The notes beneath the pieces were generated by a model. It saw nothing but the letters and a program-made list of their open reading frames with translations, searched no databases and had not been told where the DNA came from. This document shows, piece after piece, positions 1 through 64,000 of a DNA stretch of 64,000 bases. Made by a program: the position numbers and the translations under genes. This DNA comes from a virus, in IMG/VR virus record IMGVR_UViG_3300037137_001027, positions 64,001-128,000 of that record, one strand, 5' to 3'. Within the stretch, counting starts at the first letter, position 1. Each line of letters begins with the position of its first letter.

Positions 1-16
1 CGTGAGGAAGGCAATC

Positions 17-42
17 TAATTGAGGTTGTACTAATCCAGACA
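17..42 (+). promoter_or_regulatory. Representative copy of the array motif; probable phage early promoter, predicted TSS 10 nt after the T of GTACT
   Basis: TAATTGAGGTTGTACT-AATCCAGAC-AGGAGG; the same spacing to a Y|R step recurs in most copies. Confidence 0.75.
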
Positions 43-55
43 GGAGGAAACACAA

Positions 56-292
56 ATGCTTGACGCTTATTGCAAACTGCTCTACGGTATCGGCTCTTGC
101 GACGATGGCGTTGAAACCGTCCTGTCCCCAAACGCTTTCGCTGGCCTGATCGACCTGACCCGCGCCGTCTATGGCGAACACGCTGCCGAAGTAGTTAAGA
201 ATCAATTTCAAATGAACAAACAAGGCGGCTGGACCTGCCCTATGGAAGAAATCGAAGACGCCTTCCGCCTCTGCCTGACTGGAGTAGGCTAG
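56..292 (+). CDS. hypothetical protein
   Basis: ORF with AGGAGG RBS directly behind the motif. Confidence 0.8.
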   Translation: MLDAYCKLLYGIGSCDDGVETVLSPNAFAGLIDLTRAVYGEHAAEVVKNQFQMNKQGGWTCPMEEIEDAFRLCLTGVG

Positions 293-549
293 TGAATCGC
301 AGTAACTTCATCAACGTCGCTACCAACAGCAACGACGGCAGCAAAATTGCTTGGACCGACGAAGAATTGCTTGAAGCAATCGAAGTGCTGCAATGTCTTG
401 TTGCCTATTTTAGCACAAGAAAAGAATGCCTAATCGCCCATGCGCTGCGACTGGAACTAATGAGCATGGAAGGATTTGCTAACGCTCGCAAATGGGTATG
501 CAATGGCGATACCTGGCAAATTAGACGGAAGGACGGCACCCTTGTCTAA
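292..549 (+). CDS. hypothetical protein
   Basis: ORF coupled to the previous stop. Confidence 0.7.
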   Translation: MNRSNFINVATNSNDGSKIAWTDEELLEAIEVLQCLVAYFSTRKECLIAHALRLELMSMEGFANARKWVCNGDTWQIRRKDGTLV

Positions 550-826
550 ATACTACGCCTTCATCATTGCGCTTATAATCCCTTGCATCCTGGCAGCGGA
601 ACAGCAACCGAATCATTACCTGGCCCCACTCCAGAAAGGCACCGAAATTACCTTTCGGGAAGCCCCTGGCGGCTACAAAATTACACTGCAATCCCCTGGC
701 ACACACAAGGTTACAGCAATGGACCCCGATTTCGTGACCATTACCGATGCCGCTGGCGTTACAACCATCCGCATCGGTAAGAATGCGGTCCTGTCTATTA
801 CCGAAATTAAGATACCAAAGAGGTAA
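542..826 (+). CDS. small secreted or membrane-anchored protein (probable TTG start)
   Basis: Signal-like YYAFIIALIIPCILAA followed by a beta-rich domain; GGAAGG upstream. Confidence 0.65.
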   Translation: MSKYYAFIIALIIPCILAAEQQPNHYLAPLQKGTEITFREAPGGYKITLQSPGTHKVTAMDPDFVTITDAAGVTTIRIGKNAVLSITEIKIPKR

Positions 827-831
827 AAACA

Positions 832-999
832 ATGTATCTTGTTCACGCAACCGCTCCCTTCCGTGGTGGTAACAAAGGCTGGGATTTCCGCGCTGATTAC
901 TTCCCGCGTAAAGTTCACTATAAGAAGGAAGCGCTCGCCCTGGCTCAAGAGGCTAAGGCCAAAGGCGCTACCAACGTCAAGCTAGAGAAGATCAAGTAA
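832..999 (+). CDS. hypothetical protein (55 aa, not in ORF track)
   Basis: GAGG RBS, MYLVHATAPF...; its stop is the TAA of the next motif. Confidence 0.7.
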   Translation: MYLVHATAPFRGGNKGWDFRADYFPRKVHYKKEALALAQEAKAKGATNVKLEKIK

Positions 1000-1021
1000 T
1001 TGAGGTTGTACTAAGCTGGGC

Positions 1022-1225
1022 ATGATAATCAAAACCACATCCCACCGATCAAGGGAAAAGCTAAAACAACTCCTGGGCTATATGCCCCAAGGTTATTTTA
1101 GCTTCTATAAGAACGGCGACTGGCGGGAAGTCCCCGATGATCGTTCGGAAGACGTTTTGAAAATCAAAGGTATCAGCCGTTCCAAACTGCCTGAAACAGC
1201 TAGACAATACATTGATTGGAGCTAA
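1022..1225 (+). CDS. hypothetical protein, probably leaderless
   Basis: ATG 9 nt after the motif core. Confidence 0.75.
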   Translation: MIIKTTSHRSREKLKQLLGYMPQGYFSFYKNGDWREVPDDRSEDVLKIKGISRSKLPETARQYIDWS

Positions 1226-1228
1226 GAA

Positions 1229-1483
1229 ATGGCTAACTGGCGTTATAAGATCGAATTGAACAAGGTTCTCACCGAAATGTCCGAGAAGCATGACCTCGAA
1301 CGACATGAGGCCCGCTGCCCAAAGGAAGTCAAGGAAGCTATCGCCAAGGAACTTGAAAAGGCTTGGCCGCTCAAGCGCTTCTGCGAAAAAATCCTTAATG
1401 CCAAGAGCATCGCCCAAGTCAATCGTATCTTGAAAAACGTCTGGAATGCCGCTGACCGTGAACTTGTCTGGTGCGGACTGTAA
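1229..1483 (+). CDS. hypothetical protein
   Basis: GGAG RBS, co-oriented ORF. Confidence 0.75.
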   Translation: MANWRYKIELNKVLTEMSEKHDLERHEARCPKEVKEAIAKELEKAWPLKRFCEKILNAKSIAQVNRILKNVWNAADRELVWCGL

Positions 1484-1518
1484 CTCCATTTGTTAATTGC
1501 GGTTGTACTAATCAGGAC

Positions 1519-1941
1519 ATGGAGAATAAAATGAAACTCAATGAACTTGAACAAAAAGCAGTCGATCATATCCGCCACAACGCTACTCGCTACGGCACCA
1601 GCGGCGGCGGTATGTTTGACAATCCCAAAACCCACGAAGATAAACGAACCCGCAAGCTGCTCGATAATGGCGTAATTCTCTACGTCGGCTGCGGCTCCCG
1701 CACTGAAAGCGGCTGGATGGGCGGCGCTGGCCTGATCCCCGCCGATATGTTTGATGCCACCAAACATACCAAACTGTCCGTCGATAGGGATTCCAGCCTG
1801 AAAGTGGTTGAACAAAAGTGTAATAATTCCCTGGCAATGGTCTATCACGTTGTCCTCGATGGCATCACCATTGCCGAATGCCGCGACCCTTATTGGGCAA
1901 ACTATCTGGCAAAGGCTATCAAGGGAAATCGCTACACCTGA
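1519..1941 (+). CDS. hypothetical protein (start 1519 or 1531)
   Basis: ORF behind motif 1494. Confidence 0.75.
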   Translation: MENKMKLNELEQKAVDHIRHNATRYGTSGGGMFDNPKTHEDKRTRKLLDNGVILYVGCGSRTESGWMGGAGLIPADMFDATKHTKLSVDRDSSLKVVEQKCNNSLAMVYHVVLDGITIAECRDPYWANYLAKAIKGNRYT

Positions 1942-1998
1942 TTTAGCCGAATCAAAGTAGCACACACACAAAAAGTTCTGCCCCACTACATAAAGAAT

Positions 1999-2235
1999 AT
2001 GTATTGGATTGCACGATTCGGACCAATTGAAGTAGGCAGAGTTACCACCATCCCTGGCAACCTGCCCTACTTCGTTACAATTAACGCCGTCGCCGTTAAA
2101 CAACTATGCAGCACCCCACTACCCGAAACAGCCTTTATTAAATCATTCAGTGATTTTTATGCTGCCGAAGCCTACGCAACGTCCTTCTTCCCACTGGATA
2201 CCCAACCATTCATCGAATGGACCCAATTTAATTGA
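1999..2235 (+). CDS. hypothetical protein
   Basis: ORF ending inside the next motif. Confidence 0.6.
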   Translation: MYWIARFGPIEVGRVTTIPGNLPYFVTINAVAVKQLCSTPLPETAFIKSFSDFYAAEAYATSFFPLDTQPFIEWTQFN

Positions 2236-2253
2236 GGTTGTACTAATCCCAAT

Positions 2254-2568
2254 ATGATTACTACAGCAAACGCTCTGGATGCACTGAAAGATAAATTCAT
2301 CACCGACTGGCGAATGAAACTCTGTCGGGATGATAACCTGAAATGGAAGTCCCCCGTCGTCACCAGCGATAAGGTTTCTGTGTCCAACGAAACCTATGGT
2401 AAGACTTCATACCTGTACTTCCATGCCAAAACCGCTGAATTGGCCAAAGAAATTGCGGCAACCCTCCGCACCATCGGCGGCAAACCCAACTTCGGCTGGT
2501 GCGCATCTGACCCCACTTGCTTCGATTTACAAGTGTCCCGCTTCAACGGCTACCACTGGTGGGAATAA
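2254..2568 (+). CDS. hypothetical protein, probably leaderless
   Basis: ATG 9 nt after the motif core. Confidence 0.8.
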   Translation: MITTANALDALKDKFITDWRMKLCRDDNLKWKSPVVTSDKVSVSNETYGKTSYLYFHAKTAELAKEIAATLRTIGGKPNFGWCASDPTCFDLQVSRFNGYHWWE

Positions 2569-3233
2569 TGAACTACAAAATCCTACTCGATGAAGCAAAA
2601 TTCGATGAATTTACTAACTTCCTCCCCGACCTGGAAGCCAACGAAGTCTATTACCTCTCCCTCTTCGCCCGACATAAATACTGTACCTCTGTCCCTAACA
2701 TAAAAGACAACCAACTCGCCCGCTTCACCAGCAGCAAAGAAACCCTGAAAGAACACATCCTTCGTCTGGAATGCTCCATCGGTGGCTATAAAAGAGAAGG
2801 AATTGACGTTCCCCAAGAAGCATTGGCGCTTTACATTGCCCTGAATCCCCGTAATATAGTTAAAGCAAATAAAGAACTTTTGGTCGAATTGGCTAAGTGC
2901 TTCGCGGAAGGAAAAGCCGATTTTAACCCGCTGTCCCTCGCCCGTACCGCTATCCACCACGCAACAAACCGTAAAGTCTTTGTAGACTTTGATTATGATT
3001 TTATCGCTCCAGAAACCCATTTGCCCAAAATTAAGGAAGTTTTACCAGATAACGCATTCAAAATCCTTAAAACAAGAGGCGGCTTCCACATCCTAGTCCT
3101 ACTCGCTAATGCTCCTAAAACCAACTGGTTCAAAGCACTAAGCAACCTAGAAGGCTGTGACGTTAAAGGTAGTAATACCCTTATTCCCGTCCCTGGCTGT
3201 ACCCAAGGCGGATTCACCCCTTACCTGGAGTAA
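2568..3233 (+). CDS. hypothetical protein with AEP/primase-like motifs
   Basis: VFVDFDYD and KTRGGFHIL resemble AEP motifs I and II. Confidence 0.45.
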   Translation: MNYKILLDEAKFDEFTNFLPDLEANEVYYLSLFARHKYCTSVPNIKDNQLARFTSSKETLKEHILRLECSIGGYKREGIDVPQEALALYIALNPRNIVKANKELLVELAKCFAEGKADFNPLSLARTAIHHATNRKVFVDFDYDFIAPETHLPKIKEVLPDNAFKILKTRGGFHILVLLANAPKTNWFKALSNLEGCDVKGSNTLIPVPGCTQGGFTPYLE

Positions 3234-3236
3234 AAT

Positions 3237-3575
3237 ATGCCGACGAATAACCCCACTGGTTACGAAACCTATGTCTACGATCATAGACAATACCCCCACG
3301 CCAACTATGATGGCGCTATCTACGAAAGTCGCCAACATGCCAACGCGCCGCTCCATGACCCGAAATCCCTCCCTAAACCTGAATGCGATAACGATTCCCT
3401 ACCCCGCGTCATGGTCGAACCATGCTACGCCAGCCGCTCCAACGATGTTTGGCTCTATTTCAGGGAAGGTCATAGCATCATGCTCCCCCGCATCATGGCC
3501 GAACAACTAAGAGATGCCCTAATCAAAGTCTGCGAGAAACCTAAACAAGAAAAAACAACATGGGAAACCCAATAA
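3237..3575 (+). CDS. hypothetical protein
   Basis: GGAG RBS; stop overlaps the motif. Confidence 0.7.
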   Translation: MPTNNPTGYETYVYDHRQYPHANYDGAIYESRQHANAPLHDPKSLPKPECDNDSLPRVMVEPCYASRSNDVWLYFREGHSIMLPRIMAEQLRDALIKVCEKPKQEKTTWETQ

Positions 3576-3597
3576 GTAAGGTTGTACTAATAACAAT

Positions 3598-3762
3598 ATG
3601 AACACCAAATACCCACTACTCGACGCCGAAGCAAAACGCATCGCCTCCGATACCTGCAAGGCTATTAACCTAGCCTCCCAAAACACCCAAGATGAAGGTA
3701 TGCCCTATAAGGCCCAATATATCTTGGAAGAGGTTATTAAAATCCTGAAGGAGAAGGTCTAA
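3598..3762 (+). CDS. hypothetical protein (54 aa), probably leaderless
   Basis: ATG 9 nt after the motif core; MNTKYPLLDAE. Confidence 0.7.
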   Translation: MNTKYPLLDAEAKRIASDTCKAINLASQNTQDEGMPYKAQYILEEVIKILKEKV

Positions 3763-3933
3763 ATGTCCCGTAAAGACGCAATCCGTGCGCTCGCCAAGGA
3801 TTTTATCAAATTCGTCACCAAAGAAGATGATAAAACTGGCGCACTCAACGCCTGGAACCTTAAACTCCAAGAAGACCTCGCAAAACAAATTAAATACGAA
3901 TTGGAAGAACAACTCCCCAAAGAAGACCTATGA
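3763..3933 (+). CDS. hypothetical protein (56 aa)
   Basis: GGAG/AAGG RBS; MSRKDAIRALAK. Confidence 0.65.
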   Translation: MSRKDAIRALAKDFIKFVTKEDDKTGALNAWNLKLQEDLAKQIKYELEEQLPKEDL

Positions 3934-3963
3934 TTAAACAATCGAGGTTGTACTAATCAAAAC

Positions 3964-4413
3964 ATGGACACCAACATCGCTGTATCACTGGCCCGCCAAC
4001 TAATGATCGACCACGGTTTGGGCCACTGGTCCTTTGAATTCGACCGCGCCAAACGCCGCGCTGGTTGCTGCAAACACCGTAGCTCAATAATTAGCCTGAG
4101 CTATGTCTACACCACCCGTAATAGCGAACCCGAAGTCAAAGATACCATCCTGCACGAAATTGCCCATGCCCTCGCTGGCCCAAAACAAGGCCACAATAAC
4201 GTCTGGAAAACTATCTGTCGCAGAATCGGCGCTAAACCCGTTCGCTGCTATAGCGCTGATACTGTCGATATGCCCAAAGGTCGCTGGAAAGCACAATGTA
4301 ATTCTTGTAAAAAGGAATTCCATGCCCACCGTCGCCCTAAAAACCACATGAATCGCTATTGTACCCGCTGTGGCCCCGTCAACGGCGCAATCACCTTCAA
4401 ACAAGGATACTAA
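3964..4413 (+). CDS. SprT-like zinc metalloprotease
   Basis: RRAGCC, DTILHEIAHAL, GHNNVWK and C-terminal CxxC...CxxC. Confidence 0.85.
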   Translation: MDTNIAVSLARQLMIDHGLGHWSFEFDRAKRRAGCCKHRSSIISLSYVYTTRNSEPEVKDTILHEIAHALAGPKQGHNNVWKTICRRIGAKPVRCYSADTVDMPKGRWKAQCNSCKKEFHAHRRPKNHMNRYCTRCGPVNGAITFKQGY

Positions 4414-4415
4414 AC

Positions 4416-4694
4416 ATGACCGAATCCATCTTCTTCACCGTTATTAACCCCCATACCGAAGAAGAAACCAGAATCAATATCTCTATTAACCCCGAAGAAA
4501 AAATCTTCGCGGTTAATAATATCCTAATCGACCCCCAACAACTGGCCGAACTAGGAATGCTCCTGTTCGCCCTGGCTAACCAACACGGTCAACCTGACCT
4601 GGACTCCTGCAACGAACTACTCTACGGCTTTGATATTCCACTCCCTATCAAGGCGCTCAAAGAGGTTATCGACATAGAAAAGGAAGTTGCATGA
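4416..4694 (+). CDS. hypothetical protein
   Basis: AAGGA RBS, co-oriented ORF. Confidence 0.7.
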   Translation: MTESIFFTVINPHTEEETRINISINPEEKIFAVNNILIDPQQLAELGMLLFALANQHGQPDLDSCNELLYGFDIPLPIKALKEVIDIEKEVA

Positions 4695-4891
4695 AATTCT
4701 TCGATCTTAAAATTCGTATTAGCTCCAATTACCAAACAGAAAAAGAGGTAATGGAGAAGTTTGGAGAATGGCTCGCTGCCACTAAAGGTATCAAAACCTC
4801 TCTTTGGCAAGGTAATTCCTGCATCGTTGAACTTGGCGTTACGCAACTGTCCGAAAAGAATGCGTCAATCGGAGCAAACCATGAAAATTGA
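4691..4891 (+). CDS. hypothetical protein
   Basis: ATGA coupling to the previous gene. Confidence 0.65.
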   Translation: MKFFDLKIRISSNYQTEKEVMEKFGEWLAATKGIKTSLWQGNSCIVELGVTQLSEKNASIGANHEN

Positions 4892-5294
4892 CCCACGCTT
4901 TAAGGATACTGAATTCGTTGTCGAAGCCGATTCCTTCGCCCGTCTTGCCCTGTGGGAACGCTTCTCCACCGAAGCACTACATAAAACCGAATTGAATACC
5001 ATTAACTGGCAACAAGACTCTATGGGAACCTGCTACCAAGTCGGCTCCCTAGATAATCGACCAGTTAATATCGACTTCGTTTGGGCCAAACTCAATAACC
5101 ATTTAATCCTCTTTTACCACGCCTGCTCCCAAGTAGTCGATCATAAAATGGTCGAAAATTGGATTGAAAAATACTGTAACCCCCAACATAACGAACGCCG
5201 CTCCCATTGTGATGCTAATAACTTCGCTCATGCTATTAGCTATATCTCCAACTTCGCTGGCTGGGAACCTACCGCTCCCGCCAGTAAAGCCTGA
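4881..5294 (+). CDS. hypothetical protein
   Basis: GGAG RBS before MKIDPRF. Confidence 0.75.
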   Translation: MKIDPRFKDTEFVVEADSFARLALWERFSTEALHKTELNTINWQQDSMGTCYQVGSLDNRPVNIDFVWAKLNNHLILFYHACSQVVDHKMVENWIEKYCNPQHNERRSHCDANNFAHAISYISNFAGWEPTAPASKA

Positions 5295-5544
5295 GACGCT
5301 CTAAATAATATCGGTAATCAAATAACCGATTATTAACCACCCTGTTATGACGCCGATATAACCAAAAATTAAAGTATGACACATCCTATCTATCACCAGC
5401 GGAATCTATTCACCTATCTATTCACCAATTTCCGCAAACCCCATGAAATCAAGCGTTTAGGGCAAAAGAATCTATTCATCTTGTCAGAAAAACACCCCCA
5501 CTTTCCTGACAAACCCAAAGAATTGCGGTTGTACTAATAGAAGC

Positions 5545-5805
5545 ATGAACACCAAACTTAAAACTGGCTCAATCATCCTGGTCCACGGCTGGATTATGAC
5601 CAAAGGACTAGACGGCGGGCAGAAATACCGCGTCCAATCAATGCCAGACCACCACGGCATCCCTACCTACCAGTTTACTAAGGCAAAAGGTAAGAAACTC
5701 GTCGCTCGACATTACATTGGCGATATTGATGTTTGGATTAGGACAAAAGATCATCCCGACCTGAACCGAATTGAAATACTTGACGCCACCCCACAAACAA
5801 AGTAA
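5545..5805 (+). CDS. hypothetical protein, probably leaderless
   Basis: ATG 9 nt after the motif core. Confidence 0.75.
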   Translation: MNTKLKTGSIILVHGWIMTKGLDGGQKYRVQSMPDHHGIPTYQFTKAKGKKLVARHYIGDIDVWIRTKDHPDLNRIEILDATPQTK

Positions 5806-5836
5806 AATCTCATACATACCATAAGAGGTGTAACCC

Positions 5837-6034
5837 ATGAATTTCAAAGTGCAACGCGCTGGACTCCAAGGCGATAAATGGCAAACTGTCTGCACCAACC
5901 CTAATCAGGATTATGCCGAAGAAATCTACCAGAAACAATTGGTCATGTACTCCATCGGGCGCTTCCGCCTCCTTGACCCCGATGATAAAGTAATCAAAGA
6001 AGGTAAAGCCGCTCCACTGTTCAGTAGGAACTAA
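5837..6034 (+). CDS. hypothetical protein
   Basis: GAGGTG RBS. Confidence 0.7.
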   Translation: MNFKVQRAGLQGDKWQTVCTNPNQDYAEEIYQKQLVMYSIGRFRLLDPDDKVIKEGKAAPLFSRN

Positions 6035-6196
6035 TCCCATGACCTGGACCTACAAAAATGTCACCGTCTTTCCCGCTCCCCTAAATGGCTCTGGCATTCG
6101 CTGGACCGCTAATTGTGGTGTCGGCTATTCGCTCCGTGCAGACTCAAAAAGTGAAATGCGAAAACTTATTAACGCCCTGCCAAATGAGGAATAAAC

Positions 6197-6448
6197 ATGA
6201 TCGAACTCCCTACCGAACTTACCGTAGAACAACTCGAAGTCACCTGGCTTAATATAAATGGACCTGTAAATGTTATAGCCAAACTTAGCCAGTGGATGTA
6301 TGAAAATAAATGCTCCCCTATCTGGGACTGCGCTGGCTCCGCTGGCCCCTGGTTTATTAAAATGGCCTTCCAACCAAATAAAGCTACCCAAGTCCTGGCC
6401 AAAATTAAGGAAATGATAGAGCAAAATAATGTAGTACCTAAGTCCTGA
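6197..6448 (+). CDS. hypothetical protein
   Basis: GAGGA RBS. Confidence 0.7.
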   Translation: MIELPTELTVEQLEVTWLNINGPVNVIAKLSQWMYENKCSPIWDCAGSAGPWFIKMAFQPNKATQVLAKIKEMIEQNNVVPKS

Positions 6449-7714
6449 ATAGGAAAGAACTTAGGAAGTCACCCACTTTTTCCCATTCCGACCCACTAAA
6501 TAAGGGGTCTAACCACTTTTCTATAGAGTTAATTTCTTATACTCCACGGAAAAGATTTCATAATCATAAACATAGTGTGCATATGCACTTATGGCGATGT
6601 GAAAAGATTTCAAATACACATAACGGTGTAATTAGAGGACAATTAGTTGTGTACTTTGTGATGCGGGCGTGTGTATAATGGGCATATAACGTGTGTATAA
6701 ATGCGCCTTATATGCGTGTCTAAATGGGCATATAAATGTGTGATGCGTGTATGTGATGCGTGTATGTGCGTCCACGCCCGCGTGAGGGGTAAGCCTAGAT
6801 GGGACAAGTTTTTTTGTTGGGTAAATTTTAGGAATTGAGGTTGTACTAATTGGAAGTGTTGGGAAAACAAATAAGCCAGGCAAAACTATGCCTGGCTTAT
6901 TTGACCCAAACCAAAAAGGTTTTTCGTGGTATCCACCACCTTATTTTTAACCCAAAATAAGGAAAGGGATTTATCTGATTTGCACCTGGAAGGTGTATTG
7001 TAGGCAAATTAGGATAGCAAGTTGTTTAGACTTGCTATCCTGTACCGCACAAGTGTCGCCCAGTCACTTGCTTGGTACTACTACTTTACACCAATAACCC
7101 CCAAAGTAAAGAAGAAAAAAAAGAATTCAAGAGTTCCACATCCAAGAGATACGCTGAACGGCCTCCATTTCTTTCCTCCAAATTATTATTTCCCCCAAGT
7201 GCATATGCAGCTTATGCTTATGCACAAAAGAATTTGATCTCTTGTGATGAGTGCGTGTTATGTGCGCTCGCGTGGGGGTGTAAGTGAGTTCGCGTGGCGG
7301 CTAGAAAATTATTTTCCCTAAGTCGTTATGGCTGTAGGGGAAGAAACTTGCGAAATAGTCGGACAAGTAAGGATTCTAGCCGTTAAGGTGGCTGCCTGAG
7401 TTCAGGAAATTTTGATTTATGGCACGTCCTGGTGGCTGCCTGAGTTCAGGAAATTTTGATTTATGGCACGTCCTGGTGGCTTGCCATAAGTGTTGTTGGC
7501 TGTAGGAGATAAGGGAGATGGGTGAATGGACAGTGGATACTGTTGGTGGGTTTGCTGGGGGTTGTTGGGGATGAGTGCCGAACTGGGGAATTTGAGGTTG
7601 TACTGAATTTTGGCATGGCGAAGCTACGAACACAGCTAAGGGGGTATACGGGTTATGACCAGCGACCATCCATTTTTGATTTTGGCTAAACTGTAGGAAA
7701 GTCTAGTTTGGCCA
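6449..7714. other. 1.3-kb non-coding region with hairpins, palindromes and tandem repeats; candidate replication origin or genome-end region
   Basis: No credible ORF; 15-bp inverted repeat at 6868-6903, 12-bp inverted repeat at 7011-7041, GTGCATATGCAC palindrome, TGTGATGCGTGTA repeats; C-rich to G-rich switch. Confidence 0.45.
7387..7481 (+). repeat. 44-bp tandem direct repeat (2 copies plus a partial third)
   Basis: GGTGGCTGCCTGAGTTCAGGAAATTTTGATTTATGGCACGTCCT at 7387 and 7431. Confidence 0.95.
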
Positions 7715-7768
7715 AATTGAGGTTGTACTAATTCGGTCGTGGCGAACCGAACTTTAGGGGGGATTGCA

Positions 7769-8152
7769 ATGGTTGCTTCACAGTGGGGTTGCGAGTGTCA
7801 GCGTTATTTCATTCAAACTGACGAGGTGAATAAGAAAGGAAACGCAAAAAGTATTCCCGTTGAGGTGCGGAAGATGCACATTCGCGGTTCGTTTCTTTTT
7901 ACCGATTATTTCCGCGTTGTCTTGGTCAAGCGGAAGGCGGGCAACATCTATTCGGTGAAGCAGCGAAAGAAGCCAGAGCGGGCATGGTGGGATAAGACGC
8001 CGATCAAGGATGAAGATTGCAAAATGGTGAAGGAGGGCAGCTATACACGCGAACAGTTTCTTGCGTGGTTGGTGCATTACGTTCCGAACCCGATGGGGGC
8101 TTGCGTGGAACTGGAAACTTGTCCACCTGATGTGGAGGTGGCGGCGGCTTAA
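7769..8152 (+). CDS. hypothetical protein (ends EVAAA)
   Basis: GGGGGA RBS behind motif 7715. Confidence 0.75.
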   Translation: MVASQWGCECQRYFIQTDEVNKKGNAKSIPVEVRKMHIRGSFLFTDYFRVVLVKRKAGNIYSVKQRKKPERAWWDKTPIKDEDCKMVKEGSYTREQFLAWLVHYVPNPMGACVELETCPPDVEVAAA

Positions 8153-8282
8153 TTTTGTCTAAGAATTCCCTTACCAATCCCGTTATTTGGGGTAAAGTAG
8201 GGGAGTTCTAGTTTAGGCAAGAATTGAGGTTGTACTAAACCTAGCACAAGGGAATTCACTCAAACCAAGAAAGAGGTGGACT

Positions 8283-9311
8283 ATGGACGCTGTTGAGACG
8301 ATGGGTTATGTTGGTGCGACTCCTTGGCACGGCAAGGGCAAGTCGGTTACGAATGAGGATGCCATGTACAACAGCAAGTTGTTCGTGGCGGAATGCGGTT
8401 TGAATTGGGAAGCGGAGAAGCGGCAGTTGTATCGTACCCGCGTCGGCGGTGATGGTGCATCGGTCTACGAACCCGCGTCGGCGTGGGAAGTGGTCCGCAA
8501 GAGCGATGGTCACGTTCTGGCCGACATGGTAGGCGAGCGGTATACCATTCTCCAGAACGAGGAAGCGTTCGCGTGGTTCCAGGGCTGGCTTGATGCCAAG
8601 GAAGCGGCGTTGCATACGGGCGGCGCGTTGTTCGGTGGTTCCCGCATTTGGGCGCTTGCCAAGTTGAACCGTGATCCTATGGAAATCGCTGCTGGCGATA
8701 TTGTGGAGAAGTACGTTCTTCTCTCCCATAGCCACGACGGTTCCCTTGCGGTGCGCGTCGGTTTCACCCCGATTCGCGTGGTTTGCTGGAACACGTTGAG
8801 CATGGCGAATAAGTCGGATGCTTCCAAGCTCATCCGCCTGAAGCATTCCAAGAATGTCCATCAGAACTTGGACAACTTGCGGGATGTGATGAACCTTGTC
8901 AATCAGGACTTCGAGGCGACGGCGGAACAATACCGTCTGTTGCAGCGCAAGTCCATCAATCAGAACGACTTGCGTAAGTACGTCAAGCGAGTTCTGAAGG
9001 TGGACGCGGAGGACAGCGTTATTTGGACGGGTTCGGCCCGCAGCAAGGAAATGAAGGAAGTGGTTTCCGAGCGGGAAAAGAACACTCTGGACAAAGTGAT
9101 TGGCCTTTGCGAATCGGGCAAGGGTAACAATCTACCGTCCGTGCGTGGTACTTACTGGTCCGCTTACAATGGCGTGACGGAGTATCTGAGCTACGTCAAG
9201 GGACGGAACGAAGATAACCGTCTGAACGCCTTGTGGTTCGGTACGAACGCGACGACGAACAGGGATGCGTTGTCCGTCGCGGTGGATATGGCGAGCGGCA
9301 TGGCCGTCTAA
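8283..9311 (+). CDS. DUF932 (TIGR03299-like) phage/plasmid protein
   Basis: MGYVGATPWHG, YTILQNEEAF, LSHSHDGS, TPIRVVCWNTL, GTYWSAYNGVTEY. Confidence 0.88.
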   Translation: MDAVETMGYVGATPWHGKGKSVTNEDAMYNSKLFVAECGLNWEAEKRQLYRTRVGGDGASVYEPASAWEVVRKSDGHVLADMVGERYTILQNEEAFAWFQGWLDAKEAALHTGGALFGGSRIWALAKLNRDPMEIAAGDIVEKYVLLSHSHDGSLAVRVGFTPIRVVCWNTLSMANKSDASKLIRLKHSKNVHQNLDNLRDVMNLVNQDFEATAEQYRLLQRKSINQNDLRKYVKRVLKVDAEDSVIWTGSARSKEMKEVVSEREKNTLDKVIGLCESGKGNNLPSVRGTYWSAYNGVTEYLSYVKGRNEDNRLNALWFGTNATTNRDALSVAVDMASGMAV

Positions 9312-9317
9312 GGCTAT

Positions 9318-9354
9318 AAGGAAGGGGGGAGAAATCCCCCCTTCCTCTTTTTTT
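9318..9354 (+). terminator. intrinsic terminator
   Basis: AGGAAGGGGGGA-GAAA-TCCCCCCTTCCT followed by a T-tract. Confidence 0.85.
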
Positions 9355-9390
9355 GTCTTATAGGTTTATAGAGGTTGTACTAAACCTATC

Positions 9391-9564
9391 ATGGACGAAC
9401 GGCTTTTTTGTGAATGGGAGAATGGGTCTTACGTCAATTCTCTTATGGGCGGCGACCGCTTCTTAGAGGATTTGATGGAATTGGTACGGGAGTATGGTCC
9501 ACCGATCAAGGTGGAAATCCGTGGGGCTAGTATGGTTTCGACAGCGGCCCAAGTGACAGGCTAG
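9391..9564 (+). CDS. hypothetical protein, probably leaderless; 3' end overlaps the tmRNA-like element
   Basis: ATG 9 nt after motif 9370. Confidence 0.55.
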   Translation: MDERLFCEWENGSYVNSLMGGDRFLEDLMELVREYGPPIKVEIRGASMVSTAAQVTG

Positions 9565-9659
9565 ACCGTGGTAGGTCGGACCCGAAAACATGCCTAAAAA
9601 CAAAGTAGGGTGTCTGTTAGCAAGTCGTCTGGACCTGGGTTCAATTCCCAGCTAGTCCA
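9524..9659 (+). ncRNA. Miniature tmRNA-like RNA: tRNA-like domain intact, mRNA-like domain nearly absent
   Basis: Acceptor GGGCTAG/CTAGTCC-A with G3:U70; unpaired D-loop TATGGTTTCGAC; GAC then T-arm CTGGG-TTCAATT-CCCAG; P2-like helices AGCGGC/GTCGTCT and TGACAGGC/GTCTGTTA. Confidence 0.75.
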
Positions 9660-9685
9660 ATTGAGGTTGTACTAAAGGAGGCACT

Positions 9686-9901
9686 ATGAAACACGAAGCG
9701 AGCGACTGGATTGTGTCTCACTGGATTGGCAAGAGTGTGCGGCAGGCTTGCGGTTCCGAAGACTGCGTAGGCAGGGTTGGAACGGTGGAAGAAACCATGT
9801 GGGATGAGAATGGTGCATTGCATTGCCGCATGGTGCATAATTCTGCGCACGGTATGACTTCGGAGTGGTGGTGTCCCGCACTGTTACTGGAGATAAACTA
9901 A
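9686..9901 (+). CDS. hypothetical protein
   Basis: AAGGAGG RBS behind the motif. Confidence 0.75.
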   Translation: MKHEASDWIVSHWIGKSVRQACGSEDCVGRVGTVEETMWDENGALHCRMVHNSAHGMTSEWWCPALLLEIN

Positions 9902-10245
9902 TGGAAAGTTTGACGGCGCTCATTGAAGAGTATCGGGACCACAAGCGTATGCACTGTATGGAAGGTTCTCGCGGTGTCGAGAATCTTTGCAAGCTGGTGC
10001 GGGCGCTGGGCTACCGCGATTCCATGAACCGTATGCAATTCCGCGACGGTTGTTTGGGCGACCTGTTGGAATTCCTTGAAGACAATTCAGGCGCAATTGA
10101 AGCTATTGTAACTTGGATTGGCGAGCGGGAAATTCCCGAATGGAAGGAAGCCATTGAATCGGAATTACCCGAACGCGGTACTTGTCCCGCTTGCGGCGAA
10201 CCGTTGCAGGATGATGTTTGCCAGAACACGGACTGCGATAGTTAA
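9901..10245 (+). CDS. hypothetical protein with C-terminal zinc ribbon
   Basis: CPACG...CQNTDC; stop overlaps the motif. Confidence 0.75.
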   Translation: MESLTALIEEYRDHKRMHCMEGSRGVENLCKLVRALGYRDSMNRMQFRDGCLGDLLEFLEDNSGAIEAIVTWIGEREIPEWKEAIESELPERGTCPACGEPLQDDVCQNTDCDS

Positions 10246-10273
10246 GGTTGTACTGAATTCGTTCAAGGGGGGA

Positions 10274-10570
10274 ATGAAGATGGATATGCCTGCGTGGTCG
10301 AATTACGGGGATTACAAGTCGGACAACTACGGTGCGCATACCTTGCGTTTCGATGTTGGTCCCTATACCTTCTGGTATTCGTATAAGACTCTGGTAGCAT
10401 TTCGTGCGCCAGAGCATCCCCGCGTGGTTTGCCAGAATGTTTGGACGCGAACGACTGGCAAGCATTTGAACATGATTGACGGTGGCGCTTACAATGAGCG
10501 GGTGGACGCTGATACGTTTGCGCGGCTTGTCAAGGATTTGCTGGCCCCGCACTTTGCTAATGTAGCTTAG
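10274..10570 (+). CDS. hypothetical phage protein
   Basis: FWYSYKTLVAF...WTRTTGKHLNMIDGG. Confidence 0.75.
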   Translation: MKMDMPAWSNYGDYKSDNYGAHTLRFDVGPYTFWYSYKTLVAFRAPEHPRVVCQNVWTRTTGKHLNMIDGGAYNERVDADTFARLVKDLLAPHFANVA

Positions 10571-10641
10571 TGCGGTGGTTGGGAATTGAGGTTGTACTAA
10601 TTGAGTTGTTCCGACACTTTCACCAAAAGGGGAGAACACAC

Positions 10642-11376
10642 ATGGCGAAGAAACAAGATCGTCCGCAAATTCCCGTCCCAGCGGCTTTGCTGCCGTCGTT
10701 TGAGCGGTTTGCTTACGCCAAGCAAATTTGTGAGAAGGCGGAAGCCCGCATGACGGCGGAAGAGGGTTTGCTCAAGAGTACGCTGATTGATTCGTTTGCG
10801 GATAGCTTGAGCAAGATGCGGTGCAAGCCTTCAAACCCGCGCCTGATCGTCTACAAGGATGGCAAGCCCGATATTGAGGGTTTGTTCCAGGTTCAGGCAA
10901 AGTTCTACCCGCAAGCGGACCCCGAATGCCAGGGCAACGCACAAGAGAAGCTGGTATCGGCGCTAATGAAGGCGGGGCTGGCGCATGACGTGGCGGAAAA
11001 CCTTGTGAAGAACGAGGTTGCGTGCGAAGACAAGACCACTATCCGTCCGTTCAGTGAGCTTATCAACGGCGCGCCTGTTGAGCAAGCGCTGGCGGAAAAG
11101 CTGATGAGGTTGCTGCTGGCGAATTTCACGGATGATGAGCGGCGCTTGATGCTTGCTCCCGTGGAGAAGTACGAAATCAAGGATGGTTTCTTCGAGCGGT
11201 TGGCCATGTACGTTCCGACGAAGGAAGGTATCTTGGCCTGTATCAAGGTATTGCGTCCCGTCCACTTCCTGTCACATCTCAAGGTGGGCGTGGGTGAGAG
11301 TCCGATGGGCGTGTTGAATCGGCTCTATATGTTCACCAAGGATTTGCTCTTTGGTGCTGAGACGAAAGCGGCGTAG
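10642..11376 (+). CDS. hypothetical protein (ends TKAA)
   Basis: GGGGAG RBS behind motif 10584. Confidence 0.8.
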   Translation: MAKKQDRPQIPVPAALLPSFERFAYAKQICEKAEARMTAEEGLLKSTLIDSFADSLSKMRCKPSNPRLIVYKDGKPDIEGLFQVQAKFYPQADPECQGNAQEKLVSALMKAGLAHDVAENLVKNEVACEDKTTIRPFSELINGAPVEQALAEKLMRLLLANFTDDERRLMLAPVEKYEIKDGFFERLAMYVPTKEGILACIKVLRPVHFLSHLKVGVGESPMGVLNRLYMFTKDLLFGAETKAA

Positions 11377-11470
11377 TCCTCCCTTGTTCGGAGGGGTAGC
11401 TCGTTCTGAGCTACCCCTTTTTTATGCGCCTGTAATTAAGGTTGTACTAATTAGAGCAGGAGGGACAAAC

Positions 11471-11656
11471 ATGAAAGCCTTTGTGTGTAAGCCGCAGGGA
11501 TTGGGGATTTTTGTAACAGGGGAATATAAGACCCTGAAGAATCTCATTCGGTATGGCGTAAAGCCTTACATCAAAGAAACGGTCGAGGTAGAAGTGTTCC
11601 ACAATTGGGACAATCGTTACAAGGCACCTGACAAGGTTGTGACGGTTCGGCCTTAA
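11471..11656 (+). CDS. hypothetical protein
   Basis: AGGAGG RBS; stop overlaps the motif. Confidence 0.75.
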   Translation: MKAFVCKPQGLGIFVTGEYKTLKNLIRYGVKPYIKETVEVEVFHNWDNRYKAPDKVVTVRP

Positions 11657-11692
11657 TTGCGGTTGTACTGAACAAGGCACAAGGGGAAACAA

Positions 11693-12025
11693 ATGGACGT
11701 TGAAATGAGCGATGGGGGCTGCCTGGAGTTTCCTGAAGACGACGGGACGATTCGACGCCGTGACGTTCACGGTAATTGCGAAGAGATTCGTCGTCCAGAA
11801 GACGACGGGTGGAAGGAATGGGCAGACCTATTTCCTAACTACAAGGAATATACGGTCGAGTTTGAGGTTCGTTTCGTTACGAAGATACGGTGCAAGTTGG
11901 AAGACTTGCCCGACTTGGTATCGGACGTGAACATTCCCGAAGACGACGACGTGACGTATGTTCCTGATAGTTTCGAGGTGTTCAGCATCGAGGACGCGGA
12001 CGGCAAGGAAGTAGAAGTCCCCTAA
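11693..12025 (+). CDS. acidic hypothetical protein
   Basis: ORF between two motifs. Confidence 0.8.
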   Translation: MDVEMSDGGCLEFPEDDGTIRRRDVHGNCEEIRRPEDDGWKEWADLFPNYKEYTVEFEVRFVTKIRCKLEDLPDLVSDVNIPEDDDVTYVPDSFEVFSIEDADGKEVEVP

Positions 12026-12087
12026 TTGCGGTTGTACTAAACAGCATGTAAACAAGTTTCTTTTCTTTTAAGGGAGGTTTTAGTCTC

Positions 12088-12450
12088 ATGGCTCAGAACG
12101 AACTGGTCCACAGTGGCGCGAACGAGGTTGCTCCGATTTGCCGTGGCAAGTTGACCACGGGGGGCTTCTATATCTTCCGTATGCCGCGTGCCGACAAGGG
12201 CGTGGTTCGCGGCCCGCGTGAAGCGGTCAAGCCCGTCAAGGCGAGCAAGGCGAAGCGCGGCCCTGGTCGGCCCCGCGTGTACGATGGTTCGGTGCGGCGC
12301 ACGATTGCCAGCTTCCTGAAGAAGTATGGCTACACTCACGGTCTGAAGCTCTTGAAGAAGGAGCGCAAGATCAAGGTGAGCAAGACGGTTGCCCGCCACG
12401 TTGCTGCCGAGGTGGGGATCACGTTCAAGCGTGGTCGGCCCGCAGCGTAA
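12088..12450 (+). CDS. basic protein with AT-hook-like GRP motifs
   Basis: KRGPGRPR and KRGRPAA; GGGAGG RBS. Confidence 0.65.
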   Translation: MAQNELVHSGANEVAPICRGKLTTGGFYIFRMPRADKGVVRGPREAVKPVKASKAKRGPGRPRVYDGSVRRTIASFLKKYGYTHGLKLLKKERKIKVSKTVARHVAAEVGITFKRGRPAA

Positions 12451-12547
12451 CTAACAAAGGGGGGAAAAGGAACTTCCCCCCTTTTTATCTTAACTCCAAT
12501 TAAGGTTGTACTAATTGGAGCGTAACTTAACTCAAACAGGAGAGCAA

Positions 12548-12832
12548 ATGGCGCGCAATGAGACAACTGCTGACTTCGAGGTTTTCGAGTTGCCAATGAT
12601 TCGTATTGTCTGCTCGAACACGTTGAGCCTTCACAAGACGTTCAAGACTTCGGCCAAGCAATTCGCGGCAGCGAACAAGGTCGAGTACGTCGTGGCGCAG
12701 AACTTCCTGAAGTTCCTGGTGTCCGCTGGCGTGGCAAAGGAACTTGAGCCGCTGAAGATCGCGGGCAAGAAGGGCAAGCCGACAAACATCTACGAAGTCC
12801 CGCACAACATCGCACTGAAAGTGGCCGCGTAA
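12548..12832 (+). CDS. putative winged-helix DNA-binding protein
   Basis: Helical core then GKKGKPTNIY wing-like motif; ends KVAA. Confidence 0.5.
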   Translation: MARNETTADFEVFELPMIRIVCSNTLSLHKTFKTSAKQFAAANKVEYVVAQNFLKFLVSAGVAKELEPLKIAGKKGKPTNIYEVPHNIALKVAA

Positions 12833-12900
12833 GAACAGGGAGCGCCCACTCCCATCATGCCTTAATTGAGGTTGTACTAATCAGGGCAGGAGGTAGACTA

Positions 12901-13122
12901 ATGCTGTTCAGAAAGATTACTGGTGGTGGCGTCGTGATTCAGACGTTCAATGATGCTGGCGAGTGCATCAAGCAGGAATTCAAAATCTGCGACCACGGCG
13001 ACGTGGAGTACGAAACCGAGGACGGCGACCCGATCAACATGCAAGACATGCCGCTGGCGGGGCGGGAATACTTCCCGTTCGCTATGCGGCAACCGTCCGA
13101 CGACTGTTACAAGGAAGAGTAA
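12901..13122 (+). CDS. hypothetical protein
   Basis: AGGAGG RBS behind the motif. Confidence 0.75.
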   Translation: MLFRKITGGGVVIQTFNDAGECIKQEFKICDHGDVEYETEDGDPINMQDMPLAGREYFPFAMRQPSDDCYKEE

Positions 13123-13185
13123 TTGTAGGCTAAGCATGATGGGCGTTACATGCCGTGATCCGCCGCGTGAGAGCGGGGAATTTAT

Positions 13186-13257
13186 GCCGCCATCTTCTAG
13201 TGGCAGGATGCTAGGCTTTCAACCTGGCGACGTTGGGTTCAAATCCCACTGGCGGTA
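13186..13257 (+). tRNA. tRNA-Glu (TTC), CCA not encoded
   Basis: Acceptor GCCGCCA/TGGCGGT, D-arm with AGTGG, anticodon loop CT-TTC-AA, T-loop TTCAAAT. Confidence 0.88.
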
Positions 13258-13367
13258 CTCGGTTGCTCCCATGTACCAAGTACAAACAGCGGCTTGGGGC
13301 CGTGAGCTTGGGCTAACACTCTCCCCAAGAGGGAGGGGGCGACCGCCTAACAAGAGCAGCAACAGAA

Positions 13368-13504
13368 TGAAATGAGCCGTTAAGCCGATGCACACTGCCG
13401 AACCCTCCAGACGGCAACGGTTCCCGACGTGGCCCAATCACGGGCTAAGAAAGGCCAATCCCCTAGTGCAACCGTGAGCGGCGGAAGGGGAGAAAGTCAT
13501 TTCA
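13368..13504 (+). ncRNA. candidate structured RNA
   Basis: Nested helices TGAAATGA/TCATTTCA, GCCGTT/AGCGGC, TGCAC/GTGCA, TGCCG/CGGCA; possible pseudoknot TCCCCT/AGGGGA. Confidence 0.4.
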
Positions 13505-13566
13505 CCTATGTTGAATTGCGGTTGTACTGAAAAGGTTGTGAGAGCTTTCTCTTTCTCGGAGGTAAC

Positions 13567-13767
13567 ATGTTGTACGGTTTGAAGGGGACGCATCCTGTCG
13601 ATGGTGAACTCTATCAAGAGTTTACCAAGAATGAGCGGGAGACGGCGGTAGCCATTGCACGCATTTGGCACGCCAAGGGCTGGAAGCCACTTTTGCTTGA
13701 TCGGTACTGGCATAGCTGCCGCATTTCTGCCCTGAACAATCTCATCGGGCAACGTCAGGCAGCGTAA
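13567..13767 (+). CDS. hypothetical protein (ends RQAA)
   Basis: GGAGGT RBS. Confidence 0.75.
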   Translation: MLYGLKGTHPVDGELYQEFTKNERETAVAIARIWHAKGWKPLLLDRYWHSCRISALNNLIGQRQAA

Positions 13768-13972
13768 CTAGGAGCTAACCTTATGCAGCGCATAGCGCGG
13801 AATCCCGTAATAACGGTGCTGATAGTTGGGCGCTAGGGGCGTATGGACCCTAGCGCCTAAAATCAAAACCCACATATTTTTTGATTGGACGGGGGACCGC
13901 AAACCCCGTCTTTTTTGCACTTGTTAATTGCGGTTGTACTAATTACAATGAGACAATTAACCTGGAGGCAGC

Positions 13973-14413
13973 ATGAACGTAATGGTTGTGATGCAAGGGG
14001 CGTCTGGCTCTGGCAAGTCCACCGTGGCCGAAACCCTGAAGGCCATGCTGGAAGCGACTGGCCACAAGGTCGAAATCGTTTCGACCGACAAGGAATTCGA
14101 GGTCGAGGGTGTTTACACCTTTGACCCGTCCAAGCTGGGCGAGAACCATGCCAAGACGCAAAAGAAGGCACGGTATCACCTGGATGGGGGTACTAGCGTA
14201 ATCGTGGACAATACGAATACGCAAGCGTGGGAAGCGCGGCCCTATGTCCAAATGGCGCAAGAGCTTGGGGTTCCCGTGTTCTTTGTGCCGTGTCATGGCC
14301 GATTTAACAATACGCATGGTGTTCCCGCCGATAGGGTGGAAGCAATGCGCCAGCGGTGCGAACCTTTGTCGGTTCAGCGTTGTCTGGAGGCTAAAGCGCC
14401 GTGGGAGAAGTAA
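13973..14413 (+). CDS. P-loop kinase, AAA_33 / polynucleotide kinase (N4BP2-like)
   Basis: GASGSGKST, VIVDNTN, NTHGVP. Confidence 0.85.
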   Translation: MNVMVVMQGASGSGKSTVAETLKAMLEATGHKVEIVSTDKEFEVEGVYTFDPSKLGENHAKTQKKARYHLDGGTSVIVDNTNTQAWEARPYVQMAQELGVPVFFVPCHGRFNNTHGVPADRVEAMRQRCEPLSVQRCLEAKAPWEK

Positions 14414-14684
14414 ACCGTATCGCTAACGCTCTAAGGACCATACAAGGGATTTGTGATCTTTATAGCGTTAGCGATTATACAGTTATAGACGCAACAAGGA
14501 TAGCCGTTTATAACTGCGAAAATGACAATTTTCACTTTTTCCGTTGGTCAAGCGACTGCTGCCGCTACATATATTGCGGTTCGCAGGATTGTATACCCAA
14601 TTGGAAAAATAAGAGGGTGGCGATTTAGTCCTCTAATTGAGGTTGTACTAATTTCATTGTAGCCAAACTAACCTGGAGGCGACA

Positions 14685-14906
14685 ATGATTTTGAAACCGT
14701 GCGACCTGAAAGTGGACGACGTGGTTTGTTACTATCGCAAGAATAATCCCGAACGCGGGCCGTTCTGCGATATGGTTGTCAACCGCATTGACGGCGTGGA
14801 CATTTACTTGCGTCGGCCTTACATAAACGCTGACGGGGAAGCGAGGTTTGAAGAGTTATATTGGCACCGTGACGCCAATTTCCAATTCCTGCTGATCCGT
14901 AGGTAG
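14685..14906 (+). CDS. hypothetical protein
   Basis: GGAGG RBS; stop overlaps the motif. Confidence 0.75.
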   Translation: MILKPCDLKVDDVVCYYRKNNPERGPFCDMVVNRIDGVDIYLRRPYINADGEARFEELYWHRDANFQFLLIRR

Positions 14907-14957
14907 TTGCGGTTGTACTGAGCAAGACGTGACGGATACCCTGGCTGGAGGAATGAA

Positions 14958-15329
14958 ATGATCGGCCAAGACCTTGAAGACGGTGAACGGGAAGAAACCC
15001 CCCGCAAGGGCGGCATGATACTGGCCGAGGATGATTTGGAAGTGGGCCAGTATGTTTGCGTCTACAATCTGAAAAAGACGGATGAAGGCGCACCCATCAT
15101 GGGCCAGAGTTTGCATATCAAGGCAATCTGCCTGCCCTACTTTGTGGGTCAGCTTTTGTCTGATCCAAGCGAACCCGTTTTGACCCTGGACTGTCGATTC
15201 CTGAACTTGATGAAAGTTTCCAAGGAATTCGTGGATGCACAACGGGAAGGAGCCAAGACACAGCTAGAAGGGCCATCCATGATGCGCCCGCCGCAAAAGA
15301 GGAGAAAACAAAAAGAAGACGGGCAATAA
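14958..15329 (+). CDS. hypothetical protein
   Basis: GGAGG RBS. Confidence 0.75.
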   Translation: MIGQDLEDGEREETPRKGGMILAEDDLEVGQYVCVYNLKKTDEGAPIMGQSLHIKAICLPYFVGQLLSDPSEPVLTLDCRFLNLMKVSKEFVDAQREGAKTQLEGPSMMRPPQKRRKQKEDGQ

Positions 15330-15371
15330 TGCCCGTCTGTTACCTCTAATTGAGGTTGTACTAATAAAGAT

Positions 15372-16472
15372 ATGAAGACCATCGACTATCTGCGAAGCGG
15401 GAAGACCCTGGATGACCTCCATACCGAACTTGGTATCGAAGTCAATCGCCATGATAGTTTACCCCTGGCAATCCTGAACTACTCTCAGATTGATTCGCCT
15501 AAGACTGATCCCATCGTGCGGGAATGCCGTGGGCTTGTCCTTAATTCTGAGGACTGGTCGCTGGTGGCGCGTGCCTTCCCCCGATTCTTCAATTGGGGAG
15601 AAGTAGCGGACGAAATGCCGCTGTTCAATTGGGATAACTCCGTTGCGCTGGAAAAGGTAGACGGTAGCTTGCTGCTGTTCTATCATTTCGCGGGCGAATG
15701 GCGTGTGAACACTCGCGGTAGTTTCGCGGGTATGGGCATGTTCAATACGCAATGGCAAGCGGATTATTTCAAGATGCCTATGTCCTTCACCTGGAAGGAT
15801 GGTATCTTGCGGGCGCTGGGTATTAAGGATTTGTCCGAATTGGACGCTTACCTTGACCCTGCCCTGTCCTACGCTTGCGAATTTTGCTCCCTATGGAACA
15901 AGGTCGTTCGGGAGTATAAGACGCCTTGCGTATACCAGCTTTCCGCGTTCGCTGGCGAAGAAGAAGTCGGGCCGCAATCCGTTCCGTTCTTCAAATCCGT
16001 TGGCCAGTATTCGCTCCGAACTGCTGATGAGGTAACGGATTACGTTAATTCGCAACCCGAAGCGACGTGGGAAGGTTGCGTTGTGAAGGATGATGCGCAC
16101 CGCCGATGGAAGATCAAGAACAAGCGTTATCTTGCCTATCATAAGATGAAGGGCAACGGCGATGCGCTTTATAATCCTTCCAACCTGTTGCCGTTCATCT
16201 TGGACGGGGAAGGCGACGAATTGCTTGCGGTCTATCCCGAAGTCAAGGAATGCTTCGATAGCTACAAGTCCAGGGTGAATAAGGCTTTCAGCGAATTGGA
16301 TGCGCTGTGGCAAGCCAATAAGGACATTGAAAACCAAAAGGAATTTGCCCTTTCGATTGTGGGCAAGTCGCCTTTCACTGGACTGTTGTTCAGCGCACGA
16401 AAGAACAAGACGCCGCTCAAGGAGGAATGGCGAAAGGCGGAAGATTACATCTTGAAAGGGTTGTTCAAGTAA
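15372..16472 (+). CDS. RNA ligase, T4 Rnl1 family
   Basis: RECRGLVL, AFPRFFN, motif I EKVDGSL, EGCVV, KIKN; leaderless start. Confidence 0.9.
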   Translation: MKTIDYLRSGKTLDDLHTELGIEVNRHDSLPLAILNYSQIDSPKTDPIVRECRGLVLNSEDWSLVARAFPRFFNWGEVADEMPLFNWDNSVALEKVDGSLLLFYHFAGEWRVNTRGSFAGMGMFNTQWQADYFKMPMSFTWKDGILRALGIKDLSELDAYLDPALSYACEFCSLWNKVVREYKTPCVYQLSAFAGEEEVGPQSVPFFKSVGQYSLRTADEVTDYVNSQPEATWEGCVVKDDAHRRWKIKNKRYLAYHKMKGNGDALYNPSNLLPFILDGEGDELLAVYPEVKECFDSYKSRVNKAFSELDALWQANKDIENQKEFALSIVGKSPFTGLLFSARKNKTPLKEEWRKAEDYILKGLFK

Positions 16473-16574
16473 CCTAGAGGCGTGTTCAGAAAATGAACAC
16501 GCCTTTTTCTTTTTGGCTTAATTGAAGTTGTACTAATTCGGTTGTAGCGAACATCACCCTTCTGGAGAACTGCG

Positions 16575-16865
16575 ATGCGTTACGCTGATGCACGTTGCGT
16601 TTACACCGAGTCCCACGAAAACGGCCAGCACGTCTACGTCTACACTGGCCCCTGCGTTGTGACGGGCAAGCCCTACACCGTCAAGGTGCCTGCCGCTGGC
16701 TTGTTCGCCTATCGGCAGGGTGCATTCATTCAGGACGCCTTTCCCGCGCTGTCCAAGGATGATCGTGAGTTCCTGATTTCGGGAACAAGCCCCGAAGGTT
16801 GGGAACAGACTTTCGGCGGCGACGACGACGACGGCCCCGATTATGAAGGCGAGAACTACAACTAA
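16575..16865 (+). CDS. hypothetical protein
   Basis: IQDAFPALSKDDREFLISG; cassette context. Confidence 0.8.
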   Translation: MRYADARCVYTESHENGQHVYVYTGPCVVTGKPYTVKVPAAGLFAYRQGAFIQDAFPALSKDDREFLISGTSPEGWEQTFGGDDDDGPDYEGENYN

Positions 16866-16923
16866 GGGAAAGGGAGCGCCCACTCCCTTGTGATCCTCTA
16901 ATTGAGGTTGTACTGATATGGAC

Positions 16924-17100
16924 ATGAAAGCCAAAACGATCAAAGAGATTCGTGGCAGTTGCATCCCGACGATTCCAGTTGGGACTGAGTTTACCGTTGT
17001 CGCGGTTGTCGCGGGCTACGGTTATGCAACCTGTTTGGGGTTGGCCGTGTCGTCTGTTTGGTTGGATGAGTTTGTACCTTTAGGGGGCAGGAATGACTGA
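16924..17100 (+). CDS. hypothetical protein
   Basis: ATG 9 nt after the motif core. Confidence 0.65.
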   Translation: MKAKTIKEIRGSCIPTIPVGTEFTVVAVVAGYGYATCLGLAVSSVWLDEFVPLGGRND

Positions 17101-17305
17101 GTTCTTTATCGAAGTGTATTTTCCGCCGAACACGTCCAAGAAAATGCGGGTGTTCAAGAAGAACACCCGCGATTGCCTTTCACCCGACATGATTGCATTG
17201 TTTTGGGTGAAGGCGAAGGACAAGGAAGAAGCACTGGCCTTGGCGCTGACGGGCGAAGCCTTAACCATAATGGCACCCGACGCCAAACAACTCCAGTTTG
17301 CCTAA
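17093..17305 (+). CDS. hypothetical protein, paralog 1
   Basis: MTEFFIEVYFPPNTSKK...QLQFA. Confidence 0.8.
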   Translation: MTEFFIEVYFPPNTSKKMRVFKKNTRDCLSPDMIALFWVKAKDKEEALALALTGEALTIMAPDAKQLQFA

Positions 17306-17374
17306 ACTGGAGTTCGGGTTGTACTAATTCAGTTGTGGCGAACATCCTCCTTCTGGAGAACTGCGATGGTAGGA

Positions 17375-17593
17375 ATGACTGAGTTCTATATCGAAGTGTA
17401 TTTTCCGCCGTACCCGAACACGTCAAAGAAAATGCGCGTGTTCAAGAAGTACGTCCGCGACTGCCTTTCCCCCAACCTTATCGCCCTGTTTCGGGTGAAG
17501 GCGAAGGACAAGGAAGAAGCGCTGGCCCTGGCACTCATGGGCGAAGCCTTCACCATGCTTTCACCAAATGCCAAACAACTCCAGTTTGCCTAA
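17375..17593 (+). CDS. hypothetical protein, paralog 2 (alternative start 17366)
   Basis: MTEFYIEVYFPPYPNTSKK...QLQFA, near-identical to 17093-17305. Confidence 0.8.
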   Translation: MTEFYIEVYFPPYPNTSKKMRVFKKYVRDCLSPNLIALFRVKAKDKEEALALALMGEAFTMLSPNAKQLQFA

Positions 17594-17673
17594 ACTGGAG
17601 TTCGCCCAATTGGGTAAATCAAGGTTGTACTAAATGAGTTGTGGCGGAATGATCCCCAACGGAGAACAGCAAA

Positions 17674-17988
17674 ATGCTGTACTGGAACTTCACGTTTGAC
17701 GGAAGTGACCGACCCTACAGAGGTTACGGCGACACGCTGGCACGGGCGACGGATGATGTGCGGGAGATGTTGGACGAGGGGTTGGCCCCCGACGAGGTTC
17801 GGAATTTGAAGGTGGTTGACGGGCCGCATGATTTGGCGCTAAAGACTGATTTTGGCCCCAATGGTCCGCAACCTGGCACGGTGGCCTACACTGCCTTTCT
17901 CATGGCGCAATTGTGTCCACCCGACGAAATCGGCCAGCCCGACGATTTTTGGGACGAATGGAAGGAGGACATGAAAGAACGCCTATGA
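17674..17988 (+). CDS. hypothetical protein
   Basis: Cassette ORF with GGAG RBS. Confidence 0.78.
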   Translation: MLYWNFTFDGSDRPYRGYGDTLARATDDVREMLDEGLAPDEVRNLKVVDGPHDLALKTDFGPNGPQPGTVAYTAFLMAQLCPPDEIGQPDDFWDEWKEDMKERL

Positions 17989-18204
17989 TCCCAAGCTACG
18001 GGGAAGTCGTGGGAGAACCTGTCCCCTCCTTACATGGTAATGCGGACAGTAGTAACTTCAAGGGCAAAATAAAGATCAGGGGACCGCCCTGAGTTGCCCA
18101 TTATAAAACATTGTTGGGGCAGGGGACAATCCCCTGCCCTTTTTTATTTCCCCTGCAATCAAGGTTGTACTAATCAGAACATAACCCTAACCCTGGAGGT
18201 TGTG

Positions 18205-18375
18205 ATGTCCGACGCGAAAGAAACTTTGGCCAAGTGGTATACTCATCTGGAATACTGCAAGGCAAAGGTGGAGCGTGGTGAGAAGCTGACCAAGGATGAA
18301 GACGATCAGCGCGACTTCATCGAGCAGAAGCTGGACGACTACCGTTCCGATTACTACGGGATGGAGAACTACTAA
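18205..18375 (+). CDS. hypothetical protein
   Basis: TAACCC leader and GGAGG RBS. Confidence 0.75.
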   Translation: MSDAKETLAKWYTHLEYCKAKVERGEKLTKDEDDQRDFIEQKLDDYRSDYYGMENY

Positions 18376-18444
18376 CCGCAAGGGAGCGCCCACTCCCTAA
18401 TGATCTTTTAATTGCGGTTGTACTGATTGGGGCAGGAGGGAAAC

Positions 18445-18636
18445 ATGGAATTCTTGACTGGCAAGGACTATCCGTACCTTTGCGACAATTGCCGTGCGGC
18501 GATTGATTCGGTGGCGGCGATGTTTGCGGAAGGGGAAATGGCGGATACGGACGATGAAGAAGCGCCGTGCATGTACGTTTACGATAACGGCATGTATTGC
18601 GGTGGTCACGAATGCGTCAACTACCCGAAACTGTAA
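18445..18636 (+). CDS. small Cys-rich hypothetical protein
   Basis: AGGAGG RBS; CDNC. Confidence 0.7.
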   Translation: MEFLTGKDYPYLCDNCRAAIDSVAAMFAEGEMADTDDEEAPCMYVYDNGMYCGGHECVNYPKL

Positions 18637-18857
18637 TCACGGTTGTACTGAACAGGGCAGAGGCAACTTCAACGGAGATTGGTCATGGGCTGGAATCGCA
18701 AGCAATACGACAAGACGGGCAGGGTAGTACCCATTCACAAGGGCGAAAGGGATTGGACCCGTGAGCAAAAAGAACAAATCCGACAATTCGAGGACCGAAA
18801 TGCCAACGATCAACGAGGCACCGACGATGACGACGGCACCGAAAGAAGAAAAGCGGG

Positions 18858-19100
18858 ATGAAATCGACCGAGAGTTCTATACCGAACACGGTGGCGAGGG
18901 CTAACATGGGCGGCAACATGGTTCGGCCCGATCTGGAAATGGTCCACAACGAAATGGGCTATTTCTACTATCAGGGCAAAGTCTACAACGTGGTCCGTCT
19001 CGCAAGCGGTTGGGAATTGCAACGCGGTTCCGAATCGCTTTATGCGGGCGAAAGCGTGGACGATTGTTCCACCTGGCTCATGGCGCAACTGACCTACTAA
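18858..19100 (+). CDS. hypothetical protein
   Basis: ORF followed by a hairpin. Confidence 0.65.
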   Translation: MKSTESSIPNTVARANMGGNMVRPDLEMVHNEMGYFYYQGKVYNVVRLASGWELQRGSESLYAGESVDDCSTWLMAQLTY

Positions 19101-19191
19101 GGGGCAGGGCAACGGGATATAAACCGTTGCCTTGTTTTCTCCATCGTATCCTAATTGAAGTTGTACTAATTGGGGTAAGGAGAACCAAACA

Positions 19192-19380
19192 ATGTCACTG
19201 CTCAATCTGTCAACGCCAGTACGTTCGGAACGTGTCCGCGACTTCCAACCGCCTTGGCGAACCATCTTCGTCTACAAGTGCGGCACCTGCCAAAAGGAAA
19301 CCAAGGTACGCGCCAATTCTTTCCGTGGCAAAAGCGCCACGCCTGGCATTGGCGCAATCGTCTGCCCGCATTGTAAGTAA
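19192..19380 (+). CDS. zinc-ribbon protein
   Basis: CGTC...CPHC. Confidence 0.75.
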   Translation: MSLLNLSTPVRSERVRDFQPPWRTIFVYKCGTCQKETKVRANSFRGKSATPGIGAIVCPHCK

Positions 19381-19504
19381 ACCACGTTTTTCCGAGTGGG
19401 CGTCGGAAACCGTCTTGCTCCGAACGGGCGTCGGAGCTTCTTCATCTTCCCCTGTAATTGGGGTTGTACTAATTAGGACATAACCCCAAACCCTGGAGAG
19501 TATC

Positions 19505-19864
19505 ATGGACCTGCACGAACGTATCAAGCTGTTTGTGACGACTGCCGACGAAGTGACCGCCAAGTATTGGCAGGAACAAGGTTTCACCTTCAGCCCACCG
19601 CCAAAGCATCGCGCCGACTTCATTTCCGACAAGTGGGCGCGAGTTGTCACCGTGGAAGACCGCAACGGGCAACCCAACGATTCCAGCGTGTTCGCCTTCA
19701 TCTGCCTGCAAGACGGCGCAACCAAAGCGCTCGGCACGCTCAAAACGGGCGACATTCACAAAGCCGCCAGCTTCAAAGCGCCCGCCAAGCACGCTCGCGG
19801 TAACGTGCTGAATGAGCTTTTCGCCAACTGCATCACGCCGCACGGTATCATCTACCTGAAATAA
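19505..19864 (+). CDS. conserved-looking phage hypothetical protein
   Basis: SVFAFI...GDIHKAASFKAPAKHARGNV. Confidence 0.8.
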   Translation: MDLHERIKLFVTTADEVTAKYWQEQGFTFSPPPKHRADFISDKWARVVTVEDRNGQPNDSSVFAFICLQDGATKALGTLKTGDIHKAASFKAPAKHARGNVLNELFANCITPHGIIYLK

Positions 19865-19948
19865 CCGCAAAGGGAGCGCCCACTCCCCTAATCATCCCTT
19901 AATTGAGGTTGTACTAATCAGGGTGTAACCCTAACCCTGGAGAAACCC

Positions 19949-20254
19949 ATGAAACGCAAAATGAGTTCGCTGGTGCTTGTTGGACGCCGCTGGTTTGGTC
20001 GGACCAACGGCAACACCTACCATAGTTGCGAAATCATTGTGGACGGCAATTGCGTCCATAAAATCGACTACGCCTATGGCTACGGTCGGCAGTACGAAGA
20101 CAACGCGAAAATCTGGCTTGACCAGAACGGCTATCTCCCTGGACGGGAGAAACGCGACGGAACGCCAGGCGAGTCGCTTTGGCTGTACTGTGAGCGGTAC
20201 AGTATCATCTACACGAACACCGTTACCGACGTGGAAAGGAAGAAAGACCTCTAA
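19949..20254 (+). CDS. hypothetical protein
   Basis: Full cassette: motif, leader, ORF, hairpin. Confidence 0.8.
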   Translation: MKRKMSSLVLVGRRWFGRTNGNTYHSCEIIVDGNCVHKIDYAYGYGRQYEDNAKIWLDQNGYLPGREKRDGTPGESLWLYCERYSIIYTNTVTDVERKKDL

Positions 20255-20321
20255 GGGAAGGGAGCGCCCACTCCCTAATAATCCTCTAATTGAGGTTGTA
20301 CTAATCCAGGCAGGAGGGAAC

Positions 20322-20487
20322 AATGACACTGGAAAAGCGAGTCGCTGAAATCCGCCGCAAGCGGACCCTGCAAAACCGCCTGAGCAAGCTGCGGCTCCGC
20401 TACTTTGACCACGAAGACGCGGGCAAAGGCGACAAACATGAGCGCCTTGCCCGCCGTCTGATGAAGGCAATCATCAGCATACAATAG
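20322..20487 (+). CDS. basic hypothetical protein (about 54 aa; start approximate)
   Basis: AGGAGG RBS, MTLEKRVAEIRRK; stop overlaps the motif. Confidence 0.65.
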
Positions 20488-20520
20488 CGGTTGTACTGAT
20501 TGGAGTAAGGAGGGACAATC

Positions 20521-20691
20521 ATGTGTCGATGGTGTCATAAACCGTGCGGCGAACGCGAATTTTGTGATGAGGTTTGCTTCGAGCTTCACGCCGAAGCGTG
20601 GGAAGAGTATCAGCGCTGGAGCGCTGCCCTTCCCGACGAACCCGACCCGCCGCAAAATGAATGGTGCGGCAGCAAGGGCAACAACTTTTAG
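20521..20691 (+). CDS. small Cys-rich protein (56 aa)
   Basis: AAGGAGG RBS, MCRWCHKPC. Confidence 0.7.
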   Translation: MCRWCHKPCGEREFCDEVCFELHAEAWEEYQRWSAALPDEPDPPQNEWCGSKGNNF

Positions 20692-20792
20692 CTCCAGGGG
20701 AAGCGGGGGGACAGCCAAACCCCCGCCTTTTCTATTTCCCTGTAATTAAGGTTGTACTAATTAAGATATAACCCAAACCCTGGAGGTCCAAA

Positions 20793-20969
20793 ATGGACGA
20801 ACGCGATGAACTGCTGAATGACATGTGGAAGAACTGGAAGCCCTACAACAAGGCCGATAACGACAAGTGGCGCAGCTACGTTGTCTCCCAAAACGAGGCC
20901 AGCTTGCTCGAAACGGAAGCCGACTGCATTACCATCGTCCAAGGTGCGGATGGCCTGTACGTCCAGTAA
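20793..20969 (+). CDS. hypothetical protein (58 aa)
   Basis: Full cassette. Confidence 0.72.
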   Translation: MDERDELLNDMWKNWKPYNKADNDKWRSYVVSQNEASLLETEADCITIVQGADGLYVQ

Positions 20970-21048
20970 CACAAGGGAGCGCCCACTCCCATTATGTCCT
21001 AATTGGGGTTGTACTAATTGGGGCATAACCCTAACCCTGGAGGCTACG

Positions 21049-21537
21049 ATGCAATTCAGTGTCATTTACTCATTCGACGTTCCCGCCGATTTGTCCGTCA
21101 ACCAGTACAAGCCCCCCAAGTGGCGGCGCTGGGATTTGACGGAATGCGGCACCAGCGAAAACGATGACGGTGGCAAACACCGCAAGTATTGCGCCTTGCT
21201 CACGCAAGAGCAATTCGATGACTTCGTTGCCCATTGCGACCTGTACGCCGAACGCTGCCGCACAATGGGCAGTTTGGGAGCGCCTGGTTTCGGGTTCGGT
21301 TGGTCCCCCGCCGTGTCCTTCTGTAGTGACAACGGTATTTATGCAAACGCCTATGTGACGCCAGTAGGCAGCAAAGCGGAAATTGTCCAGTTTCTCCGCG
21401 AGCATGACCAGCTTGTGCCGCAAATTTTGCTGGATAGCGACAATCAGCAATACCTTTTCGACGGTATCGAAGAGGATGAAGGCCCGCAAGTATGGGATGC
21501 GCTCGAATCCCTGATGTGGGACAAATACGCGGCCTAA
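21049..21537 (+). CDS. hypothetical protein (ends KYAA)
   Basis: Full cassette; start MQFSV. Confidence 0.8.
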   Translation: MQFSVIYSFDVPADLSVNQYKPPKWRRWDLTECGTSENDDGGKHRKYCALLTQEQFDDFVAHCDLYAERCRTMGSLGAPGFGFGWSPAVSFCSDNGIYANAYVTPVGSKAEIVQFLREHDQLVPQILLDSDNQQYLFDGIEEDEGPQVWDALESLMWDKYAA

Positions 21538-21621
21538 AGGGATAGGGAGCGCCCACTCCCTAATTATCCCCTAATTGGGGTTGTACTAATTGGTGTATAA
21601 CCCTAACCCTGGAGGACTGCA

Positions 21622-21912
21622 ATGTACGCTCAGAACAAGTCCGTGCTGAAGATCGCCGCTGTCAACCCCGCACTGGCCGATAAGATCGCCAAACAGGGAA
21701 CCTTCCTCAGCGAAATGGACATCAACGAAGTCCACAAAATCGACCGCATGATGCTGGTGCTGGTCCGTTGCGGCAACGGGCGCTTTCTCTGCCCCGTCCA
21801 AGACGTGCAGCACTTCATCAACATCATCGAGGAACACGCCAAACTCAAGGAAGAGAAAGAGAAAAAGCCGTTCCAGGGCGACCACATCCGCGACGTGTCT
21901 TTCCCCGCCTAG
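21622..21912 (+). CDS. hypothetical protein
   Basis: Full cassette. Confidence 0.8.
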   Translation: MYAQNKSVLKIAAVNPALADKIAKQGTFLSEMDINEVHKIDRMMLVLVRCGNGRFLCPVQDVQHFINIIEEHAKLKEEKEKKPFQGDHIRDVSFPA

Positions 21913-21993
21913 CAGTAGGGAGCGCCCACTCCCTAATTATCCCCTAATTGGGGTTGTACTAATTGGTGTATAACCCTAACCCTGGAGACTGCA

Positions 21994-22482
21994 ATGAAGA
22001 CTCTCACGCTGGAAACGTTCCGCACCCAACTGCTGCAATGGCGTGGCGCTGCAATTGTGACGATTCACGCTGAGACGGTTCCCGATATGCGGAAGACGGA
22101 CAATCCGTATTTCGATAACCTTGTCAAGCGGAGCGCCGTCAATGGCGTCATCAATTGGGTTTACGAAAGCGCCGTCAATCGCCAGCGCGTGCGGGAAGAC
22201 TTGACGCCCGACTTCAGCGCTTTCCCCCGCAAGTGGGGCCAGCGCATCAATGGCACGCCCCTTGTGGAACATAAGGGGAACTATTACCTCGAAATGAAGG
22301 TGCAAAGCGCCTCGGCGCTTTACTTCGTCGGCACCAAAGAGGTAAGCCACAATGACGTTAGCGATTGGCTCCGTCCACCGTCCAAGCACCGTCAAGGCGT
22401 TTCCCGCGAGGTTATCTTGCGGGATTATGCTCTTGAAAATATCACTTGCTTCGTCTACGGCGAAGCCTACGCAATCCAGTAA
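21994..22482 (+). CDS. hypothetical protein
   Basis: Full cassette. Confidence 0.82.
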   Translation: MKTLTLETFRTQLLQWRGAAIVTIHAETVPDMRKTDNPYFDNLVKRSAVNGVINWVYESAVNRQRVREDLTPDFSAFPRKWGQRINGTPLVEHKGNYYLEMKVQSASALYFVGTKEVSHNDVSDWLRPPSKHRQGVSREVILRDYALENITCFVYGEAYAIQ

Positions 22483-22564
22483 GGGACGGGGAGCGCCCAC
22501 TCCCTAATCATCCTCTAATTGAGGTTGTACTAATTGGGGTATAACCCTAACCCTGGAGGCCGCG

Positions 22565-22726
22565 ATGGATGTGAAGCTGACCGCTGCTGAGGTGAAGGCT
22601 GGAGCGATGGACAACTACGATCCCGCCCGCTACGATGCGCAGTTTCATTCCGATGGCAGTGTCACCTTGATTCCGCTGCTATGGTGGGATGATGCGAGCT
22701 ACGCACGTTATCAGAGCGCCGAGTAA
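22565..22726 (+). CDS. hypothetical protein (53 aa)
   Basis: Full cassette. Confidence 0.7.
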   Translation: MDVKLTAAEVKAGAMDNYDPARYDAQFHSDGSVTLIPLLWWDDASYARYQSAE

Positions 22727-22817
22727 AGGGAAGGGAGCGCCCACTCCCTAATCATCCTCTAATTGAGGTTGTACTAATTGGGTTGTAGCGACGATCACCC
22801 CTTACTGGAGAAACGCG

Positions 22818-23060
22818 ATGATTACCAAGGAATTCGCGGCTGGCTTGCACAAGGGCAAGACTCTGTATCACGCCACTGCCACGAACGCGGACGGCACGGC
22901 CAAAAGGTGCCGAATCAACGGCAAGCTGAAGATGTGGGTAACACGGCCCAATGAGTTCCGTATCCCCGTCAAACATGGCTTGTGGGATTGCTTCTATATC
23001 ACCCAAGACAACGCCAAGGAATGGCTCACCTACGACCGCACCGAACAAAAGGCCGCATAG
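22818..23060 (+). CDS. hypothetical protein (ends QKAA)
   Basis: Full cassette. Confidence 0.8.
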   Translation: MITKEFAAGLHKGKTLYHATATNADGTAKRCRINGKLKMWVTRPNEFRIPVKHGLWDCFYITQDNAKEWLTYDRTEQKAA

Positions 23061-23154
23061 TTAGGGGTGGGCAGGGGACCGCAAACCCTGCCTTTTTTTA
23101 TCCTCTAATTAAGGTTGTACTAATTGTGGTATAACCCTAACCCTGGAGGCGACA

Positions 23155-23373
23155 ATGATCTGGTGCATCACCGCGACGATTGAAAAGAAAACGAAAGACG
23201 GCGTGCAGACGAGTCAAATTCCCACGTTCTTCCTCGATGGCCGCGTGCAAGGTATCATGAACGAGGGACACGCGAAGTTCATCGGCGCTGAAATTATCAA
23301 CCCCATGCGGCTGAAAAATATCACGCTGCATGTGAGCGCCATCGCCGCTGACCGCGAAGTATGGGCAGCGTAA
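23155..23373 (+). CDS. hypothetical protein (ends VWAA)
   Basis: Full cassette. Confidence 0.8.
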   Translation: MIWCITATIEKKTKDGVQTSQIPTFFLDGRVQGIMNEGHAKFIGAEIINPMRLKNITLHVSAIAADREVWAA

Positions 23374-23450
23374 AGGGAAGGGAGCGCCCACTCCCATTAT
23401 ACCCTAATTGGGGTTGTACTAATTGGTGTATAACCCTAACGGAGAAAGCT

Positions 23451-23627
23451 ATGAAGATCATCGCAGCGTATCACAAGGACAGTCGCAAGAATTTGACCCC
23501 CGAACAAATCCAGGCCGATATGCCTGCCCTGGAGAAAGAACACAAGAAAGCGCTGGCAGCAGAAGCAACGTGGCAATTCTTCGGCGGCATCATCGTCATC
23601 GGGGAACACGAATACCAAGTCTGCTAA
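23451..23627 (+). CDS. hypothetical protein
   Basis: Full cassette. Confidence 0.72.
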   Translation: MKIIAAYHKDSRKNLTPEQIQADMPALEKEHKKALAAEATWQFFGGIIVIGEHEYQVC

Positions 23628-23706
23628 GGGAAGGGAGCGCCCACTCCCATTATACCCTAATTGGGGTTGTACTAATTGGTGTATAACCCTAACACTGGAG
23701 GCTGTC

Positions 23707-23913
23707 ATGCGGTTTGAAGTGTGCATCAAGTACGGCAATCGCTGGAGCTACAAGGGCATTTACAGCGCTAACACATCACGCGCTGCTGCCCTGGACGCAA
23801 GCTATTCGTGGAACCGCAAGGTTATCCGCGTGCGGCCCGAAGATAGCCGCGACAAGTGGCTTGTGTATCGCTTCCAGTACGTCGGCACGCTAACCTCGTC
23901 CAGCGGAGTCTAA
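23707..23913 (+). CDS. hypothetical protein
   Basis: Full cassette. Confidence 0.78.
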   Translation: MRFEVCIKYGNRWSYKGIYSANTSRAAALDASYSWNRKVIRVRPEDSRDKWLVYRFQYVGTLTSSSGV

Positions 23914-23998
23914 GGGGAAGGGAGCGCCCACTCCCTAATCATCCCTTAATTGAGGTTGTACTAAATCAGGTGTAGCAACAACCCCAACGGAGAAAGCC

Positions 23999-24184
23999 AT
24001 GACTCGGAAAGATTACGAATTGTTCGCCAAGATGCTGCGGGAAGTCCCCAGCGCGGCCAAGCGGCTCGACTTCGCGGCGGAACTGGTCAAGGTGTTCGCT
24101 GCCGATAACGAACGCTTCAACGAGGCGACGTTCCGCAATGCGGCGGATTGCAAGGTATCAAGGAAGGGGGAATACGCCAGCTAG
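23999..24184 (+). CDS. hypothetical protein
   Basis: MTRKDYELFA...DNERFN; full cassette. Confidence 0.78.
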   Translation: MTRKDYELFAKMLREVPSAAKRLDFAAELVKVFAADNERFNEATFRNAADCKVSRKGEYAS

Positions 24185-24271
24185 GGCAAGGGAGCGCCCA
24201 CTCCCATTATCCCCTAATTGGGGTTGTACTAAATCAGGTGTAGCGAACATCACCCCTTTCTGGAGGCTACC

Positions 24272-24478
24272 ATGATCGTCTGTGACACGCCTGACAAAAT
24301 CGAAGCGTTTCGTCTGCTGGCGCTTCGTGGCGCTCTCAAGCTCGAATGCAAGGGCTTGCGGCGCAAGGGCCAATCGGTCGCCACTCTCGTCAAGCGGGAA
24401 TTCTCCCTGCGTGGCACCAATCAGCAAGTATTGGACCAATTCGAGGCTCTTTTGCAGGAAAGGTGGATTCTTGTCTAA
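24272..24478 (+). CDS. hypothetical protein
   Basis: Full cassette. Confidence 0.78.
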   Translation: MIVCDTPDKIEAFRLLALRGALKLECKGLRRKGQSVATLVKREFSLRGTNQQVLDQFEALLQERWILV

Positions 24479-24567
24479 GGGAAACGGGGAGGGACCGCTA
24501 ACCTCCCCAATCATCCCTTAATTAAGGTTGTACTAATTGGTGTATAACCTAACCCCTGGAGGCTGTC

Positions 24568-24828
24568 ATGAAAATCGTATCTATGTTCCAGACCTGTGAC
24601 GGCAAGACGTTCACGGACAAGAACGAGGCTCAACGCCATGAAAACGAGCATGAGGCGCTCGCCAAACTTCGCAGCTTACTGAATTCCGCAATTCAGTCGG
24701 AACTGACGCGGCGCGGCAACATCGACAACATCCTCCACAGTATCCTGATGGAGAGCGCGGAAGTCCGCAACATCCTCATCACCTACAACAAGAAGATGCC
24801 AAAGGAAGCGGCAAAGGTCGCCGCATAG
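24568..24828 (+). CDS. hypothetical protein (ends KVAA)
   Basis: FQTCDGKTF; full cassette. Confidence 0.8.
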   Translation: MKIVSMFQTCDGKTFTDKNEAQRHENEHEALAKLRSLLNSAIQSELTRRGNIDNILHSILMESAEVRNILITYNKKMPKEAAKVAA

Positions 24829-24916
24829 GGCAAGGGAGCGCCCACTCCCATTATCCCCTAATTGGGGTTGTACTAAATCAGGTGTAGCGAACATCACCCC
24901 TTTCTGGAGAAGTGCC

Positions 24917-25231
24917 ATGACGAATCGCATCACTGCTGCCGTTGCCCGCATGGAAAAGCAAATTGCTGACCGTATCGCCAAGGGCTTGACAACGCAAGCC
25001 AAAGTCGATGCGCTGCACGCGCATCTCGACCTCGACATTCTGGAACACGCCAAGTTTCAGGAATACAAGTCGCTGGCCTACACCGAGGGCAAACTGACCC
25101 TCGATGAATCGCAGTCGCTGTACAACTTGCTGGGCAATACCGCCAGCACGTTCAACCGCCAACCCATCGCCGTCAAGTCCGTTCTCACCTCGCTGTTCGC
25201 GGAACTGCTCAAGATGCGCATGGCAAGCTAA
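24917..25231 (+). CDS. hypothetical protein
   Basis: Full cassette. Confidence 0.8.
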   Translation: MTNRITAAVARMEKQIADRIAKGLTTQAKVDALHAHLDLDILEHAKFQEYKSLAYTEGKLTLDESQSLYNLLGNTASTFNRQPIAVKSVLTSLFAELLKMRMAS

Positions 25232-25328
25232 GGGGAAGGGCAGGGGAACGCCAACCCTGCCCCTTTTATCCTCTAATTGAGGTTGTACTAATCTAGGTGT
25301 AGCGAGAACTCCTTACTGGAGAAACGCG

Positions 25329-25586
25329 ATGATCGCTGAATACGCGCTGGACAATCTGCTGGTTGGCCAAAAGGACCGCATCCTTGGCCTCTGCAATGCG
25401 GAGAAGTATGAGGAGGCGCTCTTGCTGCTCGACTTCACGGAGGAGATGTGGGCGGCTTGTCAGTACGCTTACAAAACGCGGGAAATACGCGACCGCATCC
25501 GCCGCGACCTAAACGAAAACGTCTGGAATGCGGAACACTGGAAACAGAAAGAGAAGTGGCAAAAGTTGCTCGTTACGGTGCCGTAA
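25329..25586 (+). CDS. hypothetical protein
   Basis: Full cassette. Confidence 0.78.
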   Translation: MIAEYALDNLLVGQKDRILGLCNAEKYEEALLLLDFTEEMWAACQYAYKTREIRDRIRRDLNENVWNAEHWKQKEKWQKLLVTVP

Positions 25587-25673
25587 AGGGAAGGGAGCGC
25601 CCACTCCCTAATTAACCTCTAATTGAGGTTGTACTAATTACAGTGTAGCGACAACCCCAACTGGAGAAGTGCC

Positions 25674-25865
25674 ATGATGAATCATCTCTACGGTGAGAAG
25701 CTGGTTGACGGCAAGACGGTCACGCTGGATCACGCGGTACAGGAATTCACCGTCGTCATTCGTTCGTGCAGCGGGATTCACCCGCAAACGCTGAAAGACC
25801 TCATCGAGCGCAAGTTCGAGGTCGTCAGCATCAAGGCGGGCGAAAGCAAAGAGTACGTCAGCTAA
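25674..25865 (+). CDS. hypothetical protein
   Basis: Full cassette. Confidence 0.75.
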   Translation: MMNHLYGEKLVDGKTVTLDHAVQEFTVVIRSCSGIHPQTLKDLIERKFEVVSIKAGESKEYVS

Positions 25866-25941
25866 AGGGAGCGCCCACTCCCATTATACCCTAATTGGGG
25901 TTGTACTAATTGGAGTATAACCCTAACCCCTGGAGGCAATC

Positions 25942-26199
25942 ATGGCGACTCGATTCATCATCAAGACGGACAATCCCGAAGGCATTCCCAGCACTTGGGA
26001 AATGAGCGATTTCGAGATGAAGCACGGCTTGAACGTCAACGAGGTGGACAAGCTGTATGTGACGTTCAAGGTGAAGAAGCGCCGCAAGATCAAACGGCTG
26101 CGCATCAACGTGAAAGTGCATCCTTGCGAGTTATGCGGTTCGCACGCATACGCAAGCGGCAGCGTCGGCAGCAAGGAATTCGACAAGGAACTTTACTAA
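25942..26199 (+). CDS. hypothetical protein
   Basis: Full cassette; CELCGSH. Confidence 0.78.
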   Translation: MATRFIIKTDNPEGIPSTWEMSDFEMKHGLNVNEVDKLYVTFKVKKRRKIKRLRINVKVHPCELCGSHAYASGSVGSKEFDKELY

Positions 26200-26287
26200 G
26201 GGGAGGGCAGGGGAATGCAAACCCTGCCAATCATCCTCTAATTAAGGTTGTACTAATTGTGGTATAACCCTAACACTGGAGGCGGTC

Positions 26288-26476
26288 ATGAAGGTTTGCG
26301 AGCGATGCGGCTGCGAGATTGCCACGAAGGACGGGGACAACCTTTGCCGCGATTGCGACGAAGGCAAGAAGAAGCGGGACAAGCGGAATGCGTCCCGCAA
26401 AGCCCGCGAGGATGCGCTCCGCTCCATTGGTCTGGTCAAAGTCAAGGGCGCTCTTGGTGGAACGTATTGGGAATAA
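26288..26476 (+). CDS. zinc-finger protein
   Basis: CERC...CRDC. Confidence 0.78.
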   Translation: MKVCERCGCEIATKDGDNLCRDCDEGKKKRDKRNASRKAREDALRSIGLVKVKGALGGTYWE

Positions 26477-26570
26477 GGGTAGGGGAGGACCGCAAACTCC
26501 CTAATTAACCTCTAATTGAGGTTGTACTAAATCAGGTGTAGCGAACATCACCCCTTTCTGGAGAAGTGCC

Positions 26571-26846
26571 ATGAAGCTGCAAAACGTCACCGTCGTCATC
26601 CTGGCCCGCGTCGAGAACAACGGCCTCAAGGTGGCCAGCGTCATCGACAATCCCGAAGTGCCGTCCAGCGGCGGCAAGCCCGTCATCGGCCCGCTGATGC
26701 GGCGGCTCATGTCGGTCAAGGAGGTCGTCGCGCGGACGGGACTGAGCAAGGGCAAGGCCGCTGATGCGCGGCGGCTCAACCCAATGACCTACCTGGCCGA
26801 CTTCGAGGGGCAATCGCCACTGGCGTTGTCGCTCCAGGCCGCGTAA
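26571..26846 (+). CDS. hypothetical protein (ends LQAA)
   Basis: Full cassette. Confidence 0.78.
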   Translation: MKLQNVTVVILARVENNGLKVASVIDNPEVPSSGGKPVIGPLMRRLMSVKEVVARTGLSKGKAADARRLNPMTYLADFEGQSPLALSLQAA

Positions 26847-26992
26847 CAATAAGGCGGTCGCTGCGGCAAGGTCGATCAGTCCACCCGTGGGACCGCAGGG
26901 CAGGGGGGGAACCCCTGCCTTTTTTGTTATCATCCCGTAATTAAGGTTGTACTAATTTGTGTGTAGCCAACAACCCCTTACGGAGAACTGCG

Positions 26993-27193
26993 ATGCGACA
27001 CTACATCAGTCGGCAGAAGGCGCAGAGCTACGGCGGATTCATCTACTACCAGTGCAAGCGCGGCAAGTACATGCTGGTGAACTACCACGGCGAAACGATG
27101 TGGATGGGATACGTCCAGCCCCACGGCTTCTACGTCGTTCCCTTCGACCACGCCAGGGGCCAGAGCGAACAACTCAAAGACATGGTAGCATAA
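26993..27193 (+). CDS. hypothetical protein
   Basis: Full cassette. Confidence 0.75.
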   Translation: MRHYISRQKAQSYGGFIYYQCKRGKYMLVNYHGETMWMGYVQPHGFYVVPFDHARGQSEQLKDMVA

Positions 27194-27300
27194 CGTTAGG
27201 GGTGAGGCAGGGGACCGCAACCCTGCCTTTTTTCAATCATCCTCTAATTGAGGTTGTACTAATCTAGGTGTAGCGAACATCACCCCTTTCTGGAGCAATC

Positions 27301-27573
27301 ATGCTGACCAACACTTGCAAGCCCCGCTTTGCTACGCTGAATCTCACGATGGAACAGCGGTTGCAGCGCTGTGCCACGCCCATGACCAAGTTCACCCTGT
27401 TCAACGCACTAACGGGCCGCGCCATCAAGGGCGGCAGCACCATCAGCATCAACGGGATTCCGTGCATTCTCTCCAGCATTCAGAGAGAGGACGGAAGCGG
27501 CAGCAGCTTCAACCTCATCGTCTACGGCCCCGACAACCAGCCATACAAATGCTACTGCCGCACAACGGACTAA
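27301..27573 (+). CDS. hypothetical protein
   Basis: SIQREDGSGSSFN; full cassette. Confidence 0.78.
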   Translation: MLTNTCKPRFATLNLTMEQRLQRCATPMTKFTLFNALTGRAIKGGSTISINGIPCILSSIQREDGSGSSFNLIVYGPDNQPYKCYCRTTD

Positions 27574-27643
27574 GGGGAAGGGAGCGCCCACTCCCATTTA
27601 CAAGATCATTGCGGTTGTACTAAATAGAGTAAGGAGGACAATC

Positions 27644-27829
27644 ATGCACCAGACAACCGCAATCCGCCGCAACGACAAGGGCTTTATCATCAAGCTCGGT
27701 CCCGCGCCCGAACGCGGCAACCTGTTCCGCATTGCGGATCAGATCGGTATGGCCGCTGCTACTGACAAGCGCCAGCATCGCCGCCGTACCAAGGCCGCAC
27801 GCAAGGCCCGCCGCTGGAAAGCGGAGTAA
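27644..27829 (+). CDS. small basic protein
   Basis: AAGGAGG RBS; Arg-rich C-terminus. Confidence 0.72.
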   Translation: MHQTTAIRRNDKGFIIKLGPAPERGNLFRIADQIGMAAATDKRQHRRRTKAARKARRWKAE

Positions 27830-27922
27830 CAACAAGGGAGCGCCCACTCCCTAATGAGCCTCTAATTGAGGTTGTACTGATCGAGGTGTAGGACGAGTCA
27901 ACCCCTTTCAAGGAGCCATCGC

Positions 27923-28168
27923 ATGAACGCTCTGGTACAGGTCGGCGTCGGTGAGGTCATCGCGTCCCGCAAGCTGACTGGTGGCGGCATCCTGGTGCAG
28001 CGGCTTTGCTGCTCTTGCAAGCACGCTTTCTGGTCGGCCTACAACGAACACAAGAGCGCGTGTGCCGATTGCGACCCGCCCGCCAAGCGGCCCGAATCGC
28101 GGGGTATCGGTCGCAACCTCGACCGCAAGGCGAGCGACCGCCAATATCACGGTAGCAACGTGGAGTAA
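27923..28168 (+). CDS. zinc-ribbon protein
   Basis: CCSC...CADC. Confidence 0.75.
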   Translation: MNALVQVGVGEVIASRKLTGGGILVQRLCCSCKHAFWSAYNEHKSACADCDPPAKRPESRGIGRNLDRKASDRQYHGSNVE

Positions 28169-28275
28169 CGCGGGGAAGGGCAGGGACCACAACCCTGCCT
28201 TTTCCTAATGAACCTCTAATTGAGGTTGTACTAATCAGGGTGTAGGACGAGTCAACCCTTAACCTGGAGACGACG

Positions 28276-28500
28276 ATGCACGATCACGGTTACACTCCCC
28301 CGCTCCCGTCCACCCGCGACGAACTGATCCGCGACACGAAGGCCGCGCTGAAGATGCTGAAGATGCTCCGCGACTTCGGCGTTGACCTCCGCGACAAGAA
28401 GATCATGGCGATCAAGCACCTCCGCACGCAGACGGGCCTCGGCCTCCGCGAAGCGAAGGAAGCCGTCGAGTTCGGCATGGAGTTGCTGGACGCAGCGTAA
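28276..28500 (+). CDS. ribosomal protein bL12 (L7/L12) C-terminal-domain-like protein
   Basis: KKIMAIKHLRTQTGLGLREAKEAVE matches the L7/L12 CTD signature KI.xIK.VR..TGLGLKEAK..VE. Confidence 0.75.
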   Translation: MHDHGYTPPLPSTRDELIRDTKAALKMLKMLRDFGVDLRDKKIMAIKHLRTQTGLGLREAKEAVEFGMELLDAA

Positions 28501-28612
28501 CACGTTAGGGGAGGGGCAGGGGAACGCCACCCTGCCCTTTTTATCATTACAGTATCATTGAGGTTGTACTAATTGGGGTGTAGGACGAGTCAACCCCTTG
28601 CGGAGAACTGCG

Positions 28613-28927
28613 ATGCATACCACCGACTCCATCCGCGACCTCCTCACCCGCAACCCCAAGGCCGTTTACAGGGCGCTTGTCGTCCTGTTTGAGCGGCAGA
28701 CGGACGATGAGAAGGAGAGCGAGGAAACCAAGCACGACAACGGGCGCGGCTTCAATTACCGCGATGCCAAGTTCGGTTCCGACTTGGCGCAGAAGTGCAT
28801 CCGCCCCGACCCGCGCTACCCTTCCCCGCTCTCCGTCAATCAGCTTGCTGCGGCCCGCCGTATGCTGCACAAGTACGCTGGCCAGCTTGCCCGCATTGCC
28901 AACGGGCAGGAAACGGTCGAGGTATGA
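28613..28927 (+). CDS. conserved-looking phage hypothetical protein
   Basis: RALVVLFERQTDDE...NGRGFNYRDA...LSVNQ...KYAGQL. Confidence 0.8.
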   Translation: MHTTDSIRDLLTRNPKAVYRALVVLFERQTDDEKESEETKHDNGRGFNYRDAKFGSDLAQKCIRPDPRYPSPLSVNQLAAARRMLHKYAGQLARIANGQETVEV

Positions 28928-28934
28928 CCAAACG

Positions 28935-28959
28935 ACCCGCCCGCAAGGGCGGGTTTTTT
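28935..28959 (+). terminator. intrinsic terminator
   Basis: ACCCGCCC-GCAA-GGGCGGGT-TTTTT. Confidence 0.85.
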
Positions 28960-28976
28960 ATTACCAATTTAGTTCC

Positions 28977-28993
28977 AGTACAACCTCATTTAA
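28977..28993 (-). promoter_or_regulatory. single inverted copy of the array motif
   Basis: Reverse complement reads TTAAATGAGGTTGTACT. Confidence 0.7.
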
Positions 28994-29277
28994 TGCCAAT
29001 TTATACTGTACAAACTAGCGCCATGCCTGGAATGCGATTAAATCGCTTTTAAGCCACTCTAACCCTAAAACCGACCCGACATAGCCTTGACCCATTTGCG
29101 CTCGTCTCAAGCGATCCTGGCGCGATTACGGGCCATTTGAACCTCGAACCTCGACCGACTTTTGCGCCGTTCCATTCGCCTATGGTACGCTGGTATATGG
29201 CACCGTGCTAATGGTACTCTAATTGAGGTTGTACTAAATCAGGTGTAGCGAAGATCACCCCTTTCTGGAGTACGACG

Positions 29278-29493
29278 ATGCCGCGTTGCGAAGATTACCC
29301 CTGCTGTGGCCATGAGGCGGGTTGCTGCCCGAACTACGACCGCACTGGCAAGCAGACCGACATGGTTTGCACCTGCGGCGCTCGCCTGCCGATCACGGCG
29401 CGCTACTCCATCTGCGAGACGTGCCTCCGTGACGACGACGACGACGGCCCCGACTATCGGGGCGACGACTGGCAGGAGGTGGACGAATACTAG
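29278..29493 (+). CDS. Cys-rich hypothetical protein
   Basis: RCEDYPCCGH...CTCG...CETC. Confidence 0.78.
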   Translation: MPRCEDYPCCGHEAGCCPNYDRTGKQTDMVCTCGARLPITARYSICETCLRDDDDDGPDYRGDDWQEVDEY

Positions 29494-29598
29494 GGGAAGG
29501 GCAGGGGAACGCCACCCTGCCCTTTTTTGTTATTAACCTCTAATTGAGGTTGTACTAAATCAGGTGTAGCGAACATCACCCCTTTCTGGAGTACGACG

Positions 29599-29955
29599 AT
29601 GGGAACCCGCCTCTACCCGAACACCACCGACCGCGCGGCCCTGGAAGTTCTCGCTGGCGTTCCCGCTGGCACACACGCCCGCATGGACGAAATGGCCAAG
29701 CGGCACGCCGAGGCGAAGGTTGACCCCTTCGACCAGGAGGCGGGTTACGCGCAGTGGAAGGAGCGCAACGACGACGGGCCGATTGGCGACCTCGACGCCT
29801 TCCTCACCTTCGGCTGGGGCAAGTTCCGCCCCGTGGACGGGATCGGGGAGGACTGCGCGGGCCATGAGGACAACCTCGACCGCGCGGCTCGCCTGTTGCG
29901 GGCGAACGGGATCGGTGCGAACGTGGCAATGACGGGGGGATTGCACTGGGGCTAG
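29599..29955 (+). CDS. hypothetical protein
   Basis: Full cassette. Confidence 0.8.
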   Translation: MGTRLYPNTTDRAALEVLAGVPAGTHARMDEMAKRHAEAKVDPFDQEAGYAQWKERNDDGPIGDLDAFLTFGWGKFRPVDGIGEDCAGHEDNLDRAARLLRANGIGANVAMTGGLHWG

Positions 29956-30053
29956 GGGAAGGGCAGGGGAACGCCAACCCTGCCTAATTAACCTCTAATT
30001 GAGGTTGTACTAATTACAGTGTAGGACGGATCACCCCTTACGGAGTCTGACCC

Positions 30054-30281
30054 ATGTTCGCACTGTACGTTGACAACGGCACTGGTGAACTCAGCCGCGC
30101 AGTCTTCACGCTGGAAGAGATGCGCAACTACAGTGGACCTCGGCCCACTTACCTCCGCATTGGCGAGAGCGGGGAGCGCGTTTCGTGGGATACGTTCAAG
30201 GCCATTTGCGCGACGTGTCGGCCCGACGACGCGGACGACGACCCCGACAACCTCTTCGTCTATCGCAGCGACGACAACTAG
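30054..30281 (+). CDS. hypothetical protein
   Basis: Full cassette. Confidence 0.75.
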   Translation: MFALYVDNGTGELSRAVFTLEEMRNYSGPRPTYLRIGESGERVSWDTFKAICATCRPDDADDDPDNLFVYRSDDN

Positions 30282-30371
30282 GGGAAGGGAGCGCCCACTC
30301 CCTAATTAACCTCTAATTGAGGTTGTACTAATTGGGGTGTAGGACGAGTCAACCCCTTACGGAGTACGATC

Positions 30372-30827
30372 ATGGAAGCCGCACTGAAGCTGACCGATGC
30401 CAAGCCCGTCCGCAAGCCCCGCACGGCCCGCAAGGTCAAGCCCGTCGCCGCCGCGATGAAGCCCGATCACCTCCAAGCCTACGCCACCGTGGGCGTCATG
30501 TTCATGGCCGTTCTGTCCGCGCTGCTGAACGGCTACGCGAACGCGGCGAGCGCCGAGGTTGCGTGGGCAGGCTGGGGTATGGGCTTGGCCGTTCCCGTTA
30601 TCATCTTGCTCTTGGGCAAGGTTGCGGGGTTGCTCTACAAGCGCGGGCAGAAGCGCGCTGCCCTTGCTACTGCCAGCGCTGGCATTGGCTTGCTCGCGCT
30701 GTCCGTTTGGCACGTTAGCCTTTCCATCGCCGCCTTGACGGGAAGCCCGATCATGCTGGCAATGCCAATGGCGGTTGCAATCGACTGCGGTTTCGTCTGC
30801 TGCGAGGTAGCGGCCTTGCTCGACTAG
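30372..30827 (+). CDS. integral membrane protein, about 4 TM helices
   Basis: Basic N-terminus followed by four hydrophobic segments. Confidence 0.78.
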   Translation: MEAALKLTDAKPVRKPRTARKVKPVAAAMKPDHLQAYATVGVMFMAVLSALLNGYANAASAEVAWAGWGMGLAVPVIILLLGKVAGLLYKRGQKRAALATASAGIGLLALSVWHVSLSIAALTGSPIMLAMPMAVAIDCGFVCCEVAALLD

Positions 30828-30937
30828 GGCAAGGCAAGGGCAGGGGAACGCCAACCCTGCCCTTTTTGCTAATGATCCTCTAATTGAGGTTGTACTAAAT
30901 CAGGTGAGGACGAGTCACCCCTTTCTGGAGACGAACG

Positions 30938-31051
30938 ATGAACTACGCTTACTTGCGGCTCGCGGCTTGGATGAAGATGATGCAAGGGGGCGAGCGGCGG
31001 CGGTGGGCGCGGGTCTGCAACTACCTTGACGCGAGGATGATGCGCTCTTGA
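30938..31051 (+). CDS. 37-aa peptide
   Basis: Full cassette with GGAG RBS. Confidence 0.6.
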   Translation: MNYAYLRLAAWMKMMQGGERRRWARVCNYLDARMMRS

Positions 31052-31434
31052 CCAAGGGCAGGGGAACGCCAACCCTGCCTAATTAACCTCTAATTGAGGT
31101 TGTACTGAATGGGGTAGGAGGATACCCCTGGGCATCGCCCATGCCCATTGAATTGTTATTAAGGTTGTACTAACATAATTAACATATGATTAATTAATTT
31201 CATTTTCTGTTTAAAAAAGTAACATCAGGGTGCCTACCGTGGACGCCATACCAGTGAGTTCTTTAAAAAAGTCAATTTCAAAATTAGCCGCCAGGGATTT
31301 TTCAAAATTCCACACATATCTTAAAAAAACTAATTTTTCCATTTTCCAAAAAATATACCAATCCAAAAAATTACCATTAGTAAAGTTTTGAAAAAATCTA
31401 CAATGGATTTTTCAAAACTTTACTATATTAAGGT

Positions 31435-31920
31435 ATGATTTGTAGTAAATGCCAAAACGATAAACCAGAGAATGCATTTTATCATTATTCATATGTTACC
31501 ACTTATGTTTGCAAGCAATGCAAGAGAGAAGCATCTTTAAAGTTATTAGATAATCCAAATAGAAAGAGATATAAGACAAAGAATTCCACATATCGGCAGC
31601 ACACAAATTTCAAAAAGATATACAAGGCTTATCATTCTGCTAAAAAGAGAGCAAAAAATAAGAACAGGGAGTTTGATATAAGCATAGATGATTTAATAAA
31701 CTTATGGGATAGTCAACAAGGGCGATGCGTACTGTCTGGTGAAAAATTTCATGAAGAACACGGAGCATATTCCGCAAGTTTAGATAGAATAGATAGTAAG
31801 AAAGGATACACAAAGGGCAACATAAGGTTTATATTATTTGCTCTTAATTCTGCTCTTTTGGATTACGGAATAGAAACATATTTAGATATTGCGGAAGCGG
31901 TGAAAAAAAATATGAGTTAG
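31435..31920 (+). CDS. putative HNH-like endonuclease
   Basis: CSKC..CKQC, GRCVLSG, SLDRIDSKKGYTKGNI. Confidence 0.7.
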   Translation: MICSKCQNDKPENAFYHYSYVTTYVCKQCKREASLKLLDNPNRKRYKTKNSTYRQHTNFKKIYKAYHSAKKRAKNKNREFDISIDDLINLWDSQQGRCVLSGEKFHEEHGAYSASLDRIDSKKGYTKGNIRFILFALNSALLDYGIETYLDIAEAVKKNMS

Positions 31921-31922
31921 CA

Positions 31923-32633
31923 TTGTTTTTCCCTGAAAATCAGTTATCATGGTTTTTGACCAATTCAACAAGGGTCCAACCAATGTACGATATTAAATCA
32001 CTTGCCTACGGTTTCACCACTGAACAGGCACATGTTCTATCTTTGCCGCTCAAATTCCCTATTTGTGTATTCGACAGGGAAGCCACGTTTTACGAAAACT
32101 ACTATCAGAAAATTGATTTCTGGTGGTATATTGGTAGAACTCTTGCATCAACGGATGTAAAGATAGACAGGAGTGTTAATCGTTATGATGATGAGAGCAG
32201 TGATGTTATTAGCACTGCTGAGTTTATTGGCATATCTGGTCATCCTGGTTCTATACTCGGCAAAGCCGATCATATGGATTTAAGATATAAGAAAACTAGC
32301 TTCAAGAAATTTAAGAAAATTAATTTGGTAAAATTATGTCATAATTGTCAGTTAAATGATCCGCATGAGCCTATAAAGAAGTATAGTGGGAGGAGCATAC
32401 CGCCCAATTTATTTTATTACAGGGTAAGTGAGCCTGACGAGTTGCTTTTTAATTTCTTGTGGGGGAGGGCATTGGAGATACCGCATCAGAGTTATGATAT
32501 TCCAGAGGAATTTCTGGCTAAGGAAGAACGGTTTTTGGATTATATTAAGGCTGTGCCTAAGACGTTATTTAAGATGAACGATTACAGGCATGATTTAGGT
32601 GTAATCAAGGAGTTATGGAATAGAAATGCGTAG
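31923..32633 (+). CDS. hypothetical protein
   Basis: Long ORF. Confidence 0.7.
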   Translation: MFFPENQLSWFLTNSTRVQPMYDIKSLAYGFTTEQAHVLSLPLKFPICVFDREATFYENYYQKIDFWWYIGRTLASTDVKIDRSVNRYDDESSDVISTAEFIGISGHPGSILGKADHMDLRYKKTSFKKFKKINLVKLCHNCQLNDPHEPIKKYSGRSIPPNLFYYRVSEPDELLFNFLWGRALEIPHQSYDIPEEFLAKEERFLDYIKAVPKTLFKMNDYRHDLGVIKELWNRNA

Positions 32634-33021
32634 TAGACAAACATTTGAGGGCAAGTTTGGTGATTGCAGTATTGTTACGACGAGGGTTAGGGTAACGGCA
32701 TCGCCAACGGAAGAAAATACTTTTCATGTTATTTTATTTGATGTTGAATGCGATATAAAGAATTTCTTTTTACACACGTCGCCAATCCCGAAGGGGGAGG
32801 CGAGTGTTAAGTGGTATGCTAAGGTTCCGCCTAAGTGTCCAAATTGTGGGCATGAATTATACAATATGGGATTGGATCATTATGAATTAAAGGAATCTGA
32901 CAGTTACAATTATAAGGGTGTAACGGCAGAAGTGATTCAATCATATGAAGAAGATATTTTGGAACTTAAACTTCACTATGAGGTGATGGAATATGTTACC
33001 CAAGGGCAAGCAATTGGTTAA
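32626..33021 (+). CDS. hypothetical protein
   Basis: ORF with CPNCG. Confidence 0.7.
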   Translation: MRSRQTFEGKFGDCSIVTTRVRVTASPTEENTFHVILFDVECDIKNFFLHTSPIPKGEASVKWYAKVPPKCPNCGHELYNMGLDHYELKESDSYNYKGVTAEVIQSYEEDILELKLHYEVMEYVTQGQAIG

Positions 33022-33409
33022 AATGCTCAAGGAAGCGGAAATAAGAAATGCCAATGAAGCAGAAGAGAAGCGTATCAAAGCTGAAATAGCAAAGGAAAAG
33101 AAGATGAAGGCAGAAGAAGTGAAGTTGAAGAAGGATGTAGAGGGTATAATTAAGCATATAGAGGAAGATATTTTTAATGCGATTAAGAAGGGGAAGAGGG
33201 AGACTGAGTTACGTTTTGGGGATGGTCACACAAGGGAGCCAGCGTGGGAGATGGCGGTTGCGCAGTTGGGGAGGTTGAACAAGGCATACAAGTTTAAGAT
33301 TGATGCTATTAGTATTCATTGTGATAATCATATAGAAGCGGCGAATGTAGATTATGTAACGGCTAGGGATTGGTATGAACCTAGATGGGAGGTAAAGATA
33401 AAATGGTAG
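32993..33409 (+). CDS. hypothetical protein (start may be 33014 or 33023)
   Basis: Charged coiled-coil ORF. Confidence 0.7.
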   Translation: MLPKGKQLVKMLKEAEIRNANEAEEKRIKAEIAKEKKMKAEEVKLKKDVEGIIKHIEEDIFNAIKKGKRETELRFGDGHTREPAWEMAVAQLGRLNKAYKFKIDAISIHCDNHIEAANVDYVTARDWYEPRWEVKIKW

Positions 33410-33591
33410 ATTGGAAACAAACAGTTATTATATGTGTAGTTGCTATTTGTTGTACTGTTGTTTTTGGGATAGTGGTAACTGGTTGTCATGGGTGTATGCA
33501 GCAGGACAGGGAATATAGGTTGAAGTATTTGGAGCAGCAGCGTAAATGATTACATTACTTATGGGATACCTGAAGAGGTAGTGAATGATTT

Positions 33592-34137
33592 ATGGAACAG
33601 TTAAGGGTTATTTTGGAAGCTCCTGGTGCCGAGGGATGTGGATTTCCAGCTAAAGACAAGTTAGAAGATCGTTTATTATTATTTGCTTTGGTATATGGAT
33701 TGAAGCCAAAGGCATGTTTAGAAATAGGTTGTTATAAAGGTGGTTCTACTGAGATTATAGTAGCGGCTGGTGGGCGGGTTTTTTCCATTGACCCTGATCC
33801 GCAGATATCGGATGAAACTTGGGGAAAAATCAAAGATCATTGTGTAATAATTAAGGGTTATTCACCAGAGAAAATTTGTGAAGCACACGCTTTGGCTAAG
33901 GCTAATTTTGATTTTATATTTATAGATGGCGACCACAACAAGGCTTACGATGATATTAGGGGTATAATGCCATATCTTGCTGACAGTGCTTATATTTTAC
34001 TACATGATTGTTATTATGTTGCTGGTGCTATTCAGAAGGCGGTCAAGGAGTTTGGTTTAGTAGATTGTGGTATATTGGGTATAAAGAGTAAGGATGGGTG
34101 GTTAGGTTCTCAGTTATTGAGATATAGCGTTACATAG
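33592..34137 (+). CDS. class I SAM-dependent methyltransferase (Methyltransf_24-like)
   Basis: LEIGCYKGGST, FDFIFIDGDH, ILLHD. Confidence 0.85.
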   Translation: MEQLRVILEAPGAEGCGFPAKDKLEDRLLLFALVYGLKPKACLEIGCYKGGSTEIIVAAGGRVFSIDPDPQISDETWGKIKDHCVIIKGYSPEKICEAHALAKANFDFIFIDGDHNKAYDDIRGIMPYLADSAYILLHDCYYVAGAIQKAVKEFGLVDCGILGIKSKDGWLGSQLLRYSVT

Positions 34138-34527
34138 TTCAATCGTCTTATATTTCCAGGTGACTTCCAAATTTACGGTAGGGTCGGAACTAAAGCATAG
34201 TTCCCCGAAGTTAACGGAGTGTGGCCAGACGCCTATGAAGTGGTAACTGAAGTTGGACTTTGCTTTATTTCCTAGCCAGATTTCGCCTAATTGCATACGA
34301 AGTTTAGCGGCCACGTCATCGCCACTAACTTTACCTTTCTCAAAGTAATCGGCTCCGAATTGATAGAATTCGGCAAATATATTCATTAGGGATTGACTTC
34401 TTTCTTCGCTCCATTCATTAATGGCGGGGAAGGTCGTTATTAGGCCGTTTTCGAAAGATTCATTTTTTAACGTCACTTGACCTATGAAGTGATGGTTAGG
34501 GAATTGTACATTGATATTGTATAGCAT
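34114..34527 (-). CDS. tail-tube (gp19)-like protein
   Basis: GVWPHSVNFGELCFSSDPTVNLEVTWKY resembles the tube-protein C-terminus. Confidence 0.5.
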   Translation of the reverse strand: MLYNINVQFPNHHFIGQVTLKNESFENGLITTFPAINEWSEERSQSLMNIFAEFYQFGADYFEKGKVSGDDVAAKLRMQLGEIWLGNKAKSNFSYHFIGVWPHSVNFGELCFSSDPTVNLEVTWKYKTIELCNAISQ

Positions 34528-34682
34528 TATTTTTTCCTATTGAGTAATTTACCGAGGCCATAGCCAAAGGCATAGCCAGCGATGGAGGCGACAGCTAGGA
34601 GGAGTAGGTGGTTCATAGATATAGAGTAGTGTGGTTAAATTAATAAATTTAGATTTTGACGTTGGGATCAATAGATAAAACC

Positions 34683-35387
34683 ATGATGACTTTCAGGGAA
34701 TATGTAGTTAGACGGGAGGCGAGTTCTAACATATTTCAAAATGCGGGGGCTGGAAGGGGGAGTATGGCTAGTGACGCCAGGGATGTAGTAAGTACACTTG
34801 GTTTTGCTCCTGCTGGAGCGATTGCGGCACCTTATGCAGCGGCGAAGGGATTTTTAGGAACGACTCCTGGCAAGTATCGTTCGATGGTGCGTGGTAATCC
34901 ATATCTTTCAGACACGCCAGAGAGGACGAAGGTATTAGCTGGGAAGGCGTATGAAGACAGTAGTAGTTGGTTGTTAGATCGTGTTGAGCGAGAGAAGGTG
35001 CCACAGGTAAGGGGCAGGTTAATAACATCTTTACAGCAGGCGGTACAGGAATTGGACCAACATTTTCATTCTCAGCAACCGACGAAGATTACGGCTACGG
35101 GGCAGATGGTAGGTCAGCAGGCAACGGGAATGAGTAATTTCTTTGCATTACCAGCTTCGATTATTGCGGGTATTAAGCAGGCGGCGAAGAATGTCATAGA
35201 CACGTTAAATCCTGCGTATCAGAATCAATCAAATGAGTGGGCAGAGAGTGTAAACAAGATGGTATTATCTTTGGATGCTTTGAGGTCGGTATTACCAATG
35301 GAGTTGGTAGACTCATATATTAAGACATTTTTACATAATTTGGAGAAGGGCTGGGGATCAAGGGCTAGAGAAATAGGAAGGAGTTAA
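34683..35387 (+). CDS. putative virion-internal protein
   Basis: MMTFREYVVRRE N-terminus; ATAGATA-N5-ATG upstream. Confidence 0.6.
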   Translation: MMTFREYVVRREASSNIFQNAGAGRGSMASDARDVVSTLGFAPAGAIAAPYAAAKGFLGTTPGKYRSMVRGNPYLSDTPERTKVLAGKAYEDSSSWLLDRVEREKVPQVRGRLITSLQQAVQELDQHFHSQQPTKITATGQMVGQQATGMSNFFALPASIIAGIKQAAKNVIDTLNPAYQNQSNEWAESVNKMVLSLDALRSVLPMELVDSYIKTFLHNLEKGWGSRAREIGRS

Positions 35388-35399
35388 TATATAATCATT

Positions 35400-35621
35400 A
35401 TGGTTAAGACATTTTTAGATTGGGTAAAGATCAAGGAATCGACGGCTGCTAAGAGGGCAAGACGGGCTGCTGCTGGTATTGACATAGGTAAAGGACCGAG
35501 TATTGCAGATGCAGCAATTAATAGTTACTCTACTGCACCGCCTGCAATAAAGGATGCTATTGTAAAGCGTAACAAGCATGAGAAGAAGAAGGGTTGCGAC
35601 TCTAAGCTTCCGCCGAAGTAA
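35400..35621 (+). CDS. small protein with KTFLDW N-terminus
   Basis: MVKTFLDWVKIKE. Confidence 0.65.
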   Translation: MVKTFLDWVKIKESTAAKRARRAAAGIDIGKGPSIADAAINSYSTAPPAIKDAIVKRNKHEKKKGCDSKLPPK

Positions 35622-35979
35622 GTCGGTGTTCCCATTCTTGTAGTCGATGGCCTTTAATTCTCTTTGCACCTTTACAGGTATCGCAAATGCCATTACTTTC
35701 AAAGCCTGCACGGAAGCCAGTAGGGATACCTTTTAGGTCTTTACAATCACGGCAATGCAGACCTTTTTCTTCGATTTCATTTTCTCTGAGCCAAGTCATA
35801 AGGCAGTTAGTATTACAGAAATAAAAGGGCCAAGTTTCCATTTCATGATGGTGGCACTTTTCGCACAAATGGCTTTCAATATAGAACTTAAGTTCAAAGT
35901 CGAACATGCCTGATTTCTTGCATTGGTCGCAATGGATGATACTAAGCATAAAGCTCCTTAATCTGGATCGCCCCACCAA
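35602..35979 (-). CDS. zinc-finger protein
   Basis: Five CxxC-like pairs. Confidence 0.7.
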   Translation of the reverse strand: MVGRSRLRSFMLSIIHCDQCKKSGMFDFELKFYIESHLCEKCHHHEMETWPFYFCNTNCLMTWLRENEIEEKGLHCRDCKDLKGIPTGFRAGFESNGICDTCKGAKRIKGHRLQEWEHRLTSAEA

Positions 35980-36188
35980 CCAGGAGGGCAGCCTGCTTTT
36001 TGGTATTCCTCCATCATTTTTTTATCGTGTTCTTTGCTTGCCAGGTCTAATTGTTCTTCATAATCAACATGGGCGCTCCAACCGAGGAGCGCCCAATGTT
36101 TTACGGAGTTTCTTTTTGGGGCTGGGACTTTATGTTTATAATTGTCCCACCATTCTTGGAAGCCTTCAGGAATTTTTGCTTTTGTCAT
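35958..36188 (-). CDS. hypothetical protein
   Basis: ORF in minus-strand operon. Confidence 0.65.
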   Translation of the reverse strand: MTKAKIPEGFQEWWDNYKHKVPAPKRNSVKHWALLGWSAHVDYEEQLDLASKEHDKKMMEEYQKAGCPPGWWGDPD

Positions 36189-36514
36189 TAGACACTCACA
36201 GCAGCTAGACTTTGCTTAGTTAAGAGGGCTGGATAGTCACCACTATCGAACTTTTCAATGAATTTAGAGACTGCCGATGGGTAGGCAACGACATGATCTT
36301 CACCTTTATAGGTGAATTCTAGTTCTGACGTTACAGAAAGTCCCTTCAAATTCTTGAATTGTTTTCTGATGACTTTAGCGATTGGACAATTATTACCATC
36401 AGCCAGTACGCCCTTGATTTTCAATGCAGTAAGATTTTCTGCAATCTTATTGGGGCCAGAACCTAGTGTCTTCAAGAAAGTTACAATTTCTTTGTCAATT
36501 TGTGTTGCAGCCAT
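36188..36514 (-). CDS. hypothetical protein
   Basis: NNCPIA...FIEKFDSGDYPAL. Confidence 0.72.
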   Translation of the reverse strand: MAATQIDKEIVTFLKTLGSGPNKIAENLTALKIKGVLADGNNCPIAKVIRKQFKNLKGLSVTSELEFTYKGEDHVVAYPSAVSKFIEKFDSGDYPALLTKQSLAAVSV

Positions 36515-36926
36515 GTTTCACGTCCTTTTTCCATTTACAGTAGGTTAATAGTGAAGATACAATCAATCCAAACAGGATCATACCACCGAATATCCAATCA
36601 TGGTAGAGAAATTGAGTCTTTTTGTCAACAAAAAAATCTATGGTTAGTGCGACAAGGAAAGCGAAGCCAAACCAATACAAAAAGAACGATCTGAAAAGGT
36701 CTGCTCTTTTTTCTTTCCTGTTACGTTCGGTCTGTGCTTGTTCCGTCTGGCCTGTAAGTTCGTCTAGCTTATCAGCCAGTAATCTGACTTCATTAATCAG
36801 GAAAGTAGTTTCTTTTACATGGTGGTTGTCCAAGTCTTTATAACGATCTTCCCAGGACTTGGATTCGTCCTCGGTATATCGTTTAACTTTGATCCACTTA
36901 TAATCGGCATAGTGTTCTTTGTTCAT
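36495..36926 (-). CDS. membrane protein
   Basis: MNKEHY start; two C-terminal TM segments. Confidence 0.65.
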   Translation of the reverse strand: MNKEHYADYKWIKVKRYTEDESKSWEDRYKDLDNHHVKETTFLINEVRLLADKLDELTGQTEQAQTERNRKEKRADLFRSFFLYWFGFAFLVALTIDFFVDKKTQFLYHDWIFGGMILFGLIVSSLLTYCKWKKDVKHGCNTN

Positions 36927-37261
36927 AGGATAAAAGCGAAAAAGATAAATGTTAAAGCTAGAAATATCACACAAAGACGCCAGATGGTTCCCCACCATCC
37001 TAAAGCCAAGCCGTTTGGATGGTCTATTTGCCATTCACAATAATCCATTGAACGTTCTCGTTCCATCCAACCATAGTCTATAAACTCTGTTAATTTGCCG
37101 TTAATATACAATTTAGTAGGATTTCCGTTTGGATCAAGAGAGGCATCTATTTCTGCCCAATTACCATTTTTCTCATATCGCAGGACATTACGGATTTCAT
37201 CTAACTTCCATTTGGTTACAGGGTCTTTATTAGTATATCGCGTGCTTAGATAGTCTTTCAT
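36923..37261 (-). CDS. membrane-anchored hypothetical protein
   Basis: C-terminal TM; GGAG RBS. Confidence 0.65.
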   Translation of the reverse strand: MKDYLSTRYTNKDPVTKWKLDEIRNVLRYEKNGNWAEIDASLDPNGNPTKLYINGKLTEFIDYGWMERERSMDYCEWQIDHPNGLALGWWGTIWRLCVIFLALTFIFFAFIL

Positions 37262-37724
37262 TTCGACATACTCCTTTGTTGGTTTACCAGGAACCCCAAG
37301 ATCAAAAAGCCACAGCCATTAGGTAATATAAGTCCAGATTTCCCTGGAAGTGCAAAGCCAATTACCTAACTGAATTCCCAGCCTTACTATAACATTTCGG
37401 ACAAAGTGTGACATACCTCTGCATGAGTGCAAGTTGCGATTCCTTCATCCTTTTTAAGTTTCTTGTCGCACCAAGAACACTTCTTTTTAGGATGGCCCTC
37501 GCCAACACCCGCAGATACTATTTTAATTTTCATGGTGGCACGGATTCCCAATAAGGTTTCATCGTGGTTTAATGAGTTCTTGTACTTTATAATGGTATTC
37601 GTATTCTGCCTTTTGACAACAGACGCCGCCTATTACTAATGCAATACCTAGAATGGTTGCACAAATAATAAAAATGATGGTTGTAGTTTTATCGTTAGTT
37701 AGTCTATCCCATATGTCTGCCATT

Positions 37725-37931
37725 TTATTCTGCCTTCTTCCTTCCCCAAACGTCGTGTTTCCACTCGTAATAGACGATCCACAAACCACCTAATACACCG
37801 CAAGCGATAGCGGTTTTATCGGCCACGTCTTTATCAAATATGGCAACGATGCTACAGATGATTAGTGTTGGGGCTAGCACAATCAAGTATAGCTTTAGGG
37901 TTCGTTTCAGGTCTATCCAGAATTTACGCAT
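37725..37931 (-). CDS. small 2-TM membrane protein
   Basis: Two hydrophobic segments. Confidence 0.65.
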   Translation of the reverse strand: MRKFWIDLKRTLKLYLIVLAPTLIICSIVAIFDKDVADKTAIACGVLGGLWIVYYEWKHDVWGRKKAE

Positions 37932-38359
37932 AGATTATGGCCGCGCCTGTCTATTTAAATCAAAATATTGCTTGGCAACGTCGGGGTAAATTTTGGTAAG
38001 TACCTTTAGCACCCGTAGTTCAGCGGCAGCATATTCTCCACCTTCTGGTCTGCCTTCGATAGCGTGGTTATTTTCGATGAGGCTACTCATGCCTTCGAAA
38101 GAGGCCACACTAAAGGCACCTAAAATAACATGCGCCATATCACGATCAATAGGAATAGTAATGTCCATTAGTTGCTCCTTATTAGTACCCTTCAAATTCA
38201 GGCAACAAATCATATTCTTCTTGTGTCATTTCTTTAAGAATGATCTTAACTTCTTTGACACCATCAACTAAGTGCATTTTTACTTCTTCTAAAGCTTCAT
38301 CTATATTGTCAAAAGAACAAGCGGCGAAGTCTTTAGGTTTTACATAATAAACGTCCATT

Positions 38360-38944
38360 TCAATCCTTAAATTTATTATATCTAAAGTTATTGCTCCAGA
38401 TATCGTTCACTACATAATCGAGTTGGTTTCCTTCAATGATGCCTTGTCCTTGATTTCCATTGGAAATTCTTGGAGCGCCGTTGAAGTCTGCTGTTTGTCC
38501 AACTATACCATGTGGTCGAACATTTCCATTATATATAATGGCGTCAAACTTAAAAAAATAAGGCAACATTACGCTGCAATTTTTATTTCTAACGATATTA
38601 AAGCAGTATTTAACTGCATTGATAAGGAGGCTATTAACAGGAGTATTGCCATTTTCGGTAGCTGAGATTAAGGGTTTTATTTCGACAAAAGAATGATAAG
38701 CTTGATTATCAACAGTGATATAAGAACGATGATGAAGTTTCTGACCATTGATTTCTGGCTTACCATCTTGTGCTGACCATTTTATTTTTGAATTACCAAT
38801 TTTGATGCCGATTTCGTCTATTCTTTTATGCGAGTTGAAGTGTGCATTTACCTGGATGTTTTCATCTGTTAGAAGATTGAAAAATTTATTTGGGATTCCA
38901 TCAAATTGAAACTCTTCCCCTTCGAACCCGCTAAAAATCGGCAT
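38360..38944 (-). CDS. VWD/root-cap-like domain protein
   Basis: PIFSGFEGEEFQFDG...NLLTDENIQVNAHF and PHGIVGQT...IEGNQLDY. Confidence 0.45.
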   Translation of the reverse strand: MPIFSGFEGEEFQFDGIPNKFFNLLTDENIQVNAHFNSHKRIDEIGIKIGNSKIKWSAQDGKPEINGQKLHHRSYITVDNQAYHSFVEIKPLISATENGNTPVNSLLINAVKYCFNIVRNKNCSVMLPYFFKFDAIIYNGNVRPHGIVGQTADFNGAPRISNGNQGQGIIEGNQLDYVVNDIWSNNFRYNKFKD

Positions 38945-38946
38945 AG

Positions 38947-39267
38947 TTACTCCAGGTGGTCTTCAGTAATCCAAAATCTATTATCAGTAGTTCTTATTTC
39001 ATATAAAACACCAATTGATGATAACTGTCTATTTACTATTTCGCCTTCCACATTTTGTGGTTTAACCAAAACTTTTTGGCAAACTTTAAAAGTAAAGTCA
39101 CCTTTGTACTCTACAGGTTCAACGTTAGCCATTGGGCATGGGTCAGTATCGTTCTTACGGGCGGGATTAGAACACTGGCCACAGGAGTAATGTTTACAGT
39201 TTGGGCAATAGATTTTTATTTGCCAATCTGAGATAATTGGCAATTCATCCATTTTGGGGCAACGCAT
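38947..39267 (-). CDS. hypothetical protein
   Basis: Cys cluster then SH3/KOW-like C-terminus. Confidence 0.65.
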   Translation of the reverse strand: MRCPKMDELPIISDWQIKIYCPNCKHYSCGQCSNPARKNDTDPCPMANVEPVEYKGDFTFKVCQKVLVKPQNVEGEIVNRQLSSIGVLYEIRTTDNRFWITEDHLE

Positions 39268-39276
39268 AAAAACTCC

Positions 39277-39516
39277 TTACTGGTCTGATTTATACCGACC
39301 CAACTGGTCACTCTGTTCTAGGATTTCCATTGTTGACATACACCAATCGTCTTCGCTATTGCTATCAAAGCCAATTTCGCTTACAATAGTAATACTACTT
39401 AAACTTGGCACTGGATTACTTTCTAATGTTCTAAAGGCTTCTATAGCTGCATTGGTGGGGGTTTTTTCGTCAATTATTTTACGAAAGTCACCAGCATCTA
39501 CATAATATTTTGGCAT
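39277..39516 (-). CDS. hypothetical protein
   Basis: MPKYYVDAG; GGAG RBS. Confidence 0.7.
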   Translation of the reverse strand: MPKYYVDAGDFRKIIDEKTPTNAAIEAFRTLESNPVPSLSSITIVSEIGFDSNSEDDWCMSTMEILEQSDQLGRYKSDQ

Positions 39517-39576
39517 CTTTTTCTCCGCTTTTTGACAGGCATTTATATCCTATCACAAATCAACAGGTAAAGCAAA

Positions 39577-39804
39577 TTATTCATTGTCGGATTCAGCCAA
39601 TTGCTGGAAATGGGCTACTGCATCTTCCAAGAGGTCGGCCACCTGTTGATTGGTCAATTTGGAATAAGTAATATCCCAATTTTGATGGATCGTAACACTA
39701 CAATTTTTTACTTCTTTATGAGAGCGAAGAATGATGCCTGCAAAGGTTGTACGTTTGGCGATTTCATCAACAAGTTCTTCGGTTGTATAAAACTCAAGTT
39801 CCAT
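39577..39804 (-). CDS. hypothetical protein
   Basis: AAGGAG RBS. Confidence 0.7.
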   Translation of the reverse strand: MELEFYTTEELVDEIAKRTTFAGIILRSHKEVKNCSVTIHQNWDITYSKLTNQQVADLLEDAVAHFQQLAESDNE

Positions 39805-39813
39805 TTTAACTCC

Positions 39814-40425
39814 TTAACCAAATTTGTAATCTACAGATATTTTAACATTAAAACTAGGTACAGCGATATGGTTACACAGATTATGTTTTTTGGCTTCCTT
39901 TGCTGTAAGATACCAGTCTGCGTGGCCTCTTTCGTGGATTATATCCAAGAAAAAGTGCTTGGATTTACCGCAATTTTTTGACAGAAGTTCAAAGATATAG
40001 GTATTTAAACGATCCGTTTCATCAACATCTGCTTTCAAATCCTCTACTTTACCAAATTGAAAACTTGAAACCTCATGGATCATCAACGTAGCATGAGGGG
40101 CCATATATCGCAAGCCATCATTGCCTAGTCCAAAAAGAATTGCACCTGCGGAAAAAGCTTTGGATTCAACGATGGTAGCTACGGGCAATTGTACATTTTG
40201 AAGTTCTGCGATCATGCCTAAGACAGAATAAACTTGCCCGCCATAGGAATCTACAACTATGGGAATAATTGGCTGGCCTGTCTCATGGGCTTTATTTAAG
40301 TCTTCTGAGAACTTATCAGTGCTTTCTTCATTGAATTTCTTAAGTCTAATAACGATAGGTTGTTCAATTAAATCTGCTAAATTCTTAACTTTGATGCGTG
40401 GATCAACTTCGATTTTCTTGAGCAT
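39814..40425 (-). CDS. clpP: ClpP-like serine protease (S14)
   Basis: VDSYGGQV, catalytic Ser in AFSAG, His in LMIHE, Asp in ADWYLTAKEAK. Confidence 0.88.
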   Translation of the reverse strand: MLKKIEVDPRIKVKNLADLIEQPIVIRLKKFNEESTDKFSEDLNKAHETGQPIIPIVVDSYGGQVYSVLGMIAELQNVQLPVATIVESKAFSAGAILFGLGNDGLRYMAPHATLMIHEVSSFQFGKVEDLKADVDETDRLNTYIFELLSKNCGKSKHFFLDIIHERGHADWYLTAKEAKKHNLCNHIAVPSFNVKISVDYKFG

Positions 40426-41029
40426 TAATATCCTTTGCTAGCCATATAAGCCTGTTTTGATGTATATAGGTTATACTACAATTAACAACGAAATTCAACT
40501 GTTCTTTTATCAGGTGAGTAAGTGCAAGAATCTTTTGGATAAAATCAGTATGGGTAATTAGAACCGATCTAGGCGGAAGAATATCTAGTGTTTCTGTGAT
40601 ACGATTTTCAAAATCGTGGTAATCTTCGAATGGTGTTCGCTTACAAAGATGGTTGTCAGCTTCAAACGAGATAGAACATATTTCCCTGATTATTGCAGAA
40701 GTTTGTTTACATCTTAGATAAGGACTAGAAAAACCAACATAACCAGCAAGATGAAGTTCCCTTAAGAACTCTGCTGCACGAAATGCTTGCGCACGTCCGC
40801 TTGATGTAATTGAACCATCCTCTACCCGAAGATCACTTTGAGCATGTCGTAAGATGATAATATCTTTGAGATAGATCGTCTCATCTTCGGTGACGAACTT
40901 ATTATGTTCGTTATCAAGGAAGCCACTTAGGAGTTCACCGTTCTTTTCCTGGTCGCTGAGCTTGGAAAACGCATCTCCATGATGCGAACCAGTAACAACC
41001 TTGTCCCCGATAAAAAGTGCTGGCACCAT
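40403..41029 (-). CDS. histidine phosphatase superfamily protein
   Basis: ILRHAQS, SSPYLRCKQT, LITH. Confidence 0.82.
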   Translation of the reverse strand: MVPALFIGDKVVTGSHHGDAFSKLSDQEKNGELLSGFLDNEHNKFVTEDETIYLKDIIILRHAQSDLRVEDGSITSSGRAQAFRAAEFLRELHLAGYVGFSSPYLRCKQTSAIIREICSISFEADNHLCKRTPFEDYHDFENRITETLDILPPRSVLITHTDFIQKILALTHLIKEQLNFVVNCSITYIHQNRLIWLAKDINAQENRS

Positions 41030-41105
41030 CCTTCACTCCCTGGTTTATATTTACTTTGAGCAAAAAAATTTGATGGCATTCATTCGGTAAATATTTTACG
41101 CTATT

Positions 41106-41420
41106 CTAGTCATTGTTCACGAATCTTCCAAGAAATAATCGGTAAACTTTGCTATAAGCTCTGCCCCAATTTGGCCCATGAATATCTGCGTCCTTATCCC
41201 AAGCCACAGCATGGGCGACTTCGTGTATTAGCACATCAATGGAGTAGTTCTCATTAAGATTTGAATTAACCTTTATCATAAATTTGTCATTCTTTTTTTC
41301 ACATAGTCCATCATAGCCTTCGCGTATCTTTACACGCCTTACACTAATAGATTCATCCACTAAATTAGAGTTCTTAAAGAAACTAGCTACTTCTCGGAAG
41401 TAATCATATGCCATAGTCAC
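41106..41420 (-). CDS. small HExxH metallopeptidase-like protein
   Basis: LIHEVAHA...HGPNWG. Confidence 0.7.
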   Translation of the reverse strand: MTMAYDYFREVASFFKNSNLVDESISVRRVKIREGYDGLCEKKNDKFMIKVNSNLNENYSIDVLIHEVAHAVAWDKDADIHGPNWGRAYSKVYRLFLGRFVNND

Positions 41421-41483
41421 CCCGAAAACAAAAGATTATAGCTATCTAGTTTTTGTTTATAGGAAAATATATAAGTTAGGATT

Positions 41484-42479
41484 TTGCAAGGAGGCAGAGT
41501 GCAGTATGCTGGTATTTCCGTAGTCAAAAATGAAGCAGATATTATAGAAGTCTTTATAAGACATAACCTTAAGTATCTAAACAAGTTATACATTGTTGAA
41601 CACAATAGCCAGGACAATACGCCTGAAATCATTAATAGCCTAAAAACAGAAGGTTATAACATAGAAATTTATACCAATCAGTCGTCTAGACATATACAGG
41701 CAGAAGAATTTAATAATCTAATAAGAAAAACTGATGCCGACTTCATTACTTTCCTTGATGCCGACGAGTTCATTATTTCACTAGATTTCACAAAAGAATT
41801 GGCTAAATTGCCTACGGATGTAGTTTCGTTTTTAACCTGGCACAACTATATGCCACAAACTACAGATGACAAGACCGAGATAAACGTTCTTAAAAGGATT
41901 CAGCACAAGCTTTATCCAGTCGATACCAACCAGCACAAGGCGATTATACCTAAATCAATTTATTCAAGACCAGATAGCTTTGTATTGCTGGGCGGTCACG
42001 AAATATACTATAAGAACGAAGAACTCGTTCCTGCACCTTACCAAGTGATTTCTTCAATCCACCTGGCACATTTCCCTATCAGAAGCCTCAACCAAATCAA
42101 GGTTAAAGCATTTGCTAATTGGCTCGCCAAACTAGCCGACCCGCTCCATCAATCAGGAAGATTGCATGATGGTAAAATTCCAACCTGGCATCATTGGAAA
42201 GTATTATTTGATTTATTCAAGAATAATCCCGCGATTACTGAAGCTGAAGCTGTGGAAGCTGTAACCACTGTTTACATGAAGTATTCTAAATTAAAAGGCG
42301 AGTTAAAGTTAGTGGTAGACCCTGTTGTTAACGAAGATGAAATTCGTTATCAAATCAAGGAGCTTACGCCTTTATTGGCGTTAGCGAACACTGCTGAGCA
42401 GCAAGTAGTTATGTTGCAGAAAGCGAACAAGTTTATTTTGAATTTGCTAAACGAGGTTAAGACTTTGGACGCAATTTAG
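41484..42479 (+). CDS. glycosyltransferase family 2
   Basis: VVKNEADIIEVFIRHN, FLDADEF, HLAHFPIRS. Confidence 0.85.
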   Translation: MQGGRVQYAGISVVKNEADIIEVFIRHNLKYLNKLYIVEHNSQDNTPEIINSLKTEGYNIEIYTNQSSRHIQAEEFNNLIRKTDADFITFLDADEFIISLDFTKELAKLPTDVVSFLTWHNYMPQTTDDKTEINVLKRIQHKLYPVDTNQHKAIIPKSIYSRPDSFVLLGGHEIYYKNEELVPAPYQVISSIHLAHFPIRSLNQIKVKAFANWLAKLADPLHQSGRLHDGKIPTWHHWKVLFDLFKNNPAITEAEAVEAVTTVYMKYSKLKGELKLVVDPVVNEDEIRYQIKELTPLLALANTAEQQVVMLQKANKFILNLLNEVKTLDAI

Positions 42480-43272
42480 TCAATAGTTCGCCAATGGTGA
42501 TTAAAGGGGATGGTTTTTCGAAGCGGTCAATTTCCGCAGGACACATCTCGCAAATAGATTCGTGTTTTCTGGAAATAAAATTATCAAGTTCTTCATCAGT
42601 TGCCGTATGTTCTAAAGGCTTATATTCTAGGTAATGGTCCCATTTAGGTGAAATGTCGGGCCAACGTTTCTTTTGCAGTTGAAGATAAGCAATCATTGGA
42701 CACTTATAGATTTTACCATCTAGTATTTGCAAACAGTATTTACAGGGGCAGATTTTCCAACTATCTTCGGGGCGATTATCTTCATAGGGCAAAACATCTG
42801 GTCCAAAGCCCTTATAACGGCGTGTCCAATTTTTGCCATCCCTGATACTAAAAGTAATTTCGTTATCATGTAGAAAACTTATAACTTTGTTCCACTGTTG
42901 ATTAAACTCATTTGATTCACCATGTTTAGTAATAATTAGGTTAATTTTTAGTTCCTTGAGAAGTGGTCCCAGGTTTGGAAATTTGGGAAGTAGGAAGCCA
43001 TTAGTAATGAGTTCAATATTACATTTCCAATGGTTCCGAGCAATCCGAACAAATTCTTCAATTCTAGGGTTAAGTAAGGGTTCACCACCCAATATACAAA
43101 ATGTTTTGGGGTTTAATCTCTTGCTCCACAAGCCCATTTGGTGGTCAGCGTCTTCTGGAGTAATAAAACCTTTATGACCATTGTTAGAGAAGTGGCTACA
43201 GCTTTCGCATGTGAAGTTACATGCATGAGAAGCATGAATTTCTAGTTTAATAATGTCTTTCAAGGAACTCAT
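42457..43272 (-). CDS. radical SAM protein with SPASM-like tail
   Basis: CNFTCESCSH, GGEPLL, ITNGFLL, GKIYKCP, CEMCP. Confidence 0.88.
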   Translation of the reverse strand: MSSLKDIIKLEIHASHACNFTCESCSHFSNNGHKGFITPEDADHQMGLWSKRLNPKTFCILGGEPLLNPRIEEFVRIARNHWKCNIELITNGFLLPKFPNLGPLLKELKINLIITKHGESNEFNQQWNKVISFLHDNEITFSIRDGKNWTRRYKGFGPDVLPYEDNRPEDSWKICPCKYCLQILDGKIYKCPMIAYLQLQKKRWPDISPKWDHYLEYKPLEHTATDEELDNFISRKHESICEMCPAEIDRFEKPSPLITIGELLTKLRPKS

Positions 43273-43666
43273 AGGTTGTAGTCTCTGTGCTGACGAACAT
43301 CATGAATCACAACCGATTGCAAATTAGGCCATTTTGCTCTTAGGGTTTTACCAAGTTGCACGAAAGCAGGAATGTGTTCTTCCCTATCATCGAAAATTTC
43401 TACCATTTGCACTTCTTGATTTATAAGGCGGTTTAGGATTACAAATTCTTTATAGTCATAGGTATCACCTTTATGTGGGTAGTTTGGGTGTTGGGTAAGG
43501 TCTTTTTGCCCACGAAAGAAGTATTCGTCTGGATGGATTCCGTACTTGTTCAATATTTCTTTGACTTGATTTTCAAATTTAGCTATACGGCCTGTCATTA
43601 CTACAACACAATTCTTTTGATACCAGGAGATACTGCCTCAACAAATTTTCTGAATTTTAGTTGCAA
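43269..43666 (-). pseudogene. HAD-family (Swiss-army-knife RNA-repair-like) phosphatase, apparently internally deleted and frameshifted
   Basis: TTG-start MQLKFRKFVEAVSPGIKRIVL* joins out of frame to VVVMTGR...IFDDREEH; the DxDxT motif is missing. Confidence 0.5.
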
Positions 43667-43668
43667 TA

Positions 43669-45309
43669 TTACTCCTCGGTATCATCGCCATGATCTTCGT
43701 CGTGGTTGTAATGATCGTCATGATCTTCTTCTTCATGATCGTCATGATCTTCTTCTTCATGATCTTCGCCACCAGATAGGGCTTCATCTTTTGAACTAAG
43801 TCTCTTGCGGAACTTGTCGGTTTCTAGCCATTTAATTGCGTCTGAGAATTCTGAACCTTGTGGAGTACGACCACCGAAAAGTTTGGCAATTGATGGGTTA
43901 ATACTTTTCTTACCTTTTTCATCGGAAACAAAACCTTTAGTGTCAAGTTCATGATTTAGGAAGTGATGCAGAACATCTTCTGGTTGCTTGTTCATGCTGC
44001 CCCATTGTTTTACTAAACTTGGCACCATGCCAGTCTTATGAAAATTCTTCTTCATGTCGAAGAACTTATCCAAGAACAGTTTTGGATTCTTGCCATGTTC
44101 ACTCATCCATTTTGAGAATTCAATAAGTGTAACAATATCACGCACTTCGTCATCTGACCAAGCGCCCTGGTGGAGCATTTTCTCTACTTTAGCAGGTGGA
44201 TTAGCTCTTAGCAACCATGCAATTGCCAATCGCTTTTCTTTTTTATCAGAGAAGTCTTCGGCTGAGTCAAGTTTGAAAGTCATATCAGGGAACACGGTAT
44301 CTAATAGACCCATTTCCTTATACATTTTAACATATTGGACAGGATCGGTGTCTGGATGTTGTAAGCCTTTAAGGAATTCTTCTTTAATCTTTTCACGGCT
44401 AATTGATGGTAAATCTTTGATATCTTTGATAGCAGACTTAACATCGTCGCCAATCTTGGTATTTTTGCCGTGTGAAGCGACCTGGCGCACATATCTCAAT
44501 ACGCGGCCTTGATCTTCTCCAAGTCTTTCTTTCGGGTTGCCTACGAATTCAATTTCACCACGGCGCAAGTGATGTGCGCCACCGTGCGGATCGACAAGTT
44601 TAGCATTAGCCCCGTCAGCACTTGTCAAAGGAATGTACATAGCATTAACAGTAAAGTCTCTTCTGGCTGCATCGTCATCCAAAGTACCGAACTCCATGCT
44701 GTCTGGAGTCTTGCCGTCACCGCTGCCTTTGGAACCTTTTCTAAATGTGGCTATTTCGAATTCTTCTCCATTGACTCTGGCGTTAAATACATATTCTTTT
44801 CCACCACGATCCCAGCCCTTTGCGTGGAAAACCTTGTTCTTTTGTCCTGCTTCTGGATGCTTGTCATATTTGGTGGTTTGTGACTTACCATCGCCTTGTG
44901 GTTTAACTTCAGTAAATCCAGCGCTTCTCAGGATTAAACGAATTTCATCTGGTCCTGCATCCGTTACTAAATTGTAGTCTCTAGGAGTTTTGCCCAAGAG
45001 GTGGTCACGGACTGCGCCACCAGTAAGATACAATCCCTTCTTCTTTAGACGTGGGGAGGTTTCACCTTTTGCTGGGTCAATGGTGGTTAACTTTTGCGGA
45101 TAACCGTCAGGACCAGGCAGGGAAACCTTATCACTATCTAAGAAAGCTTTAGCAATAACCCTTAAATTAGGGTGATTTTCACCATCAATAACAAATGGCT
45201 TGAAGTCTGTATCATCAGCCAGTTTGACTTCTGAAGATGCCTTCTTAGCTTCTGTATTCTCTTTCAATCCAACAAATTCTAAAAATGTTTTTCTCATATA
45301 CCTGCTCAC
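43669..45309 (-). CDS. CCA-adding enzyme / poly(A) polymerase-family nucleotidyltransferase
   Basis: LTGGAVRDHLLG, PRDYNLVT, EIATFR, DAARRDFTVNAM, EDQGRVLR, ISREKIKEEF. Confidence 0.85.
   Translation of the reverse strand: MSRYMRKTFLEFVGLKENTEAKKASSEVKLADDTDFKPFVIDGENHPNLRVIAKAFLDSDKVSLPGPDGYPQKLTTIDPAKGETSPRLKKKGLYLTGGAVRDHLLGKTPRDYNLVTDAGPDEIRLILRSAGFTEVKPQGDGKSQTTKYDKHPEAGQKNKVFHAKGWDRGGKEYVFNARVNGEEFEIATFRKGSKGSGDGKTPDSMEFGTLDDDAARRDFTVNAMYIPLTSADGANAKLVDPHGGAHHLRRGEIEFVGNPKERLGEDQGRVLRYVRQVASHGKNTKIGDDVKSAIKDIKDLPSISREKIKEEFLKGLQHPDTDPVQYVKMYKEMGLLDTVFPDMTFKLDSAEDFSDKKEKRLAIAWLLRANPPAKVEKMLHQGAWSDDEVRDIVTLIEFSKWMSEHGKNPKLFLDKFFDMKKNFHKTGMVPSLVKQWGSMNKQPEDVLHHFLNHELDTKGFVSDEKGKKSINPSIAKLFGGRTPQGSEFSDAIKWLETDKFRKRLSSKDEALSGGEDHEEEDHDDHEEEDHDDHYNHDEDHGDDTEE
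43711..43758 (-). repeat. 24-bp tandem repeat encoding EEEDHDDH twice
   Basis: ATGATCGTCATGATCTTCTTCTTC x2. Confidence 0.85.
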
Positions 45310-45321
45310 CTATTATTATAT

Positions 45322-45723
45322 TTACGGCTTAAGGCCCAATTTCCACAAAATTATACTGCCAATTACTACCACACCAACCTTGAAAATAAAATCAACGATA
45401 CTAGACCACTTATTATTTGTTTGCATCATCTCTTTCTCGACATGAACTAATCGTTCTGAAAGATGCTCAATCTTACCATCTATTATATTAACGTCGTTCT
45501 TAAGATCAGTGATTAATTGTGTGCCATTTTTGTTTTCTAGTATAGCAATACGATTTATTAAAGTCATCTGATTTTCATAGAGCTTCTCGATTCTATCCTT
45601 AGACTCGTTGTTGCTCTCGATAAGCACTTTCATCCTCTCGTCAATACGAGCGGTCATTTCGAAAACAAGTTTCAGGGAATCATTAACTTCTTTAAATTTT
45701 TCTTCCATAGATATCCTTGCCAT
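45322..45723 (-). CDS. coiled-coil protein with C-terminal TM helix
   Basis: Heptad pattern followed by FIFKVGVVVIGSIILW. Confidence 0.7.
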   Translation of the reverse strand: MARISMEEKFKEVNDSLKLVFEMTARIDERMKVLIESNNESKDRIEKLYENQMTLINRIAILENKNGTQLITDLKNDVNIIDGKIEHLSERLVHVEKEMMQTNNKWSSIVDFIFKVGVVVIGSIILWKLGLKP

Positions 45724-45762
45724 ATATAGTTTTAATAAGCTTACAAAATAGATGTACCTGCC

Positions 45763-45769
45763 ATAAATA
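45763..45769 (+). promoter_or_regulatory. T4-late-like promoter ATA(A/G)ATA, 5 nt before ATG (also at 34671, 48676, 50110)
   Basis: Identical spacing at four SD-less starts. Confidence 0.6.
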
Positions 45770-45774
45770 ATTAT

Positions 45775-46233
45775 ATGGACGATAAAGAATTGGAAAATTT
45801 AATTCCCCAAATGAATGTAAATATTCCAGCACAACCCCAAGAAGAAGAGAAGGCTCTTATTCCTGACGAAGTATGGATGGGCTGGTGTAATGAGGTCATG
45901 AATAATTTACGCCAGGAGCGACAAGAAGTAGATGAAGTTAAGCATAATTTTATAGAAATGGTTATTAACGAAGGTGATTCTACCAGTGCAAGTAAGGAGG
46001 CATTGACTAAACTCTTTGAGATTAAAGCAGGAATTTCTGAGAAAATGACTAAAGTTCTCGATTTGGCAACTAGAGTTAAATTGAAAGAACGAGATACGTT
46101 CCCTAGATACTTAGCAGCGCACCAGAACAATACTATAAACTTGGGTGATAGTTCTGCCAAGAGGGAGCTAATCAAGCAAATTAATAAGATTCAAAAGCAA
46201 AAGGAAGCAAATGACGGACAGAATAAATCTTGA
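45775..46233 (+). CDS. hypothetical protein
   Basis: ORF behind a late-type promoter. Confidence 0.75.
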   Translation: MDDKELENLIPQMNVNIPAQPQEEEKALIPDEVWMGWCNEVMNNLRQERQEVDEVKHNFIEMVINEGDSTSASKEALTKLFEIKAGISEKMTKVLDLATRVKLKERDTFPRYLAAHQNNTINLGDSSAKRELIKQINKIQKQKEANDGQNKS

Positions 46234-47542
46234 GGATTGGTTAGACAATGTTAAAAAGAAGCTAACTGAGCAAGGCACTTATGCTACAGGTACAGGTCCA
46301 GGCGATCAAGCTGGCGGTTTGGCCACTGATCCTTATAGTCCAACGGGGGCAAACGCTCCTGCTGCGTCCCCAGGTGGCGATCCAAATGTAGCCAATATGC
46401 CGCCTGACCAGATGGATACACACCCAGGCGAAGAAGATTTTTCGGCTGATCCACAGTATCCAGACATGCCAGAAGAAAAGAAACATCTCGACTTTGAACA
46501 ATGGAAAAAAGAATTCATGAATTCATCCATCAAAGGTGATGTTCAAGAAATGAAGGGAATGATTATGGATGTTCGTGATAGGAATTTAGACCCCTATCAA
46601 AGAAAGTTCGTAGAAGACAACCTACAAATTATCTTCTTGAGAGAACATTCAAACATCGAAAAAGCTTCAAAAGAAATCAAGAAACTAATCAAGGATGATT
46701 TAGACCATACTAATCCAGGCACATCTGTCTCCAACCATATAGTTGAAGTTTTGCAGACTCAACCAATGTTGAATAACGTTTTCATTAAACTCACTGGTTT
46801 GTACAGTATGAAGGCAGACATGCATCGCAAATTCATTGCGGCACTAACTGGCTCCGTGCAAGTTGGCAGTGGCGCATCTACAGAAGACCTTATTTACAAT
46901 GAAAAAGATTTCTCTATTCGCATGTCCACAAGATTTAATTCCAGGTTTGGTGATCTTTATATTGGCAATTGGAGTCTAAGGACAGATGATCCACAAAGAT
47001 ATCTTAAAGCACCAGAGTTGCAAAGACTAGAGGATGGCAGTCCAGAAGAAAAGGATGTACTGCGTAAGCGTATTGTAATGGAGTCAATTTCTGAAACCTT
47101 CAAAACAAGAGCTTTCATTATTAATGTTACTGGCACTGATGGGACAGTATATTCAGTAGGTTGGGACATTGCTACTTCTTTGAAGGCAGCTTACACGGAT
47201 GGTCGTTTAGTTGTTCGCACAAAGCAGGATGACGGCTCAGAAGCCATGATTGATGACGATGGAGCAATTATTAGTTTCGTTGATCTTAAAATCATGTATA
47301 TGAAGAACAGTGGTGAAGTAGACGAAGATGGTAAACCCTATAAGAAAGAGCATGAATTTATTGTAAGGCGTCAGGGGCAATTGTTCTTGACTGCAAATAT
47401 GCAGATTATCAAGGAAGCAGCTTCGAGTTTTCCTGGTATCGTCATAAGGGAAACTCCTTATACTGGCAACCCAAGTGATCTGCGAGTTTTGCAGCGATGC
47501 GTGCCAAATGCGCCAGAAATATTAATGAGACAGTGTGGATAA
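46211..47542 (+). CDS. hypothetical protein, possibly structural
   Basis: 443-aa ORF with Pro/Gly/Asp-rich N-terminal linker. Confidence 0.8.
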   Translation: MTDRINLEDWLDNVKKKLTEQGTYATGTGPGDQAGGLATDPYSPTGANAPAASPGGDPNVANMPPDQMDTHPGEEDFSADPQYPDMPEEKKHLDFEQWKKEFMNSSIKGDVQEMKGMIMDVRDRNLDPYQRKFVEDNLQIIFLREHSNIEKASKEIKKLIKDDLDHTNPGTSVSNHIVEVLQTQPMLNNVFIKLTGLYSMKADMHRKFIAALTGSVQVGSGASTEDLIYNEKDFSIRMSTRFNSRFGDLYIGNWSLRTDDPQRYLKAPELQRLEDGSPEEKDVLRKRIVMESISETFKTRAFIINVTGTDGTVYSVGWDIATSLKAAYTDGRLVVRTKQDDGSEAMIDDDGAIISFVDLKIMYMKNSGEVDEDGKPYKKEHEFIVRRQGQLFLTANMQIIKEAASSFPGIVIRETPYTGNPSDLRVLQRCVPNAPEILMRQCG

Positions 47543-47545
47543 AAA

Positions 47546-47944
47546 TTATTGCAGTCCTCTTTGTTTTCTGGTTTTGTAGTGTTTTTGTTGTTTGGTTATT
47601 AAACGATGGCAATTAGCACAAATATATTCCAAATTATCTGGATTATTGTTGTGCTTATTGCCATCTTTATGATTTACGTCAATTTGACATTTATCCTCAG
47701 CAACAAATGGGCAACGTTGGCATTTGTTTGGAGTCTTTAATCTAGCATTTCTATGTGTGTCCCAACGATATCCTGATATCGAACATCGCCACGCCAATCC
47801 ATTTCCTTTTCGCCTAATGTGAACAGGGCCACACGATGAACAAATGGCTGTACGCAACTCTTCATTAATTTCTGAAAGTCTATGTAGCCATTTGCCCATC
47901 GAGTGGCCTTTTTTGTTATTTGATACCCTTATAAGGGGGATCAA
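47546..47944 (-). CDS. HNH endonuclease
   Basis: CQRC...VNHKDGNKHNNNPDNLEYICANCH. Confidence 0.85.
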   Translation of the reverse strand: MIPLIRVSNNKKGHSMGKWLHRLSEINEELRTAICSSCGPVHIRRKGNGLAWRCSISGYRWDTHRNARLKTPNKCQRCPFVAEDKCQIDVNHKDGNKHNNNPDNLEYICANCHRLITKQQKHYKTRKQRGLQ

Positions 47945-48575
47945 TCTTTCGACCTTTGGCCGCGATCATGGCGAGTTTATTATATTCATCCATGACTTCT
48001 GGCCACATCTCGCGTGGCACTGGAATCCGTTGGAAGGTGGGTAATCCTTCCAGGTCGGGATAAGTTACACAGACGGTTGCCCCTCTGTGTTCCATATCAC
48101 CTGTTTTATAGTTGCGGGACCAACGGTGGTACAGTTTATATAGTTCATTTGCGGTGCGAGTTAATTGGGTCAAATCGCACTTCTTTTCAATGATATTTTC
48201 AACTGCATCTGTTGATAGGTGCCGACCAAAAATAATGTCGGTGATCCACCCATCTTCCTCATAAATCATTAGGTGGGCAACCCATTTGCCCTCTTTATAT
48301 GTCCAACCACTGCCAATTGGACCTTGGAAAGAAGCGCACACTTCCAACCAAGTTCGATGAGGTCCAGCGCTCTTACGAGCTTTTGTGTCGTCTTCCTCAC
48401 CGTTAAGACGGCGGAAGTCTACGCCTCCGCAATCCTCTTCAATAGAAGTTTCGTTGAATCCTACACGATAGTAATTCAACACCTTTCGATAAAGGTTTTC
48501 GGCAAAATCGCCTTCTCTACTTTGACCTTTTTTCGCATACGGACTTTGATAAGCCATATACAAACTCCCTTTCAA
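47916..48575 (-). CDS. putative PD-(D/E)XK-like nuclease
   Basis: GVDF...DTKARK...WLEV. Confidence 0.45.
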   Translation of the reverse strand: MKGSLYMAYQSPYAKKGQSREGDFAENLYRKVLNYYRVGFNETSIEEDCGGVDFRRLNGEEDDTKARKSAGPHRTWLEVCASFQGPIGSGWTYKEGKWVAHLMIYEEDGWITDIIFGRHLSTDAVENIIEKKCDLTQLTRTANELYKLYHRWSRNYKTGDMEHRGATVCVTYPDLEGLPTFQRIPVPREMWPEVMDEYNKLAMIAAKGRKIDPPYKGIK

Positions 48576-48687
48576 TTACATTACATATTACTATCTCCAT
48601 TTCCAAAGCAACAACAAGTTTCATTGGTAGCGAAGCAGCATGACAAAAAGATACTAAAATTCACTACCGAGTGCAATAGATATTCCG

Positions 48688-49176
48688 ATGATAAAGTTTA
48701 TTGAATTCATTGACAAAAAGGAAAGAGAGACGAAGAAACAACTCAAGATCATTGAGCATATCCTTCTCGCTCACGAAATGAACGTCAAAAGTCATCTGGA
48801 TGACGATGATCCATACCTTTTTGTTTACAACACAAAGAAAAACACTTTCTTCGAAGGTATTAGAATTTACAAAGTTGGCGATCAAATCTCTTTCAGGGTT
48901 CAAAAAGACGAAAAAACAGAACCTTTTGGTCGTGCATACCCGATGGACATTGAAGAAATGTTTGAAGATTTAGTTACAGATTATAAACCTGAAGAAGCTG
49001 GCAGGAAAATAATGGCAGCAGTTACCACCGAGGTTAAGAAATTTTTTGACCGAAGTGCTATTGCTGAAAAAGAGTTGCGTGACAAAGAGTTTGAACGTGA
49101 TCCGTGGGGCAAGGTGGTTGTCCGAAGTTCCGATTATGGGATGGATTACAGCAACCTCACATATATGAAGGCTTAA
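48688..49176 (+). CDS. hypothetical protein
   Basis: MIKFIEFIDKKE; late-type promoter. Confidence 0.78.
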   Translation: MIKFIEFIDKKERETKKQLKIIEHILLAHEMNVKSHLDDDDPYLFVYNTKKNTFFEGIRIYKVGDQISFRVQKDEKTEPFGRAYPMDIEEMFEDLVTDYKPEEAGRKIMAAVTTEVKKFFDRSAIAEKELRDKEFERDPWGKVVVRSSDYGMDYSNLTYMKA

Positions 49177-49178
49177 AG

Positions 49179-49508
49179 ATGGGTGGGTTCCAAGAGTGGG
49201 TGGGCAAGAAGCGAGTTGTTGATAATTTTGAATTAGGGCTTGGAAAATCTATACCAGAAAACAAAAACGCTGGTGGTGGCTTTGATCCCACAAGCAAAGA
49301 ACAAGTTAAAAAATTCAAGAAAGTAGATTTAATAACGTTACCCGTTGAAGGAACTAACTGTGGCAACTGTATGTTTATGGTTCCAGTTGATAAGGCAAAA
49401 GGTGTCGGTTGGTGTAATCACAAGGATGTTTTAGAGTTTGTTACCCCAAAAATGTGTTGTGCAATGTGGAATCACACAGATGTTAAACGGCAGTGGGAAA
49501 CTAAATAA
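49179..49508 (+). CDS. protein with HiPIP-like Cys motif
   Basis: NCGNCMF...GWC...MCCAMW. Confidence 0.55.
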   Translation: MGGFQEWVGKKRVVDNFELGLGKSIPENKNAGGGFDPTSKEQVKKFKKVDLITLPVEGTNCGNCMFMVPVDKAKGVGWCNHKDVLEFVTPKMCCAMWNHTDVKRQWETK

Positions 49509-49511
49509 GAT

Positions 49512-50042
49512 ATGCCAATTACTCCACGGCAAGTTCAACAATTGGGTAGTTTCTGGAAGGCTATCGACTATCCAACTCCTGCTGTGCCAACCCCGAAAAT
49601 AGTTCACAAAGGTAGTATTGTAAATTTTCACTATGCTGGGCAGCGGACGAACAAGATGGTCCACGACCCTTACCCGTTGGTATTAGTATCAGATATATAC
49701 AGTGATGCTATAAGAGGTGTGAATTTAAATTACTTAACAGTCCCTTACGTTAAGTATATGATTAACACTTATTTAGACAAACCATTCGCTTACTCCTTTA
49801 TAAAAGGCAATGCTTACTTAACAGGCGGGAAGGATGACCCTGGTACGTTCAGAACTTATAAGAGGAGTGGGATTAGTCAACTAAGAATGATGGACAGTGA
49901 TTTCTTGAGGGGTATTGCGGCAGTGTCGAGGACTTTAGATGCAAATGAATTGGACCAAATAAGGATGCAGATAGAAGAGTTAATAAAGTATCAATTAAAT
50001 CAACCTGTTGCTCAACCAGGAGAGGTACAACAAAATTACTGA
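49512..50042 (+). CDS. DNA end protector (T4 gp2)-like protein
   Basis: HDPYPLVLV...GVNLNYL...FRTYK. Confidence 0.55.
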   Translation: MPITPRQVQQLGSFWKAIDYPTPAVPTPKIVHKGSIVNFHYAGQRTNKMVHDPYPLVLVSDIYSDAIRGVNLNYLTVPYVKYMINTYLDKPFAYSFIKGNAYLTGGKDDPGTFRTYKRSGISQLRMMDSDFLRGIAAVSRTLDANELDQIRMQIEELIKYQLNQPVAQPGEVQQNY

Positions 50043-50121
50043 TATCTGCATAGATACTGTAATTCCTTTTCGCAATTCATTTTATTAATTAATAGTTTTT
50101 TAGAAAGAGATAAATAACAAT

Positions 50122-53100
50122 ATGCCAGTCGATGTATTTGACCGTAAGGTAAGTGCCAGTATTGACGAGATTAAGGCAGCATTACTTGGTGATGTTGGCA
50201 ACAAAAAGACTGCGCAAAAAAAGGATGAAAACACCGAACAACTTAAAAAGCTCAATGATAATCTAGAAAAGATTGTTGGAAATGACCTTGACAGGGAATT
50301 AAAAGCTCTTAACAAATTAATCAAGCGAGTAGCAGATTGTTGTGAAGAACAGTCTGGCAAACGAAGTCAAAATCTTGATAAAGAAGCAAAAGCTTATGCT
50401 AAGGCAGTTGCCAAAGCATTAAAGCCAGCTAATGGTGGCGACATATCAAAAGTAATTAAAGATACATTTGGCGGTATCAAACCAGCGTTCGATAAAATTA
50501 CTGATAAAACGATGGATTTTGGTAAGGCTCTGGAAAGAAGCCAAAGAAGATTTAGTGCTGCATTCGGTATGATCGGCAAGGACTTCACAAAAACTTTTGG
50601 CGATATAGGGAAACTAAATCCTTTCAAGTGGTTTCAAAAAGAGGGGGAGAAGGCGACTAAAGAATCCCAAAACATGTTCCGCAGTGGGTGGAACACAACC
50701 ATAAGTTTTTTCAAAGATAACTGGCAGCGCATGACTACTGCCGTCTCAAGTAAAGCTTCTGCTTTGTGGGAAGGAGTTACGAGTAAAGCTTCTGCTTTGT
50801 GGGAAGGAGTTACGAGTAAAGCTTCTGCTTTGTGGGAAGGAGTTACGAGTAAAGCTTCTGCTTTGTGGGAAGGAGTTACAAATAGGGTTTCTGGCTGGTG
50901 GAAAAAGACCACCGATGTAGCTTCTGATTTATGGGGTAAAGTTACAAAAAGGGTTTCAGATAGTTGGGTCGGCAAAACATTTGGTTTTATAGGGCGTTCT
51001 GTTGATACGCTGGGTAAGGCTGTAGGCGGTACAGTTAGAAATTTATTAAATTTGGGCAAAACCACAGGAACAGGAAAGCAAAAGAAATCTCAAAGCGATA
51101 TAGATGATTTAACTGGCAAGGGTAGAACAGTGCATGGTGAAGGAACGCCAGTTGGTAAAGGGCGTAAAACAAAAGGAGCAGGTGGTACATCTGATTTATG
51201 TCGTTGTATTTGCAGATGTATAGGAAAGCTACTTGGAGTAACCAAAGAAGGAGTAAAACAATCTAAGCAAGGAGTTAAGCACTCTAAAGATATCAGTAAA
51301 ATTGGGTCAAGTCAATTGCGGCAGGGCGCGAAAAAAGACATGACATTAAAACCAGCTACAGACACAGGTGAAGACATTCGTAAATCCCTGGAGGAGGAGA
51401 ATGACAGGCGTGAAAAACTAGAAAGAAAAAGGGCAAATTGGGAAAGACGTAGCCAGGATGTAAAAGGCCACATAAAGACGGCTACTGGTTTCCTTAGTCA
51501 AGTCATGTCAGCAGATAAGGGTGACACTGCGAGAGTAATAGCTCAAGGCTTGGCTAACAGCATATCAAAAGCTGCTGGATATATAGTTGGCAAGCCACTT
51601 GAGGTATTAGGTGGCTTTTTAGAGAAACAAAACGTTGAAATCCTTGGTTTTGGTGGCAACTTAGCTTTTCTTGGCGCTCCAATTAAATTCTTGGGTGAAG
51701 CTCTTGGTGGTCTTGCTGAAGGTATAACAAGTTTAGTTTTACAGCCATTAGCGGATGAAGTGGTTAATTTCCAAGAAGAAATGCAGGCCATGTATATTAC
51801 CAGAGGTGCAACCAGAGGTGGTCGAGTTGCTGGAGGTGTTGGTGCGCCAGGTCTTACTGGAATGGCTCAAGGGGTTCAGGATTGGACTAACAACATAGAT
51901 ATTGCGGCAAAAAAAGAAGAGATGTTGGGGCGTAATGCTGCGGAAATTGCTGAAACAGGGCAGAAATTATCAACGATCCAGAAACAGCACGTCAAAAACC
52001 TGAAAATGGGTATTAGAGAAGAAGATAAGTTTAACAAAGCCTCTAATATTGGTTTAAGGGCATCTTCTCAAATAGGTTCTAATGCTGAGCAAACAGCAGA
52101 TATGTTCGCTGAGTGGAAACAGAATTTAGGCGCATCAAATGTACAATTAGGGATGATGGAACGTGGTTTACTAAGCATTGCCAGGTCTACAGGCATATTT
52201 GGAGACAATTTAATTAAGGTTGCAAGGTCGTCTCAAAAATTCATGGAATATATGAGAATGTCTGGTACTTTTACAGCCAAAGCATCCAACAACATTGTAG
52301 GTTTGATGGCTGAAGCACAAAAACGTGGTGTTAGCAAAGGTATGGAAAATTTATTAGAGGTTTTTAAGCAAAGTTTGCTTAGTCCAGAAGGCGGTGGTTT
52401 AAAAGATTTCGTAACAGCATCAATTGGAGGTGATGAGCCATTAAGGGAACGTATGATAACGGGGACGTTGATGCAAGATCGTGGTTCACAAAAGATGCTT
52501 GCTCAAAATATGAGTAAAAAGTTCAATGAATGGGCTGCGGACATGTTCCAAGGTAAGAAATTTGACCAATTAAGCATTGAAGAAAAGGGCTTGTTTGATG
52601 TTTTCATAAGGCAAATAACAAAGAATCAAGCTGGAGCGGAAGAGTTAAATCAGCTTATAAAAGGCATGATAGAAAATACAAAAAACTTCTCTGAAAGCAT
52701 GAAAGACTTAGAAGCTGGTGCGAAGAAAGGCAAAGCGGGTTTAACCGAACAGGAAAAAACTACACAAAGACAACAACTCATCTATAACACAAGTGATGAA
52801 ATACTAGAAGATTATACGCGAGCATTAAAAGAGTCAACAGATGCAATGGGCAAAGCAGACGTTGGCAAGGCTTTCGAAAAGCTTAAAGAGAGTTCAGAGG
52901 ATTTAACCAGTTTTTATGAAAGCCAAAGCATCGACATGAATAAGGGTGCCGCCTCGATTGGCGATATTCTAAGAAAACAGGTAGAACAAGTCCGTAAAAG
53001 GGCAGAGAAAGAAGGTTTAACAGCACAGATGATAGGAGCAGCAGGCATTGAAAAAGAAGATATAGACAATGCATTAAAGGAACTAGAAAAAGGCAATACA

Positions 53101-55644
53101 AAAGATTTTGAAGATTTAAGGGCAAAAATGACTGCTCTCGAAGGCAAGACAAGAGAAGAAATGAGACAGAATGCTGATCCGATTACCAAAATACAAATGT
53201 TAGTATTCAAGATGGAAGGCCATCTTAGACTCATTATGAGAACCTTAATTACTGAAATTGCGCCTGAAATACAAGGATTGATGAATGATTTCGACGTGGT
53301 TATGGATCGAGCCGCGAAGGAATATGCTAAAGGTAACACGGAAGAAGCTGTCAAAATCATTGGGGATTATATGAAGAAAATCCCTGAAGATATCACAAAA
53401 AGCAGAGAACAAATAGACAAAATGCCAAGGGCATCGACTGCACAGAAAGGTTTCGCAGGTTTCCTTGAAGGTATCATCGGTAAAGGTTCTTTGGGTGGTG
53501 GCGCGCTAGAAGGATTGGGTACGACGATTCAGAAAAATGCTAAGGAAATATCAGACGCCATTAAGGATATTACAGAGAAGATCAAGATGCTCAAAGATAA
53601 CATATCATCAATAGCCAAAGTGTTTGGTGTGTTAGCCGCTGTGGTAGCAGGTGGTACTATTGCTGTGCTAATCATGGGTATTGTTGCGGCATTAGGACCG
53701 ATGGGCTTACTTGGCGTGCTTGCGGGGGGTGGTATTGCCTATGCTATTTGGGATATTGTACAAAATCTTAAAGAAATAAAGAGAATAAAGGACGAAGAAA
53801 GAGGCGTTCAGGCAAAAGTTCAACAACAAGTAGAAGCTACCCAAAGACGGAATGTTGAAACCGCCGCTGATTTGGCAAAACGTGGTGAAGTAGAATTGTT
53901 GGAAGTGCAACGAGCGAGACTTAAATTAGAGCTTGAACAACAAAAAACAGCGCTTAAAGGAAATGAGAAGACAGCAAAAGAAGCCAACCAAGCTGCCGTA
54001 GATGGAGAGTGGTATTTGCATGAAGTATTCACTGAAACTTTTACACGATCCTGGGGAGAGCAACAGGCGGAAAGAGATGTTACAGCCAGTACAGCTAAAA
54101 CAGCATTAGAGCATAGAAAGAAAGAAGTTGAGTCCCGTGAAAAGGCACTTGCCGATTTAGAAAAAAACTTAGCGATTGCTAGGGAAAATGCTGCCAAATT
54201 ACCAAAAAGTGCAGAAAGGGATTTGGCTAATTGGACGGCACAATGGGAAAAATTCTTTCTAGAACACAAGCCCGAAGCATTATCGCCTATACAGCAAAGA
54301 AAAAAGAAGGCCATCATGATTAGTGGAACTCAATGGGATGCTTCAGAGGCTGGTAAATATGGAGAATCATCAGACGAACAATATGTGAGACGATCTTTGG
54401 CAATAAAAGCACCTCAGCAAAGACTCTTGGGGGTTACGAAAAAGGATATTCCACAATATAAAGAACTTAGTCAAATTTTATGGACCAAAGGATATGATGA
54501 AGCGGTTGCGTATGTTAAAAAGAATGCTGAAACTTTAAACATGGATATTGCACAAGCAATGTTTGATGCATATGGTGAGAAGCTTCCCGCTGATCTTAGA
54601 AAAAAACTGATTTCTTATGAGCCAGCCGCCCTTGCGAATCTTCAAAAAGCAGCCCAAGAATCAGGCTGGTTGAAAAAAGCCCAGCTTGGGCCAGGGGGCA
54701 AAGTAATTCAAAAAGAGGAGGTTTTAAGCGCTGAAACGTTTATGAAAGCCAGAGAATTAGCAAGGGCGAGGGGTGCGGAAACCCCTGAACTTGCTGATGT
54801 TCAGAAAGTATTATCTAATCCAGAAATTGTTCAACTAAACCAAAAACAACTTGAGTATTTAAAAAAGATGGTTGAAGCCAATGACACAGCAAATGCAATT
54901 GCTAAATCAAAAAATATGCCTATCTCCGAAGACAAAGCATTTATAGCTTCGCCTGAGACGCTTAAAAAGTTACAGAGCATAGGAACACCAACTGCGGCAA
55001 CCACAAGCGGACAAGCACCACCAGTTGCCCGTGGCCCAACTTCTGAAGAACTTCGGGCAATGCAAGAGAGAATAAATGGATTGCAAGAACAATTAAGGAA
55101 TAAGTCTACCAAATTCGGTGATCCAAACTTTGTTGGACCACCTTCGTTAGAAGATATGGCGAAGGAAGCAATAACCCCGACAGGAGGTGGCTCTATTTAT
55201 ACACATGATAAACGATTAGAAAATCTTGCAAAAGAAGAGTTAAAACAACAAGAAAACTCTATAATTGCGAAGCCAGAGCTTATGGGACCGCCAATGACAG
55301 ATGAAGTTAAAGCAGCAGTAAATAAAGAGATTAGTGTTAGTCCAACGTTGCCAGGCATGTCTAGTGCCGCAGAGGATGAAATTCGTCGCAGAAATGCGGA
55401 AATGCAGAACAGTGGTGATGTGGATATGGCAAAAACAGAAGAAAACACAGGTACTACCGCAGCTAACACAAGGGCAATGGCTAAAATGCTGGGTCAAATA
55501 GGAAGGATATTAACCAAAAAACGCAGTAATGACCTTGGTTTAGAAGGACCAGATTATCCAGTAGAAGCTTTCTTTGAAGAAGTTCTAAATACAAATTGGG
55601 ATAGCGCAGGCATAGGCAGAAGTGGCGGTTTAGAGTTTGAATAA
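50122..55644 (+). CDS. tail tape measure protein
   Basis: 1840 aa, helical, 11-aa Trp repeats, hydrophobic segments, directly upstream of baseplate genes. Confidence 0.85.
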   Translation: MPVDVFDRKVSASIDEIKAALLGDVGNKKTAQKKDENTEQLKKLNDNLEKIVGNDLDRELKALNKLIKRVADCCEEQSGKRSQNLDKEAKAYAKAVAKALKPANGGDISKVIKDTFGGIKPAFDKITDKTMDFGKALERSQRRFSAAFGMIGKDFTKTFGDIGKLNPFKWFQKEGEKATKESQNMFRSGWNTTISFFKDNWQRMTTAVSSKASALWEGVTSKASALWEGVTSKASALWEGVTSKASALWEGVTNRVSGWWKKTTDVASDLWGKVTKRVSDSWVGKTFGFIGRSVDTLGKAVGGTVRNLLNLGKTTGTGKQKKSQSDIDDLTGKGRTVHGEGTPVGKGRKTKGAGGTSDLCRCICRCIGKLLGVTKEGVKQSKQGVKHSKDISKIGSSQLRQGAKKDMTLKPATDTGEDIRKSLEEENDRREKLERKRANWERRSQDVKGHIKTATGFLSQVMSADKGDTARVIAQGLANSISKAAGYIVGKPLEVLGGFLEKQNVEILGFGGNLAFLGAPIKFLGEALGGLAEGITSLVLQPLADEVVNFQEEMQAMYITRGATRGGRVAGGVGAPGLTGMAQGVQDWTNNIDIAAKKEEMLGRNAAEIAETGQKLSTIQKQHVKNLKMGIREEDKFNKASNIGLRASSQIGSNAEQTADMFAEWKQNLGASNVQLGMMERGLLSIARSTGIFGDNLIKVARSSQKFMEYMRMSGTFTAKASNNIVGLMAEAQKRGVSKGMENLLEVFKQSLLSPEGGGLKDFVTASIGGDEPLRERMITGTLMQDRGSQKMLAQNMSKKFNEWAADMFQGKKFDQLSIEEKGLFDVFIRQITKNQAGAEELNQLIKGMIENTKNFSESMKDLEAGAKKGKAGLTEQEKTTQRQQLIYNTSDEILEDYTRALKESTDAMGKADVGKAFEKLKESSEDLTSFYESQSIDMNKGAASIGDILRKQVEQVRKRAEKEGLTAQMIGAAGIEKEDIDNALKELEKGNTKDFEDLRAKMTALEGKTREEMRQNADPITKIQMLVFKMEGHLRLIMRTLITEIAPEIQGLMNDFDVVMDRAAKEYAKGNTEEAVKIIGDYMKKIPEDITKSREQIDKMPRASTAQKGFAGFLEGIIGKGSLGGGALEGLGTTIQKNAKEISDAIKDITEKIKMLKDNISSIAKVFGVLAAVVAGGTIAVLIMGIVAALGPMGLLGVLAGGGIAYAIWDIVQNLKEIKRIKDEERGVQAKVQQQVEATQRRNVETAADLAKRGEVELLEVQRARLKLELEQQKTALKGNEKTAKEANQAAVDGEWYLHEVFTETFTRSWGEQQAERDVTASTAKTALEHRKKEVESREKALADLEKNLAIARENAAKLPKSAERDLANWTAQWEKFFLEHKPEALSPIQQRKKKAIMISGTQWDASEAGKYGESSDEQYVRRSLAIKAPQQRLLGVTKKDIPQYKELSQILWTKGYDEAVAYVKKNAETLNMDIAQAMFDAYGEKLPADLRKKLISYEPAALANLQKAAQESGWLKKAQLGPGGKVIQKEEVLSAETFMKARELARARGAETPELADVQKVLSNPEIVQLNQKQLEYLKKMVEANDTANAIAKSKNMPISEDKAFIASPETLKKLQSIGTPTAATTSGQAPPVARGPTSEELRAMQERINGLQEQLRNKSTKFGDPNFVGPPSLEDMAKEAITPTGGGSIYTHDKRLENLAKEELKQQENSIIAKPELMGPPMTDEVKAAVNKEISVSPTLPGMSSAAEDEIRRRNAEMQNSGDVDMAKTEENTGTTAANTRAMAKMLGQIGRILTKKRSNDLGLEGPDYPVEAFFEEVLNTNWDSAGIGRSGGLEFE
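50749..50880 (+). repeat. 4 x 33-bp tandem repeat (SKASALWEGVT)
   Basis: AGTAAAGCTTCTGCTTTGTGGGAAGGAGTTAC(G/A) x4. Confidence 0.95.
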
Positions 55645-55658
55645 TAACAAGGAGGATA

Positions 55659-56276
55659 ATGCCAAGAGGAACTAAAAATGATGGGTCATTAGCCCCATTA
55701 CAATATACATCAATAGGTGGTGGAAAATGTGAAATACAAACACCTTGCGGATGTATTACATTAAAAATACTTCCAGAAATTACGGATAGTAAAGGAGCGC
55801 AATATGTCAATGACCCTGCCCCTGGCAGATCAAGCCCAATGTTGACTTATGCCTACTCAGAGTCTAGAAATATAAATACAGAATTACACTTCATGATAAC
55901 CACATTTGACGATATATCCGAAAACATCAGAGCAATTAGAATTATCCAAAATTTAGTTTACCCAGGTGCAGGCACAGGGATAGCTCCTTTTACGCCGCCG
56001 CCTGTGATTAAATTTGTTTGTGGTCAACTATTAGATGGACCTGATGGATTATGTATGGTACTTAAAAGTTATAACATACGTTATCCTACGGAAGTGGCGT
56101 GGGATGTAAAAACTTTTCTACCTTATAAATTTTCGATTAGTTGTAATTGGGAAGTTGTTTATCCGTGTAACAAATTGCCAGTTAATAAGTGTATAAACAG
56201 GGACAGTGGTGATGCTATTTTGTTCCCTGGAGACGATTTCTCGCCAGGAGAATTCCCACAGTTTTATCAAAAGTAA
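55659..56276 (+). CDS. tail tube initiator / CIS tube-like baseplate protein
   Basis: PGRSSPMLTY, VYP...PPPVIKF; position after the tape measure gene. Confidence 0.65.
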   Translation: MPRGTKNDGSLAPLQYTSIGGGKCEIQTPCGCITLKILPEITDSKGAQYVNDPAPGRSSPMLTYAYSESRNINTELHFMITTFDDISENIRAIRIIQNLVYPGAGTGIAPFTPPPVIKFVCGQLLDGPDGLCMVLKSYNIRYPTEVAWDVKTFLPYKFSISCNWEVVYPCNKLPVNKCINRDSGDAILFPGDDFSPGEFPQFYQK

Positions 56277-56291
56277 GCATAAGGAGACTAC

Positions 56292-56615
56292 ATGCCTAAA
56301 CCAATTGAATATTCCAAGATGGAAGGAAGGTCTTATGTTCCTCCGACAAGTAGGTACGCTATGACTCCAATAATATATTACGAAGGCAAATTAGCATATC
56401 CTATATACAGGAAGAAAAAAGCATCATTTAGTTCACAAGATCAACACTATGAAATAACAAAGGAAGTAGAATTCCGACCAGATATTGTATCATATAGGAC
56501 ATATGGCGCACCCGATTACTGGTGGAAGATAATGGAAATGAACGGAATGAAAGATATTTTGGAGTTCAGAGCAGGAAGAAACATTATCCTGCCTGGCGGT
56601 AGTTTAATGTTTTAA
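56292..56615 (+). CDS. baseplate wedge protein, gp53/LysM-like
   Basis: RPDIVSYRTYGAPDYWWKIMEMN. Confidence 0.8.
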   Translation: MPKPIEYSKMEGRSYVPPTSRYAMTPIIYYEGKLAYPIYRKKKASFSSQDQHYEITKEVEFRPDIVSYRTYGAPDYWWKIMEMNGMKDILEFRAGRNIILPGGSLMF

Positions 56616-56623
56616 GGAGAAGT

Positions 56624-58819
56624 ATGGCTGTTCCACCTGTTCCACCTATAGAACCTGTGTGTTCATATGATATAGACCCTAATTTTCCACTTGTTTGCGA
56701 TGTAGATTATACAAAAGCATATTGTTGTAATCCTGCGCCTACAAGTGGGGATAAATTCGTGATATGCAAGGAAGAAGTCGGTGATTGTGTTGTTGGCATA
56801 CCTGGCCCTGGCGCTCAGTACATGACTTTCCCCATCAGGAATAGTGATGACCAACCAATGTTAAAAACCGCATTGAATGGCACCACAATGTCAGCTTGGG
56901 TAAAGATAGCTTTCCAACAATATTGCGGTCCTATTGAATATGCGCCCACAACTGCTCAAACCATTATTACGATGGGTAACTTGTCTCAACCATGTAATCC
57001 AGAACAATGTAAAGCTATTATTAAGGCTTTTCAATATGGGTGGGGTACTGTTGACCAGGGCAATAAAGTCCGAGTCACAATTATGGATCAAAAAGGCAGT
57101 GAATTCCAACAATGGGTCCAAAGAATGGGCATTAACCCTGAAGGTAACTCAACACCAATTCAAGGTAAATATCGTATGAAAGTACAATGGGGTTGGTATG
57201 TTACTGGTGGCGCAGATGAAGATATTTGTGGTCAACCACCAATGCCTTTAGGCGACCCTGATTGTGGAAATAATACAGATTTAACTCCAGGTGGTCATCT
57301 TCCTATAATTCCCGCAGCGCCAGGTTTTAATTCAGCATTCATAATTTGTAGTCCAGTATTATATTTTTTAACTGACTGGATTAACGTGCATTACGAAAAT
57401 GGCAAGTTTATATATGAAGTCGAGGGTACAGATACATTACAACGTGGTCAAGAGAACAAAATTCAACAGATTTTTGGACGCTCTGGCAAACATTTCTACT
57501 TTACCAAGGCTGTTGAATTACTAGGGCAGGTTTCTTTCCCGCAGTTTCGTGTTGAATTTAAATGTTTAGATTCGAATGGTAAGGAAACGGACATAGAATT
57601 TGTAAAACCAAATGGTGATACTACCTGTAGAGAAAAAAAATCAGAAGATACTGATTGTCTAGGATACGGACCATATAAAATTTACAGGGCCGATACCCGT
57701 GGGCCACTTGAAATAATACGGGAGTGGCTCAACCAAGGTGTTTTGGCGAGAGACAAAACTGGTAAAGTTACCTCAGATAAACAAAGAGTTGGTATTACAT
57801 TAAATTATGACCCAACATATAAGTTTGTCCCAGCGGACGACATTAAGGACAAAACCACAAATGATAAATGTGCTACATGTACCTCTTCTCAACCACAATA
57901 TGGAAGGTTGCTTGTGTGGGCGAACGCCATACCTTATTGTCAAGGAAACTTTACTGAAAGTCAAATTAACACTAGGTTAAAAGCTGTTTATATAGTTAAC
58001 GGTGGAAATTGCTCACCAGTATTAGCATTTGCTCCTACGTTCAGATGGCACGCAATGGCTGCACAACGAACCGCTGGTAACTCCACGCCAGTTGTAGGTA
58101 CAAATGTCGATCAGAGAATAGGTTTCCGTAGAGTTAACTGTCCAATTGCTGCTGGCAGCGGCCCTAACAAGAATGCCGTACCAACAGGTACTCAAGAAGT
58201 TCAAATAACTACTACACCTAGCACCCAAACGCAAGAGGCAGTATTTCACCACGTTATGGCTAACTTAATGATTGGTGCTATTGAAGCAGACTTAAGAGTT
58301 CAAGGTGATCCTTCTAAGTGGTTATGTAGTCCAATTTATGGGTATGGAAGATGTGTTGGTATAGTGTTCGTTAATCCATTCTTCTTGGTAGACGACCCAA
58401 ACTCAGCAATTAAATGCCCTGGATGGTTTGCAACTGATCCTGATAGTCCAAATGCTGCATTTAAAAGCAGTATTAACGAATTGCTTACGAGTAAAGGATG
58501 GTTTATATTTGGTGTAGATCATCAAATTAAAGATGGTCAATACATAACTACTATAAAACTTAAACTAATTGCGCCTGGCGCTGAATTAAATCAAGCTGGT
58601 TCTGTTGTAAATCTTGGTGCGTGGGATGGCACAAGTATAGATGAAGGCACACCAATGCCATTTGGCGGTAGATTTGGTTGCTTGGATAAATTCTTAGTTG
58701 GTAATGCTGGTACTGCTTGGGGACAATCAGGGGATTGCCCTGGACACGTCACATGGATTGGTGGTGGGACAGCATGTTCTGATAACTATGTAACTGATCC
58801 TAACTCGCCACCAGATTAA
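56624..58819 (+). CDS. baseplate hub (gp27-like) protein
   Basis: Synteny; MKVQWGWY, LRVQGDP, GWFIFGVDHQIKDGQYITTIKL. Confidence 0.65.
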   Translation: MAVPPVPPIEPVCSYDIDPNFPLVCDVDYTKAYCCNPAPTSGDKFVICKEEVGDCVVGIPGPGAQYMTFPIRNSDDQPMLKTALNGTTMSAWVKIAFQQYCGPIEYAPTTAQTIITMGNLSQPCNPEQCKAIIKAFQYGWGTVDQGNKVRVTIMDQKGSEFQQWVQRMGINPEGNSTPIQGKYRMKVQWGWYVTGGADEDICGQPPMPLGDPDCGNNTDLTPGGHLPIIPAAPGFNSAFIICSPVLYFLTDWINVHYENGKFIYEVEGTDTLQRGQENKIQQIFGRSGKHFYFTKAVELLGQVSFPQFRVEFKCLDSNGKETDIEFVKPNGDTTCREKKSEDTDCLGYGPYKIYRADTRGPLEIIREWLNQGVLARDKTGKVTSDKQRVGITLNYDPTYKFVPADDIKDKTTNDKCATCTSSQPQYGRLLVWANAIPYCQGNFTESQINTRLKAVYIVNGGNCSPVLAFAPTFRWHAMAAQRTAGNSTPVVGTNVDQRIGFRRVNCPIAAGSGPNKNAVPTGTQEVQITTTPSTQTQEAVFHHVMANLMIGAIEADLRVQGDPSKWLCSPIYGYGRCVGIVFVNPFFLVDDPNSAIKCPGWFATDPDSPNAAFKSSINELLTSKGWFIFGVDHQIKDGQYITTIKLKLIAPGAELNQAGSVVNLGAWDGTSIDEGTPMPFGGRFGCLDKFLVGNAGTAWGQSGDCPGHVTWIGGGTACSDNYVTDPNSPPD

Positions 58820-58831
58820 TAAGGATAAAAA

Positions 58832-61105
58832 ATGGCATCTAAAAACGTAAAAGAGCATATTAAAGCTTTATATGACTTAGTTCAAGCTCATGAAAAAAGA
58901 CTAAGGGAGATGAACTTTCAGGCTAATTATAAAAAGATATTCAAGAAGAAGCTCCAATATTACCAACAGAGGATATCGTATCGCGGACTACACTTAGCTT
59001 TATGCGTAGATACACGCGATCCACTAAAACAGAACAGAGTTAGATATTTCAGTCCAATCTTGCATAATGGCTTAATGTTTAGCCAAAAAGCTCTATTTGA
59101 TGGGCAGCCTGGCGAGAGCCAAGTTACTAAATTAGAGGCTTTAGATTGGGCGTGGCCTGTTTCCTCAATGGGTGGTTTTGACGATACTGGATTAAATTGG
59201 GTTCCACCTCCAGGGTCAATGTTATGTTTAATGTTTCTGCATGGCTCCCCACAAATGGTATTTTACTTAGGTAGCACTTGGTACAGAGATAAGGGACCAA
59301 TCCAGCACGACAATTGGAACTATCACATCCAAGAATATTACAAGATTTGGGAAGGACACCGTAATGGTTACATGGTAGGCGCAAACGATGAATCACAGGT
59401 TTACCCACACAACAACACTGATAATTACCAAGGTTACGATGTAGACACACAAACAGATGTGGAGTTCTCCCCCGACTCGGTTACTAAAACTACCTGGCCA
59501 CATCAATACAGTATTTCCAGTCCAGAAAAACACCGCGTTATCATGGACGACGGTGATCCAAAGTGTAATAGAAGATGGAAGAGATTAGAAGTAATTTCAA
59601 GTATGGGTAATCTTTTATTAATGAAAGATGACCCATATCATCCATGTGGTGAATGGCTAAATCCACAATGTTTTATTTCTTATGTTGACGTAGTGCCAAA
59701 AATTTGCGCTGTGTCGATGACAATTTATACTGATCCTCTCAACAATATAATAAAATTTGTTCCAACCGATGTACCTTATACTTGTCCGCAAGGTCCAGAA
59801 AACTGTAATACAATTCCAGAAACTCCAAGTTTAACAGTAGACCAAGAATATGTTGGGACTGGCACTTTCTCCTTTCCGTCAGGTGGCGTGACAGGCGTTG
59901 GATACGGTGGCGCTCGCATCCCTGTCGTGGTAGGGAGAGAAGATTGGTGTCCACCAAAGACGCCATTTCCTGACGTTATTCTACCAGAAATACCGAAAGA
60001 TTGTTTACATGGCATTATCGACGGTCTAACCGACTTTTGTTTCAAATTTAACAACTATGGTAAGAACAAATATCAAAAACACAGACACGATTGTTACCCA
60101 TATTATTGTCAAGATTGCGGGTTAAATCAGTCGGGCATTCAAGTTCGTTCTCGTTCAGGGGCCACTATAGTATTTGATGATTCTGTGGAGGAGCCAAGGG
60201 AAAAGCCAGAATGGGAACGAACTTTGAAGCCTTTCGATTATGACGGTTGCACAGGTAATTTCCGTGGTAGAACTTACTGGCGTTCCGCAACAGGTCATTA
60301 TATCGAAATGGTTGACTATGAAGACCAACCACACTTACGAAGTAAACGCAATGGTATTAACATCGTTACTGCTTGTGGTAATCAAATTTGTTTGAATGAT
60401 GAAACACTGCCAGGCTGTGTTGCTGGGCCATTGCGCGGAATTCACATGAAAAGTACAGCCAATCATACTTTTGATATGGTTGACGAACTTAATAAACAAT
60501 GCAGTGCTGACCGTAATGGTTGTTCTAAGACTGGTCCTTACGCAAAGAAAGCGTTCGTAAGACTTCGAAGTGGTTACGGAATAACGGTAACATTATGCGA
60601 TTTCCATGACCAGACGAAGACTGACCAGCAGTATTTCCAGATTATGTCGCCTCAAAAGGATAATCTTATTCGTGGCCCACACGTTCTTCATATGCAAGAA
60701 CGCCCACATGGGCCAGGACAAATCTTCCTGCGTGCAGGTGGAGATTATATCGTTTACTCTTACGACAAATTCGTGGAAGTCGTGGGAGAAGAGAAGGATA
60801 ATCCATCCGACAAAATGGAGTTTATTTCTCGCCATAAGTTAGTGAGCGTTAAAGACGTTTATTATAATCGTGCTGGCACTCATGTATTTTGGGCTGACGA
60901 CTATATATTCTTACTGGCTGGAAAGGATTGCGAGCCACAAAGCCCTGTTGGACAGGGGCAACCTTGTGTGTATCCAGTTGTAGTCGCTTTCCAACAAATT
61001 CCTGAGTATGTCTCTGCTGTTACAGGACTTAAGGCAAGCGAACATGTGTTTGCTTCCGCACTACATGAGCCAGAGCCGTGTGAAGGAATAGCCAGCGATA
61101 CTTGA
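58832..61105 (+). CDS. baseplate central spike (gp5/VgrG-like) protein
   Basis: OB-fold DTRDPLKQNRVRY, WAWP, VPPPGSMLCLMFLHG; beta-helix-type SGATIVFDD and TGHYIEM. Confidence 0.78.
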   Translation: MASKNVKEHIKALYDLVQAHEKRLREMNFQANYKKIFKKKLQYYQQRISYRGLHLALCVDTRDPLKQNRVRYFSPILHNGLMFSQKALFDGQPGESQVTKLEALDWAWPVSSMGGFDDTGLNWVPPPGSMLCLMFLHGSPQMVFYLGSTWYRDKGPIQHDNWNYHIQEYYKIWEGHRNGYMVGANDESQVYPHNNTDNYQGYDVDTQTDVEFSPDSVTKTTWPHQYSISSPEKHRVIMDDGDPKCNRRWKRLEVISSMGNLLLMKDDPYHPCGEWLNPQCFISYVDVVPKICAVSMTIYTDPLNNIIKFVPTDVPYTCPQGPENCNTIPETPSLTVDQEYVGTGTFSFPSGGVTGVGYGGARIPVVVGREDWCPPKTPFPDVILPEIPKDCLHGIIDGLTDFCFKFNNYGKNKYQKHRHDCYPYYCQDCGLNQSGIQVRSRSGATIVFDDSVEEPREKPEWERTLKPFDYDGCTGNFRGRTYWRSATGHYIEMVDYEDQPHLRSKRNGINIVTACGNQICLNDETLPGCVAGPLRGIHMKSTANHTFDMVDELNKQCSADRNGCSKTGPYAKKAFVRLRSGYGITVTLCDFHDQTKTDQQYFQIMSPQKDNLIRGPHVLHMQERPHGPGQIFLRAGGDYIVYSYDKFVEVVGEEKDNPSDKMEFISRHKLVSVKDVYYNRAGTHVFWADDYIFLLAGKDCEPQSPVGQGQPCVYPVVVAFQQIPEYVSAVTGLKASEHVFASALHEPEPCEGIASDT

Positions 61106-61112
61106 GGAATAG

Positions 61113-61526
61113 ATGAGATATAAAGGCATAGCTTATCCGCTCGTTAAACATCCGCAAGGATATTTTCACAATGCTGCTAACGATGTGGCTCAAATAAAGT
61201 CTAATCTTGCAGCAATTATACTTACGGAGCCAAATGATAGGATATTTATTCCTTTTTTTGGCGTGGGATTAAGAAAGGTTAATTTCAATGCGCCTATAGA
61301 AATAGTCAGAAGCGAAATTAAGGTCAAAATAGCAGTGGCTATTAAGAAATGGGAACAGCGAATTCAAGTTGAAGATATTGTTGTGGACTTGGCCAGAAAT
61401 GAAGAAAATAAATTTATAATTAAAGTTACTGTTTTGTTTATTGATCCTCTTAACGTCAATAATATTGAAAGCTTAGTAGTTTATAAATCTCTTGGAGGAA
61501 TTGATGGCAGAAATATGCCCTTTTGA
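61113..61526 (+). CDS. gp25-like baseplate wedge / sheath initiator
   Basis: QIKSNL..IILTEPNDRIFIPFFG...IKKWEQRI. Confidence 0.85.
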   Translation: MRYKGIAYPLVKHPQGYFHNAANDVAQIKSNLAAIILTEPNDRIFIPFFGVGLRKVNFNAPIEIVRSEIKVKIAVAIKKWEQRIQVEDIVVDLARNEENKFIIKVTVLFIDPLNVNNIESLVVYKSLGGIDGRNMPF

Positions 61527-63069
61527 TGTAACACCATTGGCCGTGCCTAGATTTATAAATAATTTACCTGTTTATAGTGTAAATTATACTAATCAGGATT
61601 TTCCATCCATCAGAGTGCGCACGTTGGAGTTGTTGAAAAACAACTTTGGCAATGAATTTAATGATATAAATGAGTCATCATTGGCAGTCATGCTTGTCGA
61701 ATGTTGGGCAGCAATGGCTGACATGTTATCTTTCAAGATAGACCAACTGGCCAATGAACTTTATATTGATACTGTTACAGAACTAGAAAATGCTTTCAGA
61801 CTAGCCAAACTGGTAGGTTACAAACCAACACCACCATTACCAGCAAAGTCTATGTTTTTTGCTAAAATAAATACAGTGTACTCAAAAGACCTTATAATAA
61901 AGACTCCAATATTAATCAATCTGGATGGATTAGGTTTTGATATAGCATATGAACTATTTGCATCCGATGGTGAAAATAACCCAATTTTTGGTGCAGATAT
62001 CATTATTCCTGCTGGTGCCATGTTTACAGAGGCAGTTGTTGGTTTGGAAGGCATGTCGAGACAGACCACTTTCACCAGCACAGGCAAAGCAAACCAAATA
62101 TTTACATTGCCTTTTGAGAATGTATTTTTAGGTTCAATTAAAGTGATTGTTAACAACTTGGCATGGAACGAAGTTGAGCATTTTACAGAATCGAAAGCTA
62201 AAGCAGAATATATTATTGAATGCGATGCATATTACAAGCCTTCTATCATATTCGGTGATAACAGAACGGGGCTTGTGCCACCAATTGACTCCAACGTTAC
62301 AGTAAGTTTTCGTTTGCCTAACCGAGTCACAACAGAAATTATTAGTGGTGCTTTTGACACAAAAGTTTTCGGTGGCATACCTGGAATCACTGACCATGTA
62401 ATCATTAATGTTAAGAACTATACAAAAAGCGAATATGGATATCCAGGCGACTCTATAAATGATATTAGAAAAAAGTTACCTGCATATTTGCGCTCGCAGA
62501 ACCGCGCGGTTACAGGCGCGGATTACAAATACATTACAGACAGTTTTACAACACCACATGATGGCATGATTGGCAAATCCAACATAGTTTTAAGAAGTCA
62601 TGGATGTGCGGCTAACGTAATAGATGTAATTATACTGGCGCAAACTGGAGACTATAGACTCGTAAAGGCTAATGATAATCTGAAAGCCAGTTTGCTTGAG
62701 ATGATAAATAACAAAAAAATATTTACTGATTATGTATGTATCAAAGATGGTGAGGTAATTTACACTGACATAAATGTTAATGTTTATCTGAACAAGAACA
62801 TGAAGAAATTTGAGACAGAAATTAGAAACAAAATAATCGAGAAGTTAGAACAATATTTTGACTTAAATAATTGGGAGTTTGGACAACCTCTGAAAGAGAA
62901 AGACATTGTAAAAAGTTTAGCCACTATCAAGGAGGCGAAACAATTTGACATTGGATTTGTCACCAACCAACCAACGCATGATAAAGTTTCAGAGAACATA
63001 GTTGTTGCAAAGCATAATGAAATTATAAGACCAGATAATTTAAATATAAATTTCACATACGAAAAATGA
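61492..63069 (+). CDS. baseplate wedge subunit (gp6 / baseplate J-like)
   Basis: NYTNQDF, DMLSFKID, LAKLVGY, IIFGDNRTGLVP, QNRAVTGADY. Confidence 0.88.
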   Translation: MEELMAEICPFDVTPLAVPRFINNLPVYSVNYTNQDFPSIRVRTLELLKNNFGNEFNDINESSLAVMLVECWAAMADMLSFKIDQLANELYIDTVTELENAFRLAKLVGYKPTPPLPAKSMFFAKINTVYSKDLIIKTPILINLDGLGFDIAYELFASDGENNPIFGADIIIPAGAMFTEAVVGLEGMSRQTTFTSTGKANQIFTLPFENVFLGSIKVIVNNLAWNEVEHFTESKAKAEYIIECDAYYKPSIIFGDNRTGLVPPIDSNVTVSFRLPNRVTTEIISGAFDTKVFGGIPGITDHVIINVKNYTKSEYGYPGDSINDIRKKLPAYLRSQNRAVTGADYKYITDSFTTPHDGMIGKSNIVLRSHGCAANVIDVIILAQTGDYRLVKANDNLKASLLEMINNKKIFTDYVCIKDGEVIYTDINVNVYLNKNMKKFETEIRNKIIEKLEQYFDLNNWEFGQPLKEKDIVKSLATIKEAKQFDIGFVTNQPTHDKVSENIVVAKHNEIIRPDNLNINFTYEK

Positions 63070-63077
63070 GGTTCGTT

Positions 63078-64000
63078 ATGAAATATGTAAGAAGTATAGA
63101 TCATCCAAAAACAGACGATACAGTAGGTTTTCTATTAGAAACCTACAATGATGATGGTCTATTGAAAAATCCATATACTTTAGAACAAATTTACATATAT
63201 CGAATAGAAAGACGAACAACAGGCAATGACCGATTTATAGAGTTTAAAAAATGGCATCCAGAAATAGAGAACGAACACGCAGCCCTGGCGTCACAACAGA
63301 ATGCGGATACCAGCAGGTTGCTTAAGCTTAAAAAAACTGCTACGGATAATAAAATTTCTTATTCAGAAGCTAAAATTGTGTTAGAAACAACAAATCCATT
63401 GTGGCAACGAGAAGGTAAAAGTTTAGTTTTCAACATCACAGACGACAATAAAAAGGAAATTGAAGGCAAGTTTTTGTTCTTGTGGCAGCCAAAAGGAATG
63501 CGAGAAGGAAGTTACCTGATACAGTGGCATTGGAAAAATACAAAAAACGGGAAACTAAACTCTGCACAGAAGTTGTTTACACTTTATCCAGCGTTGGAAA
63601 AAATAAACAGCATTTATAGAAACTTCGTACCAAGGCAGAAATATAACTTCCTTTTCGACAAGTATATTCCGCCGATGTATCGCACTCAAACAACCATGAC
63701 GGATATTACTCCTGAAGTGCTTGTGAAGTTTAACAAATCAATCGCTCAGTTTTTGTTAGAGTTAGATGATTTGGCCGTAGGATTAATTGACCTAATCAGT
63801 CCTACGTTTATACCAGAGGGTTTCTTGCCAGCTTTAGCAAACTTTTTCAATCTACAATTAAGGTCTGATAATGTTGCTGCATGGCGCAACCAGATTAAAC
63901 ACGCAATGCTTTTGTACAAAAAGAAAGGGACAAAACAAGGATTATCGGAAGCTTTAGATCAAGCTGGAATTAAATTGCTGAAATTAACCAATTTGTGGCA
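63078..64000 (+). CDS. baseplate wedge / tail protein I (gp7-like), truncated by the window end
   Basis: Open to the window end; PEGFLPALANFF...WRNQIKHAMLLYKKKGT. Confidence 0.72.
   Translation, partial: MKYVRSIDHPKTDDTVGFLLETYNDDGLLKNPYTLEQIYIYRIERRTTGNDRFIEFKKWHPEIENEHAALASQQNADTSRLLKLKKTATDNKISYSEAKIVLETTNPLWQREGKSLVFNITDDNKKEIEGKFLFLWQPKGMREGSYLIQWHWKNTKNGKLNSAQKLFTLYPALEKINSIYRNFVPRQKYNFLFDKYIPPMYRTQTTMTDITPEVLVKFNKSIAQFLLELDDLAVGLIDLISPTFIPEGFLPALANFFNLQLRSDNVAAWRNQIKHAMLLYKKKGTKQGLSEALDQAGIKLLKLTNLW

Follow-up and report, generated by a model that had tools for sequence, protein, structure and literature searches.

Does a signal repeated in front of gene after gene serve to express those genes, or does it also allow them to be exchanged? 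The question is raised by a 19-bp motif that recurs in the window, the whole stretch of 64,000 nucleotides analysed here (positions 64,001 to 128,000 of IMG/VR record IMGVR_UViG_3300037137_001027). A preliminary description of this DNA had read the repeats as boundaries of an integron-like library of small genes, each boundary both expressing its gene and allowing excision, duplication and reordering. The record (159.5 kb, hereafter G000) covers about one quarter of a huge phage of roughly 600 kb; its nearest genome, with which it is collinear, is LR756511.1 (595 kb, complete), from an uncultured huge phage. Genes for rIIA, an Rnl1-like ligase and a gp6-like baseplate wedge protein were identified in the fragment. 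The arrays of relatives were retrieved with the gene for a 216-aa protein as anchor (Table 1). Six relatives were found to have arrays of the same anatomy; TGTAC is invariant in the motif and keeps a fixed distance from the start, while the flanks around it are particular to each lineage.

With up to three mismatches, the motif has 60 matches in the window, spanning 17-31174 and all on the plus strand, where 0.02 would be expected from shuffled sequences. Relaxing the threshold to four mismatches gives 67 copies, and a degenerate copy at 18634 raises the total to the about 68 co-oriented copies counted previously. No match with up to three mismatches was found in the window after 31174, in agreement with the preliminary description. 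Its 31-kb array holds for the motif set from 17 to 31174 but not for the start, as the set begins 55 kb upstream of the window. In the whole record, 95 plus-strand copies are distributed over 86 kb, at positions 8764-95156 (window -55236 to 31156), and only two weak matches lie on the minus strand. The 95 copies are intergenic and run in the same direction as the genes, and the late and tail-gene region of the record contains none. At 997, 3573, 11654, 12023 and 18634, the TAA of the motif doubles as the stop codon of the upstream gene, as had been noticed.

The unit described earlier (motif, GGAG leader, one small ORF, stop, hairpin) is strictly repeated only between 16.5 and 31.2 kb of the window. 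In this dense array, the order is hairpin, spacer of about 11 nt, motif, 6 nt, purine, GGAG leader of 17-41 nt and ORF, with one ORF of 37-162 aa per motif copy. The unit does not apply to 17-16500, where the motif heads operons of one to six genes, many of them without any leader. The array ORFs are mutually unrelated, with one paralogous pair among about 200 (blastp, 1e-3), and most are orphans, Pfam matches being found for 6 of 84 cassette ORFs. Their Ka/Ks values lie mostly between 0.05 and 0.5, indicating real genes under purifying selection. From the gene content (rIIA, RNA ligase, orphan genes), we infer that the array genes have an early or host-takeover role.

Table 1. Features of the motif array and its surroundings (window positions)
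Feature	Position	Strand	Remarks
19-bp promoter motif set (putative), window part	17..31174	+	67-68 co-oriented copies, part of the 95-copy set
Predicted leaderless run, motifs 997, 1494, 2229, 3573, 3939, 5520	997..5805	+	ATG after exactly 6 nt, no SD
DUF932 protein gene, predicted to be motif-driven	8283..9311	+	72% identical to a gene in the LR756511.1 array
Mini tmRNA-like gene in the array	9524..9662	+	3' end overlapped by the next motif
tRNA-Glu(TTC) in the array	13186..13258	+	
T4 Rnl1-like RNA ligase gene	15372..16472	+	predicted leaderless, motif at 15347
Dense array, 42 single-gene cassettes	16519..31174	+	mean spacing about 350 bp
Type A hairpin, example	20975..20990	+	GGGAG stem, CGCCCA loop, no T-run; 20 copies directly upstream of motifs
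Cassette replaced in G001 by an unrelated 57-aa cassette	25892..26238	+	homology lost on either side at hairpin and motif; LR756511.1 array contains a homologue of the ORF (51% identical)
Type B hairpin, example	26897..26921	+	GGCAGGG...CCCTGCC, T-run usual, intrinsic-terminator-like; 12 copies
Family 9 cassette, 74-aa L7/L12 C-terminal-domain-like ORF at 28276-28500	28217..28554	+	different array position in G001
Bidirectional terminator (28934-28955) facing the only good minus-strand motif copy (28974-28992)	28934..28992	.	arrangement kept in G001
Family 18 cassette, missing from G001	29220..29540	+	whole-cassette indel; paralogue of 29996-30313
HNH / endonuclease VII-like gene	31435..31920	+	directly 3' of the last motif; missing from G001
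216-aa gene, no known family	31983..32633	+	first conserved gene past the array

An ORF-opening ATG lies exactly 6 nt past the motif in 14 copies, where about 1.5 would be expected by chance, and at 7 nt in one more; the exact spacing in the 14 ORFs implies leaderless mRNAs. In addition to the run in Table 1, the motifs at 9366 and 15347 are predicted leaderless cases. The other copies have a purine at this position, followed by a conserved, stereotyped leader ending in GGAG. The motif contains no -35/-10 pair, a would-be -10 is not conserved between lineages, and sigma-70-like promoters are not enriched in the array (8 found, 11.7 expected). Judged from this geometry, the motif is most likely a compact promoter that is not sigma-70-like, and the claim that each boundary expresses its gene appears well founded as far as the sequence can tell. 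We propose that the 19 bp form the core, from about -25 to -7, of a promoter specific to the phage, which would drive the entire non-structural part of the fragment. Transcription would begin 7 nt past the motif, at the purine; where this purine is the A of an ATG the mRNA would be leaderless, and elsewhere it would carry the stereotyped SD leader. Recognition would fall not to the host primary sigma but to a specificity factor encoded by the phage, most likely a small protein of the sigma family. The 159.5-kb fragment yielded neither an RNA polymerase nor a sigma gene. The 595-kb relative encodes three sigma region-2 proteins, of which one is recognised with regions 2 and 4 and two with region 2 alone, and our guess is that proteins like these read the motif.

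Between 8 and 31 kb of the window, nearly all motifs are preceded by a hairpin at a distance of about 0-15 nt. The stems are perfect, GC and 5-9 bp long, and the mean hairpin energy upstream of the dense-array motifs is -17.4 kcal/mol, compared with -10.4 +/- 4.5 in controls. Besides types A and B (Table 1), there are many unique GC hairpins. A GC stem with a T-run occurs in type B and in many of the unique hairpins and is absent from the 20 type A copies, at which termination may therefore fail; terminator-like sites number 42, against 23.5 +/- 4.8 in shuffled sequences. The GC-rich hairpin upstream of a motif may end or stabilise the previous transcript, so that each unit would be insulated.

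Instead of a promoter, the motif might be a signal that acts at the RNA level or binds a protein, such as a stoperator-like operator for a regulator of the phage, or an endonuclease processing site at which a long early transcript is cut into monocistronic mRNAs. Such sites could equally be intergenic and strictly oriented, and read-through of the type A hairpins is conceivable as they lack T-runs. However, the T-run terminators directly upstream of many copies call for a new start after them, the exact distance of 6 nt to ATGs without an SD agrees with a defined 5' end at the A, and the array shows no enrichment of any other promoter-like signal. In addition, the motif stands ahead of the first genes that follow long gaps and RNA genes. 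We regard a non-promoter signal as quite unlikely.

Outside the array, G000 and the relative compared in detail (G001) are collinear over 54 kb at 76-90% nucleotide identity. Within a 6-kb stretch of array, the same comparison revealed one replacement, one insertion and one moved cassette, and two further cassettes, at 29220 and 30881, occur in G000 only. All 11 alignment ends in this array fall between -42 and +64 of the motif start. Among the six genomes compared, cassette order is partly kept (8 of 12 adjacencies between G000 and G001, 15 of 21 between L139 and L140), and the shared spans contain many non-shared cassettes. Two cassettes are duplicated; the paralogy of 29220..29540 and 29996-30313 (family 18) points to such an event. 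Homologues in the 595-kb relative exist for only 14% of the genes in the dense array, versus 35-47% in most of the other promoter-driven region, and the share is equally low (14%) in the leaderless run (window 1-7000). Gain and loss, replacement, duplication and reordering of cassettes coincide with the repeated boundaries among relatives, as the preliminary description had anticipated. Identical content and order, with breakpoints unrelated to the motif, had been named there as the mark of a static promoter array; the relatives differ in both, and the breakpoints are not unrelated to the motif.

The modules, moreover, do not stay with their genes. Orthologous ORFs bear different leader or hairpin classes; the best-matching module belongs to the positional orthologue in just 2 of 12 cases for leaders and 4 of 12 for upstream segments. 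Exact matches of at least 25 nt connect 77 module pairs in the dense array (up to 84 nt) and one pair elsewhere. A phage-specific promoter together with shuffling like that of PeSL (promoter-early stem-loop; Arbiol et al. 2010, PMC2839356; Comeau et al. 2014, PMC4122927), by homologous recombination between modules, is in our judgement the best explanation, and a reasonably probable one. Each small gene of the dense array would carry a module of about 105 nt, consisting of hairpin, spacer, promoter and leader. Homologous recombination and gene conversion between modules would excise, insert, duplicate, replace and move single-gene cassettes, perhaps with circular intermediates, and would also swap leaders and hairpins between genes. 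Phage RecA-type machinery may be used for this purpose, as the complete 595-kb relative encodes RecA.

The repeats might nevertheless have no special part in genome change, the array being a static set of promoters with hairpins as terminators, and the relatives might differ through ordinary illegitimate or homing-type indels, with selection sparing whole-gene events. The array's intergenic space is almost entirely modules, so that tolerated breakpoints must land there; since breaks inside genes are lost by selection, intergenic position alone is no proof that modules cause the exchanges. Meanwhile, indels between G000 and G001 were also found outside the array, an HNH gene lies at the array edge, and cassettes stand in the same order in near-identical strains from other samples, suggesting that turnover is not rapid on short time scales. 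A static array fits less well with cassettes that were relocated and not only gained or lost, with leaders and hairpins exchanged between genes whose ORFs are 80-92% identical, or with the collinearity outside the array. Turnover is high where long exact module matches occur, although equally high in the leaderless run that lacks them. On balance, we consider a static array unlikely. A true integron-like system, in which the CGCCCA-loop hairpins are sites for an unrecognised recombinase and cassettes are excised and inserted as circles, is very improbable. The layout is of cassette type, a one-directional array of small unrelated single-gene units with hairpin-forming repeats between them and content that varies among relatives; the loop sequence is conserved across lineages while the promoter flanks differ, and the recombinase could be encoded elsewhere, the fragment being incomplete. 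Yet the earlier remark that no recombinase is visible holds for the whole 159.5-kb record (tyrosine and serine types, and thus IntI), and PF00589 (tyrosine recombinase) is absent from both G000 and the 595-kb relative, while the controls matched. The short perfect GC stems lack the attC architecture, several hairpin types interchange at orthologous positions, many cassettes have unique hairpins, and exchange points are spread over the module, leader and motif included, instead of marking a single fixed site. Moreover, integron cassettes are promoterless and share one common Pc, whereas every cassette here carries a promoter of its own. The integron-like part of the preliminary description is not supported.

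Shuffling in the array is thus probably PeSL-like and modular rather than integron-like, with homologous recombination as its likely mechanism. The PeSL analogy drawn previously is apt: in T4-type phages, indels mediated by PeSLs and the formation of mini-circles have been documented (PMC2839356, PMC4122927), whereas the array here is known from assembled contigs alone. In both cases, a composite of stem-loop, promoter, SD and start (here upstream hairpin, motif, GGAG leader and ATG) is repeated between small orphan genes in hyperplastic regions, and is tied to insertions, deletions, replacements and displacements of ORFs between close relatives. In both, the repeat sequence varies by lineage and a dedicated recombinase is unnecessary. 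The promoters differ, as the sigma-70-like early promoter of PeSLs (-35, 17-nt spacer, -10) is not found here and its place is taken by a contiguous 19-bp element ending at -7; many units here are predicted to be leaderless. The units are also packed far more densely, with 42 consecutive single-gene cassettes and 95 promoters here against, for instance, eight PeSLs in about 5 kb of RB49. In addition, the codon composition of the array is far from that of the rest of the genome, and this genome is that of a roughly 600-kb huge phage, with no match to a T4-type gp23 capsid protein in the fragment.

Single-element promoters read by phage-encoded sigma-like factors are represented by the T4 gp55 late promoters and those of phiEco32 gp36. 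The present motif is likewise a short phage-specific element near -10, with many identical copies and no -35 hexamer, and the complete relative encodes small sigma-family proteins; however, its sequence is unrelated, it is longer (-25 to -7), and it would drive non-structural instead of late genes. Phages T7, T3 and SP6 have conserved contiguous promoters of about 19-23 bp with lineage variants around a shared core, which the motif resembles in conservation, contiguity, lineage-specific variants and core. Their conserved block spans the start, whereas that of the motif stops 7 nt before it, and PF00940 (T7-type polymerase) gave no match in G000 and an 11-bit sub-threshold one in the complete 595-kb relative, in a search whose controls gave no true positive and whose sensitivity is unproven. 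The SPO1 host-takeover module, with strong host-sigma promoters and about two dozen genes, also clusters small early genes with many promoters and terminators. The stoperators and start-associated repeats of mycobacteriophages are also oriented, intergenic and present in many copies, the stoperators being repressor sites and not start signals. To our knowledge, neither the SPO1 module nor the mycobacteriophage repeats are known for such cassette shuffling.

Huge phages are known almost solely from metagenomes, and we are aware of essentially nothing on their transcription programmes. At this locus a candidate promoter is sharply delimited; it comes with lineage variants, a predicted start site and candidate sigma-type readers, and is testable in vitro without a cultured host. 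The little-known idea behind PeSLs, that accessory genes recombine by way of the same repeats that regulate them, would be extended beyond the T4-type phages, by a larger and cleaner case in which six natural variants show cassette gain, loss and movement directly. The cassette ORFs, mostly orphan, conserved under selection and likely early-expressed, form a natural hunting ground for host-takeover and anti-defence functions. More tentatively, the array could be a clade-wide organ of roughly 600-kb huge phages, a self-expressing library of dozens of one-gene cassettes with a phage-encoded sigma-like reader and TGTAC flanks diverging by lineage, which frequent module recombination would turn into a shared, exchangeable gene pool.

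GC3 is 0.72 in the array ORFs versus 0.32 in the late genes, a codon-composition split inside one phage genome that is strong, clade-wide and unusual. If such a clade-wide organ exists, the gradient from 0.32 to 0.72 would be a footprint of frequent cassette recombination. It might stem from GC-biased gene conversion in a zone of intense recombination, or from divided codon usage, with first-expressed genes relying on host tRNAs and late genes on the about 60 tRNAs of the phage.

The 19-bp motif is present in the window in 60 copies with at most three mismatches, against 0.02 expected in shuffled sequence, and no match was found at this threshold in the final 33 kb. In the whole 159.5-kb IMG/VR source record (G000), of which the window is bases 64001-128000, scanned at up to four mismatches, 95 + strand copies were found at genome positions 8764 to 95156, so that the array begins 55 kb upstream of the window; the - strand gave two weak matches only. 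Motif positions 8-15 (GGTTGTAC) are identical in 95/95 copies. The window contains 67 of these and, in addition, one degenerate copy, which agrees with the about 68 co-oriented copies, absent past 31.2 kb, of the preliminary description, although the array is larger than was claimed there. The unit of one small ORF per motif, also claimed, is strictly kept in the dense array only, and upstream of it the motif stands at the head of operons. The sole good minus-strand copy faces a bidirectional terminator at a distance of about 20 nt, an arrangement kept in the close relative G001; it could specify a tiny antisense RNA or be a relic.

Positions of the features of the window
Feature	Window position	Remarks
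Leaderless run	1-7000	
Motif copies, at most 3 mismatches	17-31174	all on + strand
GC-rich hairpins	8-31 kb	0-15 nt upstream of nearly every motif copy
tmRNA-like gene	9524-9662	139 nt; above Rfam gathering score; next motif overlaps its 3' end
Dense array	16519-31174	42 motif copies, one ORF of 37-162 aa each; GC3 0.72
Degenerate motif copy	18634	
L7/L12-like cassette	28276-28500	coordinates of its ORF; 74 aa; matches ribosomal L7/L12 C-terminal domain, Pfam E 7.8e-7
Minus-strand motif copy with facing terminator	28934-28992	
Cassettes in G000, missing from G001	29220; 30881	
AT-rich stretch	31200-31430	just past array; another short repeat, gatttttcaaaa, at least twice
HNH / endonuclease VII-like gene	31435-31920	directly past last motif
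Anchor gene	31983-32633	216 aa; first conserved gene past array
Late genes	50122-63069	GC3 0.32

The geometry around the motif suggests a promoter. At 14 copies, the ATG of a real ORF (54-366 aa) lies exactly 6 nt past the motif, leaving no space for a Shine-Dalgarno sequence, and at one further copy it lies at 7 nt; about 1.5 such leaderless cases are expected by chance. At most of the remaining copies, the seventh base is a purine that opens a stereotyped leader, 17-41 nt long, with GGAG and ATG at its end, and the leaders fall into a few classes that are clustered along the array. The 6-nt spacing and the purine together place the predicted transcription start at the seventh nucleotide after the motif, which would then span about -25 to -7. 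The sequence at the would-be -10 hexamer varies among lineages, arguing against the host primary sigma factor and suggesting that the motif is read by a phage-specific factor. Over window 11400-31300, an independent scan with consensus models found no excess of sigma-70-type promoters (8 vs 11.7) and 42 terminator-like sites, compared with 23.5 +/- 4.8 in shuffles. In the dense part, the hairpins preceding the motifs have a mean folding energy of -17.4 kcal/mol, as against -10.4 +/- 4.5 for random 55-mers. Of the hairpins at window 8-31 kb, twenty are near-identical, with a GGGAG stem and a CGCCCA loop and without a T-run; 12 share a GGCAGGG/CCCTGCC stem, in most cases with a T-run behind it; and each of the remaining GC hairpins is unique. 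The CGCC(C)A loop of the hairpin lacking a T-run is kept in G000 and in the relatives L141 and L143 despite diverged promoter flanks, which hints at sequence-specific recognition. A complementarity between motif positions 6-9 and the 4 nt in front of the motif (CCTC..GAGG 15 times, CCCC..GGGG four times) is confined to the dense array; the two co-vary beyond shuffles (p < 0.0005), which may reflect structure, linked descent or a site for a protein.

The same design recurs across a clade. The anchor gene has six homologues in public assemblies, and their genomic contexts were compared together with G001, a 63-kb IMG/VR contig found via the motif. In all fetched relatives, small genes form a co-oriented array whose units repeat the order of hairpin, motif, 6-nt gap, purine and leader, and the motif consensus is lineage-specific around an invariant TGTAC at constant distance from the start. 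On the comparative evidence, the reading of the motif as a promoter is well supported. A scan of the viral collection with 18 specified bases returned one real relative, G001, among 22 chance matches, and a 14-nt motif scan gave chance single matches only among the matches listed. Metagenome contigs scanned for hairpin plus motif yielded one match, L137, which was rejected as due to chance, since it contains no copy of the motif and shows no similarity.

The gene content of G000 includes rIIA, NAD synthase, a CCA-adding-type nucleotidyltransferase and, among the tail genes, a gp6-like baseplate wedge protein and an 1840-aa ORF, possibly for the tape-measure protein, without a family match above threshold. 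The baseplate protein shares 63% identity with its counterpart in LR756511.1, the complete genome (595,163 bp) of an uncultured phage, and ORF-by-ORF tblastn showed G000 to run collinear to a stretch of about 160 kb there. The array of L141 lies within a 623-kb JGI contig. On these grounds, G000 is about a quarter of a huge-phage genome. CheckV rates it 79% complete, which is probably far too high. For a fragment of this size, the lack of matches to gp23-type capsid, RecA, sigma region 2 and T7-type polymerase in the 159.5-kb record says little. The complete relative, LR756511.1, encodes RecA (E 1e-116) and three sigma region 2 proteins (165, 186 and 333 aa), one with region 4 too and two in which region 2 alone was recognised; no tyrosine recombinase and no T7-type polymerase were found in it. 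It also has 63 tRNA genes, one with anticodon CTA, a reader of the amber stop codon. About 46 copies of another motif variant (core GCTGTACT) are found at 2.2-18.9 kb, with leaderless cases at 6-7 nt; a homologue of the anchor protein was not found in this genome. The dense array and the remaining promoter-driven region are co-oriented in G000 and convergent in LR756511.1 (2-19 kb vs 19-139 kb), so that the dense array has the opposite relative orientation in the two genomes. The first 20 kb had no megablast match among GenBank phages, and the full-text literature held nothing relevant on LR756511 or on comparable arrays in huge phages.

Cassettes, each consisting of a hairpin-promoter-leader module and its ORF, are lost, gained, replaced, duplicated and moved among the relatives. 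Outside the array, G001 and G000 are collinear over 54 kb at 76-90% nucleotide identity. In the 6 kb of array kept in G001, 13 cassettes are common to both, one at only 45% identity; one gives way to an unrelated cassette, G001 has one extra, one is at a different position, and two of G000 are missing. All 11 alignment ends within the array (11/11) fall at -42 to +64 of the motif start, that is, inside the module, and the replacement junctions were resolved base by base. Among six genomes, a backbone order is visible, with many families moved and many cassettes unshared within common spans; 8/12 adjacencies are kept between G000 and G001, 15/21 between the relatives L139 and L140, and fewer in more distant pairs. 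Homologues in LR756511.1 exist for 14% of the dense-array genes, 14% of those in the leaderless run and 35-47% in most of the remaining promoter-driven region, and the order of the dense-array genes in common is partly different. Two duplicated cassettes are present. Synonymous divergence (Ks) varies between 0.11 and 0.80 among the cassettes that are orthologous in G000 and G001 (chi-square 30.1, 11 degrees of freedom, p ~0.002, on approximate site counts), a heterogeneity that fits cassette-wise exchange. Near-identical strains from other samples, found by an exact-protein look-up of one cassette, keep the same cassette order. The comparison among relatives thus supports well the shuffling and reordering, though not the gene capture, that the preliminary description proposed.

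The modules are also decoupled from the ORFs that they precede. Orthologous ORFs of G000 and G001, 80-92% identical, can have different leader classes or hairpin types, and only 2/12 leaders and 4/12 upstream segments have their best match in the module of the orthologous position (5/12 and 6/12 for L139/L140). Within the dense array, 77 module pairs have an exact in-register match of at least 25 nt, up to 84 nt, compared with one such pair in the remaining region. Matches of these lengths suffice for RecA-type recombination. In Logan contigs from four sediment runs, window 11400-31300 is represented by short pieces broken at repeats, and the sides of their joints, 20-27 nt, are below the reliability limit.

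The simplest account, by analogy, would be that of the promoter-early stem-loop (PeSL) cassettes of T4-type phages, for which recombination between flanking regulatory repeats has been proposed and partly demonstrated (PMC2839356, PMC4122927). Such recombination would delete a cassette, possibly as a circle, and the reverse reaction at any other repeat would insert it; unequal exchange would produce duplications, and conversion would swap regulatory parts. A cassette would be expressed wherever it lands, since promoter, leader and hairpin travel with it. Breakpoints confined to intergenic modules would, however, be expected from selection by itself. Module-driven exchange is argued for more strongly by the moved cassettes, by the swapped leaders and hairpins, and by a partial correspondence of long module identity with turnover: both are high in the dense array, but the leaderless run turns over equally fast without long shared modules. 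An integron-like site-specific system, as first suggested, is unlikely: no integrase was found in G000 and no tyrosine recombinase in its complete relative, the hairpins do not resemble attC sites, a promoter comes with each cassette, and the exchange points are variable. The array can be counted among PeSL-type systems, here in a clade of huge phages and with a promoter of unfamiliar type.

ORF GC3 rises from the late genes through 0.45, 0.52 and 0.61 within the promoter-driven region to its maximum in the dense array, in step with motif density. The same split is seen in every relative (0.71-0.79 vs 0.34-0.52 in L139-L143 and G001; 0.58 vs 0.40 in LR756511.1), and it is a very strong one for codon composition within one phage genome. 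The GC jump is not due to a chimeric assembly, since in seven independent assemblies an array of this kind adjoins the same genes. GC-biased gene conversion could account for the split, as could host-matched codon use in the first-expressed genes with phage tRNAs for the late genes.

The array ORFs are mutually unrelated (one paralogous pair in about 200) and mostly orphans. Among 84 of them, six Pfam families were matched, namely DUF932, SprT-like, Zn_ribbon_SprT, T4 Rnl1-like RNA ligase, L7/L12 C-terminal-domain-like and DUF7717. Between close relatives, Ka/Ks of orthologous ORFs is mostly 0.05-0.5, indicating that they are real genes. Five relatives retain the L7/L12-like protein, whose cassette is the one that changes position between G000 and G001. 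The tmRNA-like match spans the whole 374-position model, so that most of the middle is absent; a tRNA-like 3' end lies at the equivalent array position in LR756511.1, at about 6.3 kb. Past the array, the repeat in the AT-rich stretch may be a different class of signal, and the HNH / endonuclease VII-like gene is replaced in G001 by two unrelated ORFs.

Follow-up and report, generated by a model that had tools for sequence, protein, structure and literature searches.

A candidate single-block promoter class with a predicted fixed start point in huge uncultured phages

T7-type promoters extend from -17 to +6, and their transcripts start with G immediately after the conserved block. The late promoters of phage T4 are read by a small sigma factor with region 2 only, and the Thermus phage phiYS40 produces leaderless middle and late transcripts from -10-type promoters in a host where leaderless mRNAs are common. 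Coliphage phiEco32's middle and late promoters, with the element tAATGTAtA, are read by the phage sigma factor gp36 together with the host core enzyme (PMC8948821; structure PMC12276001). In the gp36 complex, T is found at -12 and G at -11, and transcription starts 6-8 bp after the element (PMC12276001). The promoters of the PeSL (promoter-early stem-loop) cassettes are ordinary sigma70 early promoters (PMC2839356, PMC4122927).

Here, we analyzed a window of 64,000 nt (positions 64,001 to 128,000 of the IMG/VR record IMGVR_UViG_3300037137_001027). The 159.5-kb record (G000) derives from an uncultured phage and represents only part of a genome of ~0.5-0.6 Mb; three relatives (G001, G002 and W01) were included, of which W01 is a complete 595-kb genome. 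A sequence-only reading of the window had described a recurrent motif of fixed geometry as a promoter of unfamiliar type giving rise to many leaderless mRNAs.

Distribution and geometry of the motif

The window contains 70 copies of the core GTTGTACT (TAATTGaGGTTGTACTAAt), of which 69 are on the + strand, whereas the shuffled window contained a mean of 1.47 cores GTTGTACT and a maximum of 6. Across the full 159.5-kb record, 97 cores on the + strand and 3 on the - strand span genome positions 11.8-97.4 kb, and the motif always has the direction of the genes. The range of 997-31116 initially assigned to the class was slightly narrow, with more copies found at 25 and 31164 and the class continuing upstream of the window (Table 1). 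Two copies probably occur by chance, namely the - strand copy at 28977 and a copy at 33449, which lacks the flanks and lies inside a gene. The sequence logo reveals a single contiguous 19-base block (T-A-A-T-T-G-a-G-G-T-T-G-T-A-C-T-A-A-t), and the 53 copies outside the dense array have zero information content from -57 to -26, the -35 region included. Scans for a -35 consensus produced 17 matches (17.1 expected) and 17 matches (13.8 expected). The logo and the empty upstream region bear out the earlier description of one contiguous block without a -35 hexamer.

The distance from the motif to the start of the gene is also conserved. All nine ATGs listed before, which open the predicted leaderless genes in Table 1, are located exactly 9 nt past GTACT, and their ORFs (54-366 aa) have no Shine-Dalgarno (SD) sequence. 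Genome-wide, an ATG is found at this offset in 16 of the 97 copies (binomial P = 2.6e-13), with no more than 3 copies at any other offset from 8 to 28, and one GTG start (7739) has the same 9-nt offset. A pyrimidine|purine step coincides with the predicted start point in 93% of copies, as compared with 0-15% at neighbouring offsets, and the predicted +1 base is mostly a purine, A (58% of copies) or G (37%). The three exceptions named earlier (6833, 7589 and 10239) are real and correspond to copies 6840, 7597 and 10247. Copy 6840 has G|T instead of the pyrimidine|purine step, while in copies 7597 and 10247 the step is shifted one base downstream, in 7597 together with the ATG. The SD of 12-13 units in the record begins at predicted +2/+3, and leaders are predicted to be absent (0 nt) or to measure 10 nt or more. 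The sole poor fit to a fixed start, counting against it, is unit 9666 with its SD upstream of the predicted +1.

Judging by these offsets, +1 can with good confidence be placed at the purine found 10 nt past the final T of GTACT. Relative to this predicted start, the geometry originally proposed holds, with GTTGTACT at -17..-10 and TAATT at -25..-21. The prediction of leaderless mRNAs draws on the ATG at a fixed offset, the lack of an SD, a TGA lying in frame within the motif, and conserved N-termini. The RNA ligase N-terminus MKTIDY is identical in relatives whose gene has an SD leader, which argues that the ATG at 15372 is the true start. No match to the phage sequence was found in public RNA runs.

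Table 1. Coordinates of motif units and other features in the window (predicted +1 as in the text; leaderless as predicted from it)
Feature	Position	Strand	Remarks
68 co-oriented putative promoter units, core GTTGTACT	25..31171	+	class begins 52 kb upstream of window, genome 11,861
Leaderless unit, 67 aa	1022..1225	+	ATG at predicted +1; upstream ORF stop within motif TAA
Leaderless unit, 140 aa	1519..1941	+	
Leaderless unit, 104 aa	2254..2568	+	
Leaderless unit, 54 aa	3598..3762	+	G002 orthologue leaderless too, behind AATTGTACC
Leaderless unit, 149 aa	3964..4413	+	
Leaderless unit, 86 aa	5545..5805	+	G002 orthologue leaderless too
Strong intrinsic terminator	9319..9346	+	12-bp stem and T7 run; directly before motif 9366-9384
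Leaderless unit, 57 aa	9391..9564	+	behind terminator
Odd unit	9666..9688	+	AGGAGG between core and predicted +1; ATG 3 nt after +1
5'-terminal SD class, example	12863..13122	+	motif, C|AGGAGG at predicted +1 (12888), ATG 12901, 73 aa
Hairpin	15317-15338		upstream of representative motif
Representative full motif TAATTGAGGTTGTACTAAT	15347..15365	+	-25..-7 if +1 = 15372; directly before RNA ligase gene
RNA ligase (PF09511), 366 aa, leaderless	15372..16472	+	ATG 9 nt after GTACT
Dense array	16527..31106	+	~43 units of 200-570 bp
Leaderless unit, 58 aa	16924..17100	+	
ATAAATA-N5-ATG	50110..50124	+	outside motif class; before tape-measure gene; T4-late-like, predicted leaderless mRNA

The unit array and lineage variants of the motif

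Each unit of the dense array is composed of a hairpin, the motif, a leader and one small ORF. The hairpins have the form GGGAGCGCCCACTCCC or CAGGG..CCCTG, some with T-runs, and the leaders belong to three families, (A/G)TA(A/G)C..GGAG. The 84 unit ORFs are all singletons without mutual similarity, so duplication of whole units does not account for the conservation of the regulatory parts. Hairpins (at or below -12 kcal/mol, within 60 nt upstream) were detected in 34 of the 43 array units versus 31% of control windows. They are no commoner than in control windows in the sparse part (7 of 28 units), so read-through transcription surely also occurs. Strong intrinsic terminators stand directly before several motifs (e.g. 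9319-9346 and 18116-18140), and the first of these implies that the gene at ATG 9391, which lacks an SD, needs its own promoter. The ATAAATA-N5-ATG sequence at the tape-measure gene suggests that structural genes use another signal than the motif.

In G001, which shares 76-90% nucleotide identity, the motif is kept. Two further lineages have the same geometry with changed flanks, cTAATTGCAATTGTACCA and (TTATAA)AGCTGTAC, and TGTAC at -15..-11 is the sole invariant part across the three lineages. G002 contains 84 copies of ctAATTGCAATTGTACCA, 13 of them with an ATG at the G000 offset and 86% with a pyrimidine|purine step, and W01 contains ~130 copies of its dialect (TTATAA)AGCTGTAC with an ATG peak at offsets 16-18. 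The motif is spread over 290 kb in W01 and over 85 kb in G000. Five genes predicted to be leaderless in G000 have G002 orthologues that also appear leaderless behind the other dialect, and among orthologue pairs the motif is present upstream of both members in 21, of one in 14 and of neither in 30 (Fisher P = 1e-5). This recurrence in three diverged lineages, and its retention by orthologous genes, supports the proposed promoter-like behaviour with a fixed start.

Promoter class and candidate readers

The sequence at -12..-7 (ACTAAT) lacks the invariant A-11 of the sigma70 -10 element, with C at -11 in 97 of 97 copies. The sigma54 signature GG-N10-GC is absent as well, the only GG (-18/-17) having A/T 10 bp downstream. 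The claim that the block fits neither sigma factor therefore stands as far as canonical sites are concerned, but it overlooked TG at -15/-14, present in all copies, and TAAT at -10..-7 in G000, which occupy the place of an extended -10 element. In this comparison positions -12/-11 are wrong, and -10..-7 are unconserved in G002 and W01. A pyrimidine at -1 and A or G at +1 are a habit of bacterial RNA polymerase, and together with TG and TAAT they suggest a deviant sigma-type -10 region which is not wholly foreign. At the head of the first + strand operon stands a sigma70 promoter close to consensus (TTTACA-N16-TATAAT), which suggests that the host enzyme probably reads ordinary promoters and that the motif forms a separate class. 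The element is very probably a non-canonical single-block promoter belonging to the phage lineage itself.

A profile search of the genome for sigma factors and RNA polymerase subunits, which the sequence-only reading had put forward as a check, was performed on the complete 595-kb relative and three fragments, none of which yielded a beta, beta' or T7-type family, a DxDGD signature or a giant ORF. PF00562, PF00623 and DxDGD had no match in G000, G001 or W01, in a search that very divergent subunits could escape. PF00940 had no match in G000 and reached only E = 0.03 (11 bits) in the complete relative, where the DxDGD signature is absent from all ORFs of 250 aa or more and none is longer than 1640 aa. 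The 159.5-kb record, covering only part of the genome, has no sigma gene, and the relatives encode four sigma-like genes. The 333-aa sigma gene of a relative is itself preceded by the motif; a 165-aa sigma-like protein of the relatives has region 4 and would expect a -35 element; and two gp55-type proteins (PHROG 234) probably serve the ATAAATA late promoters. The phage-encoded sigma factor suggested earlier is plausible in view of the relatives' genes, although none of them has been tied to the motif and none is in the record. Use of the host core enzyme appears probable, and we lean slightly towards a phage-encoded factor as the reader.

The host housekeeping sigma holoenzyme alone might read the motif as an unusual extended -10 promoter, with the extra conservation coming from cassette recombination. 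The exact position of TG at -15/-14, TAAT at -10..-7, the G-rich discriminator and the pyrimidine|purine step would suit this enzyme, the first-expressed genes need one that is present at injection, and more than 100 units carry the motif, the relative's 333-aa sigma gene included. We nevertheless regard this explanation as unlikely, because sigma70 requires T at -12 and, most of all, A at -11, whereas the motif has A and C there, and because the other two lineages have CCAn or wAAa instead of TAAT at -10..-7, leaving only TGTAC invariant. The near-consensus TTGACA/TATAAT-type promoter in the record also indicates a probably ordinary host consensus, and the concerted flank change in every copy of a lineage suggests a co-evolving reader, although different hosts could explain it too. 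The virion RNA polymerase named as one candidate by the sequence-only reading, or another phage RNA polymerase, finds some encouragement in the contiguous ~19-bp block, which resembles the promoters of single-subunit polymerases, in two W01 ORFs of ~1050 aa without family assignment, and in the incompleteness of the 159.5-kb record. That such an enzyme, packed in the virion or not and beyond profile recognition, uses the motif is improbable, since searches of the complete relative turned up neither a beta, beta' or T7-type match nor a DxDGD signature in ORFs of 250 aa or more, nor any giant ORF. Moreover, the block stops at -7, short of the +1 reached by T7-type promoters, A/G at +1 with a pyrimidine at -1 is a multisubunit habit, and four sigma-like genes in the relatives only make sense with the host core.

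An RNA processing signal, by which read-through transcripts are cut 9-10 nt after the motif to yield leaderless and SD-first mRNAs, would agree with ~20 units in which the previous ORF stops in the motif TAA with no terminator between, and with the many array hairpins without a U-run, which could protect 3' ends. We give it very little credence: strong terminators directly before several motifs mean that the motif would not be transcribed there, the first motif-bearing units come after operon ends, and the motif itself shows no conserved RNA structure, while its core lies at a sigma-like distance from a pyrimidine|purine step with the purine at +1, an initiation signature. Least credible of all is a motif that primarily serves as a DNA recombination site for cassette capture or shuffling (integron-like or PeSL-like) with no role in expression. 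The unit ORFs are unrelated with common junctions, and the G000 and G001 arrays differ by gain, loss and order of units, which favours this idea. However, the motif also heads large conserved genes (rIIA, RNA ligases, the NadE region) over 85 kb, and over 290 kb in W01, the exact ATG or SD distance has no recombination meaning, and no integrase or recombinase was seen beside the array. Promoters probably do recombine with one another by homology as a side effect, as described for PeSLs (PMC2839356, PMC4122927).

Our preferred reading, which we consider reasonably likely, is that the motif serves the non-structural half of the phage (early or middle) as its main promoter, read by a phage-directed host core. 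RNA polymerase would start at the predicted +1 purine, with TAATTGAG at -25..-18, TGTAC at -15..-11 and TAAT at -10..-7. This one start point would give rise to three kinds of transcripts, namely leaderless (AUG at +1, 16 units), SD-first (~13 units) and those with shared leaders of 24-34 nt. The enzyme would most likely consist of the host multisubunit core polymerase and a phage-encoded specificity factor, a sigma-family protein or a partner of one, whose co-evolution with the motif is suggested by the lineage-specific flanks. Hairpins or terminators with the promoter would form PeSL-like regulatory cassettes around unrelated small genes. More tentatively, a clade of ~0.5-Mb phages may keep its non-structural genes under a private, orthogonal transcription code made up of the TGTAC box, a phage-made sigma-like factor and the host core. 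The factor could then be delivered with the virion, flanks and factor would co-evolve into lineage dialects, and the precise start would make leaderless, SD-first and long-leader gene starts interchangeable. If true, such a code would add a new promoter-sigma class whose start lies unusually far from the element.

Comparison with known promoter systems

The closest known systems are the single-element promoters of phiEco32 gp36, the T4 late promoters and the PeSL cassettes, and the motif appears to be a variant of such promoters. Like the gp36 promoters, it has a single conserved block of ~9 bp round -10 containing TGTA, no consensus -35 element and a short, fixed distance to the start (predicted here), and would use the host core, as gp36 does; the consensus of related phages is likewise altered at conserved genome positions. 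Unlike in phiEco32, TG is located at -15/-14, 10 nt separate the predicted start from TGTAC (6 nt from TAAT in G000), the block extends to -25, and there are ~100 copies versus six, with many predicted leaderless transcripts. The invariant TGTAC is ~3 nt further from the predicted +1 than the TGTA of the gp36 promoters (PMC12276001), which counts against the likeness. The T4 late promoters (TATAAATA; gp55, gp33 and the gp45 clamp) are also single-block without a -35 element. The structural-gene sequence ATAAATA-N5-ATG fits this type far better than the motif does, and the TGTAC class, which heads non-structural genes, is probably not the gp55 class.

As in the PeSL cassettes of T4-type phages, modules of a terminator-hairpin followed by a (predicted) promoter recur between small, unrelated, fast-changing ORFs in plastic regions, and these modules are likely substrates of homologous recombination (PMC2839356, PMC4122927). 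In contrast to PeSLs, the promoter part is a non-canonical single block and not a sigma70 early promoter, leaders are also shared, and with ~43 units in 15 kb the array is much larger. With T7-type promoters the motif shares a contiguous block of ~19-23 bp, near-identical within a genome and differing between related phages. It does not continue through a G start at +1: the block stops at -7, a variable 6-nt discriminator precedes the predicted +1, and the complete relative has no such polymerase gene. The promoters of phiYS40 are likewise positioned for transcription to begin on the AUG, as predicted here, whereas the other units of the phage studied here have a strong GGAGG Shine-Dalgarno sequence.

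Copies, consensus and predicted start of the motif

The window holds 70 copies of the sequence GTTGTACT (69 + and 1 -; 1.5 expected), and the whole record 97 + and 3 - copies, between 11.8 and 97.4 kb. Its logo is a single contiguous block, TAATTGaGGTTGTACTAAt, and the 53 copies located outside the dense array of approximately 43 cassette units (window 16527-31106) show no further upstream conservation, the -35 region included.

In 16 of the 97 copies in the whole record an ATG begins exactly 9 nt after the GTACT core, whereas any other offset between 8 and 28 is occupied at most three times (P = 2.6e-13). All nine ATGs listed in an earlier sequence-only reading were found at this distance. 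The leaderless ATGs open ORFs of 54-366 aa without a Shine-Dalgarno (SD) sequence, and in the record studied here (G000) their reading frame is closed on the upstream side by a TGA within the motif, which leaves no room for a start farther upstream. The pyrimidine/purine step proposed by the same reading at +1, the predicted transcript start, is present in 93% of copies compared to 0-15% at neighbouring offsets. In 12-13 further units, GGAG starts 1-2 nt beyond the predicted start, and the transcript would therefore start with a ribosome-binding site. Given this start, a predicted leader has either 0 nt or no fewer than 10 nt, mostly 24-34 nt. The three units already recognized as exceptions to the fixed geometry do depart from it, and unit 9666, with an SD upstream of the predicted start, is one more. 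The RNA ligase N-terminus MKTIDY is encoded from a leaderless ATG in G000 and from SD-led ATGs in the complete relative W01 and the more distant lineage G002, and the leaderless start codon is therefore genuine. Gene callers based on SD sequences miss or mis-start leaderless genes, and a predictable promoter start would allow correct annotation of gene starts.

Cassette units and genome setting

At several positions a terminator directly precedes the motif (see table); the gene downstream of it needs its own promoter, and the motif is the sole conserved element there. A stable hairpin is found just upstream of 34 of the 43 dense-array units (31% in control windows). The 84 unit ORFs of the record share no mutual similarity (blastp, E < 1e-5), so the conserved junctions are not remnants of whole-unit duplication. 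The units of the array draw on shared hairpin and promoter elements and on three leader families in a mix-and-match manner, and unit content and order differ between G000 and its close relative G001. With a tRNA-like end and a tRNA-Glu among the cassettes, small RNA genes occupy cassette positions as protein genes do. In approximately 21 units (e.g. window 1005, 3581, 11662, 12031 and 15355), the ORF in front can terminate at the TAA contained in the motif's TAATTG; here the promoter would overlap the end of the upstream gene, without a terminator between units.

Coordinates of features discussed in the text
Feature	Sequence	Position	Size	Remarks
Terminator	Window	9319-9346		Strong hairpin + T-run directly before motif
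Terminator	Window	12456-12484		Strong hairpin + T-run directly before motif
Terminator	Window	16476-16506		Strong hairpin + T-run directly before motif
Terminator	Window	18116-18140		Strong hairpin + T-run directly before motif
tRNA-like 3' end	Window	9524-9659		GGTTCAATTCCC..., immediately precedes motif at 9666
tRNA-Glu(TTC)	Window	13186-13258		Within array
ATAAATA-N5-ATG	Window	50110-50124		Before tape-measure gene (1840 aa)
ATAAATA-N5-ATG	Window	45763-45777		Before 152-aa ORF
Sigma-like protein	W01		165 aa	Regions 2 + 4
Sigma-like protein	W01		333 aa	Region 2
gp55-type sigma-like paralogues (two)	W01	400.7 kb, 464.3 kb		PHROG 234; region 2 only
gp55-type sigma-like paralogues (two)	G002	66.2 kb, 135.8 kb		PHROG 234; region 2 only
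Ribonucleotide reductase large subunit	W01	444,162-448,055		Split by intein(s), which bear LAGLIDADG homing endonuclease domains

The G000 record, a virus entry of IMG/VR, is 159,507 bp long, the window being its bases 64,001-128,000. Its proteins have their best matches in W01 (LR756511.1), an uncultured phage of 595,163 bp (59.6% identity for rIIA, 42% for a baseplate-region protein), and synteny with W01 extends throughout the early genes, the cassette array and the structural genes, so G000 is a fragment of a huge phage. Public sequencing runs matching the sequence were all DNA from sediment, the source of this phage. The G+C content of the motif-bearing region climbs steadily in the direction of transcription from 0.43 to 0.59 and falls abruptly to 0.39 where the structural genes of G000 start; the arrays of G002 and W01 are likewise richer in G+C than the remainder of their genomes. 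A near-identity search of the window against a phage collection produced no matches. Exact-pattern scans gave mainly single chance matches, the useful one among viral contigs being G001, and the matches listed from metagenomes included one small related contig (L146).

Dialects of the motif in related phages

We take the motif to be a promoter on comparative grounds. Both the motif and the build of its units are kept in G001, which shares 76-90% nucleotide identity with G000. The per-column identity profile of this pair is weakly informative because paralogous junctions cross-match. The lineages differ in the flanks of the core, with the dialects GGTTGTACTAA in G000, AATTGTACCA in G002 and AGCTGTAC in W01. 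The 341-kb G002, whose RNA ligase is 82% identical to that of G000, has 84 copies of ctAATTGCAATTGTACCA, of which 13 show an ATG at the G000 offset and 86% the pyrimidine/purine step. In W01, TTATAAAGCTGTACTwAA occurs 55 times within that phage's own array, and approximately 75 copies of A-GCTGTAC are dispersed across 20-300 kb, with an ATG peak at offsets 16-18. Only TGTAC (-15..-11) and its distance to the start are invariant across the lineages. In 21 orthologue pairs both genes have the motif upstream, in 14 a single gene has it, and in 30 neither does (Fisher P = 1e-5); the G002 orthologues of five leaderless G000 genes (54-77% identity) are leaderless too, behind the G002 dialect.

The motif described from the window is borne out and extends to a clade, in which it would mark an early/middle regulon covering roughly half of a 600-kb genome. 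Knowledge of huge phages comes almost solely from metagenomes. Within the searchable papers, no publication on this motif and no description of huge-phage promoters was found, and the motif string matched only primers. The naturally diverged dialects are possible orthogonal expression parts.

Candidate readers of the motif and known promoter systems

The sequence-only reading had proposed a phage-encoded or unusual sigma factor, or a virion RNA polymerase. No candidate was found for the polymerase: β (PF00562) and β' (PF00623) had no match in W01, G000 or G001, the T7-type polymerase family PF00940 gave a chance-level match at best, and no DxDGD-type signature was present in ORFs of at least 250 aa. 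The largest W01 ORFs (tape measure, intein-bearing ribonucleotide reductase, DnaE and two unknowns of ~1050 aa) include no giant virion-polymerase candidate. The sigma option gains from four sigma-like genes in W01 (see table). In tblastn searches, none of these was found in G001 or the 159.5-kb G000 record, and only the two gp55-likes in G002; AsiA (PF09010) was absent. Related-locus searches gave no usable relatives for the 333-aa and 165-aa proteins and 266 loci for a gp55-like sigma, none with the motif nearby, so no sigma is tied to the motif by co-occurrence. The earlier interpretation is partly supported; what stands is a probable non-canonical single-block promoter, with a predicted fixed start and many putatively leaderless mRNAs. 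Such a promoter predicts the existence of a specificity factor, and it is most likely read by the host core polymerase together with a phage factor of this kind rather than by a phage polymerase.

An A/G start after a pyrimidine and a TG at exactly -15/-14, joined in the G000 copies by a G-rich discriminator and by TAAT at -10..-7, fit a sigma-type reader on a bacterial core. Against an ordinary host sigma are the C at -11 in every copy, the absent -35 element, the loss of TAAT in other lineages, and a near-consensus TTTACA-N16-TATAAT promoter heading the first + strand operon at genome 9945. This promoter, followed by GGAGGA and ATG (genome 9945-9992, 54 kb upstream of the window), precedes genes for a 129-aa Zn-ribbon protein, an RmlC epimerase and a possible glycosyltransferase without the TGTAC motif. 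The operon is a candidate immediate-early unit for the unmodified host polymerase; no recognisable transcription factor is encoded in it. Strong sigma70 matches show no overall enrichment. In W01, the 333-aa sigma gene has the motif upstream, and in front of the 165-aa sigma gene there is a sigma70-like promoter of the extended -10 type, as would fit an immediate-early regulator, although region 4 of this protein would be expected to contact a -35 element. ATAAATA(A) is overrepresented ahead of the conserved structural ORFs of G000 and W01, and ATAAATA-N5-ATG resembles a T4-late-type promoter that would also give leaderless mRNAs, which would suit the relatives' gp55-like sigmas. These proteins probably serve structural genes, and the two gp55-type factors could each serve one of two single-block promoter classes.

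An archaeal TATA/BRE reading, suggested by TTATAAA in the W01 array, the Y/R initiator and the leaderless mRNAs, was rejected because these phages encode bacterial sigma factors and rely on GGAGG and on intrinsic terminators, and because a TATA-like part is missing from the dispersed W01 copies. TTGAGG as -35 with TATAAC of leader family A as -10 was also rejected, since the remaining leader families do not fit it and the start would fall downstream of the leaderless ATGs.

The motif lacks defining features of T7-type, phiKZ/AR9-type and sigma54 promoters; in AR9 and phiKZ, transcript leaders measure 26 nt or more (PMC5312081, PMC8244752). Its nearest mechanistic analogue is the promoter of phiEco32 gp36, a single element (tAATGTAtA) without a -35 consensus, which is used by the host core enzyme with a start 6-8 bp downstream and has a changed consensus, at conserved genome positions, in phiEco32 relatives (PMC8948821). 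In the gp36 cryo-EM complex (PMC12276001), -12 is T and -11 is G, whereas the TG of our motif would be at -15/-14, a shift of about 3 nt, and the G000 block reaches -25. The PeSL modules of T4-type phages have the same build of hairpin, promoter and small unrelated ORF, but their promoters are of the ordinary sigma70 early type (PMC2839356, PMC4122927). Thus, a cassette design of the PeSL type, as in T4-like phages, also occurs in huge phages, with other promoter chemistry.

Follow-up and report, generated by a model that had tools for sequence, protein, structure and literature searches.

A conserved 136-nt miniature tmRNA gene in a phage genome

The window analysed here is a 64,000-nt stretch (positions 64,001 to 128,000) of the IMG/VR virus record IMGVR_UViG_3300037137_001027. 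It contains a DUF932 gene that is closed by a terminator-like hairpin and followed by a promoter-like motif, a 5' leader, a gene for a miniature tmRNA and a further copy of the motif (Table 1). The order is retained in relatives: the mini-tmRNA lies 3' of the DUF932 gene in loci L007, L008 and L010, and in L007 a hairpin likewise follows the DUF932 gene. Two other loci with DUF932 homologues, L009 and L011, had no mini-tmRNA within 4 kb, and the 390-kb record of L009 had none above the cut-off anywhere. The locus is part of an accessory region rich in small genes of unknown function, and both an RNA ligase of the T4 Rnl1 type and a tRNA gene are nearby; the structural genes of this large, uncultured phage resemble those of a T4-like lytic phage.

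Table 1. Positions of features in the window, numbered from its first nucleotide.
Feature	Position	Strand	Remarks
DUF932 gene	8283-9311		Pfam PF06067, E 4e-48; upstream of the RNA
Intrinsic terminator-like hairpin and T-run	9319-9356	+	12-bp G+C-rich stem; ends the DUF932 gene
Promoter-like motif GAGGTTGTACTAAA	9371-9384	+	about 140 nt upstream of the RNA; presumed precursor promoter
5' leader of presumed precursor	9391-9523	+	similarity to L007 lost here, resuming exactly at 9524
Mini-tmRNA gene	9524-9659	+	136 nt up to the discriminator base; CCA not encoded
P1 acceptor, 5' strand	9524-9530	+	GGGCUAG; pairs with 9652-9658; G9526:U9656 = G3:U70
Stemless D-loop	9531-9541	+	tmRNA signature GGUUUCGA(C); UUCGAC at 9537-9542
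P2a, 5' strand	9542-9548	+	pairs with 9624-9631; U9628 bulged
P2b, 5' strand	9554-9561	+	pairs with 9612-9619
Hairpin H1	9564-9577	+	GACC / GUGGUA / GGUC; conserved hexaloop
H2	9580-9611	+	4-bp stem ACCC/GGGU (9580-9583 with 9608-9611); 24-nt A-rich loop
GCAA, 3' side of the P2b-P2a internal loop	9620-9623	+	in 15/18 aligned relatives
GGAC and T-arm (CUGGG / UUCAAUU / CCCAG)	9631-9651	+	GGAC 9631-9634, stem 9635-9639 with 9647-9651; motif conservation, covariation
P1, 3' strand CUAGUCC, and discriminator A	9652-9659	+	discriminator A9659; followed by AUU, not CCA
Next promoter-like motif	9663-9676	+	then AGGAGG ribosome-binding site and ORF 9686-9901
Nucleotidyltransferase, CCA-adding / poly(A) polymerase family	43669-45309	-	Pfam PolyA_pol, 83 bits, and RNA-binding domain

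By chance, 0.4 copies of the GAGGTTGTACTAAA motif would be expected in the window; there are 64, and 63 of these lie on the + strand. In L007 the mini-tmRNA is preceded, about as far upstream, by a related motif, TTGTACCA. The first-pass annotation, made from the sequence alone, had described the element as abutting the next promoter motif, and a GAGGTTGTACTAAA copy does begin 4 nt past the discriminator; a promoter-like motif also lies 4-11 nt past the element in L007, L010, L279, L269 and L310. Relatives have promoter-like motifs or sigma-70 boxes directly upstream of the mini-tmRNA, the clearest being a perfect TTGACA-17-TATAAT that ends 6 nt before G1 in L005. The leader in the window holds an ORF of 57 aa without a Shine-Dalgarno sequence (9391-9564) that extends 41 nt into the RNA gene. 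It had no Pfam or PHROG match, and L007 has no ORF across the 5' end of its mini-tmRNA; being unconserved there and without a family match, the ORF was rejected as a part of the element.

The Rfam tmRNA model (RF00023) matched 9524-9659 on the + strand with 50.4 bits (gathering score 47, E 6.3e-17), well beyond chance, and the ends of the match are the same as the coordinates proposed in the first-pass annotation. The match spans model positions 1-374, of which 256 central positions are absent from the mini-tmRNA, and a scan of the whole record gave the same RF00023 result as the scan of the window. With overlapping matches from the same clan collapsed to the best one, tmRNA was the sole Rfam match reported at this position, and under the same rule the mitochondrial tmRNA family RF02544 gave none at the gathering threshold in the all-family scan. 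Our own model, R1, scored the element at 153 bits. Recognition by ARAGORN or a covariance model had been suggested as a check; the second part held, but ARAGORN made no tmRNA call at 9524-9659 in the window, nor for the mini elements of 10 related loci, while it did call the full-length tmRNA of a further relative, G005. The element is not a tRNA-Ala: ARAGORN called no tRNA here, and the anticodon arm of a cloverleaf is absent, with a 90-nt P2 domain in its place. Nucleotide conservation with L007 runs from G1 to A136, and the flanks diverge on both sides. The RF00023 match and the conserved motifs bear out the initial description of a tmRNA-derived gene with an intact alanine-identity tRNA-like domain (TLD) and almost no mRNA domain. 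Positions 9524-9659 are confirmed as a real, conserved phage gene for a 136-nt miniature tmRNA, with its identity, boundaries, structure and conservation established. A blastn search of 50,697 cultured-phage records with the locus gave no match and hence pointed to neither a cultured relative nor a host.

The RNA consists of an acceptor stem, a stemless D-loop (GGUUUCGAC), a two-part P2, H1, H2, GGAC and a T-arm. Most of this had been read correctly from the letters: the acceptor with its G3:U70 wobble and discriminator A, the terminal UUCGAC of the D-loop, the GAC before a canonical T-arm, and the two P2-type helices, which enclose 50 nt, are all found in place (Table 1). Of the two small hairpins described within those 50 nt, H1 is as proposed, but H2 is a 4-bp stem that closes a long A-rich loop. 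This loop contains the conserved UGCC (GCC at 9592-9594), UAA at 9595-9597 and AAGUAG at 9603-9608. P2a (7 bp) and P2b (8 bp) together are shorter than the approximately 30 paired positions of the RF00023 model. The pseudoknots PK1-PK4 are absent, matching the 256 missing central positions.

Elements of 131-140 nt were found at the same locus in related huge phages, and dozens of further contigs, viral and metagenomic, also carry them; eight related viral loci gave the same type of RF00023 match (48-70 bits, 138-140 nt). Homologs of the same length with covariation, which had been predicted for related phages, are thus present, and all six helices covary. In the alignment, 95.9% of cells were paired compared to 29-48% in slid controls, a percentage inflated by the fitting of the alignments to the model structure, and every helix was supported. 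Among the 18 closest members, 29/37 pairs had changed on both sides, and a wider set of 17 aligned members agreed with this result. The changes are spread over P1 (compensatory at pairs 4-7, 4/7 pairs), P2a (both sides at 6/7 pairs), P2b (9/9 modelled pairs), H1 (4/5 modelled pairs), H2 (4/4 pairs) and the two outer pairs of the T-stem. Even in the nearest relative, L283, in which the acceptor stem and T-arm are identical to those in the window, P2a, P2b and H2 are compensated.

The unpaired conserved motifs are GGUUUCGAC, GGAC, and an A-rich stretch with (U)GCC. G3:U70 is invariant in 18/18 close relatives. At least 90% of the relatives retain the D-loop motif, which aligns to UUCGAC of the Rfam consensus, the H1 loop GUGG(U/A)A, despite changes in its stem, the GC of GCC in the H2 loop, and GGA and GGGUUC.A.UCCC at the T-arm. 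The elements of about 135 nt form a discrete class, which keeps a structured domain and a resume-like signal, both clearly under purifying selection. A PK1-like or kissing interaction between GGUA of the H1 loop and UGCC has plausible geometry and showed zero compensatory change; it is disrupted in L302 and L303, and in clade B the H1 loops, GUAAU, AACAA and AGC, lack a partner. It was therefore rejected.

We considered whether the element might be what is left of a full-length tmRNA in decay, or an artefact of assembly, as could be suspected from the 256 missing model positions and the silence of ARAGORN. However, copies of the same length occur across many independent assemblies, all helices covary, the boundaries of conservation are sharp, and the relatives' promoters are dedicated to the element. 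Where the first-pass annotation had allowed for a full-length tmRNA at this place in relatives, their locus holds an element of the same length instead. To judge from these comparisons, the reading as a remnant or artefact is effectively refuted. One relative, G005, has both a full-length tmRNA (tag ATPYEYALAA) and a mini-tmRNA, with unrelated TLD sequences: acceptor stems, D-loops and T-stems all differ between the two. The mini-tmRNA in G005 is thus kept as a separate gene, and since the two genes differ throughout the TLD, recent derivation of the mini-tmRNA by deletion from the phage's own full-length tmRNA was rejected.

The letters AAA CAU GCC UAA, noted from the start, are found at 9586-9597. 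The proposal that selection maintains GCC UAA as a very short tag was not supported: GCC (or GCG) after the A-rich run is conserved, but neither the frame nor the stop is, and in L283 GCC is followed by UCA, with no stop in frame. Stops in the GCC frame were present in 11/30 members, against 18/30 and 20/30 in the other two frames, and the frame was open to the 3' end in 17/30. Close relatives differ in loop length through indels of 1-3 nt, and the frame of the conserved AAGUAG, counted from GCC, is 0, +1 or +2, depending on the member. Although the frame is present in the window, the comparison thus does not support a conserved tag, and the GCC frame was rejected as a conserved feature. Two other candidates shared this fate: a resume codon just 3' of AAGUA (GCG UAG, GCG UGU UGA and others) is not conserved, the window having GGG and no nearby stop, and a clade B frame, GCA AAU ACG (ANTAGLTE* or ANTVGMFK*), occurs in two lineages, with the GCA start lost in L297 and L295.

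These observations bear on whether the RNA could be a complete minimal tagger, the last of the three functions suggested in the first-pass annotation (after SmpB titration and rescue without full tagging), that resumes on GCC, stops at UAA and goes through the full cycle, adding Ala-Ala before release by RF1 or RF2. The A-rich stretch followed by GCC, conserved across clades, resembles what precedes canonical resume codons, the window reads GCC UAA A with an A at position -4, and E. coli tmRNA likewise has an A at this position. Some relatives have short frames that end in a stop (ASTQVA*, ASIQVA*, ASIKVAC*, ALAKFF*, A*). Bacterial tmRNAs with natural two-residue Ala-Ala tags have been reported, for example in Fermentibacterota (PMC11915505), and share with the window RNA a very short message, GCC UAA giving a comparable Ala-Ala C-terminus if translated. 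However, those are the cells' own tmRNAs, with tags identified by the authors, as PMC11915505 describes them, while the stop after GCC in the mini-tmRNA is not conserved among its relatives, even in the nearest one. Besides the loop indels, the shifting frame of AAGUAG and the lower number of stops in the GCC frame, the supposed message is enclosed in a loop by H2 and P2b, and the pseudoknot ring is absent. A complete tagging cycle is therefore improbable.

Message-less tmRNAs have precedents. The comparison with the mRNA-less tmRNAs of mitochondria made in the first-pass annotation is apt. These CDS-less organellar forms, found in jakobid and other mitochondria (RF02544) and, at about 65 nt, in Mallomonadaceae plastids, are kept together with SmpB and are thought to aid rescue without tagging (PMC11915505). 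Like the window RNA, they have kept the TLD and lost the message, but they are mostly permuted two-piece genes and do not have the P2-H1-H2 domain. With the standard one-piece tmRNA (SsrA, RF00023), the window RNA shares G3:U70, A73, UUCGAC, GGAC with the T-arm, a P2 helix, and a GCN codon preceded by an A-rich stretch. It is about 220 nt shorter, lacks PK1-PK4, P5 and a conserved tag frame or stop, is missed by ARAGORN, and comes from a phage record that yielded no SmpB gene.

A nearer precedent, absent from the first-pass annotation, is the TLD-only tmRNA of mycobacteriophage DS6A, which we verified at 28478-28557 of JN698994 (80 nt); it matches the Rfam tmRNA model end to end with its centre deleted, at 43.2 bits, which is below the cut-off. 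Both RNAs are phage-borne, with an intact alanine-identity TLD and no anticodon arm, tag reading frame or pseudoknot ring, and the closing loop in DS6A also has an A-rich run of the type CGAAAAC. Beyond the TLD signatures, they have no obvious sequence in common. While the DS6A element is a TLD with a 5-bp P2 stub and a 20-nt loop, the 56 additional nt of the window RNA make up P2b, H1 and H2, giving a two-part P2, a three-way junction (H1, H2) supported by covariation, and conserved loop motifs.

In E. coli, expression of the DS6A RNA led to strong inhibition of tmRNA, according to the passages of PMC4131195 and PMC11915505 that cite Mao et al. 2009 for this result. By analogy, the mini-tmRNA could be purely a decoy that only soaks up host SmpB, perhaps also AlaRS and EF-Tu, and shuts down host trans-translation; the inner domain would merely stabilise the RNA, and neither the A-rich-GCC loop nor GCC-UAA would have a role in decoding. 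Apart from the DS6A precedent, as related in PMC4131195, this would fit the lack of a conserved tag frame. It would also fit the size distribution in IMG/VR, where 107 unique candidates were found, with G3:U70 in 103/107 and the discriminator A (A73) in 106/107: the main peak is at 77-81 nt (87/107), apart from a scatter at 99-137 nt, which makes TLD-only forms by far the commonest phage type. Their abundance shows that some selected function can be served by a TLD alone. A sponge, however, has no need of compensatory upkeep in P2a, P2b, H1 and H2, or of the GUGG(U/A)A and (U)GCC motifs, and an inhibitor would also disable G005's own full-length tmRNA, with its canonical ...YALAA tag. For the longer form, we regard a pure decoy as unlikely, though as an alternative to be taken seriously.

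A role outside trans-translation altogether, as a decoy for a host anti-phage RNase or tRNA-targeting defence, a primer, a packaging signal, or an attP-type fragment derived from a tmRNA integration site, might be suggested by the accessory region of small unknown genes and by the tRNA gene and RNA ligase, which hint at traffic in RNA damage and repair. It is very improbable, since the invariant features (G3:U70, A73, UUCGAC and GGAC) are exactly those that recognition by AlaRS and SmpB would require. An att fragment, moreover, would not have both halves of the TLD, and the structural genes are of the T4-like lytic type.

With a probability of roughly 0.6, we favor a functional phage mini-tmRNA gene encoding an Ala-chargeable mimic that would depend on host SmpB and rescue or occupy stalled ribosomes without adding a degradation tag. 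The conservation of P2, H1 and H2 and of the resume-like A-rich-GCC loop suggests engagement with the ribosome rather than mere sponging of SmpB. The steps from processing and charging through SmpB binding to entry into the ribosome, and their outcome, are inferred as follows. A precursor would probably be transcribed from the promoter-like motif about 140 nt upstream, cut by RNase P at G9524, trimmed on the 3' side after A9659, and provided with CCA, possibly by the phage's own CCA-adding-type enzyme. The mature 139-nt RNA could then be alanylated by host AlaRS via G3:U70 and A73, bind host SmpB through the intact elbow of D-loop, GGAC and T-arm, and be delivered by EF-Tu to ribosomes that have stalled on broken mRNAs, where it would compete with the full-length tmRNA of the host. 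Because no reading frame for a tag is conserved, Ala alone would be added to the nascent chain and not a proteolysis tag, although in this phage Ala-Ala would be possible via GCC and then UAA in the loop. In the absence of a conserved tag message, the mini-tmRNA would most likely divert stalled ribosomes from the host's rescue-and-degrade (tag-and-degrade) pathway. Ribosome release is the least certain step, and might occur at a chance stop codon or by drop-off and hydrolysis.

Some observations fit this mimic less well: with no conserved stop after GCC, a complete rescue cycle is not assured, the promoter motif in the window is 140 nt upstream and not adjacent, an ORF that is not conserved runs into the RNA gene at its 5' end, and the full-length phage tmRNA beside the mini-tmRNA in G005 is awkward if the latter antagonises trans-translation. 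More speculatively, the mini-tmRNAs of about 135 nt may form a distinct, working class of rescue RNA, in which the TLD, a short P2, H1 and the A-rich-GCC loop suffice, with host SmpB, to enter stalled ribosomes, set the resume codon and release them with no degron added; we put this forward only tentatively, as less likely than not. If it is true, they would be the smallest natural RNAs to perform trans-translation, and a phage device that shields truncated proteins from ssrA-tag proteolysis and recycles ribosomes during infection. As ribosome-engaging RNAs of any kind, they would define how little of a tmRNA is sufficient for rescue, and represent a phage strategy to manipulate the host's quality control of translation; as mere SmpB sponges, they would be natural inhibitors of trans-translation.

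Surveys of phage tmRNAs depend on ARAGORN (PMC7162821, PMC9004378), which missed every mini element tested; this type of gene has therefore probably gone systematically unannotated. The literature that we searched described one message-less phage tmRNA, that of DS6A at 80 nt, and the longer phage form of about 135 nt looks to be undescribed. With 107 unique candidates in IMG/VR, the phage-borne message-less set is much larger than DS6A alone. (The contig scan also matched Nitrospinota and others, but these were full-length tmRNAs of the ordinary kind that came up through an internal GGTTTCGAC, and they were discarded.)

Neither the phage record nor any of four related records yielded an SmpB gene; with the phage record only about 79% complete, its missing part could contain SmpB or a full-length tmRNA. 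CCA is encoded by neither the mini-tmRNA gene nor the tRNA-Glu gene of the phage, and the nucleotidyltransferase encoded in the window (Table 1) is, by inference from its family, a candidate for adding CCA to both. In NCBIfam it matched PcnB and CCA tRNA nucleotidyltransferase best, with none of these matches reaching the curated cut-offs, and homologues of it are present in three related records.

The 136-nt element at 9524–9659 on the + strand of the window is a genuine miniature tmRNA gene, carried by a phage and conserved. All features listed for it in the first-pass annotation are present in the sequence: the acceptor GGGCUAG/CUAGUCC with G3:U70 and discriminator A, a stemless D-loop with UUCGAC at its end, GAC (seen as GGAC) before a canonical T-arm, two P2-type helices enclosing 50 nt, the letters AAA CAU GCC UAA, and an abutting promoter motif, the next promoter-like copy beginning 4 nt downstream. 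The Rfam tmRNA covariance model matched 9524–9662 end to end, with 256 central model positions deleted, at 50.4 bits (gathering score 47, E 6e-17). ARAGORN, which had also been suggested as a check, left the element uncalled; its sole call in the window was a tRNA-Glu elsewhere. The loop closed by H2 reads GAAAACAU GCC UAAAAACAAAGUA. The source record, a 159.5 kb virus estimated by CheckV to be ~79% complete, encodes T4-type baseplate genes and an Rnl1-type RNA ligase.

Coordinates of the mini-tmRNA parts (window positions) and of associated genes and elements
Feature	Position	Strand	Remarks
P1 (acceptor stem)	9524–9530 with 9652–9658	+	
D-loop	9531–9541	+	
P2a	9542–9548 with 9624–9631	+	
Internal loop between P2a and P2b			5' side CCAAG, 3' side GCAA
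P2b	9554–9561 with 9612–9619	+	
H1 hairpin	9564–9577	+	hexaloop GUGGUA
H2 stem	9580–9583 with 9608–9611	+	closes 24-nt loop
GGAC	9631–9634	+	
T-arm	9635–9651	+	
Discriminator	A9659	+	
tRNA-Glu (UUC)	13186–13258		discriminator A then CUC, no encoded CCA
T4 Rnl1-type RNA ligase	15372–16472		Pfam RNA_lig_T4_1; PHROG 562
Nucleotidyltransferase	43669–45309	-	PolyA_pol / CCA-adding / PcnB family matches
Second nucleotidyltransferase, this phage	G000:C1:62886–63263		same PolyA_pol / CCA-adding family
Full-length tmRNA, 341-kb relative (G005)	L345 8558–8914	-	among divergent DnaE, PrkA, YhbH, SpoVR-like genes
RF-1-domain gene in G005	G005:C1:79542–79853		
Mini-tmRNAs in binned contigs	L329 2263–2398; L337 3369–3509; L341 2222–2376; L332 2507–2649		136–155 nt

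Same-length homologs with covariation, which the first-pass annotation had proposed to look for, were found in related phages. A search with the upstream DUF932 protein led to related huge-phage contigs of 129–390 kb, and in three loci (L007, L008 and L010) a 139–140-nt Rfam tmRNA match lies 3' of the DUF932 gene, those of L007 and L008 being identical. An IMG/VR pattern scan gave a second clade (L002–L006) of 138–140 nt with encoded CCA, scoring 64–70 bits, and a metagenome scan added 36 members. Between the window and L007, nucleotide similarity stops after the DUF932 terminator, restarts exactly at G1 and ends at the discriminator; a promoter-like motif comes next after the element in both.

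Two sets were aligned with our own covariance model, built from clade A. The model structure guided both alignments, which biases them towards pairing: among 17 viral members, 95.5% of cells were paired and both sides had changed in 29 of 37 pairs, and among the 18 closest members (131–137 nt) 95.9% of cells were paired, vs 29–48% with partners slid, again with both-side changes in 29/37 pairs. These were spread over P1 (4/7), P2a (6/7), P2b (9/9), H1 (4/5), H2 (4/4) and the T-arm (2/5), and none of 500 shuffles reached any observed measure. An unfitted MAFFT alignment already showed P1, P2a and the T-arm changing in a compensatory way, and separate constrained folds of each lineage gave the same architecture. 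L283, the nearest relative, matches the window element exactly in acceptor stem and T-arm; its P2a, P2b and H2 differ by compensatory changes. G3:U70 occurs in 18/18 closest members, and the unpaired positions kept in at least 90% of them are GGUUUCGAC, GUGG.A in the H1 loop, the GC of (U)GCC, GGA and the T-loop. The same-size relatives, the covariation and the conservation ending at gene boundaries effectively rule out a deletion remnant of a tmRNA. Geometry would allow the H1 loop to pair with UGCC in a PK1-like manner, but covariation lends this pairing no support.

G005 also carries a full-length tmRNA (357 nt, 120 bits, tag ATPYEYALAA) 284 kb from its mini copy; the end bearing the full-length gene may be phage or host DNA, the record being labelled a provirus by IMG/VR. 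Since the two differ in acceptor stem, D-loop and T-stem sequences, the mini form is a separately kept gene and not a recent deletion product. Of the four mini-bearing binned contigs, three were assigned to Saccharibacteria and one to Burkholderiaceae. A full-length tmRNA accompanies the mini form in two of the Saccharibacteria genomes; the remaining one, whose mini-bearing contig has rRNA genes, yields no match above the cut-off other than the mini form. L332 retains a textbook PK1 without a message. A 373-kb relative has a second, 127-nt tmRNA-like element (L347 101–227; G007:C1:24758–24884) with G3:U70, discriminator A and a T-arm, a degenerate D-loop (UUUGAUGAC) and an Rfam score of 29 bits, below the cut-off.

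The nearest described relative is the tmRNA of mycobacteriophage DS6A, which consists of the tRNA-like domain (TLD) only. We located it at JN698994 28478–28557 (L349 179–258), unannotated in the GenBank record, in the gap between gp33 and gp34; it is 80 nt long, compared to 136 nt here, and scores 43.2 bits, below the gathering threshold of 47. A 2025 tmRNA database holds 79 phage sequences and only 9 "standard, no CDS" sequences, and mentions CDS-less organellar tmRNAs and 2-aa Ala-Ala tags (PMC11915505). No description of a ~135-nt form was found in the literature searched; the element appears to be a so far undescribed form within a known, barely described kind. Three IMG/VR pattern scans, filtered for at least 6/7 acceptor pairs, gave at least 107 unique elements; among the matches listed, 103/107 had G3:U70, 106/107 had discriminator A, and sizes peaked at 77–81 nt (at least 87) with a scatter from 99 to 137 nt. 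The at least 87 unique TLD-only elements of 77–81 nt in viral contigs (L062–L175 and others) far outnumber the one published case, DS6A. The mini-tmRNA type is widespread, missed by standard annotation and directly testable.

Nearly all members among the 114–138-nt forms have GCC (or GCG) 3' of an A-rich run. Short frames from GCC include ASTQVA* (L007), ASIQVA* (L010), ASIKVAC*, AYIKVAC*, ASIK* and ALAKFF*; the window, L324 and L040 have A*, and in L283, L310, L304, L276, L302 and L272 the frame runs open to the 3' end. The H2 loop is 21–24 nt long among close relatives, and the offset of a conserved AAGUAG from the GCC frame is 0, +1 or +2, depending on the member. A stop precedes the P2a 3' strand in the GCC frame in 11/30 members, vs 18/30 and 20/30 in the other two frames. 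The very short tag first read from GCC UAA is therefore not conserved in frame or stop, and we conclude from these comparisons that the family keeps a resume-like signal without a conserved tag message. The GCC UAA of the window is best treated as lineage-specific, and is possibly fortuitous. That the RNA is a true minimal tagger adding Ala-Ala is improbable, given the lack of a conserved stop or tag frame.

Searches of this record and of four related ones, three of which CheckV rates as at least 98% complete, found no SmpB gene, so the mini-tmRNA would have to use host SmpB. No Pth gene was found in four records (this one and three related). Both the mini-tmRNA and the phage tRNA-Glu lack an encoded CCA. 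Nucleotidyltransferase homologues occur in three related huge-phage records; no match reaches its NCBIfam equivalog cut-off, so CCA-adding cannot be separated from poly(A) activity. The RNA ligase, tRNA and mini-tmRNA share one accessory region, and an Rnl1-type ligase there hints at tRNA repair in infection.

Once its precursor was processed and CCA added, the RNA would be alanylated via G3:U70 and A73 and bind SmpB and EF-Tu, and would compete with host tmRNA for non-stop ribosomes by entering their empty A site. Ala (or Ala-Ala in this phage) would then be added to the nascent chain in place of a degron. We assign a probability of roughly 0.6 to such a tag-less competitor or rescuer. A pure decoy that only titrates SmpB, also proposed at first, is the less likely reading, at perhaps one chance in four: TLD-only forms lack P2, H1, H2 and the A-rich–GCC loop, whereas selection maintains them in the element described here, which argues for ribosome engagement beyond SmpB sponging. 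Other roles or decay, taken jointly, are very unlikely.

The promoter-like motif GAGGTTGTACTAAW, with up to 2 mismatches, has 64 copies over window positions 22–31174, 63 of them on the + strand, vs 0.4 expected; the array looks like dense phage promoters ahead of small genes. Relatives use the variant (C/T)TGTACCAA. Immediately 5' of the element, L279 and L283 have the phage motif and L002 a TATAAT box, and a perfect sigma-70 consensus, TTGACA-17-TATAAT, in L005 (10824–10860, - strand) ends 6 nt before G1 of its clade B mini-tmRNA, predicting strong transcription by host RNAP from the mature 5' end. In the window, the motif sits 140 nt upstream, so a leader would have to be removed, probably by RNase P, which trims the precursors of tRNAs and tmRNAs in this way. 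An SD-less 57-aa ORF (9391–9564), not conserved in L007, begins at the customary spacing from the motif and extends 41 nt into the mini-tmRNA; an RNase P cut at 9524, if real, would leave its mRNA without a stop codon, itself a non-stop substrate.
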